From the NCBI GenBank assembly GCA_000708835.1, contig DF237036.1:62001-126000 (forward strand): a DNA stretch of 64,000 nucleotides. The letters are read 5' to 3'. How positions within the stretch are numbered: the stretch's first letter is position 1; each line of letters starts with the position of its first letter. The notes under the pieces are model-generated. The model saw nothing but the letters and a program-made list of their open reading frames with translations, did no database searches and was not told the origin of the DNA. The translations under genes and the position numbers were made by a program. This stretch comes from Klebsormidium nitens (lineage: Eukaryota; Plantae; Klebsormidiophyceae). Shown in pieces: positions 1-64,000 of the stretch.

Positions 1-29
1 AGACCAACAAATCTACTAAATAAAAGCGT

Positions 30-1290
30 ATTGCAATATCAAGCAGGTGTCATTGTCCAGTCGCATCGCCCTCTCCTAATGGCATTTCAGATGATGCACT
101 TTGGCGAGATTGTGCTGGCCCTTTCGCAATGTCCACGTAGCAGTCGAGAAGGGCACAAAGAAGAAGAGGAGGCTAGCGTAGTTTCCACCGGAATCTTCGC
201 TTCGAAAACGTCAAACGAAAGAGGACTATACGAAATAGTCAAGGAGAGGCCAAGAGACGACCATCGCCTGTTCTCCAACAACAGCCGTGTGTAGCTTTCC
301 GCAGCTTCTTGGTAACTCTCCAATGTCAGTGCATGCTAGTTAAACTGAGCTAGCAATGCTGCACCCTTTGCGTGAAACCTCAATGACGAACCACCACCTC
401 GAACGCCAGAAAAGCTGGATCAGAGAATGAAGAACTGAAGGAGACTCTTGCCTGTACTTTGGAAGAAGTCTCTTGTATTAGATGTCCGTCGCCTCTTGAT
501 GGTGGCTTCAAAGAGAGTGCATGCTGGCAAATTTAGCTTATGCTTGCTCGCACCGCTTCAGGAGATAATACTCTGATCCCGGGACTGAAACAGAAGAGCG
601 AATGATCCGTGGAGAAAGACTTGCCTGTTCTCCAACAATAGCCGTTTGTAGATGTCGGTCGCCTCTTGGTAGTGGCTCCCCAGATAGTGCACACTGGCAA
701 GACTCAACAAGTACGTGCTCGTCCCTTTCAACGAATAATACTTTGCCGAGCCACGATCACTTCTCAGGAGTGAATCAGCAGAATGGACCTCAGAAGTGAA
801 TCAGCGAAATGGACCTCCACGATCCGTGAGGAGACTTGCCTCTTTTCTCAATGAGCAATCTTTGTAGGTGTCCTTCGCCTCTTGATGGTGGCTTCGTAGA
901 GTGCACGCTGGCAAACTCAGCAGATACCCGCTCGCGCCCTTTCAGAAGACAACACTCCGATCCCGGGACTGAAGCGGGAGAACAAAGAAACCATGAAGAG
1001 AGACTTGCCTGTTCTCTAAAAGTATTCTCTTGTAGATGTCCGTCGCGTCTTGGTAGTGGCTCCGCAGATAGTGCACGCTGGCAGGACTCGGCTGAAACTT
1101 GCTCGAACCCTTTCAACGAATAGTACAACTGCCGACTCACGAATCTGTTCCAGATGTGAACGAGCAGAATGGACAATTCCAGAGGAGACTTGCCTGTTCT
1201 CCAGAAGAAGTCTCTTGTACTTGTCCGTCGTTTCCTTGATAGTGGCTCCGTAGATATTGCGCGCTGACCAAAATGAGCTTGTACTTGCAC
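30..1290 (-). repeat. Tandem array of seven degenerate copies (about 170-215 bp period) of the 3' half and 5' splice site of IFT56 exon 1384-1579, inside the downstream intron
   Basis: The motif (a/t)cttgcctg, which is the reverse complement of the exon-end/donor junction, recurs near 446, 619, 834, 1003 and 1188 and in the real exon at 1378. Each is followed by about 85 bp similar to the exon end. More decayed copies lie at about 262-330 and 60-115. Spacers alternate in a dimer of about 385 bp (ctc[t/c]gatcccgggactgaa near 571 and 955; ccctttcaacgaata near 723 and 1108). Confidence 0.9.
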
Positions 1291-1383
1291 GCCCCCTTCG
1301 AATGACTTCAACGACAAAGCACGAAAGGAACGCGCAACGGAACCAGATGGCAGATGGCAGATGGCACCCTGAACGAGACTTGC

Positions 1384-3574
1384 CTGTTTTCTAGAAGAAG
1401 TCTCTTGTAGATGTCCGTCGCCTCTTGATAGTGGCTCCGCAGATAATGCACACTGGCCAAACTGAGCTGGTCTTCCAGGCTGTCCGTCAGTTGCTGGTGG
1501 AACTGCATCAGCTTCGCCTCATCGCCCGACTTATGTGCCAAGTGAAAGAGAAGCCGCGTTTGAAGAGGGTTCTTCGGACCTGCAAAGCAAAGTACTTGGA
1601 TCCTTACATCCTTACATCCTACATCATTGCGGTTATTTCTAACATCGCTTGCTGTCAAGAATTGTTAGTATCTGTCAGTTCCTGGCGAAACTGCATCAGC
1701 TTCGCCTCATCACCCGACTTATGCGCCAAGTGGAACAACAAGCGCGTCTGGAGGGGCTTCTTGGGCCCTGTGATTCTGTAGATCCAGAAGATGGGAATTC
1801 TAGACAACAATCTTCTTTTTGGTCTAAGATCCAGCTTCGCTTACTCGAAGTCTGCATCAAGAGCAGATTCTTGGGGCCTGTGATTGAAACGTCTGGATCA
1901 ATCAGTGGCAAGAAACTCAGTGAACAAGAAGTCCACAATGCCGTCGAAAAACCAAGGCAAATGTTCGCTTCGCACACGCACTACTCTAAACCTCCCTACC
2001 TAAACAATCCGACCGTCCCAGCACTGTCTTCGCGTTGTTCGCTGAGCTTAGGTTTCTATTTATAATTCAAAGCGGTGAATAGAGGGTAAGGGCTATGGTG
2101 CGATATGTGATTGCAAACTTGATTGAATTGAAAGATTTGCATCAGCGTCGCCTCCCTGCGTGACTTGTCAAACGAGAGAGGCGTCTGGAAGATCTTTTAG
2201 GGCTCGCAAAACGACAGGGCTCGGGTATTGTAAGTCGTCACCACCTTCCGCAGACGCTCAAAGCTCGGGCTGTGACGACTTTCATGGAGGGGGTGACGTT
2301 CTGAAAGTTGTTGTCCGACTTGTGCACAGAAAGGAACAAAGATGCCTTCTATTCGCAGCGTTCTTGAGTCCAAAAACAAAAAGGTTCCGCTATAGTAAGA
2401 TCATCACGCCCCTCTGATGCAGCCAATTTCTCTCCCATGCTGATTCCCGTTCGTCTTTTCTGCTTTGCCTTTCTCTCCCTTGAGCAGTCAGATCCAAGCC
2501 AGAACCTCCCTCACCTTTCAGCGCTTCTTCCTCCGCCTCCTTATAACGCCCCATGTGGTATAAGCAGGCAGCCGCATAGCTATGGTACATCCCATCTGCG
2601 TGTGGCTGCTCAGCCAGCTCCTTATAGATGGCCAGCGCCTTATCGTGTAACCCATAGTGGAAGTAGCTGTACGCTAACCACTCTGAGGTCTTTGGATCCT
2701 TCTTGTCAGCCTGCAGTTACATGGAACGGGTGGTTGAGAAAAGCTGAGATTTTCTAGAGAGCGCAAATTTGAAAAGCACTTCAGCTTGGCTGTCAGCGAG
2801 ACGCATTGATTCCAATGGACTCCTTCCAAACAGGCTGCACAAGAGCGTTCAAGTCCGAAGAAGCTGGGTTTTGGCACTTCAATGTAAGAGCGTTAACTGC
2901 CTGTGTCAACCTGAGAAACTTTGGTGTTTAACCAAGCCGGTCAATGATCTTCTCATTAAAGTTGCGACCATGCCAATGCTGTGTAAGGAGGGAGAGCATT
3001 ACCAAATTGGCCTCCGAACAGGTCCTGATGTCTCCACTGACGAGCCCGGTATGCCTCAGGCGGTTCTCAATAGGAAAATTTTGATCAAGCTGGTCAAGGT
3101 CTACCCCAAATTTGGGAGCAAGCAATCAGTCGGAACCGTCACTGAAGTTGGCTGTCACCAAGACATTCTGACGGAAATCAAGTTCGATTAATCAGCGCTA
3201 CTTCACAAGCCAGTAGCTAGTGGGGTTACATGCAAAGATTTCAAGTCCTTCTAAGCAAGGGAAAGCTTCCTTCTACAGCCTATTCCGAGCACCCTGCTAC
3301 TTACAGTATTGTCTAATTCCAATTGGCTACAATCAGCTACAAACCGACCAGTCTAGATTGACTTCGCACCAAAAGTCGGAGGTTCCTTGGAAGAAGCTGT
3401 AATGGTAAGCTTGAAGGATCAGCTCACCAGTCGGCGGAACTCCAAAAGTGCGACAGCCCCTACATAGTCCCGCTTTTGCAGCAGCTCCTCGAGCTCTGGG
3501 ACCTTTGGCTTGGAGTCACGCTGCGTTTTATCTGTCTGCGCACCCGCCGTGCTCCTTGCTCTAGAGAGTATCAT
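1384..3574 (-). CDS. IFT56: Intraflagellar transport protein 56 / TTC26 (DYF-13), 5' part; exons 3428-3574, 2515-2710, 1384-1579; the gene continues beyond the left edge
   Basis: Spliced translation MILSRARSTAG...PELEELLQKRDYVGAVALLEFRRL|ADKKDPKTSEWLAYSYFHYG...YKEAEEEALKG|PKNPLQTRLLFHLAHKSGDEAKLMQFHQQLTDSLEDQLSLASVHYLRSHYQEATDIYKRLLLENR matches the conserved TTC26 N-terminus as I recall it (RLLFHLAHK, DQLSLASxHYxRSHYQEAxDIYKR). Phases are consistent (0, 1, 2). The donor after 1384 is CAG|GCAAGT (GC-AG intron). Confidence 0.95.
1670..1890 (-). repeat. Copy of the acceptor and 5' half of IFT56 exon 1384-1579 in the upstream intron (1670-1767), plus a short second copy near 1865-1885
   Basis: The reverse strand reads ATCACAG|GG CCC AAG AAG CCC CTC CAG ACG CGC..., giving GPKKPLQTRLLFHLAHKSGDEAKLMQFRQELTD and a stop shortly after. 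The real exon gives GPKNPLQTRLLFHLAHKSGDEAKLMQFHQQLTD. Confidence 0.92.
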
Positions 3575-4790
3575 GGTGCTTCCTGGCAATGATTACAGGC
3601 CAGAATGGATCAACCTTGCAAGCCCCATCTACACTTAAAGAAGGACTCTGCCTGGCAGTCGGGACCTTAGGCAATTCGGTCTCAGACCCTGCTGAGCTGA
3701 CCAAATCGAAAACATTGAATTGACCAGGTGGAGACACAGGCTATTTAATTTAGGAGCCAAGTTGTGCGATCTTTTTTCACAACTTAGTCTTTTTGTGTCA
3801 CATTGCTCAAATCCCACGCAGGCCCCTGCGGACTGGTCCAGATGATGTATACTCTACCAAAATGGGCTTGCTTTCTTGGCCCAGCAAGTGTGTATGCGTG
3901 GCTCGAATCGAGCTCCTTCACAGGTGGTGCCTGGTCTGCCAACTGATCTATGCACAGCGCTTGCTTCTGGCGTAATTTAAGATGCCTGGAAGAAGTGAGA
4001 GGCAGCTGTTGGTTCGAAAGCAGGGGCACTGAGAAGTTCACATCAAGCTATCAGCTGGCCATTGTCCGGTCACGACTTTGAAGAGTTCTGATCAAAAGCT
4101 GAAGGCTGAAGCAGCTCTCTTCTTGCACACGAGGATTAGGGTTCGCAGATGCTCCAAGGCCGTTTCGACGCGCGCTGTGCGCGCAAAATTACAAGGATTT
4201 CACAAATTAATCTACCGGTACTCGCGTAGCGTTACCGTTACGTACCGTTCGTACCGCCGGCTTCTTTTGACCGCAGCAATCATTCCGAGAATTTCCGACC
4301 CATAAACGGTCGGACGGTGGCCCCATATTACCCCCGGCCACGTTGCATCGAATAGGCGCTGTAAACCAACCACAGTATCGACTGTAGAGTGCAAACCCCA
4401 AACAAGCATGCGGCCATACACCGGTAGCGGGATTCTTGACAACCCGCCGAGCCATTTTTAACCGGATGGACCGGAAGCACAAGTTGTCAGTACATTATTC
4501 GGTTATTCGGTATATTCGGTTTGAATCATCTCCACTTAAATGCTCATATCGTAATCTGCAGCGGGCCGCGGCCAGTAAGATCGTGAGTCCAAGTCGGGCC
4601 CGCGCCGCCCTGTTTTTTATGCGAAAATTAATGAGAGCTTCGAGTGACGTCACCAAAGATTCGGAGAAAGACCAGCGGTAAACCGCTGCCAAGTGGCACC
4701 ATGTAAAGCTCAGATGTTCTCTCATCCGTTCGATGTAGAAGATCGCCATTAAGGCTTGATCGACAGACCAATCACAGCCATGTATCTAGA

Positions 4791-5408
4791 TTATGGAATA
4801 GAAAGTTGCGGTTCAGTTTGCAGGACAGGTGGCGGGCGTTTATCAAGAATGCAGAGCTTCCGATCCGCACTGCAGGCTGCAGCACGCTGCACAGGCAGAG
4901 TTTCGTGCCGCAGCTTCGTGAGAAAGCTCCCTCCATCCAGGCGTTGCAGGGAGTTCTTCAAAAAATTTGAAGAAAGCTGCCAATGGCAGTGGAGACGCGG
5001 TAGGACAGTTTTGCTGCCGAAAGCATACATTAATCTGAAGGCCGCCCGCAAGCTGAGGATCAAGAGGTCTTCCAGGTTGGGACAGAGAGGGGGACAAGGG
5101 TCCTTCTCTAGAATGATTGATCATCCTGACAAGGAAGGGTGCTGCAGACTGACGGCTTTTCCACCTTGCGTAGATGGTAAAGCTGGCCCCACGTAACTTT
5201 GAATTGTAGTGAAGGAGGTTGGTCCATCAATCGTTTCTCCTCCTCCTAGGTGCAACATTGTCAACTTAGTTGGCTCGTAATTTGTTTTAGGAGCAAAGGA
5301 GGCGCCGCGCTGGCTCAACAGCAGCTCCTTGAGTACCTGGTAATGCATTGATGCTTCCTGGCATTTTAAGTACCTGCCAGGTGTCGGAAAAAAAGTGACA
5401 GCTGTCAC
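4791..5408 (-). pseudogene. Possible decayed LRR-like coding remnant between IFT56 and the PB1 gene
   Basis: ORFs 5121-5408 and 4791-5063 are in the same frame, interrupted by one TGA. The frame contains LRR-like pieces (TKLTMLHL, CPNLEDLLIL). The family assignment is weak. Confidence 0.3.
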
Positions 5409-5438
5409 GGTTGCGTCAAGCTTTCAGCAGAAGCTGAA

Positions 5439-7179
5439 ATGGACTCCCGCCCACCCTCAAGCCAGGGGGTTGCGGTGGGATCTTTAGAGCCAAAGTCCGC
5501 TAGGGTACTTTGCAGCATAGGCGGGGAGATCCTATGGAATATCCACAAGGGATGCTACATCTACTCAGGGGGCGACACTCGCATCTGGACGCTTGAGCGC
5601 GACATCAGCTTCCGTGAGCTCATGGCAAAGTTGAGCGCTTATTACCACACGGTGTCGTTTGTAAAGTACCAGCTACCAGACTTGGACCTTGACACATTGG
5701 TTTCGGTGTCGGGAGACGAAGACGTGGATATGATGATGGACGAGTACGAATTGGCGGAAGGGCGGGGAAGGCGGTTGCGGTTGTTTCTGTTTCCTGTGGA
5801 CGAGGGAAACTGGTGGTGGGAAAGGAAAAGAGGAGCTGGGTCGCGGGATGTATCGCCGCGGGTGAGCTTACATACATTCAACATAGAAATGCGCTCACAA
5901 GTTCAACAATTTTCCTTCAACTGTTCTCCTGTTTCTTTTGCTATGGTCGTTTCTAGTTTGTGTTCGTATGAGAGTAGGACGAGTTGTATTTCATGGCACT
6001 TTCCTCTTATTCTCACAAACAGACTACTTCTCTTATTGCGACCATCTTAAATCCCTGTCTGTGCGCTTGTTCTCTTCCTCTGCACGTATTTCTGATTGAT
6101 GTTTGGGTGTTGTTGTCCATAATGACGATCCAAGTTGTTGTGTTACTTAGTTGCATCATTGTCTGATGGGTCTGGTTGTCCATTTGTCACTTCGTTTTAC
6201 GGAGCTGGGTTCCACTGCAGTTTGCCTGTCATGTCATACTCCTTTGCATAGGACTCTCTGCCCAGCTAGCTTTTCTCTTTTACCTGTTTCTTTGAGCAGA
6301 GTTTGTGTGATGAGGCCTCTTAGTCTAGCATAACTGTTAAGATGACAAGTCTAAAATGGGTCGCACCTCAATTATTCTGGCCTGATGTATGCGGCATGGC
6401 AGGTTGCGAACAGGCATGAGGATTCCCTTGTACTATTCGGACATTGATTGAAGAGCAAGCCCCAGCTGCTCAGCTTGGAGAGGTCTCTGTTTTTGCGCGC
6501 ATCGCTTTCAAAGGGGTTTTCAATCCTTGGGAAGCTCCTGGGCTTTGCTTGCGGAAACTAAAAATTCAAATTGGTTGTCTTTGCGAAGGAGACGGCCTCG
6601 ATGCTCCATTTTCTCTTCTCTGACAAGGAAGAAAGAAGAGCATGTTCTTGTTTCTTTTCATTTGCAGCCATCTATACCTCTGACGTCAAATCTATCTTGC
6701 AGGGAATGATATCGCGACCGGTGTCTCCTCTAGAAGCCCTCCTTACCCCCCGTTCCGGAAGCTCCGCCAGCCCCCATCTTCTATCCTCAAAGAGCCTCTC
6801 GGACCTCCACGTGGGCCATCACCTATCCACCACGAGGCATACCCTATCCCCACCTCGGAACCATTCCGGCCGCCCCCCCCCTTCCAAGTCCCCCATTTCC
6901 TCCCCCCGCCACGTGGACTGGAGACGTTCTCACGGACTGTCCCCCCCAAAAGTGAAAAGCATCAGGGTGACCCCTCGGCGCTGCAGCAATTCCTCGCCGG
7001 AGATTCTGGCAGACTGGACTATGCTGAATGCACTACCCCCCCAGAAATTCGAGGATCGCTCGGCGACGACGTCCCCCGGGTTGATTGACTGGAACCTTTC
7101 CCCCCGGCCTGCGAACGGGCACTCTGGGTCAGCGGCACTTTCCCCGAGGCCCCCCCGCATTCACACAGGGCGAATGTGA
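5439..7179 (+). CDS. Plant-type PB1 (octicosapeptide/Phox/Bem1p) domain protein with a Ser/Pro-rich tail; exons 5439-5861 and 6703-7179 (about 299 aa)
   Basis: VLCSIGGEI...YSGGDTRI...RDISFRELMAKL...VKYQLPDLDLDTLVSVSGDEDVDMMMDEY...RLRLFLF matches the plant PB1 consensus. The donor CGG|GTGAGC and acceptor TTGCAG|GGA join in phase 0. Confidence 0.85.
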
Positions 7180-10100
7180 ACAGTTACTGAGAAACCTTAG
7201 TCTCATGAACCCACGATTCAAAGACCCCACAAAATTCAAAATTGGAGGAAAGTCAAAACACCGAAGCTCGAAACAGCTGGGGGCTTGGTAGTTTCGTGAA
7301 TGGACGTCATCGATTTGCCCCGCACATGCAGCGGCAGTGGGGCACTGAAACACGGGGAGACCCTCGGCGTCAACCCATTAACCTTCTTGGTTAACCGCCA
7401 GGTTAGCATGCCCTTTGATGGCCTCTCGTGTGTCTCAACGCACCCTTTATTATTCCTATACGGATCTTGTTTACGTCAACAGTCGACAGCTAGCTTGCAG
7501 GAGCGGCTGCCAACACGTTCGACCTCAGCTGCGAACGAATTGAGTGATGCATACTTGAGAAACTCAGTAAGTCGGGTTTGATTGCTCAATGATTGCTTTG
7601 AACGTAATGAGTTACACCTGAGAATTATGTGATATCTGAATTTGAGTAGCAGACCCCCAGTGCAGATAAACGCAGCCAATCTTAGTCAACATCATACGAA
7701 GAATCGGTGCTTAACGCCACAATGATCCCTTAACCTTGTTGCGACTTGCAGCACAAGTGCTTGCGTCTAGACTAACCAGGAAGCAACCCGCCGTGCAGGT
7801 GCGCATGCAGTGCCGATTGATTGGGTGCTCATACGAGCTCCCACGCCATTGCCTATGAGGGCCACAGCCCGGCGCTTGGGCATAGGCTATTGAGGTTGAA
7901 ACATTTGACAACCCCCCACATCTGGCGACGGGGCCCACCAAACCTGTCCATATAGCTGGTGCAAGTGCAAGGCTGCCTCTTTGCCACGTCATCACAGCCA
8001 GTAGATATTCCGACTGCAATGAAGCAATCAGATGCTGAGCGTCTGGGGTAGCGGCACCAGGCTCCAAACAGGTTCGTCTCTTTCTTTTTCTATATCTTTC
8101 CAATAATCCGAAGTGTTGGCTTCAGGTTCTGAATTTGCTTTGACGCGTTTTCGGGTTTTGGTCTAGTCCCTATTTTGGTCTATTCCTCGATACCTTCTTG
8201 AATTAGAGTAGACGTCCCATTCTCACTTAGTTTCGATTCCTATCTATCGTTTCGATTCCTATCTATCGTTTTTCTTTGCTGAATAAGGCCAAAACTTACA
8301 ATTGTGGCTTCGCGCTGATATACCAAACCTCGCCTTGAGAGTCACACAGTTTATGATGGTCAGATCAGAACCTTTGACGAATTTCGTTGAGGGCCCGATA
8401 AAGGGCTGCATCCTAAGGCTAGATTCCAATGCGTATGTGGTCGAAGGGCTTTGATTTGGCCAAACCTGTGGAGGATCTTCGAACTGCAAGCGCCGTGAAA
8501 AAGTGCTCTGACGGTCGTCGATGGGGTGGGTGGGCGAGGCTCGTTGAATTGATCTATCATGAATTTCGGAGAGGTTTCATCTTGCTTATCGTTTCCTGCT
8601 ACGCGCGCTTATTTTTGGTGAAGTTGACCTGACACGGGGTCCACTCTTATGCAGGGTTAGAAGCAGCGGGTTGAGAAGTTACTTCGCAAGTTTTCCAGAT
8701 GCAAGCGACTTGAGGGTCAAAGAGGAAAGCTGCTACTGCCTTCTGATGTATTAACGTCGCTCTAACCAAAGAGGGTAGGGATGTCCGCCTTTAGATAGGG
8801 GCCTTCCGCTCTGATTACGTGACCGCTGGTTGATATATTGGCTGCTCAACAAGTTTGAAAGGTAGGATGTTGCGGCCGTGCATCGTGTCAAAGTGGCCGT
8901 ATGTCAAAACGACTAGCGCCCCTGCATTCTCGCAGCGATGTCTATGTAGGCTGAGACACTGGACAGACCGTGACGTACAGACTGCATATAGACAGACTCT
9001 CCTTTCGACAGGAGGACTTCCTAGAGCATTGCATTTAGCATAACCTTTGTCGACACAGACGGATTGCCCGTTTGATTTGAAAGGTCGAGCTAGCACTTCA
9101 ACGTGCCGAGTCAAAATTCAATGAAAAGAACGCTCTGTAACTAAGAACTTTAGTTGTCAATCAAACAAGGAACTCTGGCATCGTCATACACGCCGTGACG
9201 TTGACAGTTGCGGACTCACTTCGAGTGCACATGCACTTAATCTATTGTAAGTTTCAAGTTTGCAAATCCATTACACAATTTCAACGTTCGACTCATCGGC
9301 GCCGCGCCGCGATATTGTTCAAATTAGAAATGGAGCCTCGAATCATGTGGCTATATCCATGCAGATTGGATTCCCCGAGCCGCCCGGTACTAACACGCTG
9401 CGAAATGATCGATCGGACGAGCCTGGCGGCAGCACGGCCCGCATGTCGCGACTGCATCTACGCACCATGGCATGACGCATGCAAACATCACATGATCAAT
9501 CCCTTATAACTTTAAACATTAAAAGCAGCAAGAATCTGCAAATGACGACGTACGTGCAGTAAAATGATCGATCCATCCATGGCATGCAATGCATCAGTGA
9601 ATGATTCGAATCAACTTGCCCGGTCGAGCTAGGAAACGGGCGAAGCACTAGCTGGCCAAGTGTCATGCCATATGCCCTCGGTGCCAGATCGCCTCGGCTA
9701 GCCAATCAGCGTGCAACACGTGGCGCTACCGTAGTGTAACCAGTTAGTTTAACGTAAGCTAGGTTAGCGTAACTTAATTATAACCGCGTAGAATCCGACT
9801 AGGATAGGATCTGGACGACCACGCGGTATTGGATGTCCAACGACCAATCAAATCAGCCAACATCCAATGATAATGCGATTCAATCCAAGTACGTTCTGCA
9901 ACGATCCCGGGGTACATAACCAGTTATGTTACCGCGGGTATGTTACCGACAGTAACCAGGTTAGATACTAGGAACGTAGCGTGCTCAATGCATGCGGACA
10001 TCCAACGCCGCTAATGCCATTGGAGATCCAAACTCAATTGGCGATCCTACGAGTACTTAAGCCAATTGGGATCACCATTCCCAATTCGACTTTCATTCAA

Positions 10101-11143
10101 GTCATTATCAACCATCGTAATTGGACCCCGTGTCCAACCAGCATCCGAGCGCCTTGAGCGTTCAACCCAGCTTACGAGTGTGCTCGCGTACACTCACCCA
10201 GCCAGCAGTATCGGCGGACCAGGAAGACTACACATTGTACCAGAGTACCAGCAGCGATAGTAACACCATCGACCAGGAGAATCACACGGAGAACAACACC
10301 AACGGTAGTAGTACGAACACGACAGTAACTTAACCGGCCTTATAGCCCTAAGCGTTACCCACTTGTTTCTCATCATCATGTCTCACGCCTCCGGCGACGC
10401 CATCATCCAATCAGTAAGTGTCATGCACCTGTTTCTGTCGTTTGCTAGTGTTTGAGCTTATCCATTGGACATCCAACGGAATTCCTACGAGCCACTGCCA
10501 TTTGGTTGTGAGCCTCAAGGTGAGCCGGTGCGGGTGTTACGAGGGTTGCCTTGAATGTTAGCACGCCACTTCCAATCTTAACTTGTTCAATTGCATTACA
10601 ACTTCATCCTTGCTTTTCACAAGCTGGACATCCCAGCTACCCTACTATAATGAGTGACTATGAATTCCATTCGACCAACACCATGCATCATATAATATAA
10701 CATTCTTTTGATCCACATGTCGCGCTACAACCTTACCGAGCCCAATCGAATGCCGAGCCTATATCGCATGACACAAGGCTAGCGTAAAAGCGCCTTAAAG
10801 TGGCCTGACGTTTGTCGCCGGCGACCCCGTTGCCCCCGGGCCCTGGCACCGTGTCTATGACACGCCGTAATCAAGGACTGTGACTGCAAGCTTCCTCCCC
10901 GCTTCATCGATCGGTGAACGCATCAATGGCGACGCCGCTTGTTTGAAGGTCCAAGATAGTATCTCGTGAACGCGTAATGACAACGGAGGTGTTCCGACAG
11001 TGAAACTTGGGAGTTTTCGATAAGATCTAGAAGCCCCTAGCACACAAAGTAGAAAGTCTAACCTAAGACATCATGCGCTCCGTACCCCCACCCATTCCAA
11101 CCACCGAACCAACCCTACCGCGTCCCCCGGATGCCTATCATTA

Positions 11144-11497
11144 TCAAGGAACACTTCGTTTGGTGTACATTTCCTTTGCCAGAATCTCGTATAAAGTACT
11201 ATCTTGTAACGGAGAGTCCACGTGACGCGTCCGGGTTGCACGGCATCGAAGCATATGGTAGATGAGTTGCGGAAACAAAGGCTCGAGAACGTGTAAGAGC
11301 AAGCACTCAGTTCTCGACGCCCATTCTTGGACGTTTCGACCCGTAAAGAGGCGTTTTCCAGGATCATTCGATGTTCGCTAGGTCCAGAAGCAGGCAAAAT
11401 GACGGTCGCAATCCGACTCACTGCTCTCAGAATTAAACCTGAAGATCGTGAGGGCCCCCCACTTTCCTGAGGCCCTCGGAGCGTTTCCGTCCTCAGG
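11144..11497 (-). mobile_element. Possible LTR-retrotransposon gag-like remnant, with an internal stop
   Basis: A frame not shown in the ORF track reads ...FACFWT*RTSNDPGKRLFTGRNVQEWASRTECLLLHVLEPLFPQLIYHMLRC...DSTLYEILAKEMY. FTGxNVxEW resembles the gag N-terminal F-x-G-x-N-x-x-x-W motif. No LTRs were found. Confidence 0.2.
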
Positions 11498-11984
11498 CGT
11501 TGTGAGAATGAGAACGGTAGTCTCGTATCGAGTCGCTGACTTTGGTCGCACCAAGAAAAGCTTTCTGCGCTTTTCCGTTTTCCACCTGTGCTGACAGCTG
11601 TCCGAGAGTCGGAGACGTCTCGGCAGTAGTGCCAGCTTCTGAGACCAACTCTGATTCTGAATGTATCTGCATTGATAGATTCGGACTCGTAAGTGCTTCG
11701 CTCAAAACCGCTGCCTTCCAATGCTGGTTTGACTCAACGGGAGGCTCGTTGGCAAATGACGATAGACTCTTGAATTTGCCACCTCCACAAATCGTGACAG
11801 TTTTGAAAGGGACTGACTCTACAAATCTCTTCTCTCCTTTTTAGAATGGTTGATATCGTTGACTTGTTTAGGTCTGCTCTGCAAGCCAGCAGAGTTCCAT
11901 TCCTGTCCACCAAAAAGAAGCTACGCACAACGCAGCACAAAAAGTGGCAAGAGGTCATTTCACCAGCAGGATTCCTCCGACAAG

Positions 11985-14516
11985 ATGGCGGGGCGCGCTC
12001 CTTTCGCGCGCGCATGCGCTCTGGATGTCTGCGCGCGCGCTCTGCTCCTGGGGCTGTGCGTTGCTTTGGCGGCGACCAGATGCCAAGGTAACGGCACGAC
12101 CCCTCTGTTAAATTGATATTGGTCTTGTAAACGGTTTTGAGGCCGCTCTAGTAGAGCGGGAAAACGTTAGTCCTCGTTGTCTTGTGACCTGCGTCACTTC
12201 CTTATGATGTTGTGCTGAGTCCTTCAACAAGCAGAAGAGGCTGCCTCAGTACGTCAGGATCGCTGCGACTCCTTGACGGCTCAGTTTCTATCTGAAACCA
12301 GGAAAGAGCTTCTGCGTTGGACGGATAAGTTGCGTGAACGCCTCGAGGCTGCTTTCCACTTTTTTTGAATGGGGACAGCAATGCAATTGTTTTAGCCGAA
12401 ACGACAGGGGCGCTTTGGGCACCCCGGCGTAATGTCTTAAACCAGTGTCTTAAACTAGGTGCGGTTCAAGACAGGGGGTGGTCCAGAACGTTGCACGTTT
12501 TAGACACCCCCGAAAGGATCGTTTTCGCGCGCTTGGCTAATACAAGACATGTCTGCAAGAGCATGATGAAGACGGAAACACATATCAATGCGCAGCAGGT
12601 GCGACTGTCTCCCTAGCTTGGATCATCCGCGCCAATATCAACGCGACCATTACTCAAGGCGACACAGGTGAGCTTAGCTTCGAAAAGCAGCCATGTGCCT
12701 CTTTCAACATAAGCTATGGGTCCGGACGACATAAGCTCCCGTACGACGTGACATTTCGTTTGGAAGCTATGATCTGCCTGCTAGAAAGGTACAACTTCGG
12801 TAGGTGTCCCAGTGGCTTCGTACACGCAGTCTCTTTCACAAGTTTTCTGTAGCGACCCTGTCTTGGCTGGTGCTCACACAACCCGAGTAATTGTCATGAA
12901 TGTTCTTAACCCCTCACGGGACGTATCAGCCAAAGTTAATTTCAAAAGTCTAGTTTCAGACATTAGAAACGCGGTCAGGAAGGGGCGATTTGGGCACAAC
13001 TCACCCGCACGCAATTCTCCGCGCGCAGTTGTGTGGGAGTGGGGGGACTCCTTCGCGCACACTCTTCAGCGTAAGTTTTCCCTTCTGATCTCATTCCTGC
13101 TCCTCTTGTAACTCAGAGACTTCTGGTGGGCCGGGGTGAGGGTTTAGGCTAAGGGAATTTGTAATTTCCGCACTTCCATTGTGAACGTTTCTCTGCCCTT
13201 CGCTTTTTTCTCCTTTCCATCTTAAAGACCGCCAAAGCTGCAGTGGCGGGTCTTCGACAGGGGTTGTCGATTTTCTTCCCAGATGAGGCTCACTGACCGT
13301 AACGGCACCGGACTAGATTGTACTCGGGGTCAAAAAAGTAGCCCATCGAAGAAACTAGTTGGGAAGCTCATTGCTGTCTGCTTCGCTCTTGTGCTTTTCA
13401 GAAACGTCGCCGACAAGTATCAACAGTCTGCATCTCAGCTCAACTCGAAAAATTGAGACACTGCTTGCAGTGTATCTGTTTCCACCGAGCTGTTCGTGTT
13501 CTGGAACGACTCTCCCATGTAAAAAGCTGTCGAACCGTTCTGTTTTTACCCGCAGAGACCGGCATCCAGGACCCTCATATTTTCACCGGACCAGGAACCG
13601 GGGGATGTGGACCGGGCAACAACAAGACTCAGCCGTTCACTTACAAGATGACGGTTAACCAAACCGGGAGGTTCACCTATAACGACGGGTGTAACCCAGA
13701 GACGACGAGTCTCGGGATTCTTTGGGTACTGCCTCGACGTAAGCTTCCTTTCAGAGCGTTGCTTCGTTTCCTACTCGTGTCGTAGTCCTTACTTTCATGA
13801 CTCCTCCTGTCGAACAGAATTGTATTGCTGTCTCGCAGTTTGTTTTGGCTGCGTTGTATCATTTTCACCGCGGGTCGCCCCTCAAAATGCTGGTAAGTTG
13901 CGGACTACCATTCCGGTGGTGTTAGTGGTGTCGAGGAGAATCTTTTGAGACTAGGAAAAAGAGGAGGAAGAGAAGCACCTTGTAATATAGCTTGCTTTTT
14001 GTCAACGCTTTCCTACCCCGTGCTTCCCTCCCTTCTCACGTTCCTACACTCAGCTGAAAGCGGTCTGAATTCCGTCTTAAACTGCGTTGCTGGTGATACT
14101 CAGATCTTTCATCCACAACCACTAGCGTTCCGCTCGTTCCATTTTCCGCAGCGGTCAAGGGCCCCGTTCCGCCGACCGACGTCACCATCTACAATACCAC
14201 GGACACCCCCCCTCTCTGGAACTCCACGACAGTCATTCTGCCCCCGCCCCCGCCGGCGCCTCCCGCCGCCGCGCCGGCCCCCGCGCCCGCACTCGCGCCC
14301 ATGGCCGCGCCGCGCGCGTTTGCCAACCTGACCGTGCGCCTCAACAGCTCCAACGTAACGCTCGGCGGGCTGGCCCACGCGCCGTTACCGTCCGGCGCGC
14401 TCACTAACTTGCGGATCGTTGAAAACGTCCCAGTCGTCGAAAACGGCGCGGCTGCCGCGGGAAGAGCCCTGGCGATTGTCGGCATGGCCGCCTTGATTGT
14501 TGCCCTTCTTGGTTGA
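11985..14516 (+). CDS. Secreted, probably GPI-anchored Pro/Ala-rich (chimeric arabinogalactan-protein-like) cell-surface protein; exons 11985-12087, 13556-13738, 14152-14516 (about 216 aa)
   Basis: Signal peptide MAGRAPFARACALDVCARALLLGLCVALAATRCQ, a small domain with two Cys, a PPPPPAPPAAAPAPAPALAP tract, several N-x-T/S sequons, and a hydrophobic C-terminus GAAAAGRALAIVGMAALIVALLG*. Both introns are phase 1 with canonical GT-AG sites. Confidence 0.75.
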
Positions 14517-15997
14517 CAGACCATTCCTAGCTGGGATCCGCGCTCGGTTAAAGTAGGCGCTATCTGAGATGTCGACTCGGTTCCTCATCGGTGCCCTTGT
14601 CCATCAGAGGTTTATTGCGTCTCTATGCGTACCACATGAACGTTTACCCTGTTGACCGAGAATTTCATCCTTCGAGGATAAGGCATTCCTCCACTGCCCG
14701 GGAGCTAGCGAAGCGAGCTTTGGAACCGCCTAGCCTTGTTCCCAATGCTGCAATTAAGCTTGACGACCCGTTAACAAGAACAAGCTAAATTCTTATACGG
14801 CCGCCAGTAATTGCAATGTTCAGTTGCTTATGTCTAGCGCCTGCATGCAGTACGTTTCGTACACTTACTAACACTTGAGCACCGTAAGTACCTGAAACGA
14901 ATCATTCGCTCCGCTTGCAACACGACTGCCTCTGTGAGCTGCAACTAGCTTGTTTGCATCTTCGAATGCAGCATCGGCTGCATGATCGAGACCGTTTTCT
15001 CCTTGTGCAACTCGATTAGCTCTCTGCCTTTAAGTGCCCGAAGTAAATGGTGATTATCATTGATCAACTACTGTACACTTTCTTTCTTTAGCCCGCTTTG
15101 GTATTATACATGCCAGCTTTCAGTGTCTCAATCAGATGCAGCCCTCTATTTGATTGATTGAATGACGGTCAGTACGACAATCATCGAGTTCCACATGGAT
15201 CATATCTCATAGTCGATAGCTCAGGGAATCAAGCTTTGACTTGCTGTGTACTTTACTAAAGTGTATGATAATCTGCGCCTGTCATAGACGCATGGCCTCA
15301 CTGGTTTACCAACATTTGTACCTTTGTACCGTGACAGGATTGGAATGGAGATTTTGGCCTGCATCGAACCAGCGAGCTAGTGAAGTTTTCAAATTCGCTA
15401 CCGCTCAAGATAACGATGCACGTACTGGCATGCAGGTCTGCAAGTGTCCTGGTCTCATTCATTGAAGCTTCGCACATTGCGCAGATTAAAGCTCATGATA
15501 TGCGTATAGCCAGTATAAAGAGATGATTTGCCGAGAAATATAGCATTCTCGCATGCCGTCCAGTTTCTAATGCAAGCTGGCAGCAAGCCTACTGGAGTCC
15601 GTACGTCCGTTCGCTATACGTAATGACCTCAACCGCATTGCACGGTTCACCCCTCACCCGCTTCCATCCACGCACTTTTTTGTAAGATTCGCTCCCGGCT
15701 TGACTAGCCCAAAACGTGGAATGAACTACCGTCTAACTAATCTAAAAGTGGAATAAAAGCTGCGCGCGCCGTGCCACGTCGTTTGCGGGGCGAGCGCGAC
15801 CGTTGGATCGGTGCAAACTCTCCCATGACGTGTCCTCTTTTCTAACTCTCCAAGTAAGTCAGCATGTCTGCGTTCCGGGCGATAGCCTATCATACACGTA
15901 ACCCGGGCGGAAGCTATCGCTGGGATCTCACTTGGTGTACACTTTGGGCTACCTATGTCATGATTGGCGAAGCCGCCACGTGGCCCACTCTCAGTGG

Positions 15998-18900
15998 TTA
16001 GAAGATGTCGTCCCAGTAGGAGTGGTCTACGACCTTTGTCAGCGGGGCGTCCATTTCGTCTTGTCGGACGTCCTCGTCGATGCACAGGTCGCCGAAATTG
16101 TCCACCTTGGGTGGGATCATCTGCAAGCGGCGAGGAGCGATCCCTGTTAAATGCAGGTTATGGGACAGAGAGACTTCGACGGCAATCAGTTTAAAGCTGA
16201 TCCCGAACGGGCCTTCTGGCGTTTGGGTCGTGCTTGCCTTTGAATACGTCGAGATACATTGAGTGCAGCCAAAATAGTCAACTCAACCCCGAAAGAGCTC
16301 AAAAGGACACCCGCCGGCGCTTTGTCCTTCAAGCCGATTCACAGGTTGAAAGCTATCTCTCTGGCGAAGACGGAGCGAAGCTTCGGTTCTGCACCGTGCT
16401 TGCCCACAATTATTTGAAGTCAGCTAAACTGAGCGACACAAGCCGTCCACTCTCGGAAGGGGCCAAGATCCCTTACCGGCGCTTCCTCCTTCAAGCGGAT
16501 CAACAGGTTGAAGTTGATCTCCTTAGCGAAGAAGGGGTGGTCTTTGATGTCCTTCGCTCCATTCTTCCCGCAGCCCAGTCTAGTTTCCGGGTTTGGGTCC
16601 AGCAGCTTTCGGATGATGTCGACGCACGCGGGCGTCATGTACGACGGGAAGCTTAGCCGGCCCTCCGTGATGCGCTGGAAGACGGTCTGTACAAGATTCC
16701 GGAAAACCCGTTAGAGGTTCCGTCATGTGAGGGGGCCCAGAGATGCCACTGAAGGTTGTTTTTCTCAATGAAGGTAAAGTAAGCCAGCGCTCGTGAGGCG
16801 CAAAATCCGTGTATAAAAGATGCCCCCAAATCCCTGAAAATATGTTTCGGGTGTCTAATAGGGTGCAAAAAGGACTCGCGTCAGAGTTTGCAGGAGCCTG
16901 TGGAGAAGAAGATTGAGAAGATGCGATTTCATACGGCTATGGAATCCGCCCAGCTTCTTGGATGCTCACGTACTCATATCTATGGAGCGGCAACTTTCTT
17001 GCGCGAGCAATGGGAAGGGCTGGAAAGATATGGTCAGAGCGGGGGCGTACCTGCGGCGGATCATCCCCCCTGTTGAAGGGGCTGGTGTTGGTCACCATCT
17101 CGAAAATCATGCAACCCAGCGCCCAGTAGTCGACGGCCTGAACAAAGAAAAGCGGGAGAATTTAGTAGAACACAGAATCCAGGTTCACGCACCTCAATGT
17201 TGCGTGTGAGCATGTGAAAGGTCGATCGACCAGAAGTGTACCATAAGACGATATAGCGTGGAACGCGGGTTCAAAAGAAAAAGGTTTTGTTAACTACAGG
17301 CTCAGTCAATGTTGTTAGGGAGACTCCGAAAGGAACTAGGACTGGACACGCATCAAAGGCGCCTAAGAAAGGAAGCAGCCAGACAATAATGGGAGGGGCC
17401 GCTTATGGTGGAGGTGCCTCAGAAAGCGTGTGGGAGAGAGTAAGTCTATGATAAAGCTACAAGAGAAAAAGACTTCGAACAACCAGAAACAATATGGTCG
17501 CCAAATCCAAAACGAACGTTCACGTATTGTTGTAATCCTACTGCCAGATCCCGTTGGGACATCAATCAGCAAAATCTAGCACCAATGGGTTTTCAGAAAG
17601 AGCCAAGAAAGCTAAATCACAACCGTAAGGCAGAGATTCACAGATTTACCCCCAAAGCTTCTACCCCAAATAGCGCTTTTACCCCAAATAGCCCCTCATT
17701 GCTTCGATACCAGTGTCGTCTAGCTAAGCGTTTCGCCGTCAGACAGTGGTAACACAGCCTCGCAGAAGATAGCGAGCAAGCGGAACAGGAACGGAATCAA
17801 GCGGAACGCTCACCTTGGTGTGGCCCTGCCGCCGGATGATTTCCGGCGCCATGTAGTCCGGCGTTCCGCACATGGAGTAGGTTTTCCGGTGCGGAGCGAG
17901 CCGCTTGGCGAAGCCCATGTCGATCAGTTTGGGGTAGCCGCTCTCGTCGATCAGCGTGTTCTCCGGTTTCAGGTCCCGATACACGATGCCCTTGCCGTGC
18001 ATGTACTCCAGCCTGCAAGAAGCTCCCGGGGAATGCGGTCAGTGATTTGAATCGAATATCGATTTTGAGATGGAGTGCGAGGAAGGAGGTCCCGGTACAC
18101 GATGCCCTTGCCGTGCATGTATTCCAGCCTGCAAGAAGCGCCCGGCAAATGCGGTCAGTGATTTGAGTACCAAGCTTGAGATGGAGTGCGGGTCTCGGTT
18201 AAGGATGCCCTTCTTGTGCATGTACTCCAGCCTGCAAGAAGCGCCGGGCCACGCGGTCAATCGGATGAACTGGCGATCCCTTGATTTTGGAGACTTTCAG
18301 AGAAGGTAGACTTCGGCACAAGGATGCTTATTTTTATTTTCATCCGCTTCAGCCTGCGAAACGGGCCCGAATGGCGCAGTCGCTTGCGGTGAACGGGGGA
18401 CTATTTGACGATCAGCAGCGGACTATGAGAGCGCGGAAAGGTCTGGGCTGAAGATCCGCGTCATCTACCTCCGCTTCAGCCTCGTTATCGTGCTCGGGAG
18501 GGCGGTCGGTTGTCAGAACATGGTAGCCGTCTCGATGTTTGCCAGAGAAACGCGATATACATTTTGGCGTTTTGAGTTCAATCCTTTTTCAGCGAAGATG
18601 GAACTCAAAACCGCAATCTGATCAGAAGAGCTTGGCAACGAGCTCGTGGCGCGGAGATCAACCTCCTCCCATGCCGATAGATCTCCCTAAGCCAGACCGA
18701 GAAAAAAATTCAACGATGTTTGAAGCCCTCTCGTTTCTGCCAGGAGCAACCACGCGCTCTGGATCGTTCAGATTCAACTCATCGCGCCGAAGGGAACACA
18801 CAAGCTGACGGTATCCCAGGAATTACAAGTGCGTCACGACGATCTTTGCCTTAGACACTTACGCCAACAAGACGCCGCCGGCGTAGAAGGCTGCTTCCCA

Positions 18901-21900
18901 CTCCTTGAGCCGGCCCGCCTTCTCCATGAACAGGAACAGCTCCCGCCCAGTAGTCAACTCTTGCAGCAGATACACCTGCCAGAGGAAGCAGAAACAAAAT
19001 GGGTCAGCGGTCTGTCGAGTGGAGCTGGTTACAGTGGACACCAGAGTTGGTGTAAGCGTCATGACACGCCGTCACAGGTCTACTTGCCACGACTCTTGAA
19101 GATCTTAGACATTGAAAACAAAGTATGCTTCCAGGCAAAACAATAAATTTCTTGAGATTTGTTGCGAAAGAGCGGGCAATCACAGTGTTGCGGTGTACGA
19201 TGCTTCTGAGGTACACCGGGTAATTTGTGTGGTGTAATTTTACACAAATCAGAAATCATACTCAGGGCTTAAAACTGATCCTTCAGGCCGCCTTAATGTT
19301 TGGAGGTCGGAATGATCTTCGTATCAGAAAGGCGCCCCAATACTTGCATGTGCAGCTTATCTTTGCGCAAGATACAGAGAAAAGTCGAACCGGGTTCTAA
19401 AGCATCATGAAGATGAAGCTTTTGGCGATTAGAAGTCGTCAGAATACTCCCATTATGTTTGTACTTGAAGATTCAGATGAGCTTCGCGATGAAAAGATGC
19501 TCAAGGTCGCTCGGGAGAAGTCCTTTCCATCGCGTTATATCACCACAGAAAGTCGAACATCCTTGAAGTAGACATAAGCTACCAGATTGCCTTGAGTTGT
19601 TTTCGTCCTTGAAATTCCGGATGATCGTCGCAAGGAAGGGGTGCTGTAGCTCACCAGCAAATTCTTTTTGTTCCTTGTCATCGCGCGACGTACAAATAGT
19701 ACAGACAAAAAGATTCCATTGTTTGCAAAGCAAAATCCTCACATTTTCCTTGTCCTTGAAGGTCCGAATCAGCTTCGCGATGAAGGGGTGCTCCAGCTCG
19801 CTCATGAGCAGCTTCTCTTTGGTCCTTGCCATCGCGCGACGTCCAAACAAAAAATTAAAAAACGATATTCCCGATGTTTGCAAAGAGGAATCCTCACGTT
19901 GTCTTTGTCCTTGAAGGTCCGGATGAGCTTCGCGATGAAGGGGTGCTCCAGCTCGCTCATGAGCAGCTTCTCGTTGCGCAGGTGCTCCTCCTCCTGCATC
20001 CGCACCACCTTTGTCTTGCTCACGCACTTGAGCGCGTAGTGCTCGCCCGTGCGCTTGTTATAGACCAGCTTCACCTTGCCAAACAGACCTGCGGAGATTA
20101 TGTGACGTCATGTTTGAAAAGGTGACGTCATGTGGTACAATTGCGCATCCATGCTGATACCTTTTGGTAAGAGAATCTGAGCGCGTCGAGCTCGCCCGTG
20201 CGCTTATTGTACACCAGCTTCACCTTGCCGAACAGACCTGCAGAGGAGGAGATGACGTCAAGTTTGAGTGGCGGCCAATGTGATTGACGTCACGTTCCTT
20301 AACTTTGATCTAGTATAGGACTTGTTTGTGAGCGCGTACTGCTCGATCAAGGGCTTGATGTCAATCAAGTCGCTCAAACGCCCTGGGAAGCTTACACTTG
20401 TAACATCACGCTCTTGTCGGTTGGCCTGAGAAGGTGTTGACGTCAATTCCGAGCTCCTTTGACATGTTAAGCTGCTTCGAGCGCGTCGTGTCCACCCGTG
20501 CGCCGGACCGACCCGATCGGAAAGGGGGGTGAAGCCACGTCTTACTGGTAGCAAAAACCTCCAGCTCTTACTTCCTGCTCCGCTTTAAGCGCACCAAAAG
20601 ATTTCAAGAAAGCAGAATACTTCAACTTGATAGTCAATCTTTGGAGAAAGTCGTTCACAGCAATGCTTTACCTGTGCCCCGCAGCCCCAGTCCCTCCAAT
20701 TCCTCCAGCTTGATCGCTTTAGCAAATGCATCAAGCTCTTCCCTCTTCCGGCACCGGTTGCGCACCACAAGACTCGAGGAATGAAAGCTTTCAGTTTGAT
20801 TTGCCTATGCTCTTGACACAACCTTCGTAACAAGAAGTACCTACCTGTGTCTAACTGCCCCATCTCCTCCAACTCTTGCAGCTTGATTGCCTTGAAGATG
20901 CCCTTCAACTCGCCCTCCTTCCACCGGCGCTCGCTCCAACAAACGCGGAAAACCAGTCTCTCAAGACCCGTGTCTCCTTTGTCTTTTGATTAAAAGACGG
21001 CTTAAAATATATTCTTACCTGTGCCCAGAAGCCCCAGTTCCTCCAACTCCTCCAGCTTAATCGCCTTGACGATGCCCTTGAGCTCGTCCTCCTTCCGCCG
21101 CTGCTCGCGCACTTCCTCGAGCGGGCCCAGGTTCGCCTCCAAAACCGCCCGATCTAGATAGTACAGCTCGACGGTCCCGGGCACGGTCGGGGAGGAGCCC
21201 CCGCTGCGGCCGCCGCTCTCTTTCAGGCCTGCGAAAAGGGGTTGTGAGTTAGTAAGGCTATTTTAGGGGTTAAGGTTTACGGATTTCAGAGACGGGGTTG
21301 CCCAGGTAGAGTATTTACAATGGCTGAAGTCAGTTTCGTGACACCGGGGCCGGGCCAAGTCGGGAAGGAGCTCCCGCTGCTCACCCCGCTCTCTTTCAGG
21401 CCCGTGAAATCGCATAAATTGAGGGAAACTTTATGCTTAGATTTCTATGAGGCTGAATCAGTAAGGGCTCAGTAGCCGGGGCCCTGGGATCAGTCTCGTG
21501 ATTCCGAGGTTTTTCGGAAGAGCCCCGCTGCAGTCCTGGCGCTCTCTTTTCAGCTTGCGACAATGGGTTCTGGATACTAGGTTGTCTTGATGATAGGTTA
21601 TAGGGTTCTAGAGACGCCACTTAGTTCGCGAAGTACGTGGCTAGGATAATAGAGAATTCGATGATAGGTGAATCGCCGCTGTGGCCGCCGCTCAGCGCCT
21701 GAAAAACAGACAGTTTGCCCAGAAGAAGATACCAGCTTTTCTTACTTGCGACGGGGCTCCGCAGGTCCTGGAACCCGCGCACTTCGAGGCCGCCCGCGAC
21801 GACCGTCTCCTTGCGCACGCCGGACCCGAATCAGCGCTCTCCTCAAATCATGATTCCTGTTAAACAACTTCTAACCTCTCCCAAGTCTCAGCGCTCCAAA

Positions 21901-24900
21901 ACAGACATCCTCAAAAGAAGATACAAACGTTTCTCACCTGCGACAGGGCTCCTCGGCTCCTGGAACCCGCGCGCTTCGAGGCCGCCCGCGACGACCGTCT
22001 CCTTGCGCACGCCGGGCCCGATCAGCGCGCTCTCCCCGAAGAACGCGCCCTTGGCGTACGCTCGCCCCTCGCAGCTGCTGCGCGCGCCGCGGCCGCCGGC
22101 CGACGCGGCGGGCATCTCCTGGACGGTGCCCTGCGGAACACGGAAAAGCAGCCTCGATACGCACAGATCTCAACGGAGATTGTCTTTCTTGTCTTATATT
22201 GAGCCTGAAACTATTCGAGATGCAGAAGCGGAACGGCCGTCTCTGGAAGCTGCAGCTCCTTGGCGGTCCCTTGAGCCTATTAAGGATGCGGCCTTCCATT
22301 CGCAGGAATGTACCCTGGCCAAATTGGTCGCCTGCCTTCGCATTTGACAGTTTTATGGAGATTCAACGTGCGCCGAAAATGATAGGTAAGCTGCCATCCA
22401 GAATCGTAGAAAGGCAAACAACACGACATTATGAATCGGGCGTAGACGGCAGCAAAGTCTACGGTGGCCCCCTAGAGAAGGACGGAAGCAAATGTGCCTT
22501 GTAGACTCACATAACACTCCTTTTGAACACGTCTCCAAGAACGCTGCACGCAATCTGGATACGTCAACTGCAAGAGCTTCCAAAGTCGAGTAAACGCACC
22601 TTGCGAACGACGTACATCCGGTCCGCAGGTTCCCCGGCCTTATAGATGTTTTCGCCTGGGGCAAAGCGCACCACCCCCATGGCCGTGGCCAAAACCTCCA
22701 CCTCGCTCTCGGTGAGGTAATCCAAGCACGGCACGGACCTGGAACACAAGACTTGATCTCTTTCAAAGCGATACAATGGTAATGAATCCAAATATATGCA
22801 AAATGGTAAACAACTCGAAACTACCCCTGTGGATTCTTGATCATATCAGCCTCCCTCTTGCCGTTCGCAAGGTGGATGCAGCGTCAACGACAGAGAGGCG
22901 CGGTTTGGAGCACGATAGTGGCTACAATCATCTCTTTCGCTAGCTGCTGCGGAAGAGCGTCTCGTCGCTCCCTGCGAGCTCGTCCGAGCAGGCACGGACA
23001 TTCTCTGGGGGTGTAGATCTAAAGGACAGAGTGAAGGTTTGCATCCCGATCGAGTCAACACAAAAACTCATCCTTCCTGTGAGCAAACGCCTAATACGAA
23101 AGTCTACCACGCAACACGAGAATCTGGGCGACCGCGCGCACCTGAGCACCCGCAGGTTGGTCGCCTTCATGAGGATCTCTTGGATTGGCCCCAGGATGGC
23201 TGTCAACTCGCTCAAGGAGATCGAAAGGACGACAGAGCCGTCGCCGGATTCCACGACGGCCGTCGTCGAGCAGATGATGTGGGTCCCCCCCAGCAGCGCC
23301 TCGTCGCCGAAGCAACCGTACGTCGTGACGCAGGCTTTGGCGGTCTGGAAGGCATTAAAGACGGGTCAGACAGATGCAACCCCCCGAAACTAGAACGAAG
23401 CGACGAGCTTTGATTATCTGTGCGCCCAGCAGCGCACTGTCAGCGAAGCAGCCATAATTTGCTCGTCGCCGACGAGATATCCACAACCGTTTCAGTGCTT
23501 GTTAGTGCCTTCTTTGGTTTTGTTGGATTCGCGTAGGACTGTTTTTTTTTGAGGCATCTGTACCGCGCAGAATGATCATACCAAACCACATCAAAATCCC
23601 CACCTGCAGCGACCGAGTAGACTGGAGCACGGGCGTCATGGGCGCCCTTCCGGTGGGCGACGGCAGCGTGTTCGTCCTCGACAGCTTCACCGGTTGCATG
23701 CCCAGCGGCCGGCGCAACGCCCCGACCTTTTCGGACGCTTCTCCGGGCGCTTCCGAGTTGTCCTCATCGTCCGAATTCGAGTCCGCTTCGTCGAACGGCT
23801 GCTCGGTGAGCTTGAACCGGGACGGCGAGTTGCTGCCGTGTCCGGTGGACATGGTTCCGGTGACCGGAAGGCCCTGCGCGGTTCCGCTGGGGCTGCCCGG
23901 GGCGCTTCCGCCGCCCGCCTTGGGGGAGCTTTCGCTGCGGAACATGCCGCCGATGCGAGAACCCCATCCTGCTGCAAAATCGCAAATTTTTATCATTGAC
24001 TACACAGTTGTCGAAAAATAATCTGCGGGACATGCCGCCGATGCGAGATCTCCATCCTGAAGCGGAAAGTTTTTGGAAGCTCCATCAATATTCAATCAAA
24101 ATGCACAAACTAATGCCGACTCAATTGAAAGGTAACTCAATTCACTAAATGCGGATTAGGCGATCGAACGTCGTGACTGGAAGGAGACACCCGTGGACAA
24201 CCAGAGCTGCATCTCAAGCTACTATCTGCAGTTTAGAAACGACCATTTCCGTACCTAAATCTCGATATCTTGTAGCGAAGTGTTCATATGTAACTGCGGC
24301 TTGAATTGAAATCAGAAAAAAAGTGTACGGCTCTCGCCTAAAATGAACGACCAAGCCTCAGATCTGTGGAGCCTGATGGTTCATGCCAAGAGTTCACGCT
24401 CTATACAATCAAGCCTCAGGCTTTGATGGCTGGAAGTATAACAGAGCCATACCTGAGTTCGACGTCTTTGAGCGGGTGAGGACTGGGCCGGGCGAACTAG
24501 AGGGGGAGCTGCCCCCCGAGGGGCTGCCGGGCCAATCGCCCATGTTCGCGAGCGAGATCCGCCCAGATTGGACGATGTAGATGCGCGCCTGGTTGCCGGA
24601 AACGGTTCCGGCGCGAGTGACTTCACTGCCGCTGCAAAAGCATGGACTTCGCGCCAATCAGAATGAGAGCCAGGTGCGTGTTTCATCCTTAGCCATTTTC
24701 ATTTGCGGTTTGAGTAAGAAAACCAGTTGTAGATTTGTAAAGAACCGGGAGAATCTGATCATGGAAGGGCCTGCGTAGAGATCTCGCGGCGAGGCTATCT
24801 AGCTGGTCGTCTTTCAGGTTTGTTCGAAGCTTCTGTAAAGGCTCGGGAAAAGACGCACCTCGTGCATAGGTCAAACGAGCCACGGAGAACGGAAAGATCC

Positions 24901-27900
24901 TAAAGAATGTTCCCACCCCTCCGCGGAATCTTATCAAGGAAGGGCCTGCTCCGTAAAGCTCTCGGCGAATGACTGACTCGGAGCTGGTGGCTTCCAGGTC
25001 TTATCAATGCCTCATGGGCAGACAATTACAACCGCGGCCGACGTGCGCGTCAAAATAATATTCAGTAGACAACAAGATGACCTTGAAATGGATACCGAAA
25101 CGAATCCAAAAAGGGTGCCAAGCCCGGGGAGTCTTACCAGGGAGGGGCTGCTCGGTAAAGCTCTCGGCGAGGGTCTCGTGCTAGTCCTCTTGGAGGTCTG
25201 TTCAAAGCTTCTCTATAGACCCGGAACACGACGCAACCCGCGCACTTGCCAAGATAACCACACAAAACAACGAAAGAGCTTGGAAAAGGCCTCCAAGCCC
25301 CGAGGGATCTTACCAGGGAAGGGACTGCTCAGTGAAGCTTTCGGCGAGGGTCTCGAGCTGGTCGTCTTTGAGGTCGGAGAGCGCGGGCACGCGCTGCAGC
25401 GCGACGGTCACCAGCTGCAGCTGCAGGCCGCGCCGTACGGTGCCCAGAATGTGCGCGTCGAACAGCGCGCGGTCGATCGTGATCGCGGTAACCTGCACGG
25501 GGTGAAGGCAGGAATGTTAAAAATTCCATCTTGAGGCTGCGACAACAGCCCGTGCCGGGAGGCGCGCGCGCTGACAATTGCGCGGTTCGACTACTAGAAT
25601 TATGGCCACCTGGAGGGGCAGATTCACCAGGCGGGGGCGAAGCAAAAACCCAACAAGAGAGGAACTAAACGAGGCGGCGGCAACTCTCTCCTCGGGGCTG
25701 GAGTTGAAAGGGGGGACTGGGTCTTCACGAATCAGGTGATTAGTAATCAAAGAGAGATCAGTTCTGCTTCAGGGGCGAGTCCTCATAAAAACCCAAAACA
25801 TCCATGATTCCATACCATCTCTGAGGCTGCCACGTGGTCAATAAGCTCGTCTGCCACCCGCTTCGAGGCGATCATGACCCATTTCCCCCAATCAAGAAGG
25901 CTAAATCAGCGTTCTGAGGTCTATTTACACTTACCGTGTCGGAAGCTGCCACGTAGTTGAAGGTGCTGATCTGCTCTCCGCTCAGCAGCATGCTTTCCCC
26001 GAGCACCGCCAGCCGGCCCAGAACGGCCGCCGTGTCAGCGCTAGAGACCGCCACCTGGCGCATGCCGGCGCGAGGGGGCGCGCCGTTGGTAACTCTGTAC
26101 GAGAGATAATTTGTAAGTTTCGACGAAGAGGATTTTGGATTGGCGTTGAAATCGGTTTCTCGATTGCAAGTAGGTGTCGTATGGATGCAGTAGTAGCCAG
26201 CGCGCCGGGAGCGGCAGACTTGATGTTTGAGGTGGTTTTTTCTTCTCTTTTCCGAGTCACGTGCTAGCTCGACGAAACATGTTGGCGACTGTTTAACGGT
26301 TGCTTTAATTGAACGTCGAAGCGCACTGACGTCCGTATTCACAGCCACGGAGAGCCACAAAAGCTTCACACGTACGGGTTTCCAAGAGATCTGAAAGCTT
26401 ATCAACGCCCACCTGACTTGGCCCTCCGCGATAACGTAGACCTTCTCCATGATGCTCCCTCCTTTGATGAGGCACTCCCCACGCGAGAAGAGCTCAGTCT
26501 TGCTCTGGTTGGAGAGGTTGACCACATCACGGGTCGCGAGTTTGTGCAGCGCAGGGGCCTCTCGCAAGATCTGCGACAAAGCGGAGTAAGAAATTTGAGC
26601 GAAATTTCAAAATGGATATCAGTGGAACATCTGAGGATACGAAGTCTGTAACGGATGGAAGATTGCGTATTATTTCCCGACGCGTAACAGAACCCTAAAA
26701 TCACCATCCAGTACAGACGGAGTACCTTGGTTGCCAGAGTGTTTTTCCACCCCGATAAGACCCGGATCCTTCCTCAGTTGCTTGCGCCAGACCAAAATGG
26801 ATCAACGCGCGCACTGATTCTTATTCTTTGCCAATTTAGACTGCTGATTGATCTACAGAAACTTTCCTGCGAGCTACGCTTCGCTCTCTATTACTGCGGA
26901 GTTCGTAGAGAGAACCCTCACCTGAGCCGGCTTGGACTCGGTCAGATGACGCAGGATGATGCTCTTGAACGTCACCCGGTCCACGAACCACAGTAAGCCG
27001 TGGGTTAGCGCCCTAACCGTCGCGTTTCGGGGGCAGTCATAGAGAAGCGCGATCTCGCCGAAGCTCTCCTCGGGACCCTTGACCTTGACCACAACCGGGG
27101 GGTCCGTTCCCTGCAAAGAAGTGGAAAGGTTGTGAATCTCAGACGGTCCTAGTTATCTCGTAAATTCAATGGTCACGAGTGGTCGTTCCATGTTCTCCGA
27201 TTCCTGTGGAACTCTTCAAGCGCAGAAAGTGTCCTCATTACCACTTTCTGGAAAGTCTTCCAGAATCAGCAAACTTTCGGTTCTGTGCTTGGCGACAAAA
27301 ACAGGTAACGTTGACAAGAACAGCTCTCCTCCTGCCAGCAAATGCTGCTAAAATATACAAATCCAGCCAATCCGTGCTCCCTGCTCCTTCCAATGTCTGT
27401 GTTGACAGAAGTTTTGCACTTTGAGTCAGAAACATAGAAGATTTACCCCTAGTTGCCGTTCCCTGAAGCAGCCATTCTCAGGTTTTCGTGAACGCTTACC
27501 TCCTGCTTGACGACCTCAAACTCGCCAACGTCCACGATGTAGAAGTTGTCACCCATGTCGTTTTGCTTGATGACTTCCGTTCCTGGCGCGATGCGAATGT
27601 CCGTAAACGCGTCGATGATCTCCTCTCGGAGCGCGGGCTCCAGATCGCTGAAGATGAAGTTTTGGCTGGACACGAACGAAAGTCGACTACGTCAGGTTTT
27701 GGTCCAGCTTTTCTCAATCGGGTCACCTCAACTCCTTTCCATCTCCATTGCGGATTCACTCATCCATCCCTTCTGGCCCATGTCCCCACTCGGAGAGCAT
27801 TTGGGTGTGCCACTTCTTTCGTGCTTCAACTGCTCTACCGTTTGGTCTTGGGGATCCACCCTAGCACCTAGAATCTTGCTATTTTACTCGGAATCTTAAT

Positions 27901-29000
27901 CATCCAAGGAACTCAAGGCTAAAACAGTGTGAAGCGGGTATGACGTAACAAGCAGCACAGGCCAATTCCACTCGCCTGAGGATGTTCCCAAGGCGCTGCC
28001 GGGTGCTGTCGGATTTTGGCACGACCTTCTTGACTGCCTCAAGGTCCACGTCCTGACCGCGCTCCCTGCAAACATCAAAGCGTTCAAACTTTGAAAAGCC
28101 TGTCATTCAGTCTCCCCATCGGCTTGGATGATATTTAATGATTGAGGCGCTTTATCGGCGACGCTTGCAAGATATCGCCTCTTTTTAGAATCAAATTGGG
28201 ACCCGGCTTCTGCTATACCTGTTAGTTTGTACGACCACTCCGATGAAGCGCGACTTTATGATCCAGCTTCTTGCTGTCTGTACAATCTGCTCATACGACA
28301 AGCAGAAGTCGACAGTGTGCGTTCTCTGAGACCAACTTACCGGATGCCATCCCTCATCCGGCGGGCGTTGCCAGCAGTGGCCCCCGACAGCTCCACGCCA
28401 CCCCTCTTGAAGCTCTCCAGGCTTTTCCTGTGCGAGGGCGGCGTCACTCGCTGCTTGATGGAATCATCATCCTCGGAGATGGGGGCTGGGACGCGCACAG
28501 CAAGGTTTTCCGCTACGCGCGCGGCCACCTTGCCGTTGCTCACAGGAGGGGACCTGAGGAGCGGAAGCGGAAAAATTGGTCGAGAAGAAAGTGAGCCAGC
28601 TGGTGAAAATCATGGCAGCAAACAGTAAACAAGAAATTGCTTCCCGGTGCCTCCCATGGTCCGTTGAAAAGCATCCAGCTTATCATAAGGAACAGAAAAT
28701 CCGGGTTTTGAAGAAGCGTCAGAGGCGGAAGCGACGTTGCTAGAGCTGGCAAAGATTATGCGCTAAAAAAAGGGTTGTCCTTTTGCAAGCCAAGACTCAC
28801 CTCGGAGGTCGGGGACTCTGTGCGGGTGACGAGCCGCCACTCTTTCCGCTGGCCGTCCTGGTCAGAGACGGCGCCACGTTCCTCTGCATCTGGTCTGCCA
28901 CGTCAGCACCGGCAAGCTTCTCCAGCTCTTCCTGGGGGAAGACTTTGCCGCCGGCCGCGCGCTTTGCCAGCTCTTCCAGAGACCCCCGAACCGCGGAGAC
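15998..29000 (-). CDS. cGMP-dependent protein kinase-like (AGC kinase with four cNMP-binding domains); 20 exons resolved, 5' end unresolved (candidate further exon ending at 29078)
   Basis: Exons 28801-29000, 28341-28553, 27976-28065, 27500-27686, 26922-27110, 26413-26570, 25935-26094, 25314-25492, 24453-24631, 23604-23968, 23142-23344, 22600-22738, 21938-22130, 21019-21228, 19898-20088, 18863-18975, 17814-18012, 17051-17137, 16477-16686 and 15998-16120 join in frame (3588 nt). Motifs: GDNFYIV...[86 protein letters not shown], and C-terminal WDDIF*. Confidence 0.93.
16309..16375 (-). repeat. Donor-side echo of PKG exon 16477-16686
   Basis: ccggcgctttgtccttcaagccgattcacaggttgaaagctatctc versus the real ccggcgcttcctccttcaagcggatcaacaggttgaagttgatctc; the copy contains an in-frame stop. 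Confidence 0.8.
18090..18260 (-). repeat. Two acceptor-side echoes of PKG exon 17814-18012, each with a branch-point-like motif and an intact acceptor
   Basis: CTTCTTGCAG|GCTGGA(G/A)TACATGCAC occurs three times, with the acceptor G at 18013 (real), 18129 and 18232. Each is preceded by (C/T)TGACCGC. Confidence 0.92.
19290..19830 (-). repeat. Four donor-side echoes of PKG exon 19898-20088, decaying with distance
   Basis: Copies at about 19737-19830 (near-identical, GTGAGG donor intact), 19585-19660, 19445-19520 and 19298-19357. ORF 19473-20027 reads through several [13 protein letters not shown]-like repeats. Confidence 0.9.
20180..20295 (-). repeat. Acceptor-side echo of PKG exon 19898-20088
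   Basis: CTGCAG|GT CTG TTC GGC AAG GTG AAG CTG GTG TAC AAT AAG CGC ACG GGC GAG repeats the start of the glycine-loop exon together with its upstream TGACGTCA motifs. Confidence 0.9.
20540..20940 (-). repeat. Three donor-side echoes of PKG exon 21019-21228
   Basis: [17 protein letters not shown]| is copied at about 20843-20935, 20668-20770 and, heavily decayed, at 20540-20640. All three keep a GT. Confidence 0.85.
21330..21715 (-). repeat. Three acceptor-side echoes of PKG exon 21019-21228
   Basis: ccgctctctttcagg-like copies with upstream gagc[t/c]cc(c)gctgc at about 21330-21405 and 21490-21560, and ccgctgtggccgccgctc...gcctgaaaaa at about 21675-21712. Confidence 0.75.
21720..21835 (-). repeat. 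Donor-side echo of PKG exon 21938-22130
   Basis: [24 protein letters not shown]|GTAAG versus the real [25 protein letters not shown]|GTGAG. Confidence 0.9.
23428..23462 (-). repeat. Short, decayed echo of the 5' part of PKG exon 23142-23344 in the upstream intron
   Basis: cagcagcgcactgtcagcgaagcagccataatt versus the real cagcagcgcctcgtcgccgaagcaaccgtacgt. Confidence 0.5.
24024..24060 (-). repeat. Acceptor-side echo of PKG exon 23604-23968
   Basis: TCAG|GATGGAGATCTCGCATCGGCGGCATGTCCCGCAG versus the real GCAG|GATGGGGTTCTCGCATCGGCGGCATGTTCCGCAG. Confidence 0.85.
24750..25240 (-). repeat. Three donor-side echoes of PKG exon 25314-25492
   Basis: [20 protein letters not shown]| is copied at about 25128-25240 (GTAAG intact, internal TAG), 24925-25005 and 24750-24840 (donors mutated). 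Confidence 0.85.
25811..25890 (-). repeat. Donor-side echo of PKG exon 25935-26094
   Basis: cataccatctctgaggctgccacgtggtcaataag versus the real cttaccgtgtcggaagctgccacgtagttgaagg. Confidence 0.6.
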
Positions 29001-29899
29001 CTAAAGAAATGGAGGCGTTTACTTGAAAGGTTCCAAAGTTCGCGAGGAAGGAAAAGCACGAGTTGCTTTTACGCTACCTGGACAAGTAAGGTTTGCAAAT
29101 TACATTCGAAGTTTCGCCAAATATTGGTTCGGGTTGGCAGCCGCCCATTGCGTGACTGACCTTCGCACGTTCCAAAGCACGCTCCTAAGAGGTACAACGC
29201 ACGAGCAGGTCAGCTTGAAACCCTGTACGTGGTCTTCCGACATATCGTGTCTTTGTTCCAGACAATCAACCTTGTCGTTTTCAATGACGGAAATGGCCAT
29301 GGTCTTTAGATACGGCCAAAACTGCCGACGCTTTTCAGCCCTCACAGAGAGCAGACGCTTCAAATTCTTGCACCAATACGCTTTTCAGCAACAGCAAAAC
29401 TCCCACTGTAACCTTTTGTTGGAAAGACTGTCATAGGCTTCCGCTTTACAACGAGCGTGGCTTAATTAAGAAAACCCCAAGCTCGTTGACCCATGGCCTA
29501 GTGCTGCTTTGAGATTGAAGAGTCGGACGCCTTTACGAAAGCTCGTCCGATATCTGGCTTCGAGCTTGTTCTTCCGAAGACACTGCCTTCTTGTCTGTTG
29601 ACTCATGAAAAGTGTGGCTCCTAAGCAATCTGCCTCGTTCTGTTCCACGTGTTTTTGAGAGGCACTACCCTTGAGACCTCTCAGGATCCGCTAAACTGGT
29701 CTTTGTCATGTCTTGCTTTTTGTCGACAGTCTATTCGAGCATCAGAAAGCGCTGATCATCGTATTGCACAGCATGTATCAGACGCCCTATTTGCAACCCT
29801 GGAAACATTCATATGCCGTCCAGGTATCTTATTCCTTGTCAGGTCGCTTATTTCATGAGGTATATTCAAGTAGAGCCCCATTGACTAACTTGCGTCTGT

Positions 29900-32560
29900 G
29901 CAGATGCGCAAGAAGCCTAAGAAGTCATCTGTTGAGCTGGTGACCGAGCATCAGCTCACTGAGATACTGAGCTTGCTGCTTGTTATCTATAGAAACTCCC
30001 TTGATTTTAACGTGTTGACACAAAACTTGAAGCATGACATATGTATGTCAGACAGCTGCAACTGCAAGGATCGCGAGCTCACCTGTTGGCTGTGGAACTG
30101 CGTCAATGCTGCCTCCACCTCTCTAATCTGTGGCGCAGACCAGGACTCATGGCCCTGCATGCCAGCCTGTTCAGAGACGATTCAACTTTCAGTCCAATGC
30201 TGCCAGCCTCCTTGCAGGCAAAGTCCTGTCCGAGTCCCAGCCTTTTTTTACGTCCAGACCCAATCTTGCTTTCCTCATAAATATCTCAATTCAAGAGCTT
30301 CCCATTCATCGATTTCAGGAGCGTGAGCATCGTTGTGCGTTCTGCAGAATGATGTGAGAAGAATCCGAACAGGCCCTTGTGCAAAAGGCAGCTACCCAGG
30401 TCTGGAGCTCAAACATACAGAGTTTCCTTTTCGATGCAACCATGAGCACTATAGCTTGCAATCAAGCCTTCGCATGCTCTAAGGGTAGCATGGAAACACA
30501 GGGGTCCCCTGGATTTGACATGCCTACCTTCACAATCGACCTCACAAGCTTGACATGAGCTTCGGTGGTGTTGATGAGCCGGTCCTCTAGGGCAGCCAGG
30601 ATTGCATCTGCATACGTGACCGGTTGCTGGCTTTGGTTCAACACAGCTACGTGGTTTGTCAGCAGACTATTTCTGCCATTGCGGGTGTCCACATTCTGCT
30701 GCTGAAAATCAATATATAGGGTCTAATCCAACTTCAGCTTCCATTTGAACAACACGTTCAGCTTTACAGAACCCTTGTCATCTCAAGATATGCTGAGCAA
30801 CAGTGAAGCTAGAACCCTTTGTAACTGGAGAGGGGAGGGTTGCCGCATATGTCAGTAAAACCTTGGCAATGACCAAACATGCCTTTAGGCCTTCGAGCAT
30901 ACTTCTCCATCGAGCGAATAACCCTGGCATAATCAACGTGATGATGAGCAACTCTTCTGTTGAGCAACCTGTTCTTCTTGATTGGACCTTGCAGACACCT
31001 GAGAGTGCACTGTGCAGATATTCAGCCTATCAAGGATACCAATGATAGCTTCTCCTACTGCCAAGGAGCAACCCCAGAATCAATACAAATCTGGACTCCT
31101 TCAGAATTGTTCACATCTTCTTTGGAGGATCTGGCGCTGATCACTACCTATCTTATTGTGAACCAAGCTTGGCAAGAGACTCTCTGATGACTTCTTGTCA
31201 AAGTCTCATTCAGCAAAATCTCATATCCAGATCAGTTGATCTCTGGTTGCTTTCCTCAATCAATGCTGGTGCTTTTTGCCCCCCAGCGTCCTGGATGAAA
31301 GCCGCGCTTACCTTCGGAATCCATTGCTGATCGCCCCCGCAATGCAACCCTACTGCCTTTCTCAAGCAGCCCCAACAGGAGAGACCTTTGGCGTTACATC
31401 TGCATTTCAGATTAGCAGACCCTGAGCACAAGATTCTTCTGTTAGCACCGGGTCCTCTCAATTCGCTCTGTGGCTTGCTTTCCCCCAGCGGCCACGCCTG
31501 TGTTCCTCCAAATCCTCTTTGCTACCTAGATGCGATTTTCTAGAGGTCACCTTCTCAGTCTGCCGCCGACAGGGCAATTTATCCTTGCCAGAGGGCCGAA
31601 TACAATGATCGTGCTCTCAACCCGTCACCATTTTGACAAACAGCTAGCTGAACAAGGTTTTAGAAGATTGATGACACCTTGTGACGTCTTCTCTGCTGTT
31701 TTTGTTTCGCATCCAGCTTGCCGCACGGCCCTCATAATTCAATGCCAGTGGCCCCACAAATATGGTCAGCAGCTGCTGGGGAAAGATATGCCATCTATCT
31801 GATTTCTCCATTCTTTTTGAGTGAAATTTTGTCAGCCCACCAGACTGAGAAGACTGAATCAACTCAGCCGCCTGCCGGGAGCTGCCCATGTGACGTACAC
31901 GCCTGCACGCTGAGACACCCGACCCTTGACACTGGCACAACTCTCTTGGGTTAAGGTGCGCGTCGACCAGAATCCTACTTTGCCTCCAGTGTTGCCTTTA
32001 TAGTACCGCCATGTAGGATAGTACGGTACCTTTTCAGGCCGCACTAGTGCTGATGTGGTGTGTACCTTTTTGACCACGTGGATACATTGGGCCATTCGAT
32101 TGGCTCAAAGCTCGGGAAGAATCTGGCAAGCTTTTTGCACCTTTTTGGTCTGAAACATACATACATACGTACGGTATACCGTAACTTGAGACTTCTGTAA
32201 GTAAGGGGCAGTTCCAGTTACGCAAGTCCGAGTGTCAAAAGCCTCCAACCCATCCAGATTAGCATCCAGATTCCTTCCAGATCAGATGTCGATACGTTTC
32301 TACAGCCACGGCCAGTGCAGCTGCTTGCGTTGCAGTGATTGCATGACCAACTGAAACATAGGTACAAGTCACAGTAGGTATGCTTAGGGTATGATTATTA
32401 CCATCGGGCATAGGCCACGACTGTAAGTTCACGCACATGACGCGCGCGCTTGAATCTATCAACGGCTCAGATTCAGCCGCTTTCAGTGAGCTGTATGATC
32501 GACGTCGCGAACCCGGTGGATCTGGTAACCGGTTGCTTGTTCCGACCAACCGAATCCAAC
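29900..32560 (-). mobile_element. Degenerate coding remnant, possibly from a SWIM/SAP-containing DNA transposon (Zisupton/KDZ- or MULE-like)
   Basis: Broken minus-strand frames include CQCQGSGVSACRRV (SWIM-like CxC...CxH with H replaced by R), a Cys-rich LKCRCNAKGLSCWGC, and LQVLCQHVKIKGVSIDNKQQAQYLSEL (SAP-like) near 29950-30030. There are many stops and frameshifts, and no termini were identified. Confidence 0.25.
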
Positions 32561-32744
32561 GTTGGCAGCGGCCCGGAGGCGCTGTGTTTGTACTTCATGA
32601 AGGAGCCGGTTGCAAATTGCCGGCCGGCCCCCGCGGGCCTGGCCGCCTGCGGCCTGGGGCAAACTTCAAAGTACCGCAATTTTCGCCCGGGGGCCGGTCT
32701 GCACCGACCCGGGGGAAGCCGGCAGACCGGTACAACCTGACCAG

Positions 32745-33057
32745 GGAGGGCGGGTATGGAGAACAGGATCCAAAATTCCTGATCTGAGGCTTCCTGATCT
32801 CAGGATCGCAAGGCCACGTGTACCAGCGTAATGCACTCGATCTGAGCCCTGAGCGATACATCGGACGGCTCCGATTGACTAAGTCACTTCTACCAGGCAC
32901 CCCGGACAGTTGGCAAACGCACAGATGGGGCAAGCTAGGGGATACATTACCGGCACATTTTAACCCCCTACGCTAGCTTCCTGAGATCCGGAATGTCCTG
33001 AGATCGGGAACCTGAGATGAAGTTCTGGATCCTAGCTATTCTCCATACCCGCCCTCC
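32745..33057. mobile_element. 313-bp MITE, PIF/Harbinger-like (3-bp CAG TSD)
   Basis: Left end CAG|GGAGGGCGGGTATGGAGAA and right end TTCTCCATACCCGCCCTCC|CAG give a perfect 19-bp TIR. Imperfect inverted similarity extends about 60 bp (GGATCC, GATCTCAGG). CAG is duplicated at 32742-32744 and 33058-33060. Confidence 0.85.
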
Positions 33058-33864
33058 CAGGAGCTATTGCTGCGAGACATGCGGCCTCCGATTCATGTAA
33101 TTGTAGCCCATCACGTCAGCTAGGTGCGCCTATGCAGAGCCGGACTCGATCGGACCGTGAGTCTCGCTTCTACAATTTTCCGATAACTTAAGCGGTATGT
33201 TGGCAACATGCATGCAGGCATGGCCTTAAAACTGCATCATGACCTTTGCTTAATCCAGTGATCCGGCCATAACAAATCGCATTGCAATGCACCAGCTAGA
33301 CCGTCGGAGACTCCTCAGTTGAGTCAGCGATGCACGATCGATCAAACTATGTGGAATCTAGAATGTGATGTGAACGGCCATTATAGTGGCAGCGCCTTTG
33401 ATTTCGAAAGCATCATTGCGTTTACTGATTTCTTTGCAAAGACGTTTGCCTAGTGCATTGGGGAACAACAGAAGTACGGTCGAAATTCAAGTCGGTCCAA
33501 CAAGCGTGAAATCAATACATAGTACACGATAAGCGACGGCGCTGCGCACCACCCACCCTGACTATGCAAAACTTGTTTGGCCGCCAGTGACTCGGGCCAT
33601 GCAAGTGCCACTGATTCTAAGTGCTTCGATTGCAGACTCGATCTAGCCAGCGCCCGGTGCTTTATAGGAGACTGTATCATGGCTGAACCGCTGCTTCGTC
33701 TGGACATCATACTACACATAGAAGCGAGATGTCGCAACTTGTGAAACGAACGTCGTTGACTTAAGCGGCTCATTTGACGCCAGCGCAGTAAGCAGTCGTT
33801 GTGCCACTTCATGCTATCCCTTGGAAGATTGCTTCAAGGGAGACAAGACTGGTGGGCGTCAATG

Positions 33865-36800
33865 TCAACTATACTCTGCGAAGTTTGTGTGACCCGTAGA
33901 CCTTGCGTGCTCTACCGCTTCTTTCTGACCTTTCAAACCTTGTTGGCAGCTTTGACACCGCAGCGTGAAGTTCTGAGTATCTGTGAACTTCTTGGCTCGA
34001 TGTTGCTCATCGACCAACTTTTCTGCACACATGCGAAGCCCAAATGGTCAGACCTCCCGTTTGTGACCTCCCGACAAACGGTCTTCCCCCTTATTAAGAC
34101 GTTGCGTCCAAAGATTCGCCTATTCAGAATCACGGCAAGCATTGGACGGAACGTTAAATGTAAGCTCCACTCTTGCTCTGCTGACTTCGCGGACAGTTTG
34201 GACGAACGATTCAACCTCCACTCTTGCTCTGCTGACTAAACTACCTACGGTTCAGATTGCAGACCCCGAGAATTTGCCGTCCTAAATTTGAAGTTTACCG
34301 TCTTCAAAGGTATTTTGTGGGCGAGGCGTCTCCAACCTTAACTTACATATGGCAGAGTACAATCCTCATCCCCGGAAGCCCTTTCATGCTTCGATATGGG
34401 GTGAGATACGGACTGCGGATGGATTCTTCTGACACGCGAATTCGGCTGACTGCAAAGAATCAGGAGCCGGATGACAAGCACGCGGGGTCGACAGAGAACT
34501 AGGAAGAAAGAAGAAAAGCAGATAAGCAAGATGGTCGAGGGATTAGAGCCGAGAAGGGGTCGCATTTACCTGCTAATTGCGTGACGTATCCTACCCCCCC
34601 GGTTTCGTCTACCGTGAATATCGTGACGTCGAAGTCCTTTGGCGCCCCCGGAAACATCTCGAGCGCCAGCGCATCGTAGTGAAGCCCGTCGTATATGAGC
34701 ATGGCTCGCTCTTTATAGCCTTCCCCCTGCAGGATAAATATTGCCGCACCTAAGGAAAGCACTTTCCAACGGAGAGCATAAAATATCAAGGACCTAAACA
34801 TAGCCTGAACTGTGCCCGTTCCTAGCGGGAAAAGGATCAAGATAGAGTCTGGCGCTCCGCCCACAAACAGAGCAAGCTGCCGTTTCAGCAAATAACCGGC
34901 CTACACGTCTCAAAAATATTCAGAGTTCGCTGCCCTTTTCTAACGATCTCCGTCGCTGGGCCGGCAGATCTGAAAGATTTACCTCAAGCTTTCTGGAACC
35001 TCGAGCTGCTCAATTTAGCGATCGTGTCGTATCGCCATTCATTTCTTGGCCCCTTTGGGCGAAAAGCGACCTTGATAGCGCCACAGAACTTCCAAGTCTG
35101 CCGAATCAAAGTTAGGACTGACACGAGATCAAGGCTTGATCTTGCAGTGGCTGAATCAACGATGACCCAGAAGAGATGGCCGAAACTACCGAGCTTCCTG
35201 AGCGTTACGTTTATTCACACTCCGAGCACCTTTTTACTTACTTGCTTAGCCTTCTGCCTACTCGCCTCTAGTGCCAGCTAGCAGATTGTTGCAAAGGTGA
35301 TGGCTTTCACACTGGAAAACAGGTTGCTATATCAGGAGCAACACAGGAACTGCTTCGCATGTGTATTCAAAGATGTTCCATCTCGAAATAGGCGCAGAAA
35401 ATTTTTGTCCAGAAATGTGCAGCAGCTTCGAGGAATATATCAAGCGACCCACCTGCCCATATATGTCGCACCGTTTCGTCTGTATATCGTAAGCCGCAAT
35501 CTCTCTTCCGTAATGGTCCGCCAGAACCGATAGCTCAATTGCGCCCCCCCACTTTTGCCGGTCTAAGATCCAACGGCAGTAATCCTCGTTGCTCTTCTCA
35601 AGCACTGCTTCATCGTACTGTTCGGGATCGGACCGCACTTTGTTTGCGATGACCCGCCGAAGCTCCTGCGACTTGCCAAGGTCATGGTCCATTACATACC
35701 TGGGGGAAAAGCACTCACAGTAAAAATCCAGTTATCGAGTTCGATTCCCTGGGTTTTCTCACTTCAGGACCTTTTTCCGTAACGCTCTTCAATGAACCAA
35801 CCTTGTTGCGCTTGCCCTCCGCAGTCCTGCAACTTTCCAAGGTCATGGTCCATCACTTCGTGGAAAAAGGAAATGCTTCAGGTTTCTCTATTTTATAACT
35901 CCTCAGCTCCAGGGCATCACGCCCTTGAAATTGTTTGAAGTCGGACGGCACTGTGACCCTTGTTCTTGAACCATAGAGCTCCCTGCAAGTGCCTGGAGTT
36001 ATTGTTCTCAAAACTGACCCTATGAGAGCACCGTTACTGCGGCAATCCTCTGGACCATCTCCACCAAGCAGTGAGAGACTTTTCTCAGCTGGCGATTCGT
36101 GAGCGGTAAAGAGCATCTTTCGACTGGCAAACTCCTTTTCTCCAGGAATCAGAATATCCCCCTCGTTCACTAGGCCAGCTTATAACGGAAGATATTACCA
36201 GTGATAGGCACTTGTTATCAGGGCATAAGAAATGGCGTTCAAATGCCCGCAGACTCAACAAGTTCAGGACTGACAGCCCTGGCTGTTGATAGTAGCGGTG
36301 TGGCACCAACGACAATGTATTTTGTGGACGCCATAAATTGCAGCCAAAAGAACCCAAATACTTTTAAAAGAAAGCACTGTGATGCGCAGTATGCAAAGGA
36401 ACATCCCCAGCACAAACCAACGCGACTTTGAGTATATTCCACTGGGGGGCTTTCTGGAAGACACATCTGAAGATTTTTATCACAAATGAAGCTGCACACG
36501 CGAAAGCCTTTGACACCTACAAACGTTCCATCAAACCTGACGAACACCTTTTCAAGCTCTCAGCCTCCGTCACAGACCGACATCCAAACCAAACCAAACC
36601 AAGACAGATGGCTGCTCCATAACATGACTTTACTAGCAACACTTTACCGTTCGCTTTTTCTGAAGAGGGGTGAAGATGGGACCCCAAAACCACTTCCCGA
36701 AAACAAGTTATAGAAGTTTTACAAGTTACAGATGGGTTATGTGGTGTAGCCTGCATGAGCATGTACTTTCAAGAGTAGTTCAGGGTTTGGTCGAGCAACT

Positions 36801-37143
36801 TCTTCTCCGTTTTCTTGTTTCTTGGTATCTGCAGCCCACCCATACCAGCTCATAAGCGCAGCACCTTCTAAGTTCAATAACCATAGCCCCTGCATCACTT
36901 TACCTCCCACAATCGAGTTCCTCTTATTTTGGCCACTTTCAAATTCACTTACCCGACAGCATTGAAGAGGCAGCTATTGTCCGCTGCGATTATGCGGCGC
37001 ACAATCTTTTCCTGTTCCATTCTTCTGCGTGGCTTCGGTCGTTCTGGCTTTTGGCGCCTTTGCAGGAAAACAAAGATGGCAACAAGAGAAACTCCACAGC
37101 AGACAGCTAGAACGTTCTTGAGATTGTGAGAGGGAGAGGCCAT
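33865..37143 (-). CDS. OTU1: OTU1/YOD1-type ubiquitin thioesterase (Arabidopsis OTU2-like) with a C-terminal C2H2 zinc finger; exons 36953-37143, 35453-35699, 34570-34726, 33865-34022
   Basis: VRRIIAADNSCLFNAVG|YVMD...WGGAIELSVLADHYGREIAAYDIQTKRCDIYGQ|...MLIYDGLHYDAL...|FTDTQNFTLRCQSCQQGLKGQKEAVEHARSTGHTNFAEYS*. The catalytic Cys and His motifs are intact and phases (2, 0, 1) are consistent. An alternative start is possible at 37020 (MEQEKIVRR). Confidence 0.95.
35800..35872 (-). repeat. Acceptor-side echo of OTU exon 35453-35699
   Basis: ctgcaactttccaaggtcatggtccatcac versus the real ctgcgacttgccaaggtcatggtccattac. Confidence 0.85.
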
Positions 37144-37144
37144 C

Positions 37145-37168
37145 TCACGACATGGACGCGTCCATGTC
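37145..37168 (-). promoter_or_regulatory. Perfect 20-bp palindrome (37149-37168) overlapping a 6-codon uORF (MDASMS*) whose stop ends 1 nt before the first in-frame ATG of the OTU gene
   Basis: GACATGGACGCGTCCATGTC is its own reverse complement. The minus strand reads ATG GAC GCG TCC ATG TCG TGA G ATG(37143). Confidence 0.5.
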
Positions 37169-37397
37169 CTTGCAGTTTCCAAGTGAAAGTTTCTCCTCAG
37201 AAATATCGAGGGCTTGGCACAGGCTTGGAAGTTGCTGTGGTTGGAACCCTAATTTTGAGGTTCTATTCGAGCACATATTTTTGAGAACGCATCATGTCGT
37301 ATGCCTGAAGCTATACTACATGTCGTTTGTAATCTCGAGTCAAACTAGTCCGTTATCAAACCAGTACGTGCTTATATATACGGACGAGAAGCACGTA

Positions 37398-37695
37398 CCG
37401 TAGTCCAAGGTAATGATTCCGAATGAATAAATAATTATTTGCATTCGCAAAGTCAGAAATTCAGGTTTCCCGTTTGGAAAGTGGACTATTAGGGATTCGG
37501 AAAGATCAAATTATTCTGAAATAGGCTTCGGAAGGCCAAAAACTGCTCAAATCAGCCCTAAAATGCGTCTTCAAGTATGAACATAGGGCATTCGGATTCT
37601 GGTCGGAATCCGCATAAGTAATTCCGCATTCCTGGTCGGATTGTTGGAAATTATTACTTGGAAAATCCGTTCGGAATGATCACGTTGGACTACGG
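37398..37695. mobile_element. 298-bp Tc1/mariner-type MITE (TA TSD) in the divergent OTU / methyltransferase intergenic region
   Basis: TA|CCGTAGTCCAAGGTAATGATTCCGAATGAAT ... (reverse complement CCGTAGTCCAACGTGATCATTCCGAACGGAT)|TA gives a 31-bp TIR with 5 mismatches and TA on both flanks. Confidence 0.88.
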
Positions 37696-38269
37696 TATTC
37701 CTGCCATTGAGCTGAGCTTCCTTTGTCTGGTGAATATTTCAAACGACTTGAGGGCAATAGGCAGAGTCCGCCTTTTATTTAATCTGTAGAGGGGGGTGAT
37801 GTTACAAGGTCTTCATCACCCCCTGAAATTAACTCTACGGACGAGCCTACCCTATATATGTCTCTGTTCAGGTAGAGGGTGGGTGGGCAAAGTGAACTTC
37901 TGCTTGAATTTCTAGCGGCGAGTTGGAAATGAGAGCTACGCAACTCGCTGCAAGGGTTTTATAGTCGAATTTCCTAGTCTGCAGCTAGGTTTATTATTAT
38001 CGAAAAAGTCTTATCGAACTATTCAACACTATTATCGCACTCTAGCCTATTCGTTAATAGTCTGAATATTACCTACATATTAGTCAACCTCATGAGCGTA
38101 TAGGTTCACACGGACCTGTATGTGTTCATGAAAGCTTGGAATATGTTATCGCAACATTTCCCATAAAATGCAGAACGCCTAGACTAGCTGGAGTTTGCTG
38201 GACAGTTCTAGACGCGATGCTCAGACTCAGAGTCAGCTAGAGCGCATTGAGGAGGAGCTCTCGAAGGCA

Positions 38270-40851
38270 ATGGGGCCATCTGATGAGGGTGGTGCGTCAG
38301 AAGGCTACCTGATGCCTACTCCTGTGGACTATGACAGCGAAGAGGACAGAGAGCGGAATGGTTGGGAGTGGGAGGCGCCAAGAGATCCTGCTGAATCAGA
38401 TTACAAATGTGACTTCGGTGGAGACGCTTTGCAGACAGAGAGTGGGAGCGATGCAATGAAAACCTACCAGGATGGAGAAGTTGAAGGAGATCTGGCTTTG
38501 GGAGAGGGGATTCCGTCGAACAAAGCTGCGGTGATAGTGGAGGGCTACCAGCCGTTTGGTTTGGAGGACAACAGGCCTGTGCTTGTGCAAGCAGTGCCTT
38601 CGAGGTGAGCTAAAGGAAGTTTTACTCCAATCGCACGATTCAATGAAGAAGACGGACATCAGGCTGACAAAGTGGTTGATACGGCCACTTGAGCGAATTG
38701 AACTGCATCATGAGCAATGAATGTACAGATTGATGTGTCAAGGACAAGTACAATGGTCAACTAAAATTGCAGGGCAGAGTTGATAAGGAACTAGGAATGA
38801 AAAAGTTGGGACCATCAGTCACCCTCGCAGAAGAGTTGACTTTCCGCAATAAGATGGTGGATAATGGGCCAAGACTGGACAGTACATCCTATGATGTTCT
38901 TGATGGAGGAGTTCTACATGGTGGCACCGTCAATCAACAAGGGTGCTCAAATTTTAAGTGCCTTAATGCCTTTGTACAACGGGTTTTGACATTTAATGAA
39001 GAAGCTGCATTATGTTTTCCTCATCTTTGAGTTTTGTTGATTGCTGTCCCTAAAATAGACTTGCTTGTTATTCTCCTAATCACAGAGTGGAGATTCCATG
39101 ACCCCTTCGTAACAAAGTCAATCGCACTTCCAAATATTTCTGTCATTTGTACGCTGTTGATTTGTCCAACTCTTCATTCGCCACACTCCTTTTTGCCTGG
39201 TGTCTGGCCTTTGCGCCCCTACTCTAACCCCACATCCCACTTTAACTGTACACCCCACCGATCACAGATCAAAGCTGTTCTTTGAAGTTCTCAGGATTGT
39301 ACTCGCTGAAGTCACCAACAAAAGCGACCTTCTTCAGAAGCTCTGCTTCTGTCTTTATGTATGCAAACAGCTCCAGCCCTTTCCTCCTTAAACCACTGCC
39401 CCCAAACTTATGTTCCGTAATCCAACCCCTGCGGGTGCCTCTCCTAACCTCGCCGCCGAATGCGTCTGGAAGCTCTTTGAAGCACTTTATGTGGCAAAAC
39501 ATCCATAAGCTCTTCCTCAACCATGCAAGCTCTCTTCTGCAGTAGCCTCTCCTCCTAGCTGTCGTCTGCCGCGAAGGCCCCCTGCCGTGTTCTCATTCGT
39601 CAGTCCATAAGGGCTTCCCCAGACCCCCTGCCATATGCTCATAGTTCACTTCATAAGCGCTCCCACAGATCCTGTGCCTCTTCCTCTTGCTTCGGTCCAT
39701 AAGTGCTCCCCCCAAAACCCCTGCAATGTCTTATTTCACCCTGAACTCCATACGCGCTCCCCTGTATCTGCAGGGGCCTCTCCTTCCAGCTTTGGCCTGC
39801 CGCCGAGGCCCTATGCCACTACCTGGAGACCGCTTATGGTACCATAAGCGGCCGCCTCCAGGGTCTGAGGGTGCTGGAACTAGGCGCTGGCACAGGCCTT
39901 GTCGGGATCTTCGCCGCTCAGCTTGGCGCTGATGTCATCCTGACGGACCTTCCTGGCGTGCTCGAGAACCTGAGGGCGAACGTGGCGCTGAACCAGGGGA
40001 GGGCTCAAGGGGTTAAAGGAAACCCCTTGATTGCCGATAACCCAGCGGTCAATGGCAACCATGTGGTCTTGGAGGAAGACGGGATGAATCGAATCTCAGC
40101 GACAGAAACGGGGAACTCCATCCCATCTGCAAAAGCAACAGTAAGGTTCAGTCAAACAGAAACGGACGATGAAGGATTGGTGCAGATGTGTACCCTGGCT
40201 GGTTCAAGGATTGGGCTGACATGCGAGACGGAAACAGAAACCCAGCCAATATTGGGTAAGGAGAAAGGTGTCTCGGGAATAGACGCTTTGGGCCATGAAG
40301 CAGAGTATGAAGCAGGATGTCATTTAGCAAATGATCAGGGCAAAACTTCTCGGAGCATGCACCGGATCAGTTCGAAGTCAGCTGGCAGCGTCAGTGTAGA
40401 ACCGCTTTCTTGGGGCGTAAGAGAGGACGTGGATGCGTTAGTCAAACGGACAGGAGGGTTCGATCTCGTTCTGGCTTCGGATGTGATTTACTACGACACG
40501 CTCTTTGAACCGTTGTTGCAAAGCCTGCGGTGGCTGACTGAGCCAGGGGTTGAGGAAACGCCTAGAGCCGGTAGTAGTAGTCCTCACTTTCCCAGTCATG
40601 AAGGGTGCGGAGATAGCACTGTCGAGAAAGCGTCGGAACGGAAACCGTCTGCAGGCCCACCAGCTAGAGCTTTGAATCCGGTAAGCAAGAAGCAAATTGT
40701 CTTGATTGCGCACTTGAGACGCTGGAAAAAGGACGCAAAGTTCTTTCGGAAAGCTAGCAAGTACTTTGACGTTCGGCTCGTCTATTCTCACCCTCCTGTT
40801 GGCGAAGCAAGGAAGGGAGTCGAGGTGTTCGAGATGGTTGTAAAAAACTAG
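38270..40851 (+). CDS. METTL21-like (family 16) protein-lysine methyltransferase; exon ending at 38604 and exon 39774-40851; start uncertain (frame open from about 38183, first ATG at 38270)
   Basis: VQAVPSR|GLSFQLWPAAEALCHYL...VLELGAGTGLVG...VILTDLPGVLENLRAN...LSWG...FDLVLASDVIYYDTLFEPLLQSL...LIAHLRRWKKDAKFFRKA matches the plant METTL21A-like motifs as I recall them. The phase-2 intron is AG|GTGAGC...CTGCAG|G. Confidence 0.88.
39600..39765 (+). repeat. Degenerate minisatellite of about 47 bp (4 units) just upstream of the methyltransferase exon-2 acceptor
   Basis: The core (c)cata(a/c)g-gct(t)ccc recurs at about 39605, 39652, 39697 and 39748. Confidence 0.55.
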
Positions 40852-42129
40852 ATTGCACCGTTACAGCACTCAATTGCACTCCATTAGCGCACACTGTCAC
40901 AGCATTATATGATCGTTCGAATGAACGGTGTAGCAGACAGTCAGCTCATCATGGCATGTCGGTCAGTGAGATAACATCTGTGCTGGCCGGGTCCCCCCCG
41001 CCAGTTCGTTAAAACGAACCGAACCGTATGGTAAGTTCGGACATGCTCCGACTGAGTCAGTGCACTGATCGCCACGCAGCCGCCTTTGAATATGTCGATC
41101 GCACACATTGAATTGGTCAGTTGCTGAGAGTCCAACCGTCGTACAAAGTTGATCATGAACAACATACATGACGGTGTGCACCGCGCTGCAAGCTAGCGCT
41201 ATGTCAAAGATGGCATGCCTGCAGATGATGGTCACTGCAAAAGCTAGACGGTGCCAGGCTCGGCCCCTGCGCACGCGATAATGTACTTCTATAATGATGT
41301 ACGTAAGTTAAGTGCACTAAAGAAAACTAGCTTGAAACTTATTCACTGACACCGGATCAACTCGCAAGGAACTCATCAGCGACCGGCTGGGCGCGGCGCT
41401 AGCAGGCTGCGCTCACCATGTGACCGTTAGCCTTGCATCATCATTTGGATCGATTCAAAAATTCGTGGCATGGATTTGTGAATCCAATCAAGACTGAGTT
41501 AGCTAGCCGCCCCATGGCCTGCCAGAATATCACTCCGGAACTTATCATTTGCCAACGTTGGTCTCCGACTGTCTTTATTATGCATCACGTTTAACTCTGT
41601 ATTCACCAACACACAATTCGATGGCATTAATGCAGCAGCAGGATATACTCCGAGCGGACGTAGAGGAGGCGGCACGCGTTTCGCCGCGGCGGGAGTTAGT
41701 GACCGTTAGCTCTGTGACCGGACATTTGCACATTTTGACCATGCCATGATGTCGCATAAAAGGTACATCTCGTCGCGGCATGTTGTGAGAAAAAAAATTA
41801 GATCATTATATGTTCCCTATCCATATTTGAGAAGATGAGAGTCCAATGATGCAGGTGTTCTGAGTCCGATCGCATGCCGCCAGATTTGAAACGAACAAAC
41901 TACCATATATACCACTACATTCATGCATTATACAGCATGTGAAGGTTCATAGCCTAAGCTGATCGATCCAACTGACGGAATATTTGACGGTGATCAATGA
42001 TCCATGTTGATTGATCTTTTGAGTCCAAGTTGCGCTAGGTCTACAAGGTCTCACATCCGAGTTCTCACAGTCCGACCGCTTAGCCTAGTAGGCAACTCAT
42101 GAACTTTTCAGCGTGCGGATACGTCAACC

Positions 42130-44325
42130 TCAAACCATCAACCCGTTTTTGACGACATCGTCAACGATCTCTTTCGGGTCACCCAGCCACGGGTGCAAGT
42201 GCCGCTGCGACGAGAACACTTCCTCAGGCGGCTGCAAAATGTACTCTAGATCTTTATCCAAGTACCCGTACCGCATCGCTAGGTTAAAGCAGGGTTCCAA
42301 CCGACCCACCACGTCGTACCACATAACCTGCGGCCACGTGGCAATCTCCGCCGGGGTCCTTCCATTCTCCTCGATCAAAAATTTGAGCCTATCGTTGAAG
42401 AAAATTCGTCGCTGCTCAAAGACTTCCGGCCACCCCGCCAGAACGTCGACTCGCTGGCGCTCCGTGAAGCCCCACTTTTTCAGGATCTTAACAAGGGGCG
42501 GCAGCGTTTTCTCTATGTTTAGCGCGAGCGAGTCCGGCTCTGTCACGACAAAGGAGTTGACGTCGTCCGGCGTGAAGCCTTCCGCAAGCAAGAGCTCAAG
42601 CTTCGTTTCCATACTTTGCAACGTGTTCTTCCCGAAGATGATCGGCGCCTCTTTCCATGACCGCTTCACGTCCTTCACGCCCCGTCTCTCCAGCAACTCG
42701 TACATCGGCTTCAACTGGTTCTCAACATCTTTCGAATAGGCCGCCGGATCTTGTTGGATGAGCTTTTTCTCGTCCCACCCCACAAACGCGAAGAACTCCC
42801 GCCGCTTCCGATACGCGTCTGGTTGCCACCGCAGCAAATGCGGGCTGTCAACGATAACCGCGTGGATTTCCTTGTCTTTAAACCCTAACCCCTCGCGCAG
42901 GTATGTGATTGCCCGGTGCGCTAGAGGCACCGTCATAGTAACCGGTTGAAACATGACGCCCAGTTTCGTCCGTTCCTGGTCTAAACCCAACGCCTCAAAG
43001 TACGCCCAGAGAAAGTCGAACTTGGTTAACGCCCTTAACCGCAGCTCCATCCGCTTGACCAAGTCCGGCTCGCCCTCGGCGGGGGATCCCTTCGGCGGCT
43101 TCGTCAGCATCTCGTGGTCCAGAAACCCACTACACCGCGTCGCAACAAAATCCGCTAACCCCGGTTCCATCTTCCGAAACCCCTTCAAATGCTGCGCCAA
43201 CACCTCCCGCGCCAGGCTTTGCTGCTCCTCCGGAAACGCGCTCTTAAACACGTCGTTGTAACCGAGTTTGTTATGGAACCACTCGACCGAAAACCCGACT
43301 TGCGAGTCGTACTCTATGTCCTCATGCTCGTCCGAATCCTGGGTTAGGTAACCGTTCTCGTCCGCAAACTCCCACGCGGCCGGGTCCGGCGGCGCGGCTT
43401 CCGGCATGGCTAGTATCCGCCGCATGTCCGGTGGAGTCTGCGCGCGCTTCTTTTCTTCCGCCTCTAGTTTCTGCCGCTCTCTGTGTTCCTGACTTTTCAA
43501 CACCCCCTCCGCGTATCCGCTCAGGTCCACGTCATCCGGGTTTTGTATCTCATCCCACTCTGCCTCCGCTCTCTCCCCCTCTTCTTCCACGGTTTCCGTA
43601 CCCCCACTTTCCGAATCGCCGCCGTCAGAGTCCGTATCATAACCCTGCATCTCGTCGAGGTCCGCCCCAAATTCCCGCTGAATTGCCGCAAAGGTCTCAT
43701 CTCCAACCCCCCACTCCGACTCAGACCCCGAGTCCTCTTCTCCCCCCCCCGGTCCGTCACTTTCTGCCACTCTCACAAGTGCCCCGTCTACTGTTTCCCG
43801 CGGTTTTCGTACCCCCCCTCGCGACGGCGCTTCCCCCGGACCCGGAACTTTCGTCGTCACGCCCCCCTTCCGCCGCACAACTCGCTCGCGCTTCTTCAAT
43901 TCGCGCGCTCTCCGCAGCGACCACTCTCCGTCGTATTTGGGGGCCGCCGCCTTGTTGTAGTTCTCCCAAAAGGGATCCCCCCCGGAGTCGTTCCCCCCCA
44001 TCACGCGCACAAACGTATCGTCGTCTACCGAGTCGATCCCGAACTCGTCCATCCGGTTCAGAATATCCTGCGGAGTCAGCAGCGCGTCTTTTTCTTCTTC
44101 TCCCCCTCCCTCGTTCCGTGCGGTCCATTTGAACTTGGTCAGGTCTAGCGCTGCTGGGGGCGCGTCAGAATCTCGCTCCAGTTCCGGGGGTTTCACTTTT
44201 TTGGGGGGTCGGGGGCGGGGCGCGAGGGGGCGCCGGTTGGGCGTGTAGAACCCCCCCGTTCCGGGGCCCCGCTTGCGAGGCTTGTTCTTGGCGCAGACGA
44301 TCGTTAGAGCGCAGGGTCTCGACGC
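42130..44325 (-). CDS. mTERF-family protein, probably plastid-targeted; a 2.2-kb terminal exon, with the 5' exon carrying the start unresolved
   Basis: The 688-aa ORF extends upstream in frame to CCTGCAG|GCG at 44325 (ASRPCALTIVCAKNKPRKR, a transit-peptide-like VxC/A). A long acidic region is followed by mTERF repeats (YLREGLGFKDKEIHAVIVDSPHLL, LKPMYELL, FLIEENG, IATWPQVMWYDVVGRLEP). Confidence 0.88.
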   Translation of the reverse strand, partial: ASRPCALTIVCAKNKPRKRGPGTGGFYTPNRRPLAPRPRPPKKVKPPELERDSDAPPAALDLTKFKWTARNEGGGEEEKDALLTPQDILNRMDEFGIDSVDDDTFVRVMGGNDSGGDPFWENYNKAAAPKYDGEWSLRRARELKKRERVVRRKGGVTTKVPGPGEAPSRGGVRKPRETVDGALVRVAESDGPGGGEEDSGSESEWGVGDETFAAIQREFGADLDEMQGYDTDSDGGDSESGGTETVEEEGERAEAEWDEIQNPDDVDLSGYAEGVLKSQEHRERQKLEAEEKKRAQTPPDMRRILAMPEAAPPDPAAWEFADENGYLTQDSDEHEDIEYDSQVGFSVEWFHNKLGYNDVFKSAFPEEQQSLAREVLAQHLKGFRKMEPGLADFVATRCSGFLDHEMLTKPPKGSPAEGEPDLVKRMELRLRALTKFDFLWAYFEALGLDQERTKLGVMFQPVTMTVPLAHRAITYLREGLGFKDKEIHAVIVDSPHLLRWQPDAYRKRREFFAFVGWDEKKLIQQDPAAYSKDVENQLKPMYELLERRGVKDVKRSWKEAPIIFGKNTLQSMETKLELLLAEGFTPDDVNSFVVTEPDSLALNIEKTLPPLVKILKKWGFTERQRVDVLAGWPEVFEQRRIFFNDRLKFLIEENGRTPAEIATWPQVMWYDVVGRLEPCFNLAMRYGYLDKDLEYILQPPEEVFSSQRHLHPWLGDPKEIVDDVVKNGLMV

Positions 44326-45106
44326 CTGCAGGCAAAGAGAGACAGCGAATTGCTCTTATCCTGTTGCGTACAAAATCTGGGACTCAACTTCTGGCTGTAG
44401 GACGAAGTGCTGAACAGGGGTTCATTGGACACGAGCAATAGAAGCAGGATACTAAGAAGGCTCCAGCAACGGTATCCGACAGGGAAAAGATGAAAGGAGG
44501 ACCATGTGCCCCGGAAATCGTCAGAAGAGACAAGTTTGCTTCGTTCTGAACGAAACTGGCCTGATGGAGCATTTCCAAGAGTGTCGCTCAAGGGCAGGAG
44601 TTCGCAGAGCAGAGATAGACTGATTTAGACGAGGTCTTAACAAAAGCATGCGCCGCGGACAAGTTTCGCGAAGAAAAAAGGCGGTCCAGAAAAGGAAGTG
44701 AACCGTCAAGATCCGAAGGCCTTTCCAAACAACACGACCGAAAAGAAGACCAGGGTCAATGCTTCTCCTTTCGGGTCACTAAATCAATTACAGAACTCCT
44801 CTCAAAAAGTCAATCGAAACACAGCAATGATCCCCTTTGCAGCACAGAAGTGGATGTATTCGACGACCAGCAACCGCAGAACAGAAAGTGTAGGAAGCAC
44901 AGCGCGAGGAGAAAAGGGCCGCTGGAATTCCAAGTCTGCTCAAGAAAAAGTAAACCCTTCAAGCAGATTCTGTCGCTCTTATAAGGAACACCTTAACCGT
45001 TTCTCGCCTTGCAGTCTCCTTCACCGGGCACTCCGTGTTTCTGCGTCATGCAACCACAGGAATCCTGAGAGTCCGTGAGGCGCAGACTGACCTGGTCGAG
45101 ACGGCG

Positions 45107-45457
45107 CCACGTTGGACCGTTGGCGTGTTGCCACGTGTCCCAACCTCCGGTCACGTGGTGAGCCGTCGACAGGTCCGCACTCTCGAAGCTCCTGAAGTCA
45201 CCCCCCTTGCGAAGCCCGCTTTTGATCCCGCCCACATGCGGCGAGGTACAAAGGGATCCCCCTGGAGCGCACGTCGAGGAAGCCCACGTGCAGGCCATGA
45301 CGTCAGCGTGCGTTCAGCAGCATCAAGTTGCTTCCACCTGCAAGACAGATCGTTCAAAACTAAGTTCTGAAATCCCGCACGCCCGTTGTGACGCTGCCTC
45401 CACCGTCCAGGGCTACTTCAAAACCTCATGCCTCATTGATTGTGATGGTGACGTCAC
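45107..45457. promoter_or_regulatory. Cluster of seven ACGT-core (G-box/ABRE/C-box) motifs upstream of the mTERF gene
   Basis: CCACGTTGG 45107, GCCACGTGTC 45130, CACGTG 45152, CACGTC 45270, CACGTG 45285, TGACGTCA 45298, GTGACGTCAC 45448. Function is not shown. Confidence 0.4.
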
Positions 45458-45559
45458 AGCCAGCACCTTTCTTTCGGTGCGGCAATTTGACGACGAAGGA
45501 GAAGTGCAGTCGCTACCTGACAATATAAAAACAGACTCACAGATAAGTGTGGGTCTACG

Positions 45560-46400
45560 ACGCAGATTTTACGCCCGCGCTTGTTTCAGGTAGTTTTCGG
45601 TTGTCGGTTTCGACGAAGGAAAGAGAGTTAGCCGGATGAGTTTCTCATTGGCATCAGACATCACGGACTTCGCTTGAGGTAGACTACCCCAACTGATTGG
45701 CCCTTCACTGCCATACACGCACAGAACCAAGGTTTCCGTGCGTGCCTGTCCAACGCCTGACATGCGGGGCAGGTTTTCTGAGCCTTTCAGAGCTCTGCAG
45801 CACCGTTCTTTGGGAAGCATACTTTTCAAATGAAGCTAGTCCTCCAGTCGGGACCCAAGAGACATGAGGGCTGGCGTCAGCACAAGGAAGCGGAGGCTGT
45901 ATGGGAGATCACACCCAATCCTAGAATTGCATCAGTGCCACCTTCACGAATTCGAGCGACGAGCAAGTTTAACGACTTAGAAGCAGAAACAATGGGGCAC
46001 ACGAACTTGCGGTTTGCCCAACATCTCCAGCGGCCCCTCCGCATCAAAGAACAGCAAAGCGTCCATGTCATCCCGGCCGTCAGTGCATTAAGGAACTGTG
46101 CTTCGGAACTCCCATCCGTTATAGGCACATCCCGGCCGACCCAAAACATTCAAAAAAGGAATGCAAGTGAAAGAAGTCAATAGCTGCGTGACAGCAAATC
46201 GCTGTAAGAAAGCGGACCAGGGTTGCCCTTCTTCCAAACCACTCCACTCTCGGTTGAGACGCGAAACCCCCAAAGTCGTGAAGGCTTGCATACAGGGGTT
46301 GCTAGTCAACGAGACGCGATGGCTGAATCCAATCACGACGAACTGCGAAACGAGGCTGGGCCATCAAACAAGCAGCGTAAAGCGCATCTTGAATGCTTGC
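45560..46400 (-). pseudogene. Decayed paralog (copy U0) of an uncharacterised, tentatively F-box-like family
   Basis: Nucleotide similarity to 49690-50000 and 53460-53760, including a shared donor position (TTGG|GT). Broken frames include LGVSRLNREWSGLEEGQPWSAFLQRF, GMTWTL and LFFDAEGPLEML. Confidence 0.45.
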
Positions 46401-47849
46401 CAAGGCTGGAGGCTCCACCTACATCTCAGGAAAGATCACGGGTCGGCGTAGACCGCGGAAAGCGAGACTGACAGTGTGCCCGCTATCTCTGGGTGCAATC
46501 AACTGTATGTTGACCTTGCCCAGAAGTTCCGGAGCGACAGTTTGCGCTGGAGAGCCACGTGGGCGGTTTGAGGGCTGGCTTGAGACCACCGTAGTTCTTG
46601 GTCGTTGACGACCTGAATTGGTTCCGAAAGATTTGCCAGCCAAGAGAGTGGGTGTTTATCCGGATGGCGACGACTCAGAGGCCAGGTAAGGAAAGAGTAA
46701 GACGTCGGCAGCCTTGATCCTCAAGCAAAGGAGGGGCCAGGAACTGCTTCACAGCGGTTGACGAGCTTCTAGAGACGGTGCGGTGGACGATATGCCCATG
46801 TTGATCTAGGCCCGTCATTGCCCATTTTCAGAAGGACCGGAAAAATTGTCGTCGCAAGAAGACTTGACAACCATACCACGCATTAACTTTTTACGGGTTT
46901 GGCTGTAACCCACAAATCCACTGAGCCAACCCAACCGCTCTTGTTCTTGCACGTTGGCATCAGTTTGCATCTTATGTACGCCTGTGGGTATCTATTGCCC
47001 AGCTTTTTGAGGTCGTCACTGCCAGAACCAATGACCCCCAATCGATCAACGAAAGGACTGAACGTTTACAAGGCAGCGTCAGAAAGCAGACCGAAGCAGA
47101 GTGGGAGATCTGACGTGGCAACCAAAAGGCTACTTCACGGACTCGGCAGCGGTGGCTACACGTGCTTAAAACAAGAGACGTGACCAAAGTAGAGCGTAAA
47201 AGGAAGCTTTCCGCTTAGGCGTCAGATATGAGCGGATGCACCCTGGGAGCAGGGCCCCAGTATGTCTATGCATGTCATAGCCACTTGCGAAAAGGATCAG
47301 ATTGTTCTGTCAACTGAGAAGCTTGAGCACTTTGCTGGATTGAAGCTACTCCCAACAGCATCCACGGCCAAAGGAACGCCGCATGCATTTGGGGACCACT
47401 CGCAGAAAAGTCAGATTGGTGTGTAGAAGGCGGGGAACAATAGGAACCCCGAGAAGAGAAAACCCAAACAAGTCCTTTTGAGAGCGGAAGAGCAATAACT
47501 TCTGCTCATCACGGAGCGTCAGCTGGCGCAATCACTTCGCTTAGAGAAGTCTGACGGTAAATCTAAGAGATGCAAAGCCCATCCTGGCTCCCTGAGAACC
47601 ATTACAGAGGGGTCCAAACCTATTGCTGCATTGCAGCGGCGGATCGACACTGCAGGATGGCGTTTTCATTCCTTGCAAATTTATCGCAAAAAGCAAAGAG
47701 ACTTGAAAGACTGCTTCTTTTTAGCTAAAGACTCGAGGATCCCCTACGCGCAAAGCCCGCCAATTGTCCAAAAGAGGATGCTCAAGCGGGGCGAGAGGAA
47801 TAACTCCGTCCTAATATTACTTATCTCACTTCTGCCCTTAGAGATGAGT

Positions 47850-50300
47850 CTTTCGGAAAAAAACATCGTCGCATGGCGTCAGCTGCCTACCCGAACCTTT
47901 GGTTGAAAACACCCAAAAATTTGGAGCCAATCATCGCCTCTCTCATGCAAACCACGAGCAACGCACATCCTGACAAATTTGTACCGGAAGCGTGGCAGAG
48001 AATTGCAGCACAAGCGTTTTCAGTCTCCGCTCTAGGTGGCGTCCGACTTCGATCTCGGAACTGGAATGTAATACCCAGCTTTGAAAGTCCATCATGGCCC
48101 TCTGAACGAGGAAGTATTGTTACAGCCCAGAACGAGAACACAAGCGAGGACTTCGCACGCTTCGTCCTTTAGCAGTGAGAGCGAAGCGAAGAAGCCTGCG
48201 GCGGTCAGTTCCAAAGGACTCCATGCAACTCGAGTACAGCGTTCGTCGAACCAGGTTTCAAGCTGCTCAACAATTGTGAAGTACTTTGTCGCAACCGCAG
48301 CAGAGGCAAATGAGGCAGGCGAACTCCGCCTCTCACGAAGTTTGTTTCCCGCATAATTTTAGGATGCATTACCTTCGCTGGGCGGCTCAGTCAGGACGAA
48401 CCCCTCTGGGGTGCAAACCCCAGTCATACGAAAGTGTCATTGCCATAAACGAGCGCACTCAAATATCGGGTTGCTCAAAGAAGGTGCATCGAAGCTTTTG
48501 GCACTGTTTCTGATGGGTACGAAGGAGATTGACCTCTTGATGTTTGGCGTCAGATGGGAAGATATCCACTGGGGAAGTCCCGACAGGCGAAGCATCTCAG
48601 CCCAAGCATCAGGAGTGTCAATGTCGACAACCCGACAGAAAGCAGGGCAGAGATCGATCGAAAATGTGTGGGTGTTTGACCGGAGCGCCGTCCAGCCGCC
48701 GCCTTTCCTCCAGACCTCAACAAGAAGAAATTATTCGGTGTTGTGTAAAGTAAGGCGAAGATTCGGAATTGTGCCATCAAAGTTCGTGGAAAGCACTGAC
48801 ACAACATGGAAATAAGCGGGAGAGAACGCCAACGGTGCATACTCTTCTAATAACCTCCTGTTTCGGATCGTTGAGGTAGAGAAAGCAAAGGTTGGTGGCT
48901 GGCATCAGAGCAAGAAGAACGGGTACTCGATGTGCGTTCCGAGCTGCCAATGACATCATTGCCCTCCAGGAAGACAGATGGCCGTAATGGACCGGGCGAC
49001 CAAAGCGCGCAAGAAGACGGCAGAAAGGCGTGCTGAAAATAAGCTCCCTGAAGCTTCTCCACTTTAAGAAAACAGAAAAGCTTCTCCATTTAGTGCCCTA
49101 TGACTACGGGCATTTGTTGCCCTACAGAAGAACTCACGAACTGCCTAGGCATAGAGAACAGTAAACGGTATTAGGTGCGAAAACATGACGGACGGCTTGA
49201 ATTTAAAGGTACCGTTCTCGCAACGTCAAGGGCCTCGTCAAAGCCAAGGCACCGTAGAACTTTATACCCTTCAGCACCAACAGGTTTTCGCCGCAATGTC
49301 CTCTCGAAGAGACTTGCGGCCCTGGTTTACCGTTCATTCGTTTCGGAGTGCAAACCAGAAGCTCTGGTAGAGGTGCTAAGCAAGAGGGGCAGCAAGGTTT
49401 TGCAGCAGGGCAGCGTCAGGTGTGGTGAGTGCTTGGGTAGGACACATTTTAGAACGCCCCCAGGATCTAGTGCACATCCATCCTGGCTTCCGTGGCGGCA
49501 AGTTCCAGACGGTGCTTTACACTTCTGATCTACATACAAACAACCAAGATGACGTACGCAAAATCCAGGGAAACGCGTCAGTCCGATTGGTGCGAGCATT
49601 CGCTTCCACTTCCGAGCTCAACACGATGAGCAAAAGGCCACTCCCTTGAGCACACGAAAAATCAAACTTCGAGGAAGAGTCCAAAAGGTGGCATCAATTG
49701 ATGGAGTGGCAGCTCTGGGCAACTCTCACCCAGAAGTTGACCCTTTCATTGCCTTCGAGCGCAACAGAAGCATCGTTAGTTGCGGAGAGACCCGAGAAAT
49801 TGCGCAAAACAGAGAACGACACTGTCACGGGAACCGCTATCTGTATGGACGAATAGGGCTTCCGACCGTACAACCCCAGCGTCGGCATCATCCTGTCGAA
49901 TGGAAAGGCGACCACTGCTCAATTTGTCCTCGCCCCTTGACAGCACTGCCAACGTCCACGGTGTGATCGATTGGGTTGCGGACTGGTGGGCATTCAACGG
50001 GGTGTCTTTCCAACTAAACGCGAAAGGAAATTTGACAGCCGACATCCGCAAGAGAAAATTGCTGGCGTCATGTAGATCCAAGGGTCAAGCCGGTCGGGAT
50101 GCCCCAATTGGCCCAAAAAAATCATCGCCGTTCGTGACCATATTGACTGCTCTCATCGAAATCAAAGCACGTTGAAGCCAATTTCGTTTCCGAGCTTTTT
50201 CTGTGAATCCCAAGGCTGGCCGCAGGTTCTTTCCCTTTCAAACAGGCAAAATTCTTCGATGCCTTCTCGGCATTTTATACACTAAAGCAAGGAAGCGTTC
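47850..50300 (-). pseudogene. Decayed paralog U1 (direct-repeat partner of U2)
   Basis: Collinear similarity with 51630-54000 over about 2.4 kb at an offset of about 3.76 kb. Minus-strand frames are protein-like but contain stops and frameshifts (SITPWTLAVLS...FDRMMPTL; VVSVLSTNFDGTIPNLRLTLHNTE*FLLVEVWRKGGGWTA). Confidence 0.65.
48665..49090. repeat. High-identity block (roughly 90% by eye) shared with 52427-52849, inside the otherwise roughly 70%-identical U1/U2 pair
   Basis: Long exact runs such as gccgtccagccgccgcctttcctccagacctcaacaagaaga and gcaaaggttggtggctggcatcagagcaagaagaacgggtactcgatgtgcgttccgagctgccaatg occur in both copies. Confidence 0.9.
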
Positions 50301-51629
50301 CTAACATTGGCATCAAAAAACATGATGAGCACGTGAGACAAGCTTGTGGCGAACGGGCATTACGGCGTAGGCTCCACACACAGGGAGTCGCTCGTGCAAG
50401 ATCAACTTGACCACATATTAGGCAACAGCAGCCGTAGTATTCAACACGGCTTAAACAGGCAGAATAGATTAAAAGCATGAGATGTCATCAGGGTTGGCGT
50501 CCGGCCCCGATGTTAGTAGGTAGTAATCACCAGTTTGGGGCGCATCAATGCCATTTACTAGGGCCCTGAAGCTCGTGATTATGAACGTAATCAGATTGAT
50601 TTGAAGCGTGCTTGCAGACTTGATCGCACACCTTGCATACAGGTGCTCAATTTTCGAACGGGTGGAGAAACAACGGAAAAGATGCAGGGGTGGGATGTGA
50701 CCCAGCTGAAACGCCGAGGAGTGCTTGGCTCATGTGGTATTCACATGGAATTAACTACCGCACGAATGAGCCTTCACCCACCGTCCTCGCGACAAAAGCT
50801 GCTGCTCGAAACCGGGTAGCACGAAGGCTCTTTTCAACATCGAGGCAAAAGCGATTGGATTGACTGGAAGAAAATCAGGAGGATCGGGCTTAAGGCACAG
50901 TGCGCTGCAGATCCTCACCTCTACTGTCAGCAGTAGCCAGCCCAGTTCACGCCACTCTCGTTGAACCGTCACGATTCTCCCCGTCAAGTATCCCGCAGCA
51001 GTTCAACCTGCACACCGAGAAGCCCCATCAGGACGGCACGTCACAGAACGGTACGAAGTCAATTAAAGTAGTATCTTGTAAAATCATACAACCAATGAAA
51101 GAAACTTCACCTAACATAAAAGGGGCATCAAGGACATAAGGCGTTGGGTGCGTAGCATCAGAATTGAAGGGACAGAACTGAGGTCAAATACCCCGAGCTA
51201 TTGTAACATCACGGCCGCTTGGGAGCGACTGCCAGTCGGTCTGAAAGAACGAGGCTTGCGACGGGGGAGCGTTAGCAACGAGCTCCAAAGAGTTCCGTTT
51301 ACAGCGCCTTCCGAGCTACGAAATTCTGGTTACGCTGACGCATATGAAGCTTCTGGCACAAGCGTGAGCTGGGACTCAGCAGGCATGTTTTGGCATACCG
51401 GCCGCAGAAAGGAAAAATGAAGCAGATCCGCACAGCCTGAAGGACACGAGGCAGCCCACGAATGCGACTTACACCGTCTCGGCGGCGCAGGCTATATGGG
51501 CTCGGAAAAAGCGGTGTGCTCAGTAGCCGCGGGCAATCAAATCTGTTTAAACAAGCAACTAGCTCGCTTTGGTACCAAACGAAGAACTTTCGATCAATAA
51601 CATCGAAGCTTGGCTTCAACTCTCATCCT

Positions 51630-54130
51630 GATCCTTGTCGGTGACCCCTAACACTGTGGAACCAGTCATCGCCTCTGACCCAATAGACACAAGCGAAGCG
51701 AATCCTGATAGAATTCCACCAAAAGCGTGGCAGAGACTTGCAGCACAAAGACTTCATCCTCCGCTCTAGGTGACGTCCGCATTGGTCGAAAAGCTGGGAT
51801 GTATCACCCAACTTGCAAAGCACATCATGGCCCCCTCAAACGAGGAAGCATTCCAGAGCGCTGTACGAAGATTCACGCAAGAGCTCCGGAGGTTTCGTCC
51901 ACCAGCGGTGAGAGAGAAGCGAAGCTTACGGAGGCAAAGCCACCTGGCCGGATCTTGAGGAGTCCATGCAACTCGAGTGTTGCGCACGTCGATTTTTTAG
52001 CGGTTTCACTAGCCTGCTCGACCATGACGACCCACTTTGTCCCAACGACAGCAGAGGCAATTGAGGCAGGCAAACTCTGCCTCTTATGGTATGTTGTACC
52101 CGCATCGAAACAGGATGCATCACCTTTGGGCGGCTCGGTCAGTCTGAACCCGCTCTGGGGTGTAAACCCCCAGCCATCCAAAAGCGTCACTGCCGTGATC
52201 AAGCGCGTTCAATCGTCAAGTTGCTCAAACAACGTGCATCAAAACGATTCCATTGTTTGTGATGGATTCAGGAAGGGCATTTTAGAGTCTTCCGATGTTT
52301 GGCGTCAGATCATGGGAAAAGCAGCCTTCGGGGCAGCCCCGACATGCGAAGCGCGTCTCGGCCACAGCATCGAGAGTGTCGATGTCGACAATCCGACAAA
52401 CACCAGGGAAGAGATCACTCGGAACAGTGTGGGTGTTTGACCGGAACGCCGTCCAGCCGCCGCCTTTCCTCCAGACCTCAACAAGAAGACATTTTTCGGT
52501 GTTGTGTAAACTAAGGCGAAGGGTCGGAATTGTGCCATCAAAGTTCGTGGAAAGCACTGACACAACATGGAGATAAGCGGGAGAGAACGCCAACGGTGCA
52601 CACTCTTAATAACCTCCTGTTTCGAATCGTTAAGGTTAAGGAAGCAAAGGTTGGTGGCTGGCATCAGAGCAAGAAGAACGGGTACTCGATGTGCGTTCCG
52701 AGCTGCCAATGGAATCATTGCCCCTCCAAGAAAACAGATGGCCGTAATGACCGGGCGACCAAAGCGCGCAAGAAGACGGCAGAAAGGCGTGCTGAAAGTA
52801 AGCTAGCTGAAGCTTCTCCGCTTTAAAAAGACGGAAAAGCTTCTCCATTCAGCGCCCTATGACTACCGGGCATTGTCGCCCTGAAGAAAAACTCACGAAT
52901 CGCCAGCCACACAAATCAGTAAACGGTATCGTGTACGAAGACAAGAGGGACAGCATAATCAGAACGCACATTTTCGTTGACGTTAAGGACCTCGTCAAAG
53001 CCGTGACCGCGAAAGACTTCAAATGCTGCAGCACCGACAAATTCTCCGCCATAATATGCTTTTGGTGCGACTTGAGCCGTCAGTTAGCGTTGGTGTGTCA
53101 AATGTGCAAAACCGGAAGTCCTGACAGAAAACTGTAAGCAAGGGGGATAGCAAGGTCTTACAGCAGGGCAACGTCAGCTTTGGTCGACGGCATTCGGGGA
53201 TCAACACATTTTGTGAAACGCCTCCAGGAGCGCACAACCATCATGGCTCCCGTGAAATTTGGTTCGAGTTGGTGTAAGTTCGAGTTGGTTGTTTTAAACT
53301 TCTCCTGACAAGCAACCAAGATGACGAACGGACAATCCGAGAAAGAACGCATGGTCAAAAAGGTGAAATAATCGCTTCCAGGTCCAAGCTCAATACGATG
53401 AGCAGAGAGCCAATTTCTTGAGCAAACGAAAATGACTTCCTGAGGAAGAGTCCCAACGGGTGGCATCAACTCAAAGAGTGGGAGCTGTGGGCGCACTCAC
53501 CCAACGATCGACCCAATCATTGCCTCCATGCGCAACATAAGCATTTTATTATCGCGATTGGGAAGAAAAAAGTTGCGCAAAAAAGAAACCGACTCCAGGG
53601 AACCACTTTTGCATGGACAAACAGGCTTCCGAGTGTAACATCTCCAGAGTCGGCATCATCCCGTCGAACAAGAACCGACCACTGCTCAACTCGTCCTCGT
53701 CCCCTGATAGCAGTGCCAACGTCCACGCTGTGATCGATTAAGTTGCGAACCGGTGCGCATGCAGGGGGTTGCCTTTCCGACTTAGACTTAGCAGGAAACC
53801 ATGGGAGCAACGACCGCAAGGGAAATGACTGACATTAGGTGGGTCAACGGTTGTGCCGCTCAGGATGCCACGATCGACAGATAACTCATCGCCGTTCGTG
53901 ACCAGATTGAATGCTTTCGTCACAATCAAAGCAGGTTGAAGACGATTTCGTTTTACGAGCTTTTCCTTCAAATTCTCGACACTCGAAGTTGGGGGCAGGC
54001 GCTCTACCGAAGTTTTCGCCCACAAGGTTCCAAAACCCACCTGGCAACCGAAATGGGCGCGCACGAGCCGACTTGAATTTGAATTGGCATTGACGATGCA
54101 CTCCGCGAAAGAAAGAATTGGCTGGCATCA
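51630..54130 (-). pseudogene. Decayed paralog U2
   Basis: GTLWAKTSVERLPP...KRNRLQPALIVTKAFNLVTNGDE...AT*SITAWTLALLSGDEDELSSGRFLFDGMMPTLEML...DWVDRW|GTGAGT; later ENLSVLQHLKSFAV and LLVEVWRKGGGWTAF. Several stops are present. Confidence 0.65.
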
Positions 54131-54369
54131 TCAGAACGAGAAGCTGTGAGGAGAAGATCCCCAAAGCTCATCACTGCCGTTGGAAACAGAGGACTTGACA
54201 ATTCGACCAGGACAGCAGATGTTTCGCACGTTCAGATCAAAATCCCGGACTGCAAACCGCTACATGGCCGCTCTGCAAGATACACTCACAACGAGTGCAC
54301 GTGTGACGTTGCGCTCCAGGCTAATACACAAGAGTTGGCTTTGCACCCTGATTTGACATGCAGCCCTTC

Positions 54370-55260
54370 AAATATGAGCGAAAACTCGATTACAGTCAGT
54401 AAAACGAATCCAGAAAGGTGATCGCTCTACTAGACGTGGGTGAACTTCAGCAGCGACGCCGGAGCAGATTACCGCGACAGCCGCTTGGAGCTTCGCATTT
54501 GTTGGTTCTTGAGGTAGACCTTTTAGTAAGGCAAGGGTCCTTACTTTGACAGCAAACTCAGACACGCAAGGGGGGGACCAGCCAACGGTGATTGCCAAAA
54601 GATCCAGCACGAGCTTGAGGGACAGCCAACCGTCTGCTGAGCGCGCAACGAAACGCTCTTTGCATCTCACAACGAGCGGCGGACATCTTCCCATGATCTT
54701 CGTGACAATAGCTAACAATAGGACGTTCAAACGGGAGGCACCGCACAAAAAGCATAGTCGCAGGCCAAATTTGACTCTGCCTGAGTCCGATAACTTGACC
54801 GAGCGGTGCGGTAGCATCAACGAATACAAGACCCCCTTATGAAAACTGTCTTTCAATTCCCAGGGGACAGAGGACTGGTGGATCACAGCTACCGAGCTCA
54901 AAATCAGGAATAGCTAACTCAATTGCACATATACGAGAGTTGCTTAAGACCGTAAGCAAGAGCACACCCTTGCAGGAGCTGCAAGAGTAGTGAGAGAGCT
55001 TGAGGACGCCTAAGAGACGTGCTTCGTCAAATTCGGCCCGCTCTCTACTCACATTGACTCATTCCGCACGTCAAGTATCACGGATATTTGCTCCTTTTCG
55101 AAGAGCGCTAGGCTTCATGTGCGGGTACTGTTTCAAATCTGCCGGAGCACCTTAGCTGGCGTCAGACGCGACGGATCGGCTCTGGCATAAAGCATACCAG
55201 ACCGGAAGCGCATCACTGCCATCGACTCGGGCTTCAACTTCGACAGATCAATCACCTGTG
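54370..55260 (-). pseudogene. Further decayed spliced coding remnant of the same region
   Basis: Exon-like CTAATTCACAG|GTG ATT GAT CTG...TCT G|GTATGC at about 55196-55256, followed by protein-like ORFs 54837-55052 and 54368-54901. Confidence 0.35.
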
Positions 55261-56399
55261 AATTAGCATAAGCTAGCGGACCGTGACTTCGTCATTAAGT
55301 GCTCCGTTTCCGAGTAAGCGGAGGAAAATTGGAAAGGAAGAACCAGCCGAGAATGACGCAAAGAAGCGTCAAGCGGTGCTTGGTACGCTTGATATGGTTC
55401 AATGGGTATGGACAAGTTTTACCCACTGAACGTCACTCATGACTATGCTCCGCGAAATTGGATCTCCTCGCAAGGCGAAAAGGAGAAGAGAAATAGTCCC
55501 GCGGAAAAAGGACCTGGTTCCATTGCAGGAGAAAAGACAATGCGGGAGGAAGACTTAGGTTGCTTATTCTCACCTTTAATGACCATAACAACGAGCTCGG
55601 TCCGCGCCACGCTTCTTGTCGCTGTCACTTCTGTCCCCACCACTTCTCTAAGGAAACAACCAACCTGCACGTAGAGAGCCTCCCATCAGACACGTCACAG
55701 CGCATGAGAGCGCAAAGAGTGAAAGTCATGTCTACATTGGCACGTGGCCTCTGGAAGAGCCTTTACGAAACGAAGACGGGGGAAGCTAAGGACACTGGGG
55801 CTGGTTGTGAGGCATCAGAATAACACAACAGTATCTCAAAGCTCTGCTACGTCACGGCCACTTCAGAAATGCGAAGCCGTTCCGGACTTAGATTATGAGT
55901 AATATGTTTGGGGAGTACAATCAGACGGGCTCAAAGGGAAGCGTTTGATGCGCCTTCGTCTATTTTAAGACCCAAGAATGTTTCTACGCTGCCGCATATG
56001 AGACAACTGGCAAGGATAGTGAGACATCCGCAGTACGGACGACTCTGGCAAAGGAGCCGCCAAAGCAAGGGAGGGATTTAAAGGTGAATGGTCTTGAGAA
56101 AGTCATAAAGCATGCTCAGGGTCACAGCAAACCGGTCAAGCTGCTTGCGTCTCCGCTTTGGAAACGATTAGAAGGAACGCTTCAGAGGTCAAGCTGCTTT
56201 CCTGGCCGCTTTCGAAACGATCCATTTCGCCCGGGATCTTTGTTTCATGAAGACTAGGTACACGCATTTCAAGCAGCAGATGAAGCTATGTTGGCCGTAC
56301 AAGCCCAGCCTTTCGACGTTACGACAGGAAAGGCCTCACTAGAGAGGGCATACATTGACGCGTTCGCAGAAGCAGGGCTTAAAGGAGCGGACGTGACTA

Positions 56400-56830
56400 G
56401 GGGGCATCAACAAACGCAGGTATGGCTGGTTTCAGACAGACCTAGCCTCACAACTACCTCATTGGCCACCCGGACTGAAAAATCACATGCACGTGTGTCG
56501 CTTCGAATGGGCGACTGGCTGTTAAAGAGGGCTGTAAGATGAGCTAGCTGCAACTCATTGAGCAGGAAAATTTCGTCCCGAACTTGAGGGACGATCCCAG
56601 ATCTTCGCTGGAGACGTCGACCTTTAAACGAGGGTACAATATTTCTCGCCAAGCATCCGTTTGAAACAGCGAGGAGCTGTTCCAAGGGCAAACAGCAACA
56701 GGCATGAATTGCAACCTCACCACACCGCTCTCCTTCGAATCCCATTTCAACTATTAATGCCGTGGAAAAGAAAAACCTCGCCTCAAGACCGCAGCTTACG
56801 ACCATTCTTGGTCGAGGCATCCACAATACG
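56400..56830 (-). pseudogene. Frameshifted F-box-like remnant
   Basis: EVAIHACCCLPLEQLLAVSNGC in one frame and SLFQTDAWREILYPRL in another resemble F-box helices 2-3 and the following LW-like helix. Confidence 0.3.
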
Positions 56831-59689
56831 ATGAAGGCGACTTGACACGACGACTATTTTCCCTGTGGGGGCATCACTATCCACTAATGAGACCACTGAA
56901 TGGGACACTCAATTCCCCAGCATATCCTTGCCCTTTGTCAGCACGTTGAGGACGCTTTTCCGAGAGCAGGTCCAAGCTGAAGCGCCCAAGGAGGCGCCCA
57001 ATTCAAAAAGGTCAACAACAAACCAAAGACCGAAAATCAAAGCTAGCTGCCTTGGCGACCTTATGAACGCAACAACTTCAACCGGGGGCCATCAGCCCTG
57101 ACAAGCGCCATCCACTTGGCGAACGCCCAAAATGTCCTGGCACGTCCTCGCCCTTTAGACAAAAGCTAAACGTCATAACCACAATCATTTACTGGAATGC
57201 CCACGCAGTTCTGCTGTTCAATGCTCACGAAGAAGAGCAGTCAGCAAATTGCTCTTCCCAAGCGGGCATCAGTAGGAGAAGCTGGTTGAAGAACGGCTGC
57301 CCATCCGACCGTCACGTCCTTGCCATTTGCAGTTCACTGGAGTCCCACCAAAGTAATCACCAAGTGAATGCGGATTAAAGCACAATGTCGTCCCCGAAAT
57401 TCGGCAACGAAACATCTTTGCTTGCTTGCTCCTGGTACAGTATCTCAAAGTTCAACGCGTATCTGAACAACTCTGGCTTGGAGAGAGCGACAACATACAG
57501 GGATCCCGGAGCACCATCGAGACAGAAGAGGTTCCGCCAACGTTTGATTTAAGGGGTACCGCGACCGAAATAGCCCGTGCACAAATCCGTACATCATGAA
57601 AGTGTACTTTCATTGCTGGGCAGAAAGCATGCAAAGCACGCAGGAGGAATGCTCTCAGCTGTCATGATGTATCTGACGGACGCACAGGTAGTGGTTAAGA
57701 GCGGAAGCTGAAATGCAGAGAAGTACTTTCTATTAGCTCGTTGATCTGTACATGCAGGTCTCGCAAACAAGAGCTTTCAAACTCTACGACGAATCAGCGA
57801 AGCAACGCTCTATCGCTGGCATCTAGAAAACTACAGGAAGGGTTGAGAGATCCCCAAGCTACTTTCGCGTCATTGCCATGCCAAATTAAGAAAACCTTGA
57901 AAAGAAAAAGCAATACAGAGATCTGCGTCTTGAGTGCGTGTCACTGATGTTGGCTTTCATCAAACGCTCATATAGATATTATCTTTCAGTCCAGGAAAGA
58001 AGGATACCAAAAGAAGCCGTGAACATTTCAGAAGGGGCCATCAGGGACGATGCCAAAGAAAGGCCGCTCAGATCAACGAACCCGTTTTAACTTTCACGAA
58101 GCATCCCTCTTTCCGCAGATTGCAAACCATATGACGTCTCGAAAGTTTGTGACGGCTGCAAAATTCGCCCGTGCTGGGCGGTATAGCTTCGTAGGATTAA
58201 TGAGAGGCGACCGTAACAGATTGTTAAAACGTGTTTTTTCTTTTGAAGCGTAAAAGGGAGGGTCTTGATGTTTATAAAAAGCAGCCTCACCACCCGGCAG
58301 TGATCGAGGCAGCATGCCCAGCGAATCATTGCCAAAAGACCAAAATCCATTCCGGCATGGTAAAGCCGGTATGATCAAACATGACAAAGACGTGATGGGC
58401 ACTAAATCAAACCCGATTCAGATTGATGAGAAGGCAGTGTAGACTTAAACCGAAATGGCGACCGGCTGCCCACGAGTTTGCCTTTGCGAGCGCTCGCTTA
58501 GGTCTGTCACATGATGCAGCAACACAGAAACCGCAAGCAAAAGGGCGACGTAGCCCAGAATCCGTCAAGTGCCATGCTGGGCAGACGCCCTATTCGAGGT
58601 GCACGGGATTGTGGCTTCGACCAGCCGCTCGGACCCCCGACTCATCTATGGGGGCGTCGATTGTGAAAGTCAGAATTGTTGCGTCACACCAACAAGAGCT
58701 ACCAACAGAAAGCGCAGATCAACATGCTCGTGGAGAATGTCCTACTAGCGATGGAATCGAAGTAGACTACTTTTGAGATTTAACGGCAGGCTTGGCTTCA
58801 ACACAGAGCTTCTGAGTTACAAAAACCCAGGTTTCAAACCCAGATCATTGCCAGCAAAGGGCAGCGCTTGCAGACAGAAAGAGGGAGGGAATTGCTAGGT
58901 TGACCCGGCTTGAGGCTCTGGTGAGAGAGCAATCCACGTGACGAAGGGAGAAATACCATGTCTTATGCTGGATGATCCGCAGTCGGCTTATACGGTATAG
59001 ACCGTGCAACCATGACCAGACCTGACTTGCGAATCTGCATGTGCCTGATTAAGAGAAAGCAAGTGCAGAAGCACCTTGATTGAAGCTGACCTCAGGACTT
59101 CAGACCGGTACGTGCGTTGAGCACCCACTATGAAGCAGCATATCCTTGTCGTGCAAAGTCATCAAAGCTGTCGCTCGCACGATCTGAAAATTGCAAACTG
59201 AACCGGCTTGTCGTAAGACCTGCTATCTCGTATTCAACAGAAACACATCTCGGACCCGTGAGTTGCGATTGGCATCAGTTCTTGTCGGGGTTCATACTGC
59301 CTTGGGAAGCCATCCCAGAATAAAGCGACTCATTGCCAAAATATTCCATGACCAAGACCAAGACCAAGTCGGGCCTATCACCAAAGTATTGCAAGAAGAT
59401 GCAGGCGGGTCTGTCCTTTACAGTTATACTGTGTCAGCAAGACGCAATCTCTTGGTGCCAAAGGGCCCGTGCTTGCTCTCAAAAACGATCCAACGAAAAA
59501 AAACATCTTCTCTTCGAGTTGCCTCTCCAAGACGATTGGGTTTGCACAGAGGAAAGCAAGCTGCCGAAGCTGCCAGTCCTCAGTACCAAGCGGCGTGGGG
59601 ACAGCAGGTAGCGAGATCCAAGTCACAGAAGGTTTTCTTCCCCAAAGTCCACGGATGAAACGCTAGGAAACTTACCACTCGGATATCTT

Positions 59690-60004
59690 TTCACCTTATG
59701 AACCATGCTTTTTTTAAAGGCTTGAAGACGTCCGTGTACGGCAAGGTTCGCAATACTGAGCCCAGAAATCGTGTGCATATGATCGCCATAACGGCCGTTT
59801 GTTGGACCGGAGACCCATAGTAAGACCTGAGAGTCCGCTCGCAGTCTGCGGGCTCACGGGACGAGTGATCCCCAACTGCTTCAATTGCTTGCACGCCCAA
59901 GCGGAGGCTTCCAAGCAAAGCCAGCAGACTTGCAGCTGGAACCTTTTGAAAGCCAGGCTAAAAGATGAAACAATCCATCCCACACGCAAGCTAATCACTG
60001 CCAA
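59690..60004 (-). pseudogene. F-box-like remnant
   Basis: WLCLEASAWACKQLKQLG...KRPLWRSYAHDFW resembles the F-box C-terminal VCK-W...LWR pattern. Confidence 0.3.
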
Positions 60005-63000
60005 CGAAGAAGACGAGCTGTGACGATCAATTGAAAGCGGGAACGCGGAAATAGCGAGCTATGCTAAAGTCGGCAGATCTTACCTTTGCAAAACAGCAGC
60101 ACGCATTTGAGAGCAGCAGCTTAACTATGACTAGTCAGGGCATAGCTTTTGAGGCACGACGCCCCAACAATCGAACCATAACGTCACCAGGCACAACAAG
60201 CCAAAGCGTGGGCTGTAGGAGTGAGGAAGGATGCGGATCGAAGGAGACAAGTGCTCAAGGACGAGTGCAGAAGCTACTTTACGACCCCCAAACTCACTGG
60301 CCAAATTTCCTGCCCCAAACCGGGCTTCTCGATACAAGAAGGTGTTAAATAACGGTTACAAGTGTGAAGAAACAGAAAGTAGCAGGAGAAGGGCACGAAA
60401 GAAATACGTTTCCGATCCTCACTTCTAATGGCGGCAACAACGAGCACGCTCCACGCAACTCTTCTCGTCCTGCCACCTCCGTCCCTGCCGCTTCGTTAGC
60501 AGAACACAACCTGCATCCGGAGAGCCCCGTCAAACGGCAACTCGATTTAACAACAATAAGAAGTGTGAAAACGCATCAAGTAACGGCACGTGGCGTTTTC
60601 AAGACAATCTAGGAACGAGAAAGGGAAAGTACGGACACGGAGTGTTGTGTGTGGCGTCGGCATCACGGTCAGAGAAATGGGGTCGAACACCCCATACTAA
60701 CGTCACGGCCACCTCTGAAGAGGATTACATTGATCTTAGCTCCCGAGGCAAAGCAACCCAAAGCAACTACCGTGATATGGAAGCAGGCTTCAAACGACTC
60801 CTTTTTTGGCGCCTAGCACTTTCAAGCACTACGAATCGATTTTAAATGCAGCTTCAAGCGAGTGAGTTGAGCGCGGGACACGCGGGACATTAGCGGGCCC
60901 GAAATCAGCAAAGCAGCAACAGATCAACATGAAAGAGGATCAAACGAGGGTCGGGCTTGGAAACGTCTGCCGGAGAATATCGAGAGGCACGCTGACAATG
61001 TCCCACCAATTGGATGCGCGATACAGAGTTTACACCGGGACGGTCAGCTCAACGAGGAAGAAAGGTTGACCAAGGCGTTAAAATGGGTGCGGTTGACCAA
61101 CAAGATGGGGCAACAGCGTACCCTGCTAAGTGGTTGGACATCAGGTACAATCGTTATCCGTTTGATATAACTCTTAGTCGAGGAGTATTTGCCAGTCTGC
61201 GCTACAAGGACACAATCTGCGAGGGCAGAAACAGCAAAGCCGCAAGATGAACATGATTGGAAACACCGTCAGCTAGAGCCGACCCCATTCTTAAAAGGGC
61301 TGTATAGGCAGACAAACTTCAATCCCTTTGCATCGTCGAGAAGCGTGAAAAGCGGAGTCAAGCAGAATCCTCATGCGCAAGCAGTCCCTGTTCCTCACTG
61401 ATCTAGACAAACCTTCATTGACCTCGCGACGCTTTTCTGTTTTGCTAGAGTAAGTAGGTCTGAAAATCCTTTGTTAAAAGGCTCAAAAGCCTAGCGTCGG
61501 ATGACGCCGTGGAGATTAGACTGGGCAACAAGAACCCAAGCTGCGAGCTTTCTCCTTGCCACAAATCACTAGTACGTACGTGTTCCACTAGGGAGGTCTG
61601 CAACCAACCAATTGACTGAGGACTCAACCGACGCCTTCGATCACCCCATGAATCCGTTATAAGCAAGAGATTGCAATCTCTCATCCTGGAACCAAAAGAT
61701 TACCTTACTTCGCCGGCTGCTTTCCCAGGTGAAGCCCTCGATCACATTCGATGAGCCAAAAAAGATGACCTTTGACGAAGCACACGCTGCAGAGCACGAG
61801 AAATCGTGCATCGACGGCGCTAGCCGACCACCAACGGCGCTGGCCTTGACAGACTCATGCGCTCCTTGGAAAGAAGCATCCGCGAGTGCGCGTATTGATC
61901 TTACTGGATTGTTCTTTGAACGTCACGGTGTCCGTCGTGAAAGGTCCAGAATTAAAATTGGGCCGAGGCGTGATTTAGGGCAGATTCTGTCACCCGACTC
62001 TATATTCTTGGATTCTCTCACCCAACTCGATATATTTTCGATTCTGTAGGAGGCCCACATCCAACTTCGAAATGCTTAACAGCAGAATAACTGCAAATAT
62101 GTGTAACACCCCCAATCAGCAGAAATAAGGGGAACTTTCAAAAATTGGCGACGGAGCACGATGATCTGCGTGTCTGCCTCAGTATGACACAGATTTCTAC
62201 GCGCGTCATTGCCACTACGAAGGAAACGTGGGGTACACAAAACAGGAAGAACTTTATAATGCTCACCGCATGTCCTTCTGTTAGCATTAGCGGGACCTGA
62301 AGTCCGCAAAGTGCACTAGTTGGCCTCAAGCATATGCAGCAGTTCATCTGGGTCTTATTACCCAACGGGTAAAGCGCATCATGCCACGCAGGTCTGACAG
62401 CGATCCTTCATTTCAGAAACTCTTGACCAATGATCGTACACGAAACGCAGGCTTCTGCATGACCGACGCTCTGGGGGCTGGCATGTGGGAACATACCATA
62501 ACCCACATCGTAGCCAATCCCCCAGAGAAAAACACGTATCGCCTTGTCGATTGCCAAAATAACGGGGCTCCTTCCGTAAAAGGTGCAGGCTTGAGTAAGA
62601 AAGAGAGAGCGCTGTGGTGCGGCAGGCAACCCACGTTCACTAAACCGAGTTACTTCCTATTCAAGGCCCTTTAGCAAAACACGGAAACTGCACGTTAGGA
62701 AATGCCACTGAACATTTCCTTGAGGTGTAAATGAGAGTGCAAGATTCAGCGCAAGATCTGCCACTGGGGCGTCAGACGAAGCATTGAGACATTGACACAG
62801 ATCTCCCAGCTTTAAATCGTCATTGCCTGTCATCGTCATTGCCTGTCATGGAACTCTACAAAGCCTCCTGGCCAATAGCACCCTCTATTGTACTCGGAAA
62901 TTGAAATTGGTACGACCGACTAAACGTCGTTCGAAATCCTACTTGCGTATGGCAAGCCAGAGTTGGGGATGGCCCACAAACCGGGTGATCCTCAATATGA

Positions 63001-64000
63001 TTGACCAAAAGCAGTCGAAAGTAGGAACGCAATGAAGTTGGTTCCCACCCCTGGAACGTGAGATTGGTTCCAGGATACAAGCCCGCGACTCGGAAACTTC
63101 GGGCTTTATATAAGCCGTTTTATACACACAGGGACACCTTTCAAAACTAGAGGTCCAAACGCAGACGGAAAGTCATAACGACCACGATCGGTGATCTACT
63201 TTGCCGATTCAATCGCCAAGTGTCGACCAGACCCCCGGCGCTCTCCCTATAGATCTCATCAGTCTACTACTACGTTTCTTAAGCCTGGCATTAGCTTAGA
63301 GAAGGAGTGTCATTGGGCCGCATTCGGCTGTAGTTTACCCCATGTCAACTGTCACTGGCTGCCAATTTGCAACAAGCGATTTAACACAAAGCCGTTTCCT
63401 CAAGAGCCAGAACGGAAAAGCTCCTGGCACGGATTTGAAAGCGTCCCTGGAAGCTTTTCGCTCCAGCAAGCAGGACAAGGCGCATACCCATTCTAGTAAA
63501 AGAGCTTCCAGATCATCTCGAGGGGATTTCGGAAAAGTAAGGCTAGCGCTGACCGGTCGGACTACAGAGTGCTGTATGGCGCAGCGGAATGGAGTGGGCA
63601 AAGCAAACCCGATGAGCCCATGGAGCAGAGATTTAAATGTCTGCACAGCCGGATATGTAGAAGTTGCGCAGCTCAGTCTCGACTTACGTCGCGATTGACA
63701 AGAAAGGACCTAGTTAGCTCCACAGAATCAAGAAGCAGAGTCAAGGTAACCGGTGAAATCGGCCCTCCTTCTATTTTGGCCAAAAAACGGAGACCAAAGA
63801 TTCAGACTATTGTTACGGCATCAGCTTTGTGACCGGTCAGTGGCCCTCATTGCGGCACTATGCCTTAAGAAAAACGCATCTTTGCCCGCTCGAGAGGATA
63901 CTGCCATGCGGAACCTCAGACCAGAAATGTTGATAGGATGGCACACTCTGCTCCGTTCCGGTCTTTCAAATCTTCTGACCCAACGGGCGTGCAGCCCAAG

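Follow-up and report, generated by a model that had tools for sequence, protein, structure and literature searches.

What process places truncated pieces of an exon inside the introns that flank it, and why does it recur in unrelated genes of one genome? We compared the 64,000-nt stretch of DNA analysed here (the window) with itself for repeats and listed the copies by exon-versus-intron alignments. These alignments yielded about 28 intronic segments in four genes, encoding IFT56, a PKG-like kinase, an OTU protease and a lysine methyltransferase, each segment reproducing one end of a neighbouring exon together with its splice site. All copies are direct, with the acceptor and the 5' part of the exon lying upstream and the 3' part with the donor lying downstream of the real exon, and exon-versus-intron alignments in the window identified no inverted copy among the approximately 28. 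Copies of whole exons were likewise not found in the window or in a diverged relative described below; each copy spans exon positions 1 to x or x to the end only. An earlier note on this DNA had reported more than 25 polar copies of exon ends in three genes, and the alignments bear out the number, the polarity and the one IFT56 exon and one OTU exon that it had listed; the methyltransferase, at 39515-39775 on the plus strand and outside the range covered by that note, adds a fourth gene.

The longest arrays surround an exon of the IFT56 gene, so named from a search with the exon open reading frame that matched distant IFT56 proteins only, at no more than 80% identity:

39-1383, minus strand: donor-side array of 6-7 units of ~170-216 nt (alignments)
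1384-1579, minus strand: IFT56 exon of 196 nt with a GC-AG donor, source of two arrays (open frame with IFT56 homologues; splice context read)
1671-2224, minus strand: two acceptor-side copies, at 1671-1770 (82%) and 2138-2224 (72%) (alignments)

The donor-side unit consists of ~90-97 nt of the exon 3' end, the GC donor and ~85 nt of intron, and the acceptor-side copies hold the first ~97 nt of the exon with the end of the intron. Units 1-5 of the donor-side array are 83-86% identical to the exon and units 6-7 64-67%, and a period of 384 nt in this array corresponds to two units. In the IFT56 and Ee arrays, matrices of whole-unit identity carried too much noise to show in what order the units had been duplicated. 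We rejected the idea that the current exon had been inserted into an older one and split it, as complementary halves occur in IFT56 only and not at exons Ee or Ef of either lineage.

Most copies belong to the PKG-like kinase gene on the minus strand, in which seven exons were fixed by RNA contigs and every copy is intronic:

16314-16408, minus strand: one donor-side copy of exon Ea, 16477-16686 (repeats and alignments; exon from RNA contigs)
18087-18255, minus strand: two acceptor-side copies of exon Ec, 17814-18012 (alignments)
19278-19821, minus strand: four donor-side copies of exon Ee, 19898-20088 (alignments)
20178-20503, minus strand: three acceptor-side copies of exon Ee (alignments)
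20668-20934, minus strand: two donor-side copies of exon Ef, 21019-21228, with a period of 173-174 nt and the GT kept (alignments)
21345-21572, minus strand: two acceptor-side copies of exon Ef, the AG lost in both (alignments)
21723-21847, minus strand: one donor-side copy of exon Eg, 21938-22132, 90-92% identical, the GT kept (alignments)
24023-24073, minus strand: one acceptor-side copy, period 88 nt, of the kinase exon probably starting near 23973 (boundary inferred rather than RNA-supported)
24740-25198, minus strand: three donor-side copies of the kinase exon probably ending at 25317 (boundary inferred)

The acceptor-side copies of Ec, with periods of 116 and 103 nt, have both kept the AG. 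At Ee, identity of the donor-side copies falls from 0.93 through 0.80 and 0.78 to 0.72 with growing distance, and the nearest acceptor-side copy comprises exon positions 1-58, while one older copy extends to position 88. For the exon ending at 25317 the GT is kept in the nearest copy and replaced by AT in the two older ones. Thus multiple kinase exons carry copies as previously described, with seven confirmed rather than about nine of 20. Decay with distance is usual, too, but not strict, as the uniform identity of the first five IFT56 units demonstrates.

Single copies were found in the two remaining genes:

35800-35869, minus strand: OTU acceptor-side copy, period ~160 nt, the AG lost; the exon starts near 35699 (alignments)
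39515-39775, plus strand: methyltransferase acceptor-side copy and minisatellite; the exon starts near 39775 (repeats and realignment)

The methyltransferase copy occupies 39515-39586 and is followed by a 46-nt minisatellite built from the end of the intron. The nearest protein clusters of this methyltransferase are mostly streptophyte.

Lagged alignments showed that all arrays share one anatomy: an exon part, a splice site and an intron part repeated head to tail and adjacent to the source, in units of 88-216 bp that straddle their own exon-intron junction. Up to seven copies occur per junction, at many junctions per gene, and arrays match their own neighbouring exon only. In the window and the relative, the exon part amounts to 27-103 nt and to no more than about half of the exon, and ~26 arrays have their junction 25-65% of the way along the unit. 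When the window was compared with itself, local repeats were direct in 22 cases and inverted in one, with a spacing above 3 kb in four of the 26 direct repeat pairs, and each of the 20 direct pairs spaced by at most 600 nt is part of an array with its anchor at a real exon edge. Arrays are absent from more than 25 kb of non-genic sequence in the window and from several multi-exon genes. Dispersed copies with terminal inverted repeats or target-site duplications were not found for the arrays, and the single inverted pair in the window is unrelated to them. Among RNA-defined kinase introns, those with copies measure 709-930 nt and the copy-free ones 364 and 676 nt.

The copies decay as neutral DNA and are unspliced in the assembled contigs. 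RNA contigs from four runs join authentic GT..AG sites alone across six kinase introns, and no copy was found in the spliced RNA contigs, an assembled set that drops rare isoforms. An unspliced RNA contig lies within a copy-bearing kinase intron (21373-21576). The copies contain frame gaps and a stop codon, older ones fade to background, and the pooled pN/pS of copy versus exon is 0.52, where ~0.5 is predicted if the copy is neutral and the neighbouring exon constrained. When the relative serves as outgroup, 75 of the 78 polarised non-synonymous differences fall on the copy and three on the exon; among the synonymous ones the copy has 28 and the exon 19. Of the 44 copies, 26 retain an intact decoy splice dinucleotide, compared with ~29 expected under neutral decay. 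A suggestion that the copies are constrained, differing almost exclusively at synonymous sites, was rejected, as it applies to no more than the three youngest window copies (1, 1 and 11 differences at the three codon positions); this skew exceeds the prediction of the neutral model, albeit at 13 sites only, and the pooled and polarised data indicate neutral decay. The 19 synonymous differences polarised to the exon lineage mean that some earlier silent states of the exon are kept in the copies. To that extent the arrays are the record of earlier exon versions that the earlier note had proposed, although its order is not strict.

The relative is a metagenome contig with a diverged copy of the kinase gene (dS 0.86), either an orthologue from another species or an old paralogue. 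Intron positions are conserved between the two, the introns themselves are unalignable, and the same junctions bear separate young arrays in the relative. Self-comparison of the relative gave 30 direct repeats and no inverted one, with 26 of the 30 within 600 nt, and 25-26 of these 26 local direct pairs belong to junction arrays. Six of the seven strictly called window junctions also have young arrays in the relative (hypergeometric p 0.002, hand calculation); with lenient calls, the junction overlap between the lineages is not significant (p ~0.16, hand calculation). In both lineages the exons measuring 87 and 113 nt are almost devoid of copies, and exons of at least 190 nt carry them. Donor-side exon breakpoints in window and relative are 93 versus 93/99 for Eg, 116/120 versus 116/130 for Ef and 107-111 versus 105 for Ee, and one junction has at least three different exon breakpoints. 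In the Ef acceptor array of the relative, the exon parts measure, from nearest to farthest, 27, 67, 89 and 88 nt, at identities of 0.91, 0.90, 0.85 and 0.77. The most exon-like of the four copies in its Ee acceptor array is the third out, which, like the two-unit period of IFT56, departs from a strict order. The AG survives in every one of the relative's eight Ef and Ee acceptor copies.

Tandem duplication across junctions, combined with selection and further rounds, probably explains these arrays. The process would start with a short local tandem duplication of 88-216 bp straddling one exon-intron junction, by slippage, staggered-nick repair or unequal exchange, and the head-to-tail duplicate would leave a spare piece inside the adjoining intron: acceptor and exon start upstream of the exon, or exon end and donor downstream. 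Strict polarity, which the earlier note had stressed, calls for no special system: when a tandem duplication crosses one boundary, the spare half-exon inevitably ends up in the intron. Lacking a partner splice site, this half-exon would stay unspliced and decay neutrally. Duplications of whole exons or within exons would alter the mRNA and presumably be purged by selection, which would account for their absence. Further rounds would then build arrays of up to seven units and a longer intron. In some rounds the real junction would be duplicated afresh at new breakpoints, as the graded exon parts and identities in the relative's Ef acceptor array suggest; others would be in-register or multi-unit re-duplications resembling unequal exchange between repeats, in keeping with the 384-nt period of IFT56, the non-monotonic Ee array of the relative and the near-identical donor breakpoints across lineages. 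The earlier proposal of a recurrent, boundary-anchored duplication that lengthens introns is upheld in that copy-bearing introns are longer and that the process is active at the same junctions in two lineages.

That the repeats are stutter of the assembler is scarcely conceivable. The DNA runs holding this sequence come from one sample, which is perhaps the source of the assembly, but the copies are 64-95% identical rather than identical, four separately assembled runs contain 80-99% of the words of 19300-21000, an RNA contig reproduces 204 nt of a copy-bearing intron with zero mismatches, and the same architecture recurs in an independent metagenome contig from a diverged organism. It is also very improbable that the copies are functional, either as hidden alternative exon halves or as selected decoy sites that regulate splicing or suppress premature termination. 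The many intact decoy sites, including the AG of all eight Ef and Ee acceptor copies in the relative, the arrays at the same junctions in two lineages and the third-position differences of the youngest copies would fit such a role; yet the decoys are retained no better than under neutrality, the copies are absent from spliced contigs, pN/pS and the polarised non-synonymous changes are those of unconstrained copies, the older ones fade, and the introns cannot be aligned between the lineages.

Within the duplication model, the remaining issue is whether junctions are preferred. Purely random local tandem duplication, with selection and detectability shaping what remains, is already disfavoured and in our judgement unlikely. 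It predicts the polarity, the absence of whole exons and of in-exon repeats, and the neutral decay, and since selection freezes the exon copy, a pair of exon and copy can be recognised for about twice the time that a purely intronic pair can. Still, only 27-35% of tolerated random placements inside a gene include a junction, and with the two-fold detection advantage about half of the arrays should lack one; the window has none among 13, a chance of about 0.52^13 = 2e-4 using the 0.35 fraction (hand calculation). Random duplication plus a filter also sits poorly with array-free non-genic sequence, with local tandem repeats that are all junction-anchored (window, 20 of 20 pairs; relative, 25-26 of 26), with a junction always at 25-65% of the unit and an exon part of at most ~103 nt, and with the same junctions being hit again in a second lineage. 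Taken together, the data point to a junction-linked, recurrent process. Tentatively, exon-intron junctions in this algal lineage may be hot spots of chromatin- or splicing-coupled break-and-repair error, at which breaks or faulty repair concentrate (for example through positioned nucleosomes or transcription- or splicing-coupled damage) and pieces of about nucleosome size, with no more than about half an exon, are re-copied; polarity would remain geometric, and frequency, centring and recurrence would be set by the mechanism. The sharing of six of seven strict junctions at a dS of 0.86, the sparing of the 87- and 113-nt exons but not of those of at least 190 nt in both lineages, and the multiple breakpoints at one junction agree with this reading, in which the role of chromatin or breaks is conjectural. 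On the other side, centring and the half-exon limit could reflect selection against exon-rich or too-close decoys, shared junctions and donor breakpoints could be old arrays kept alive by in-register exchange, the overlap loses significance with lenient calls, and several multi-exon genes of the window have no arrays.

Several known systems resemble these arrays in part. Minisatellite-type arrays consist of head-to-tail units with higher-order periods, grow in register and have near units more alike; head-to-tail units, a higher-order period and more similar near units are also seen here, and growth in register may have contributed. In our arrays, by contrast, one end unit is part of a working exon held constant by selection, and unit boundaries lie at set distances from the splice junction. 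Tandem exon duplication, as in mutually exclusive exons, likewise places exon sequence by local direct duplication into the adjoining intron, but it copies whole exons with both splice sites, which stay open and are spliced in, whereas each copy described here has a single splice site with no more than about half an exon, remains unspliced and decays neutrally. Gao and Lynch reportedly described in 2009 that internal gene duplications, short, intragenic and in tandem, are common and can include introns or boundaries; as conveyed by a citing paper, that account is apparently without half-exon arrays, a limit on the exon part or recurrence in two lineages. Tandem genomic duplication crossing an intron-exon boundary is a described kind of event (PMC4974935), in which a segment with exon, splice site and intron is likewise duplicated head to tail and its signals are inherited from the parent junction. 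In each of the cases in PMC4974935, one event gives rise to a new intron and alters gene structure; here, up to seven events per junction leave spare copies inside a pre-existing intron and the mRNA unchanged. The intron-gain version of the boundary-duplication model does not apply, as authentic sites only are used and intron positions are conserved in the relative. Introner elements, in which a single mobile sequence is copied to scattered sites and forms new introns there, also add intron sequence in many genes of one genome (PMC9860276); the present arrays differ in resembling their own exon only, in having no terminal inverted repeats and in lengthening an existing intron. A literature search found no description of such dense junction arrays. 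Hence the earlier view that no named system covers the observation needs correction for the single event, which is of an already described kind, and stands for the dense junction arrays, which are a new form.

Intron growth and new splice signals are usually credited to transposons and slow drift; here an intron copies its own border, and the steps are visible. If the junction preference is mechanistic, genome instability would be linked to gene architecture or chromatin, and if the hot-spot reading is true, junction duplication would be a main force that continues to lengthen introns and would constantly supply decoy sites genome-wide. Copies that preserve earlier silent-site states provide a small internal outgroup for codon evolution, and for annotation they are a trap for gene predictors. 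Moreover, the arrays put splice-site choice to a natural test, which bears on exon definition in this alga, probably a streptophyte: dozens of intact decoy sites go unused at distances of no more than 100-200 nt from the real ones.

The window DNA was eukaryotic in character, with approximately 50% G+C and numerous spliced genes. The ORF at 1311-1664 has named homologues that identify it as IFT56, and the gene at ~16000-27700 on the minus strand, with its protein kinase domain and multiple cNMP-binding segments, is fairly labelled PKG-like. The other genes encode an OTU protease, a PB1-domain protein, an mTERF protein and a lysine methyltransferase, the latter with mostly streptophyte sequences among its closest protein clusters. 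Between 16250 and 22249, within the kinase gene, RNA contigs of four runs defined seven exons, separated by six introns of 364-930 nt with GT..AG ends, and none of the spliced contigs over this interval included a repeated copy.

Sensitive self-comparison of all 64 kb revealed 22 local direct repeats against a single inverted one, and a repeat finder recovered these families too, their units spaced 88-216 nt apart and in one case 384 nt. The introns on either side of each RNA-supported exon were then aligned with that exon, shuffled sequences serving as controls. Copies running from exon position 1 to a position x were found only in the upstream intron (acceptor side), and those running from x to the exon end were confined to the downstream one (donor side), which bears out the polarity proposed in the earlier note. 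The same side rule held at one IFT56 exon, two further kinase exons and OTU, giving approximately 28 copies in total. Lagged alignments showed that the repeated unit consists of an exon part, the splice site and an intron part, arranged head to tail. A copy was also found in a fourth gene, outside the range covered by the earlier note. The IFT56 exon and the copy in the fourth gene map as follows:

1384-1579, IFT56 exon with copies
39515-39586, plus strand, acceptor-side copy of the start of a lysine methyltransferase (Methyltransf_16) exon, ~230 nt upstream of it

Between the methyltransferase copy and its exon (region 39515-39775, plus strand) lies a 46-nt minisatellite of 4-5 units, which looks derived from the 3' end of the intron. 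The IFT56 intron 257-1384 (minus strand) has a GC donor, CAG|GCAAGT; intron positions 2 and 3 are still C and A in the five nearest copies, whose alignment shows the full GCAAG donor motif.

With the ORF around kinase exon Ee as query, one protein was found, 97% identical across the aligned 68% of the query and encoded by L001, a JGI metagenome contig of 89.8 kb. This contig carries the same kinase gene with conserved intron positions, exons 70-93% identical in DNA and conserved neighbouring sequence downstream, while its kinase introns cannot be aligned to those of the window. The two genes share 92% amino-acid identity, with dS of 0.86 and omega of 0.07 (401 codons). Whether diverged orthologue or old paralogue, the L001 gene is an independently evolving copy. 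In L001, 26 local repeats are direct and none is inverted; polar copies are present at the Eg donor, the Ef acceptor and donor, the Ee acceptor and donor and the Ea donor, and weak ones at exons Eb and Ec. Identity between these copies and L001's own exons reaches 98%, and their intron flanks are L001-specific, which makes them far younger than the lineage split. Of the seven window junctions called strictly, six were common to L001 (hypergeometric p = 0.002 for strict calls, ~0.16 for lenient calls, by hand). At L001 3330-3574 the kinase gene also has a direct repeat with a 112-nt period, probably a further junction array.

We rejected an assembly artefact as the source of the arrays. Identity between copy and exon is 64-95% and never complete; 80-99% of the words of 19300-21000 were found in four separately assembled DNA runs, all from one sample; an RNA contig was a perfect match to 204 nt of an intron with copies; and the same architecture is present on the independent metagenome contig of a diverged organism. 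The RNA contig in question, from run X1, is unspliced, lies entirely within the Eg-Ef intron (21373-21576) and has a depth comparable to that of exons; it could stem from intron retention, from a small transcript of its own or from DNA contamination. DNA run X29, labelled as a different organism, contained 9% of the sampled words of 19300-21000, approximately the share of exon Ee alone, and may come from a closer relative than L001.

Read in the exon frame, the copies contain gaps and a stop codon. Their pooled pN/pS against the exon was 0.52, where ~0.5 is predicted if the copy is neutral and the exon constrained; in the three youngest copies the differences by codon position were 1, 1 and 11, mostly at the third, among 13 sites only. 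When differences were polarised with the exon of the relative as outgroup, 75 non-synonymous ones fell on the copy and 3 on the exon; for synonymous ones the numbers were 28 and 19, respectively. The copies thus decay as neutral DNA, and at 19 silent sites they keep an older state that has since changed in the working exon. The splice dinucleotides of the decoys, as we term the splice sites inside copies, were intact in 26 of 44 copies, with ~29 expected from overall decay, and show neither protection nor purging.

The arrays seem to have grown through fresh as well as in-register events. Fresh duplications of the junction would push older copies outward, as the earlier note had supposed, and the L001 Ef acceptor array (exon parts of 27, 67, 89 and 88 nt), where identity falls from 0.91 in the nearest to 0.77 in the farthest copy, fits this part of the proposal. 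Three observations point to in-register or block growth: IFT56 has a 384-nt two-unit period with units 1-5 all 83-86% identical to the exon, the third of the four copies in the L001 Ee acceptor array resembles the exon most, and donor-side exon breakpoints nearly coincide between the window and L001 (Eg 93 vs 93/99, Ef 116/120 vs 116/130, Ee 107-111 vs 105).

Tandem duplication across one boundary, together with selection on the mRNA, accounts for the polarity and for the absence of whole exons and of repeats within exons. Several features are not derivable from this geometry and selection. Junction arrays accounted for all 20 local direct pairs of the window and for 25-26 of the 26 in L001, whereas a junction would be included in only 27-35% of the random placements tolerated within the gene, and more than 25 kb of non-genic window sequence contained no such pairs. 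The exon part of the unit is always 27-103 nt and at most ~53% of the exon, with the junction at 25-65% of the unit in ~26 arrays; the 87- and 113-nt exons are almost without copies in both lineages, every exon of at least 190 nt is affected, and the affected junctions are the same in the window and L001. These observations suggest either a junction-linked mutational bias or selection on the amount of exon context in each decoy, together with long-lived, self-renewing arrays.

Duplication across one boundary is already known. In the potato RdRp gene, one tandem duplication across an intron-exon boundary, placed within the Rogers model, gave rise to a new intron (PMC4974935), and internal gene duplications are frequent according to Gao and Lynch, as cited in the same paper. 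In contrast to that single event, the copies described here are confined to pre-existing introns and form arrays recurring at many junctions and in two lineages, which is the new element; no description of arrays of this pattern was found in the literature, with most subscription journals outside the coverage.

The sole local inverted repeat of the window, at 32741-32805 and 32996-33061, has no relation to the exon copies. Its arms of ~65 nt show 80% complementarity, start 255 nt apart and are located in the interval that separates the kinase gene from the OTU gene. In 46000-64000, where the five longest ORFs had no Pfam match and tandem duplications of 90-220 nt were absent, AT skew remained steady at +0.11 to +0.20 on the plus strand over 18 kb.
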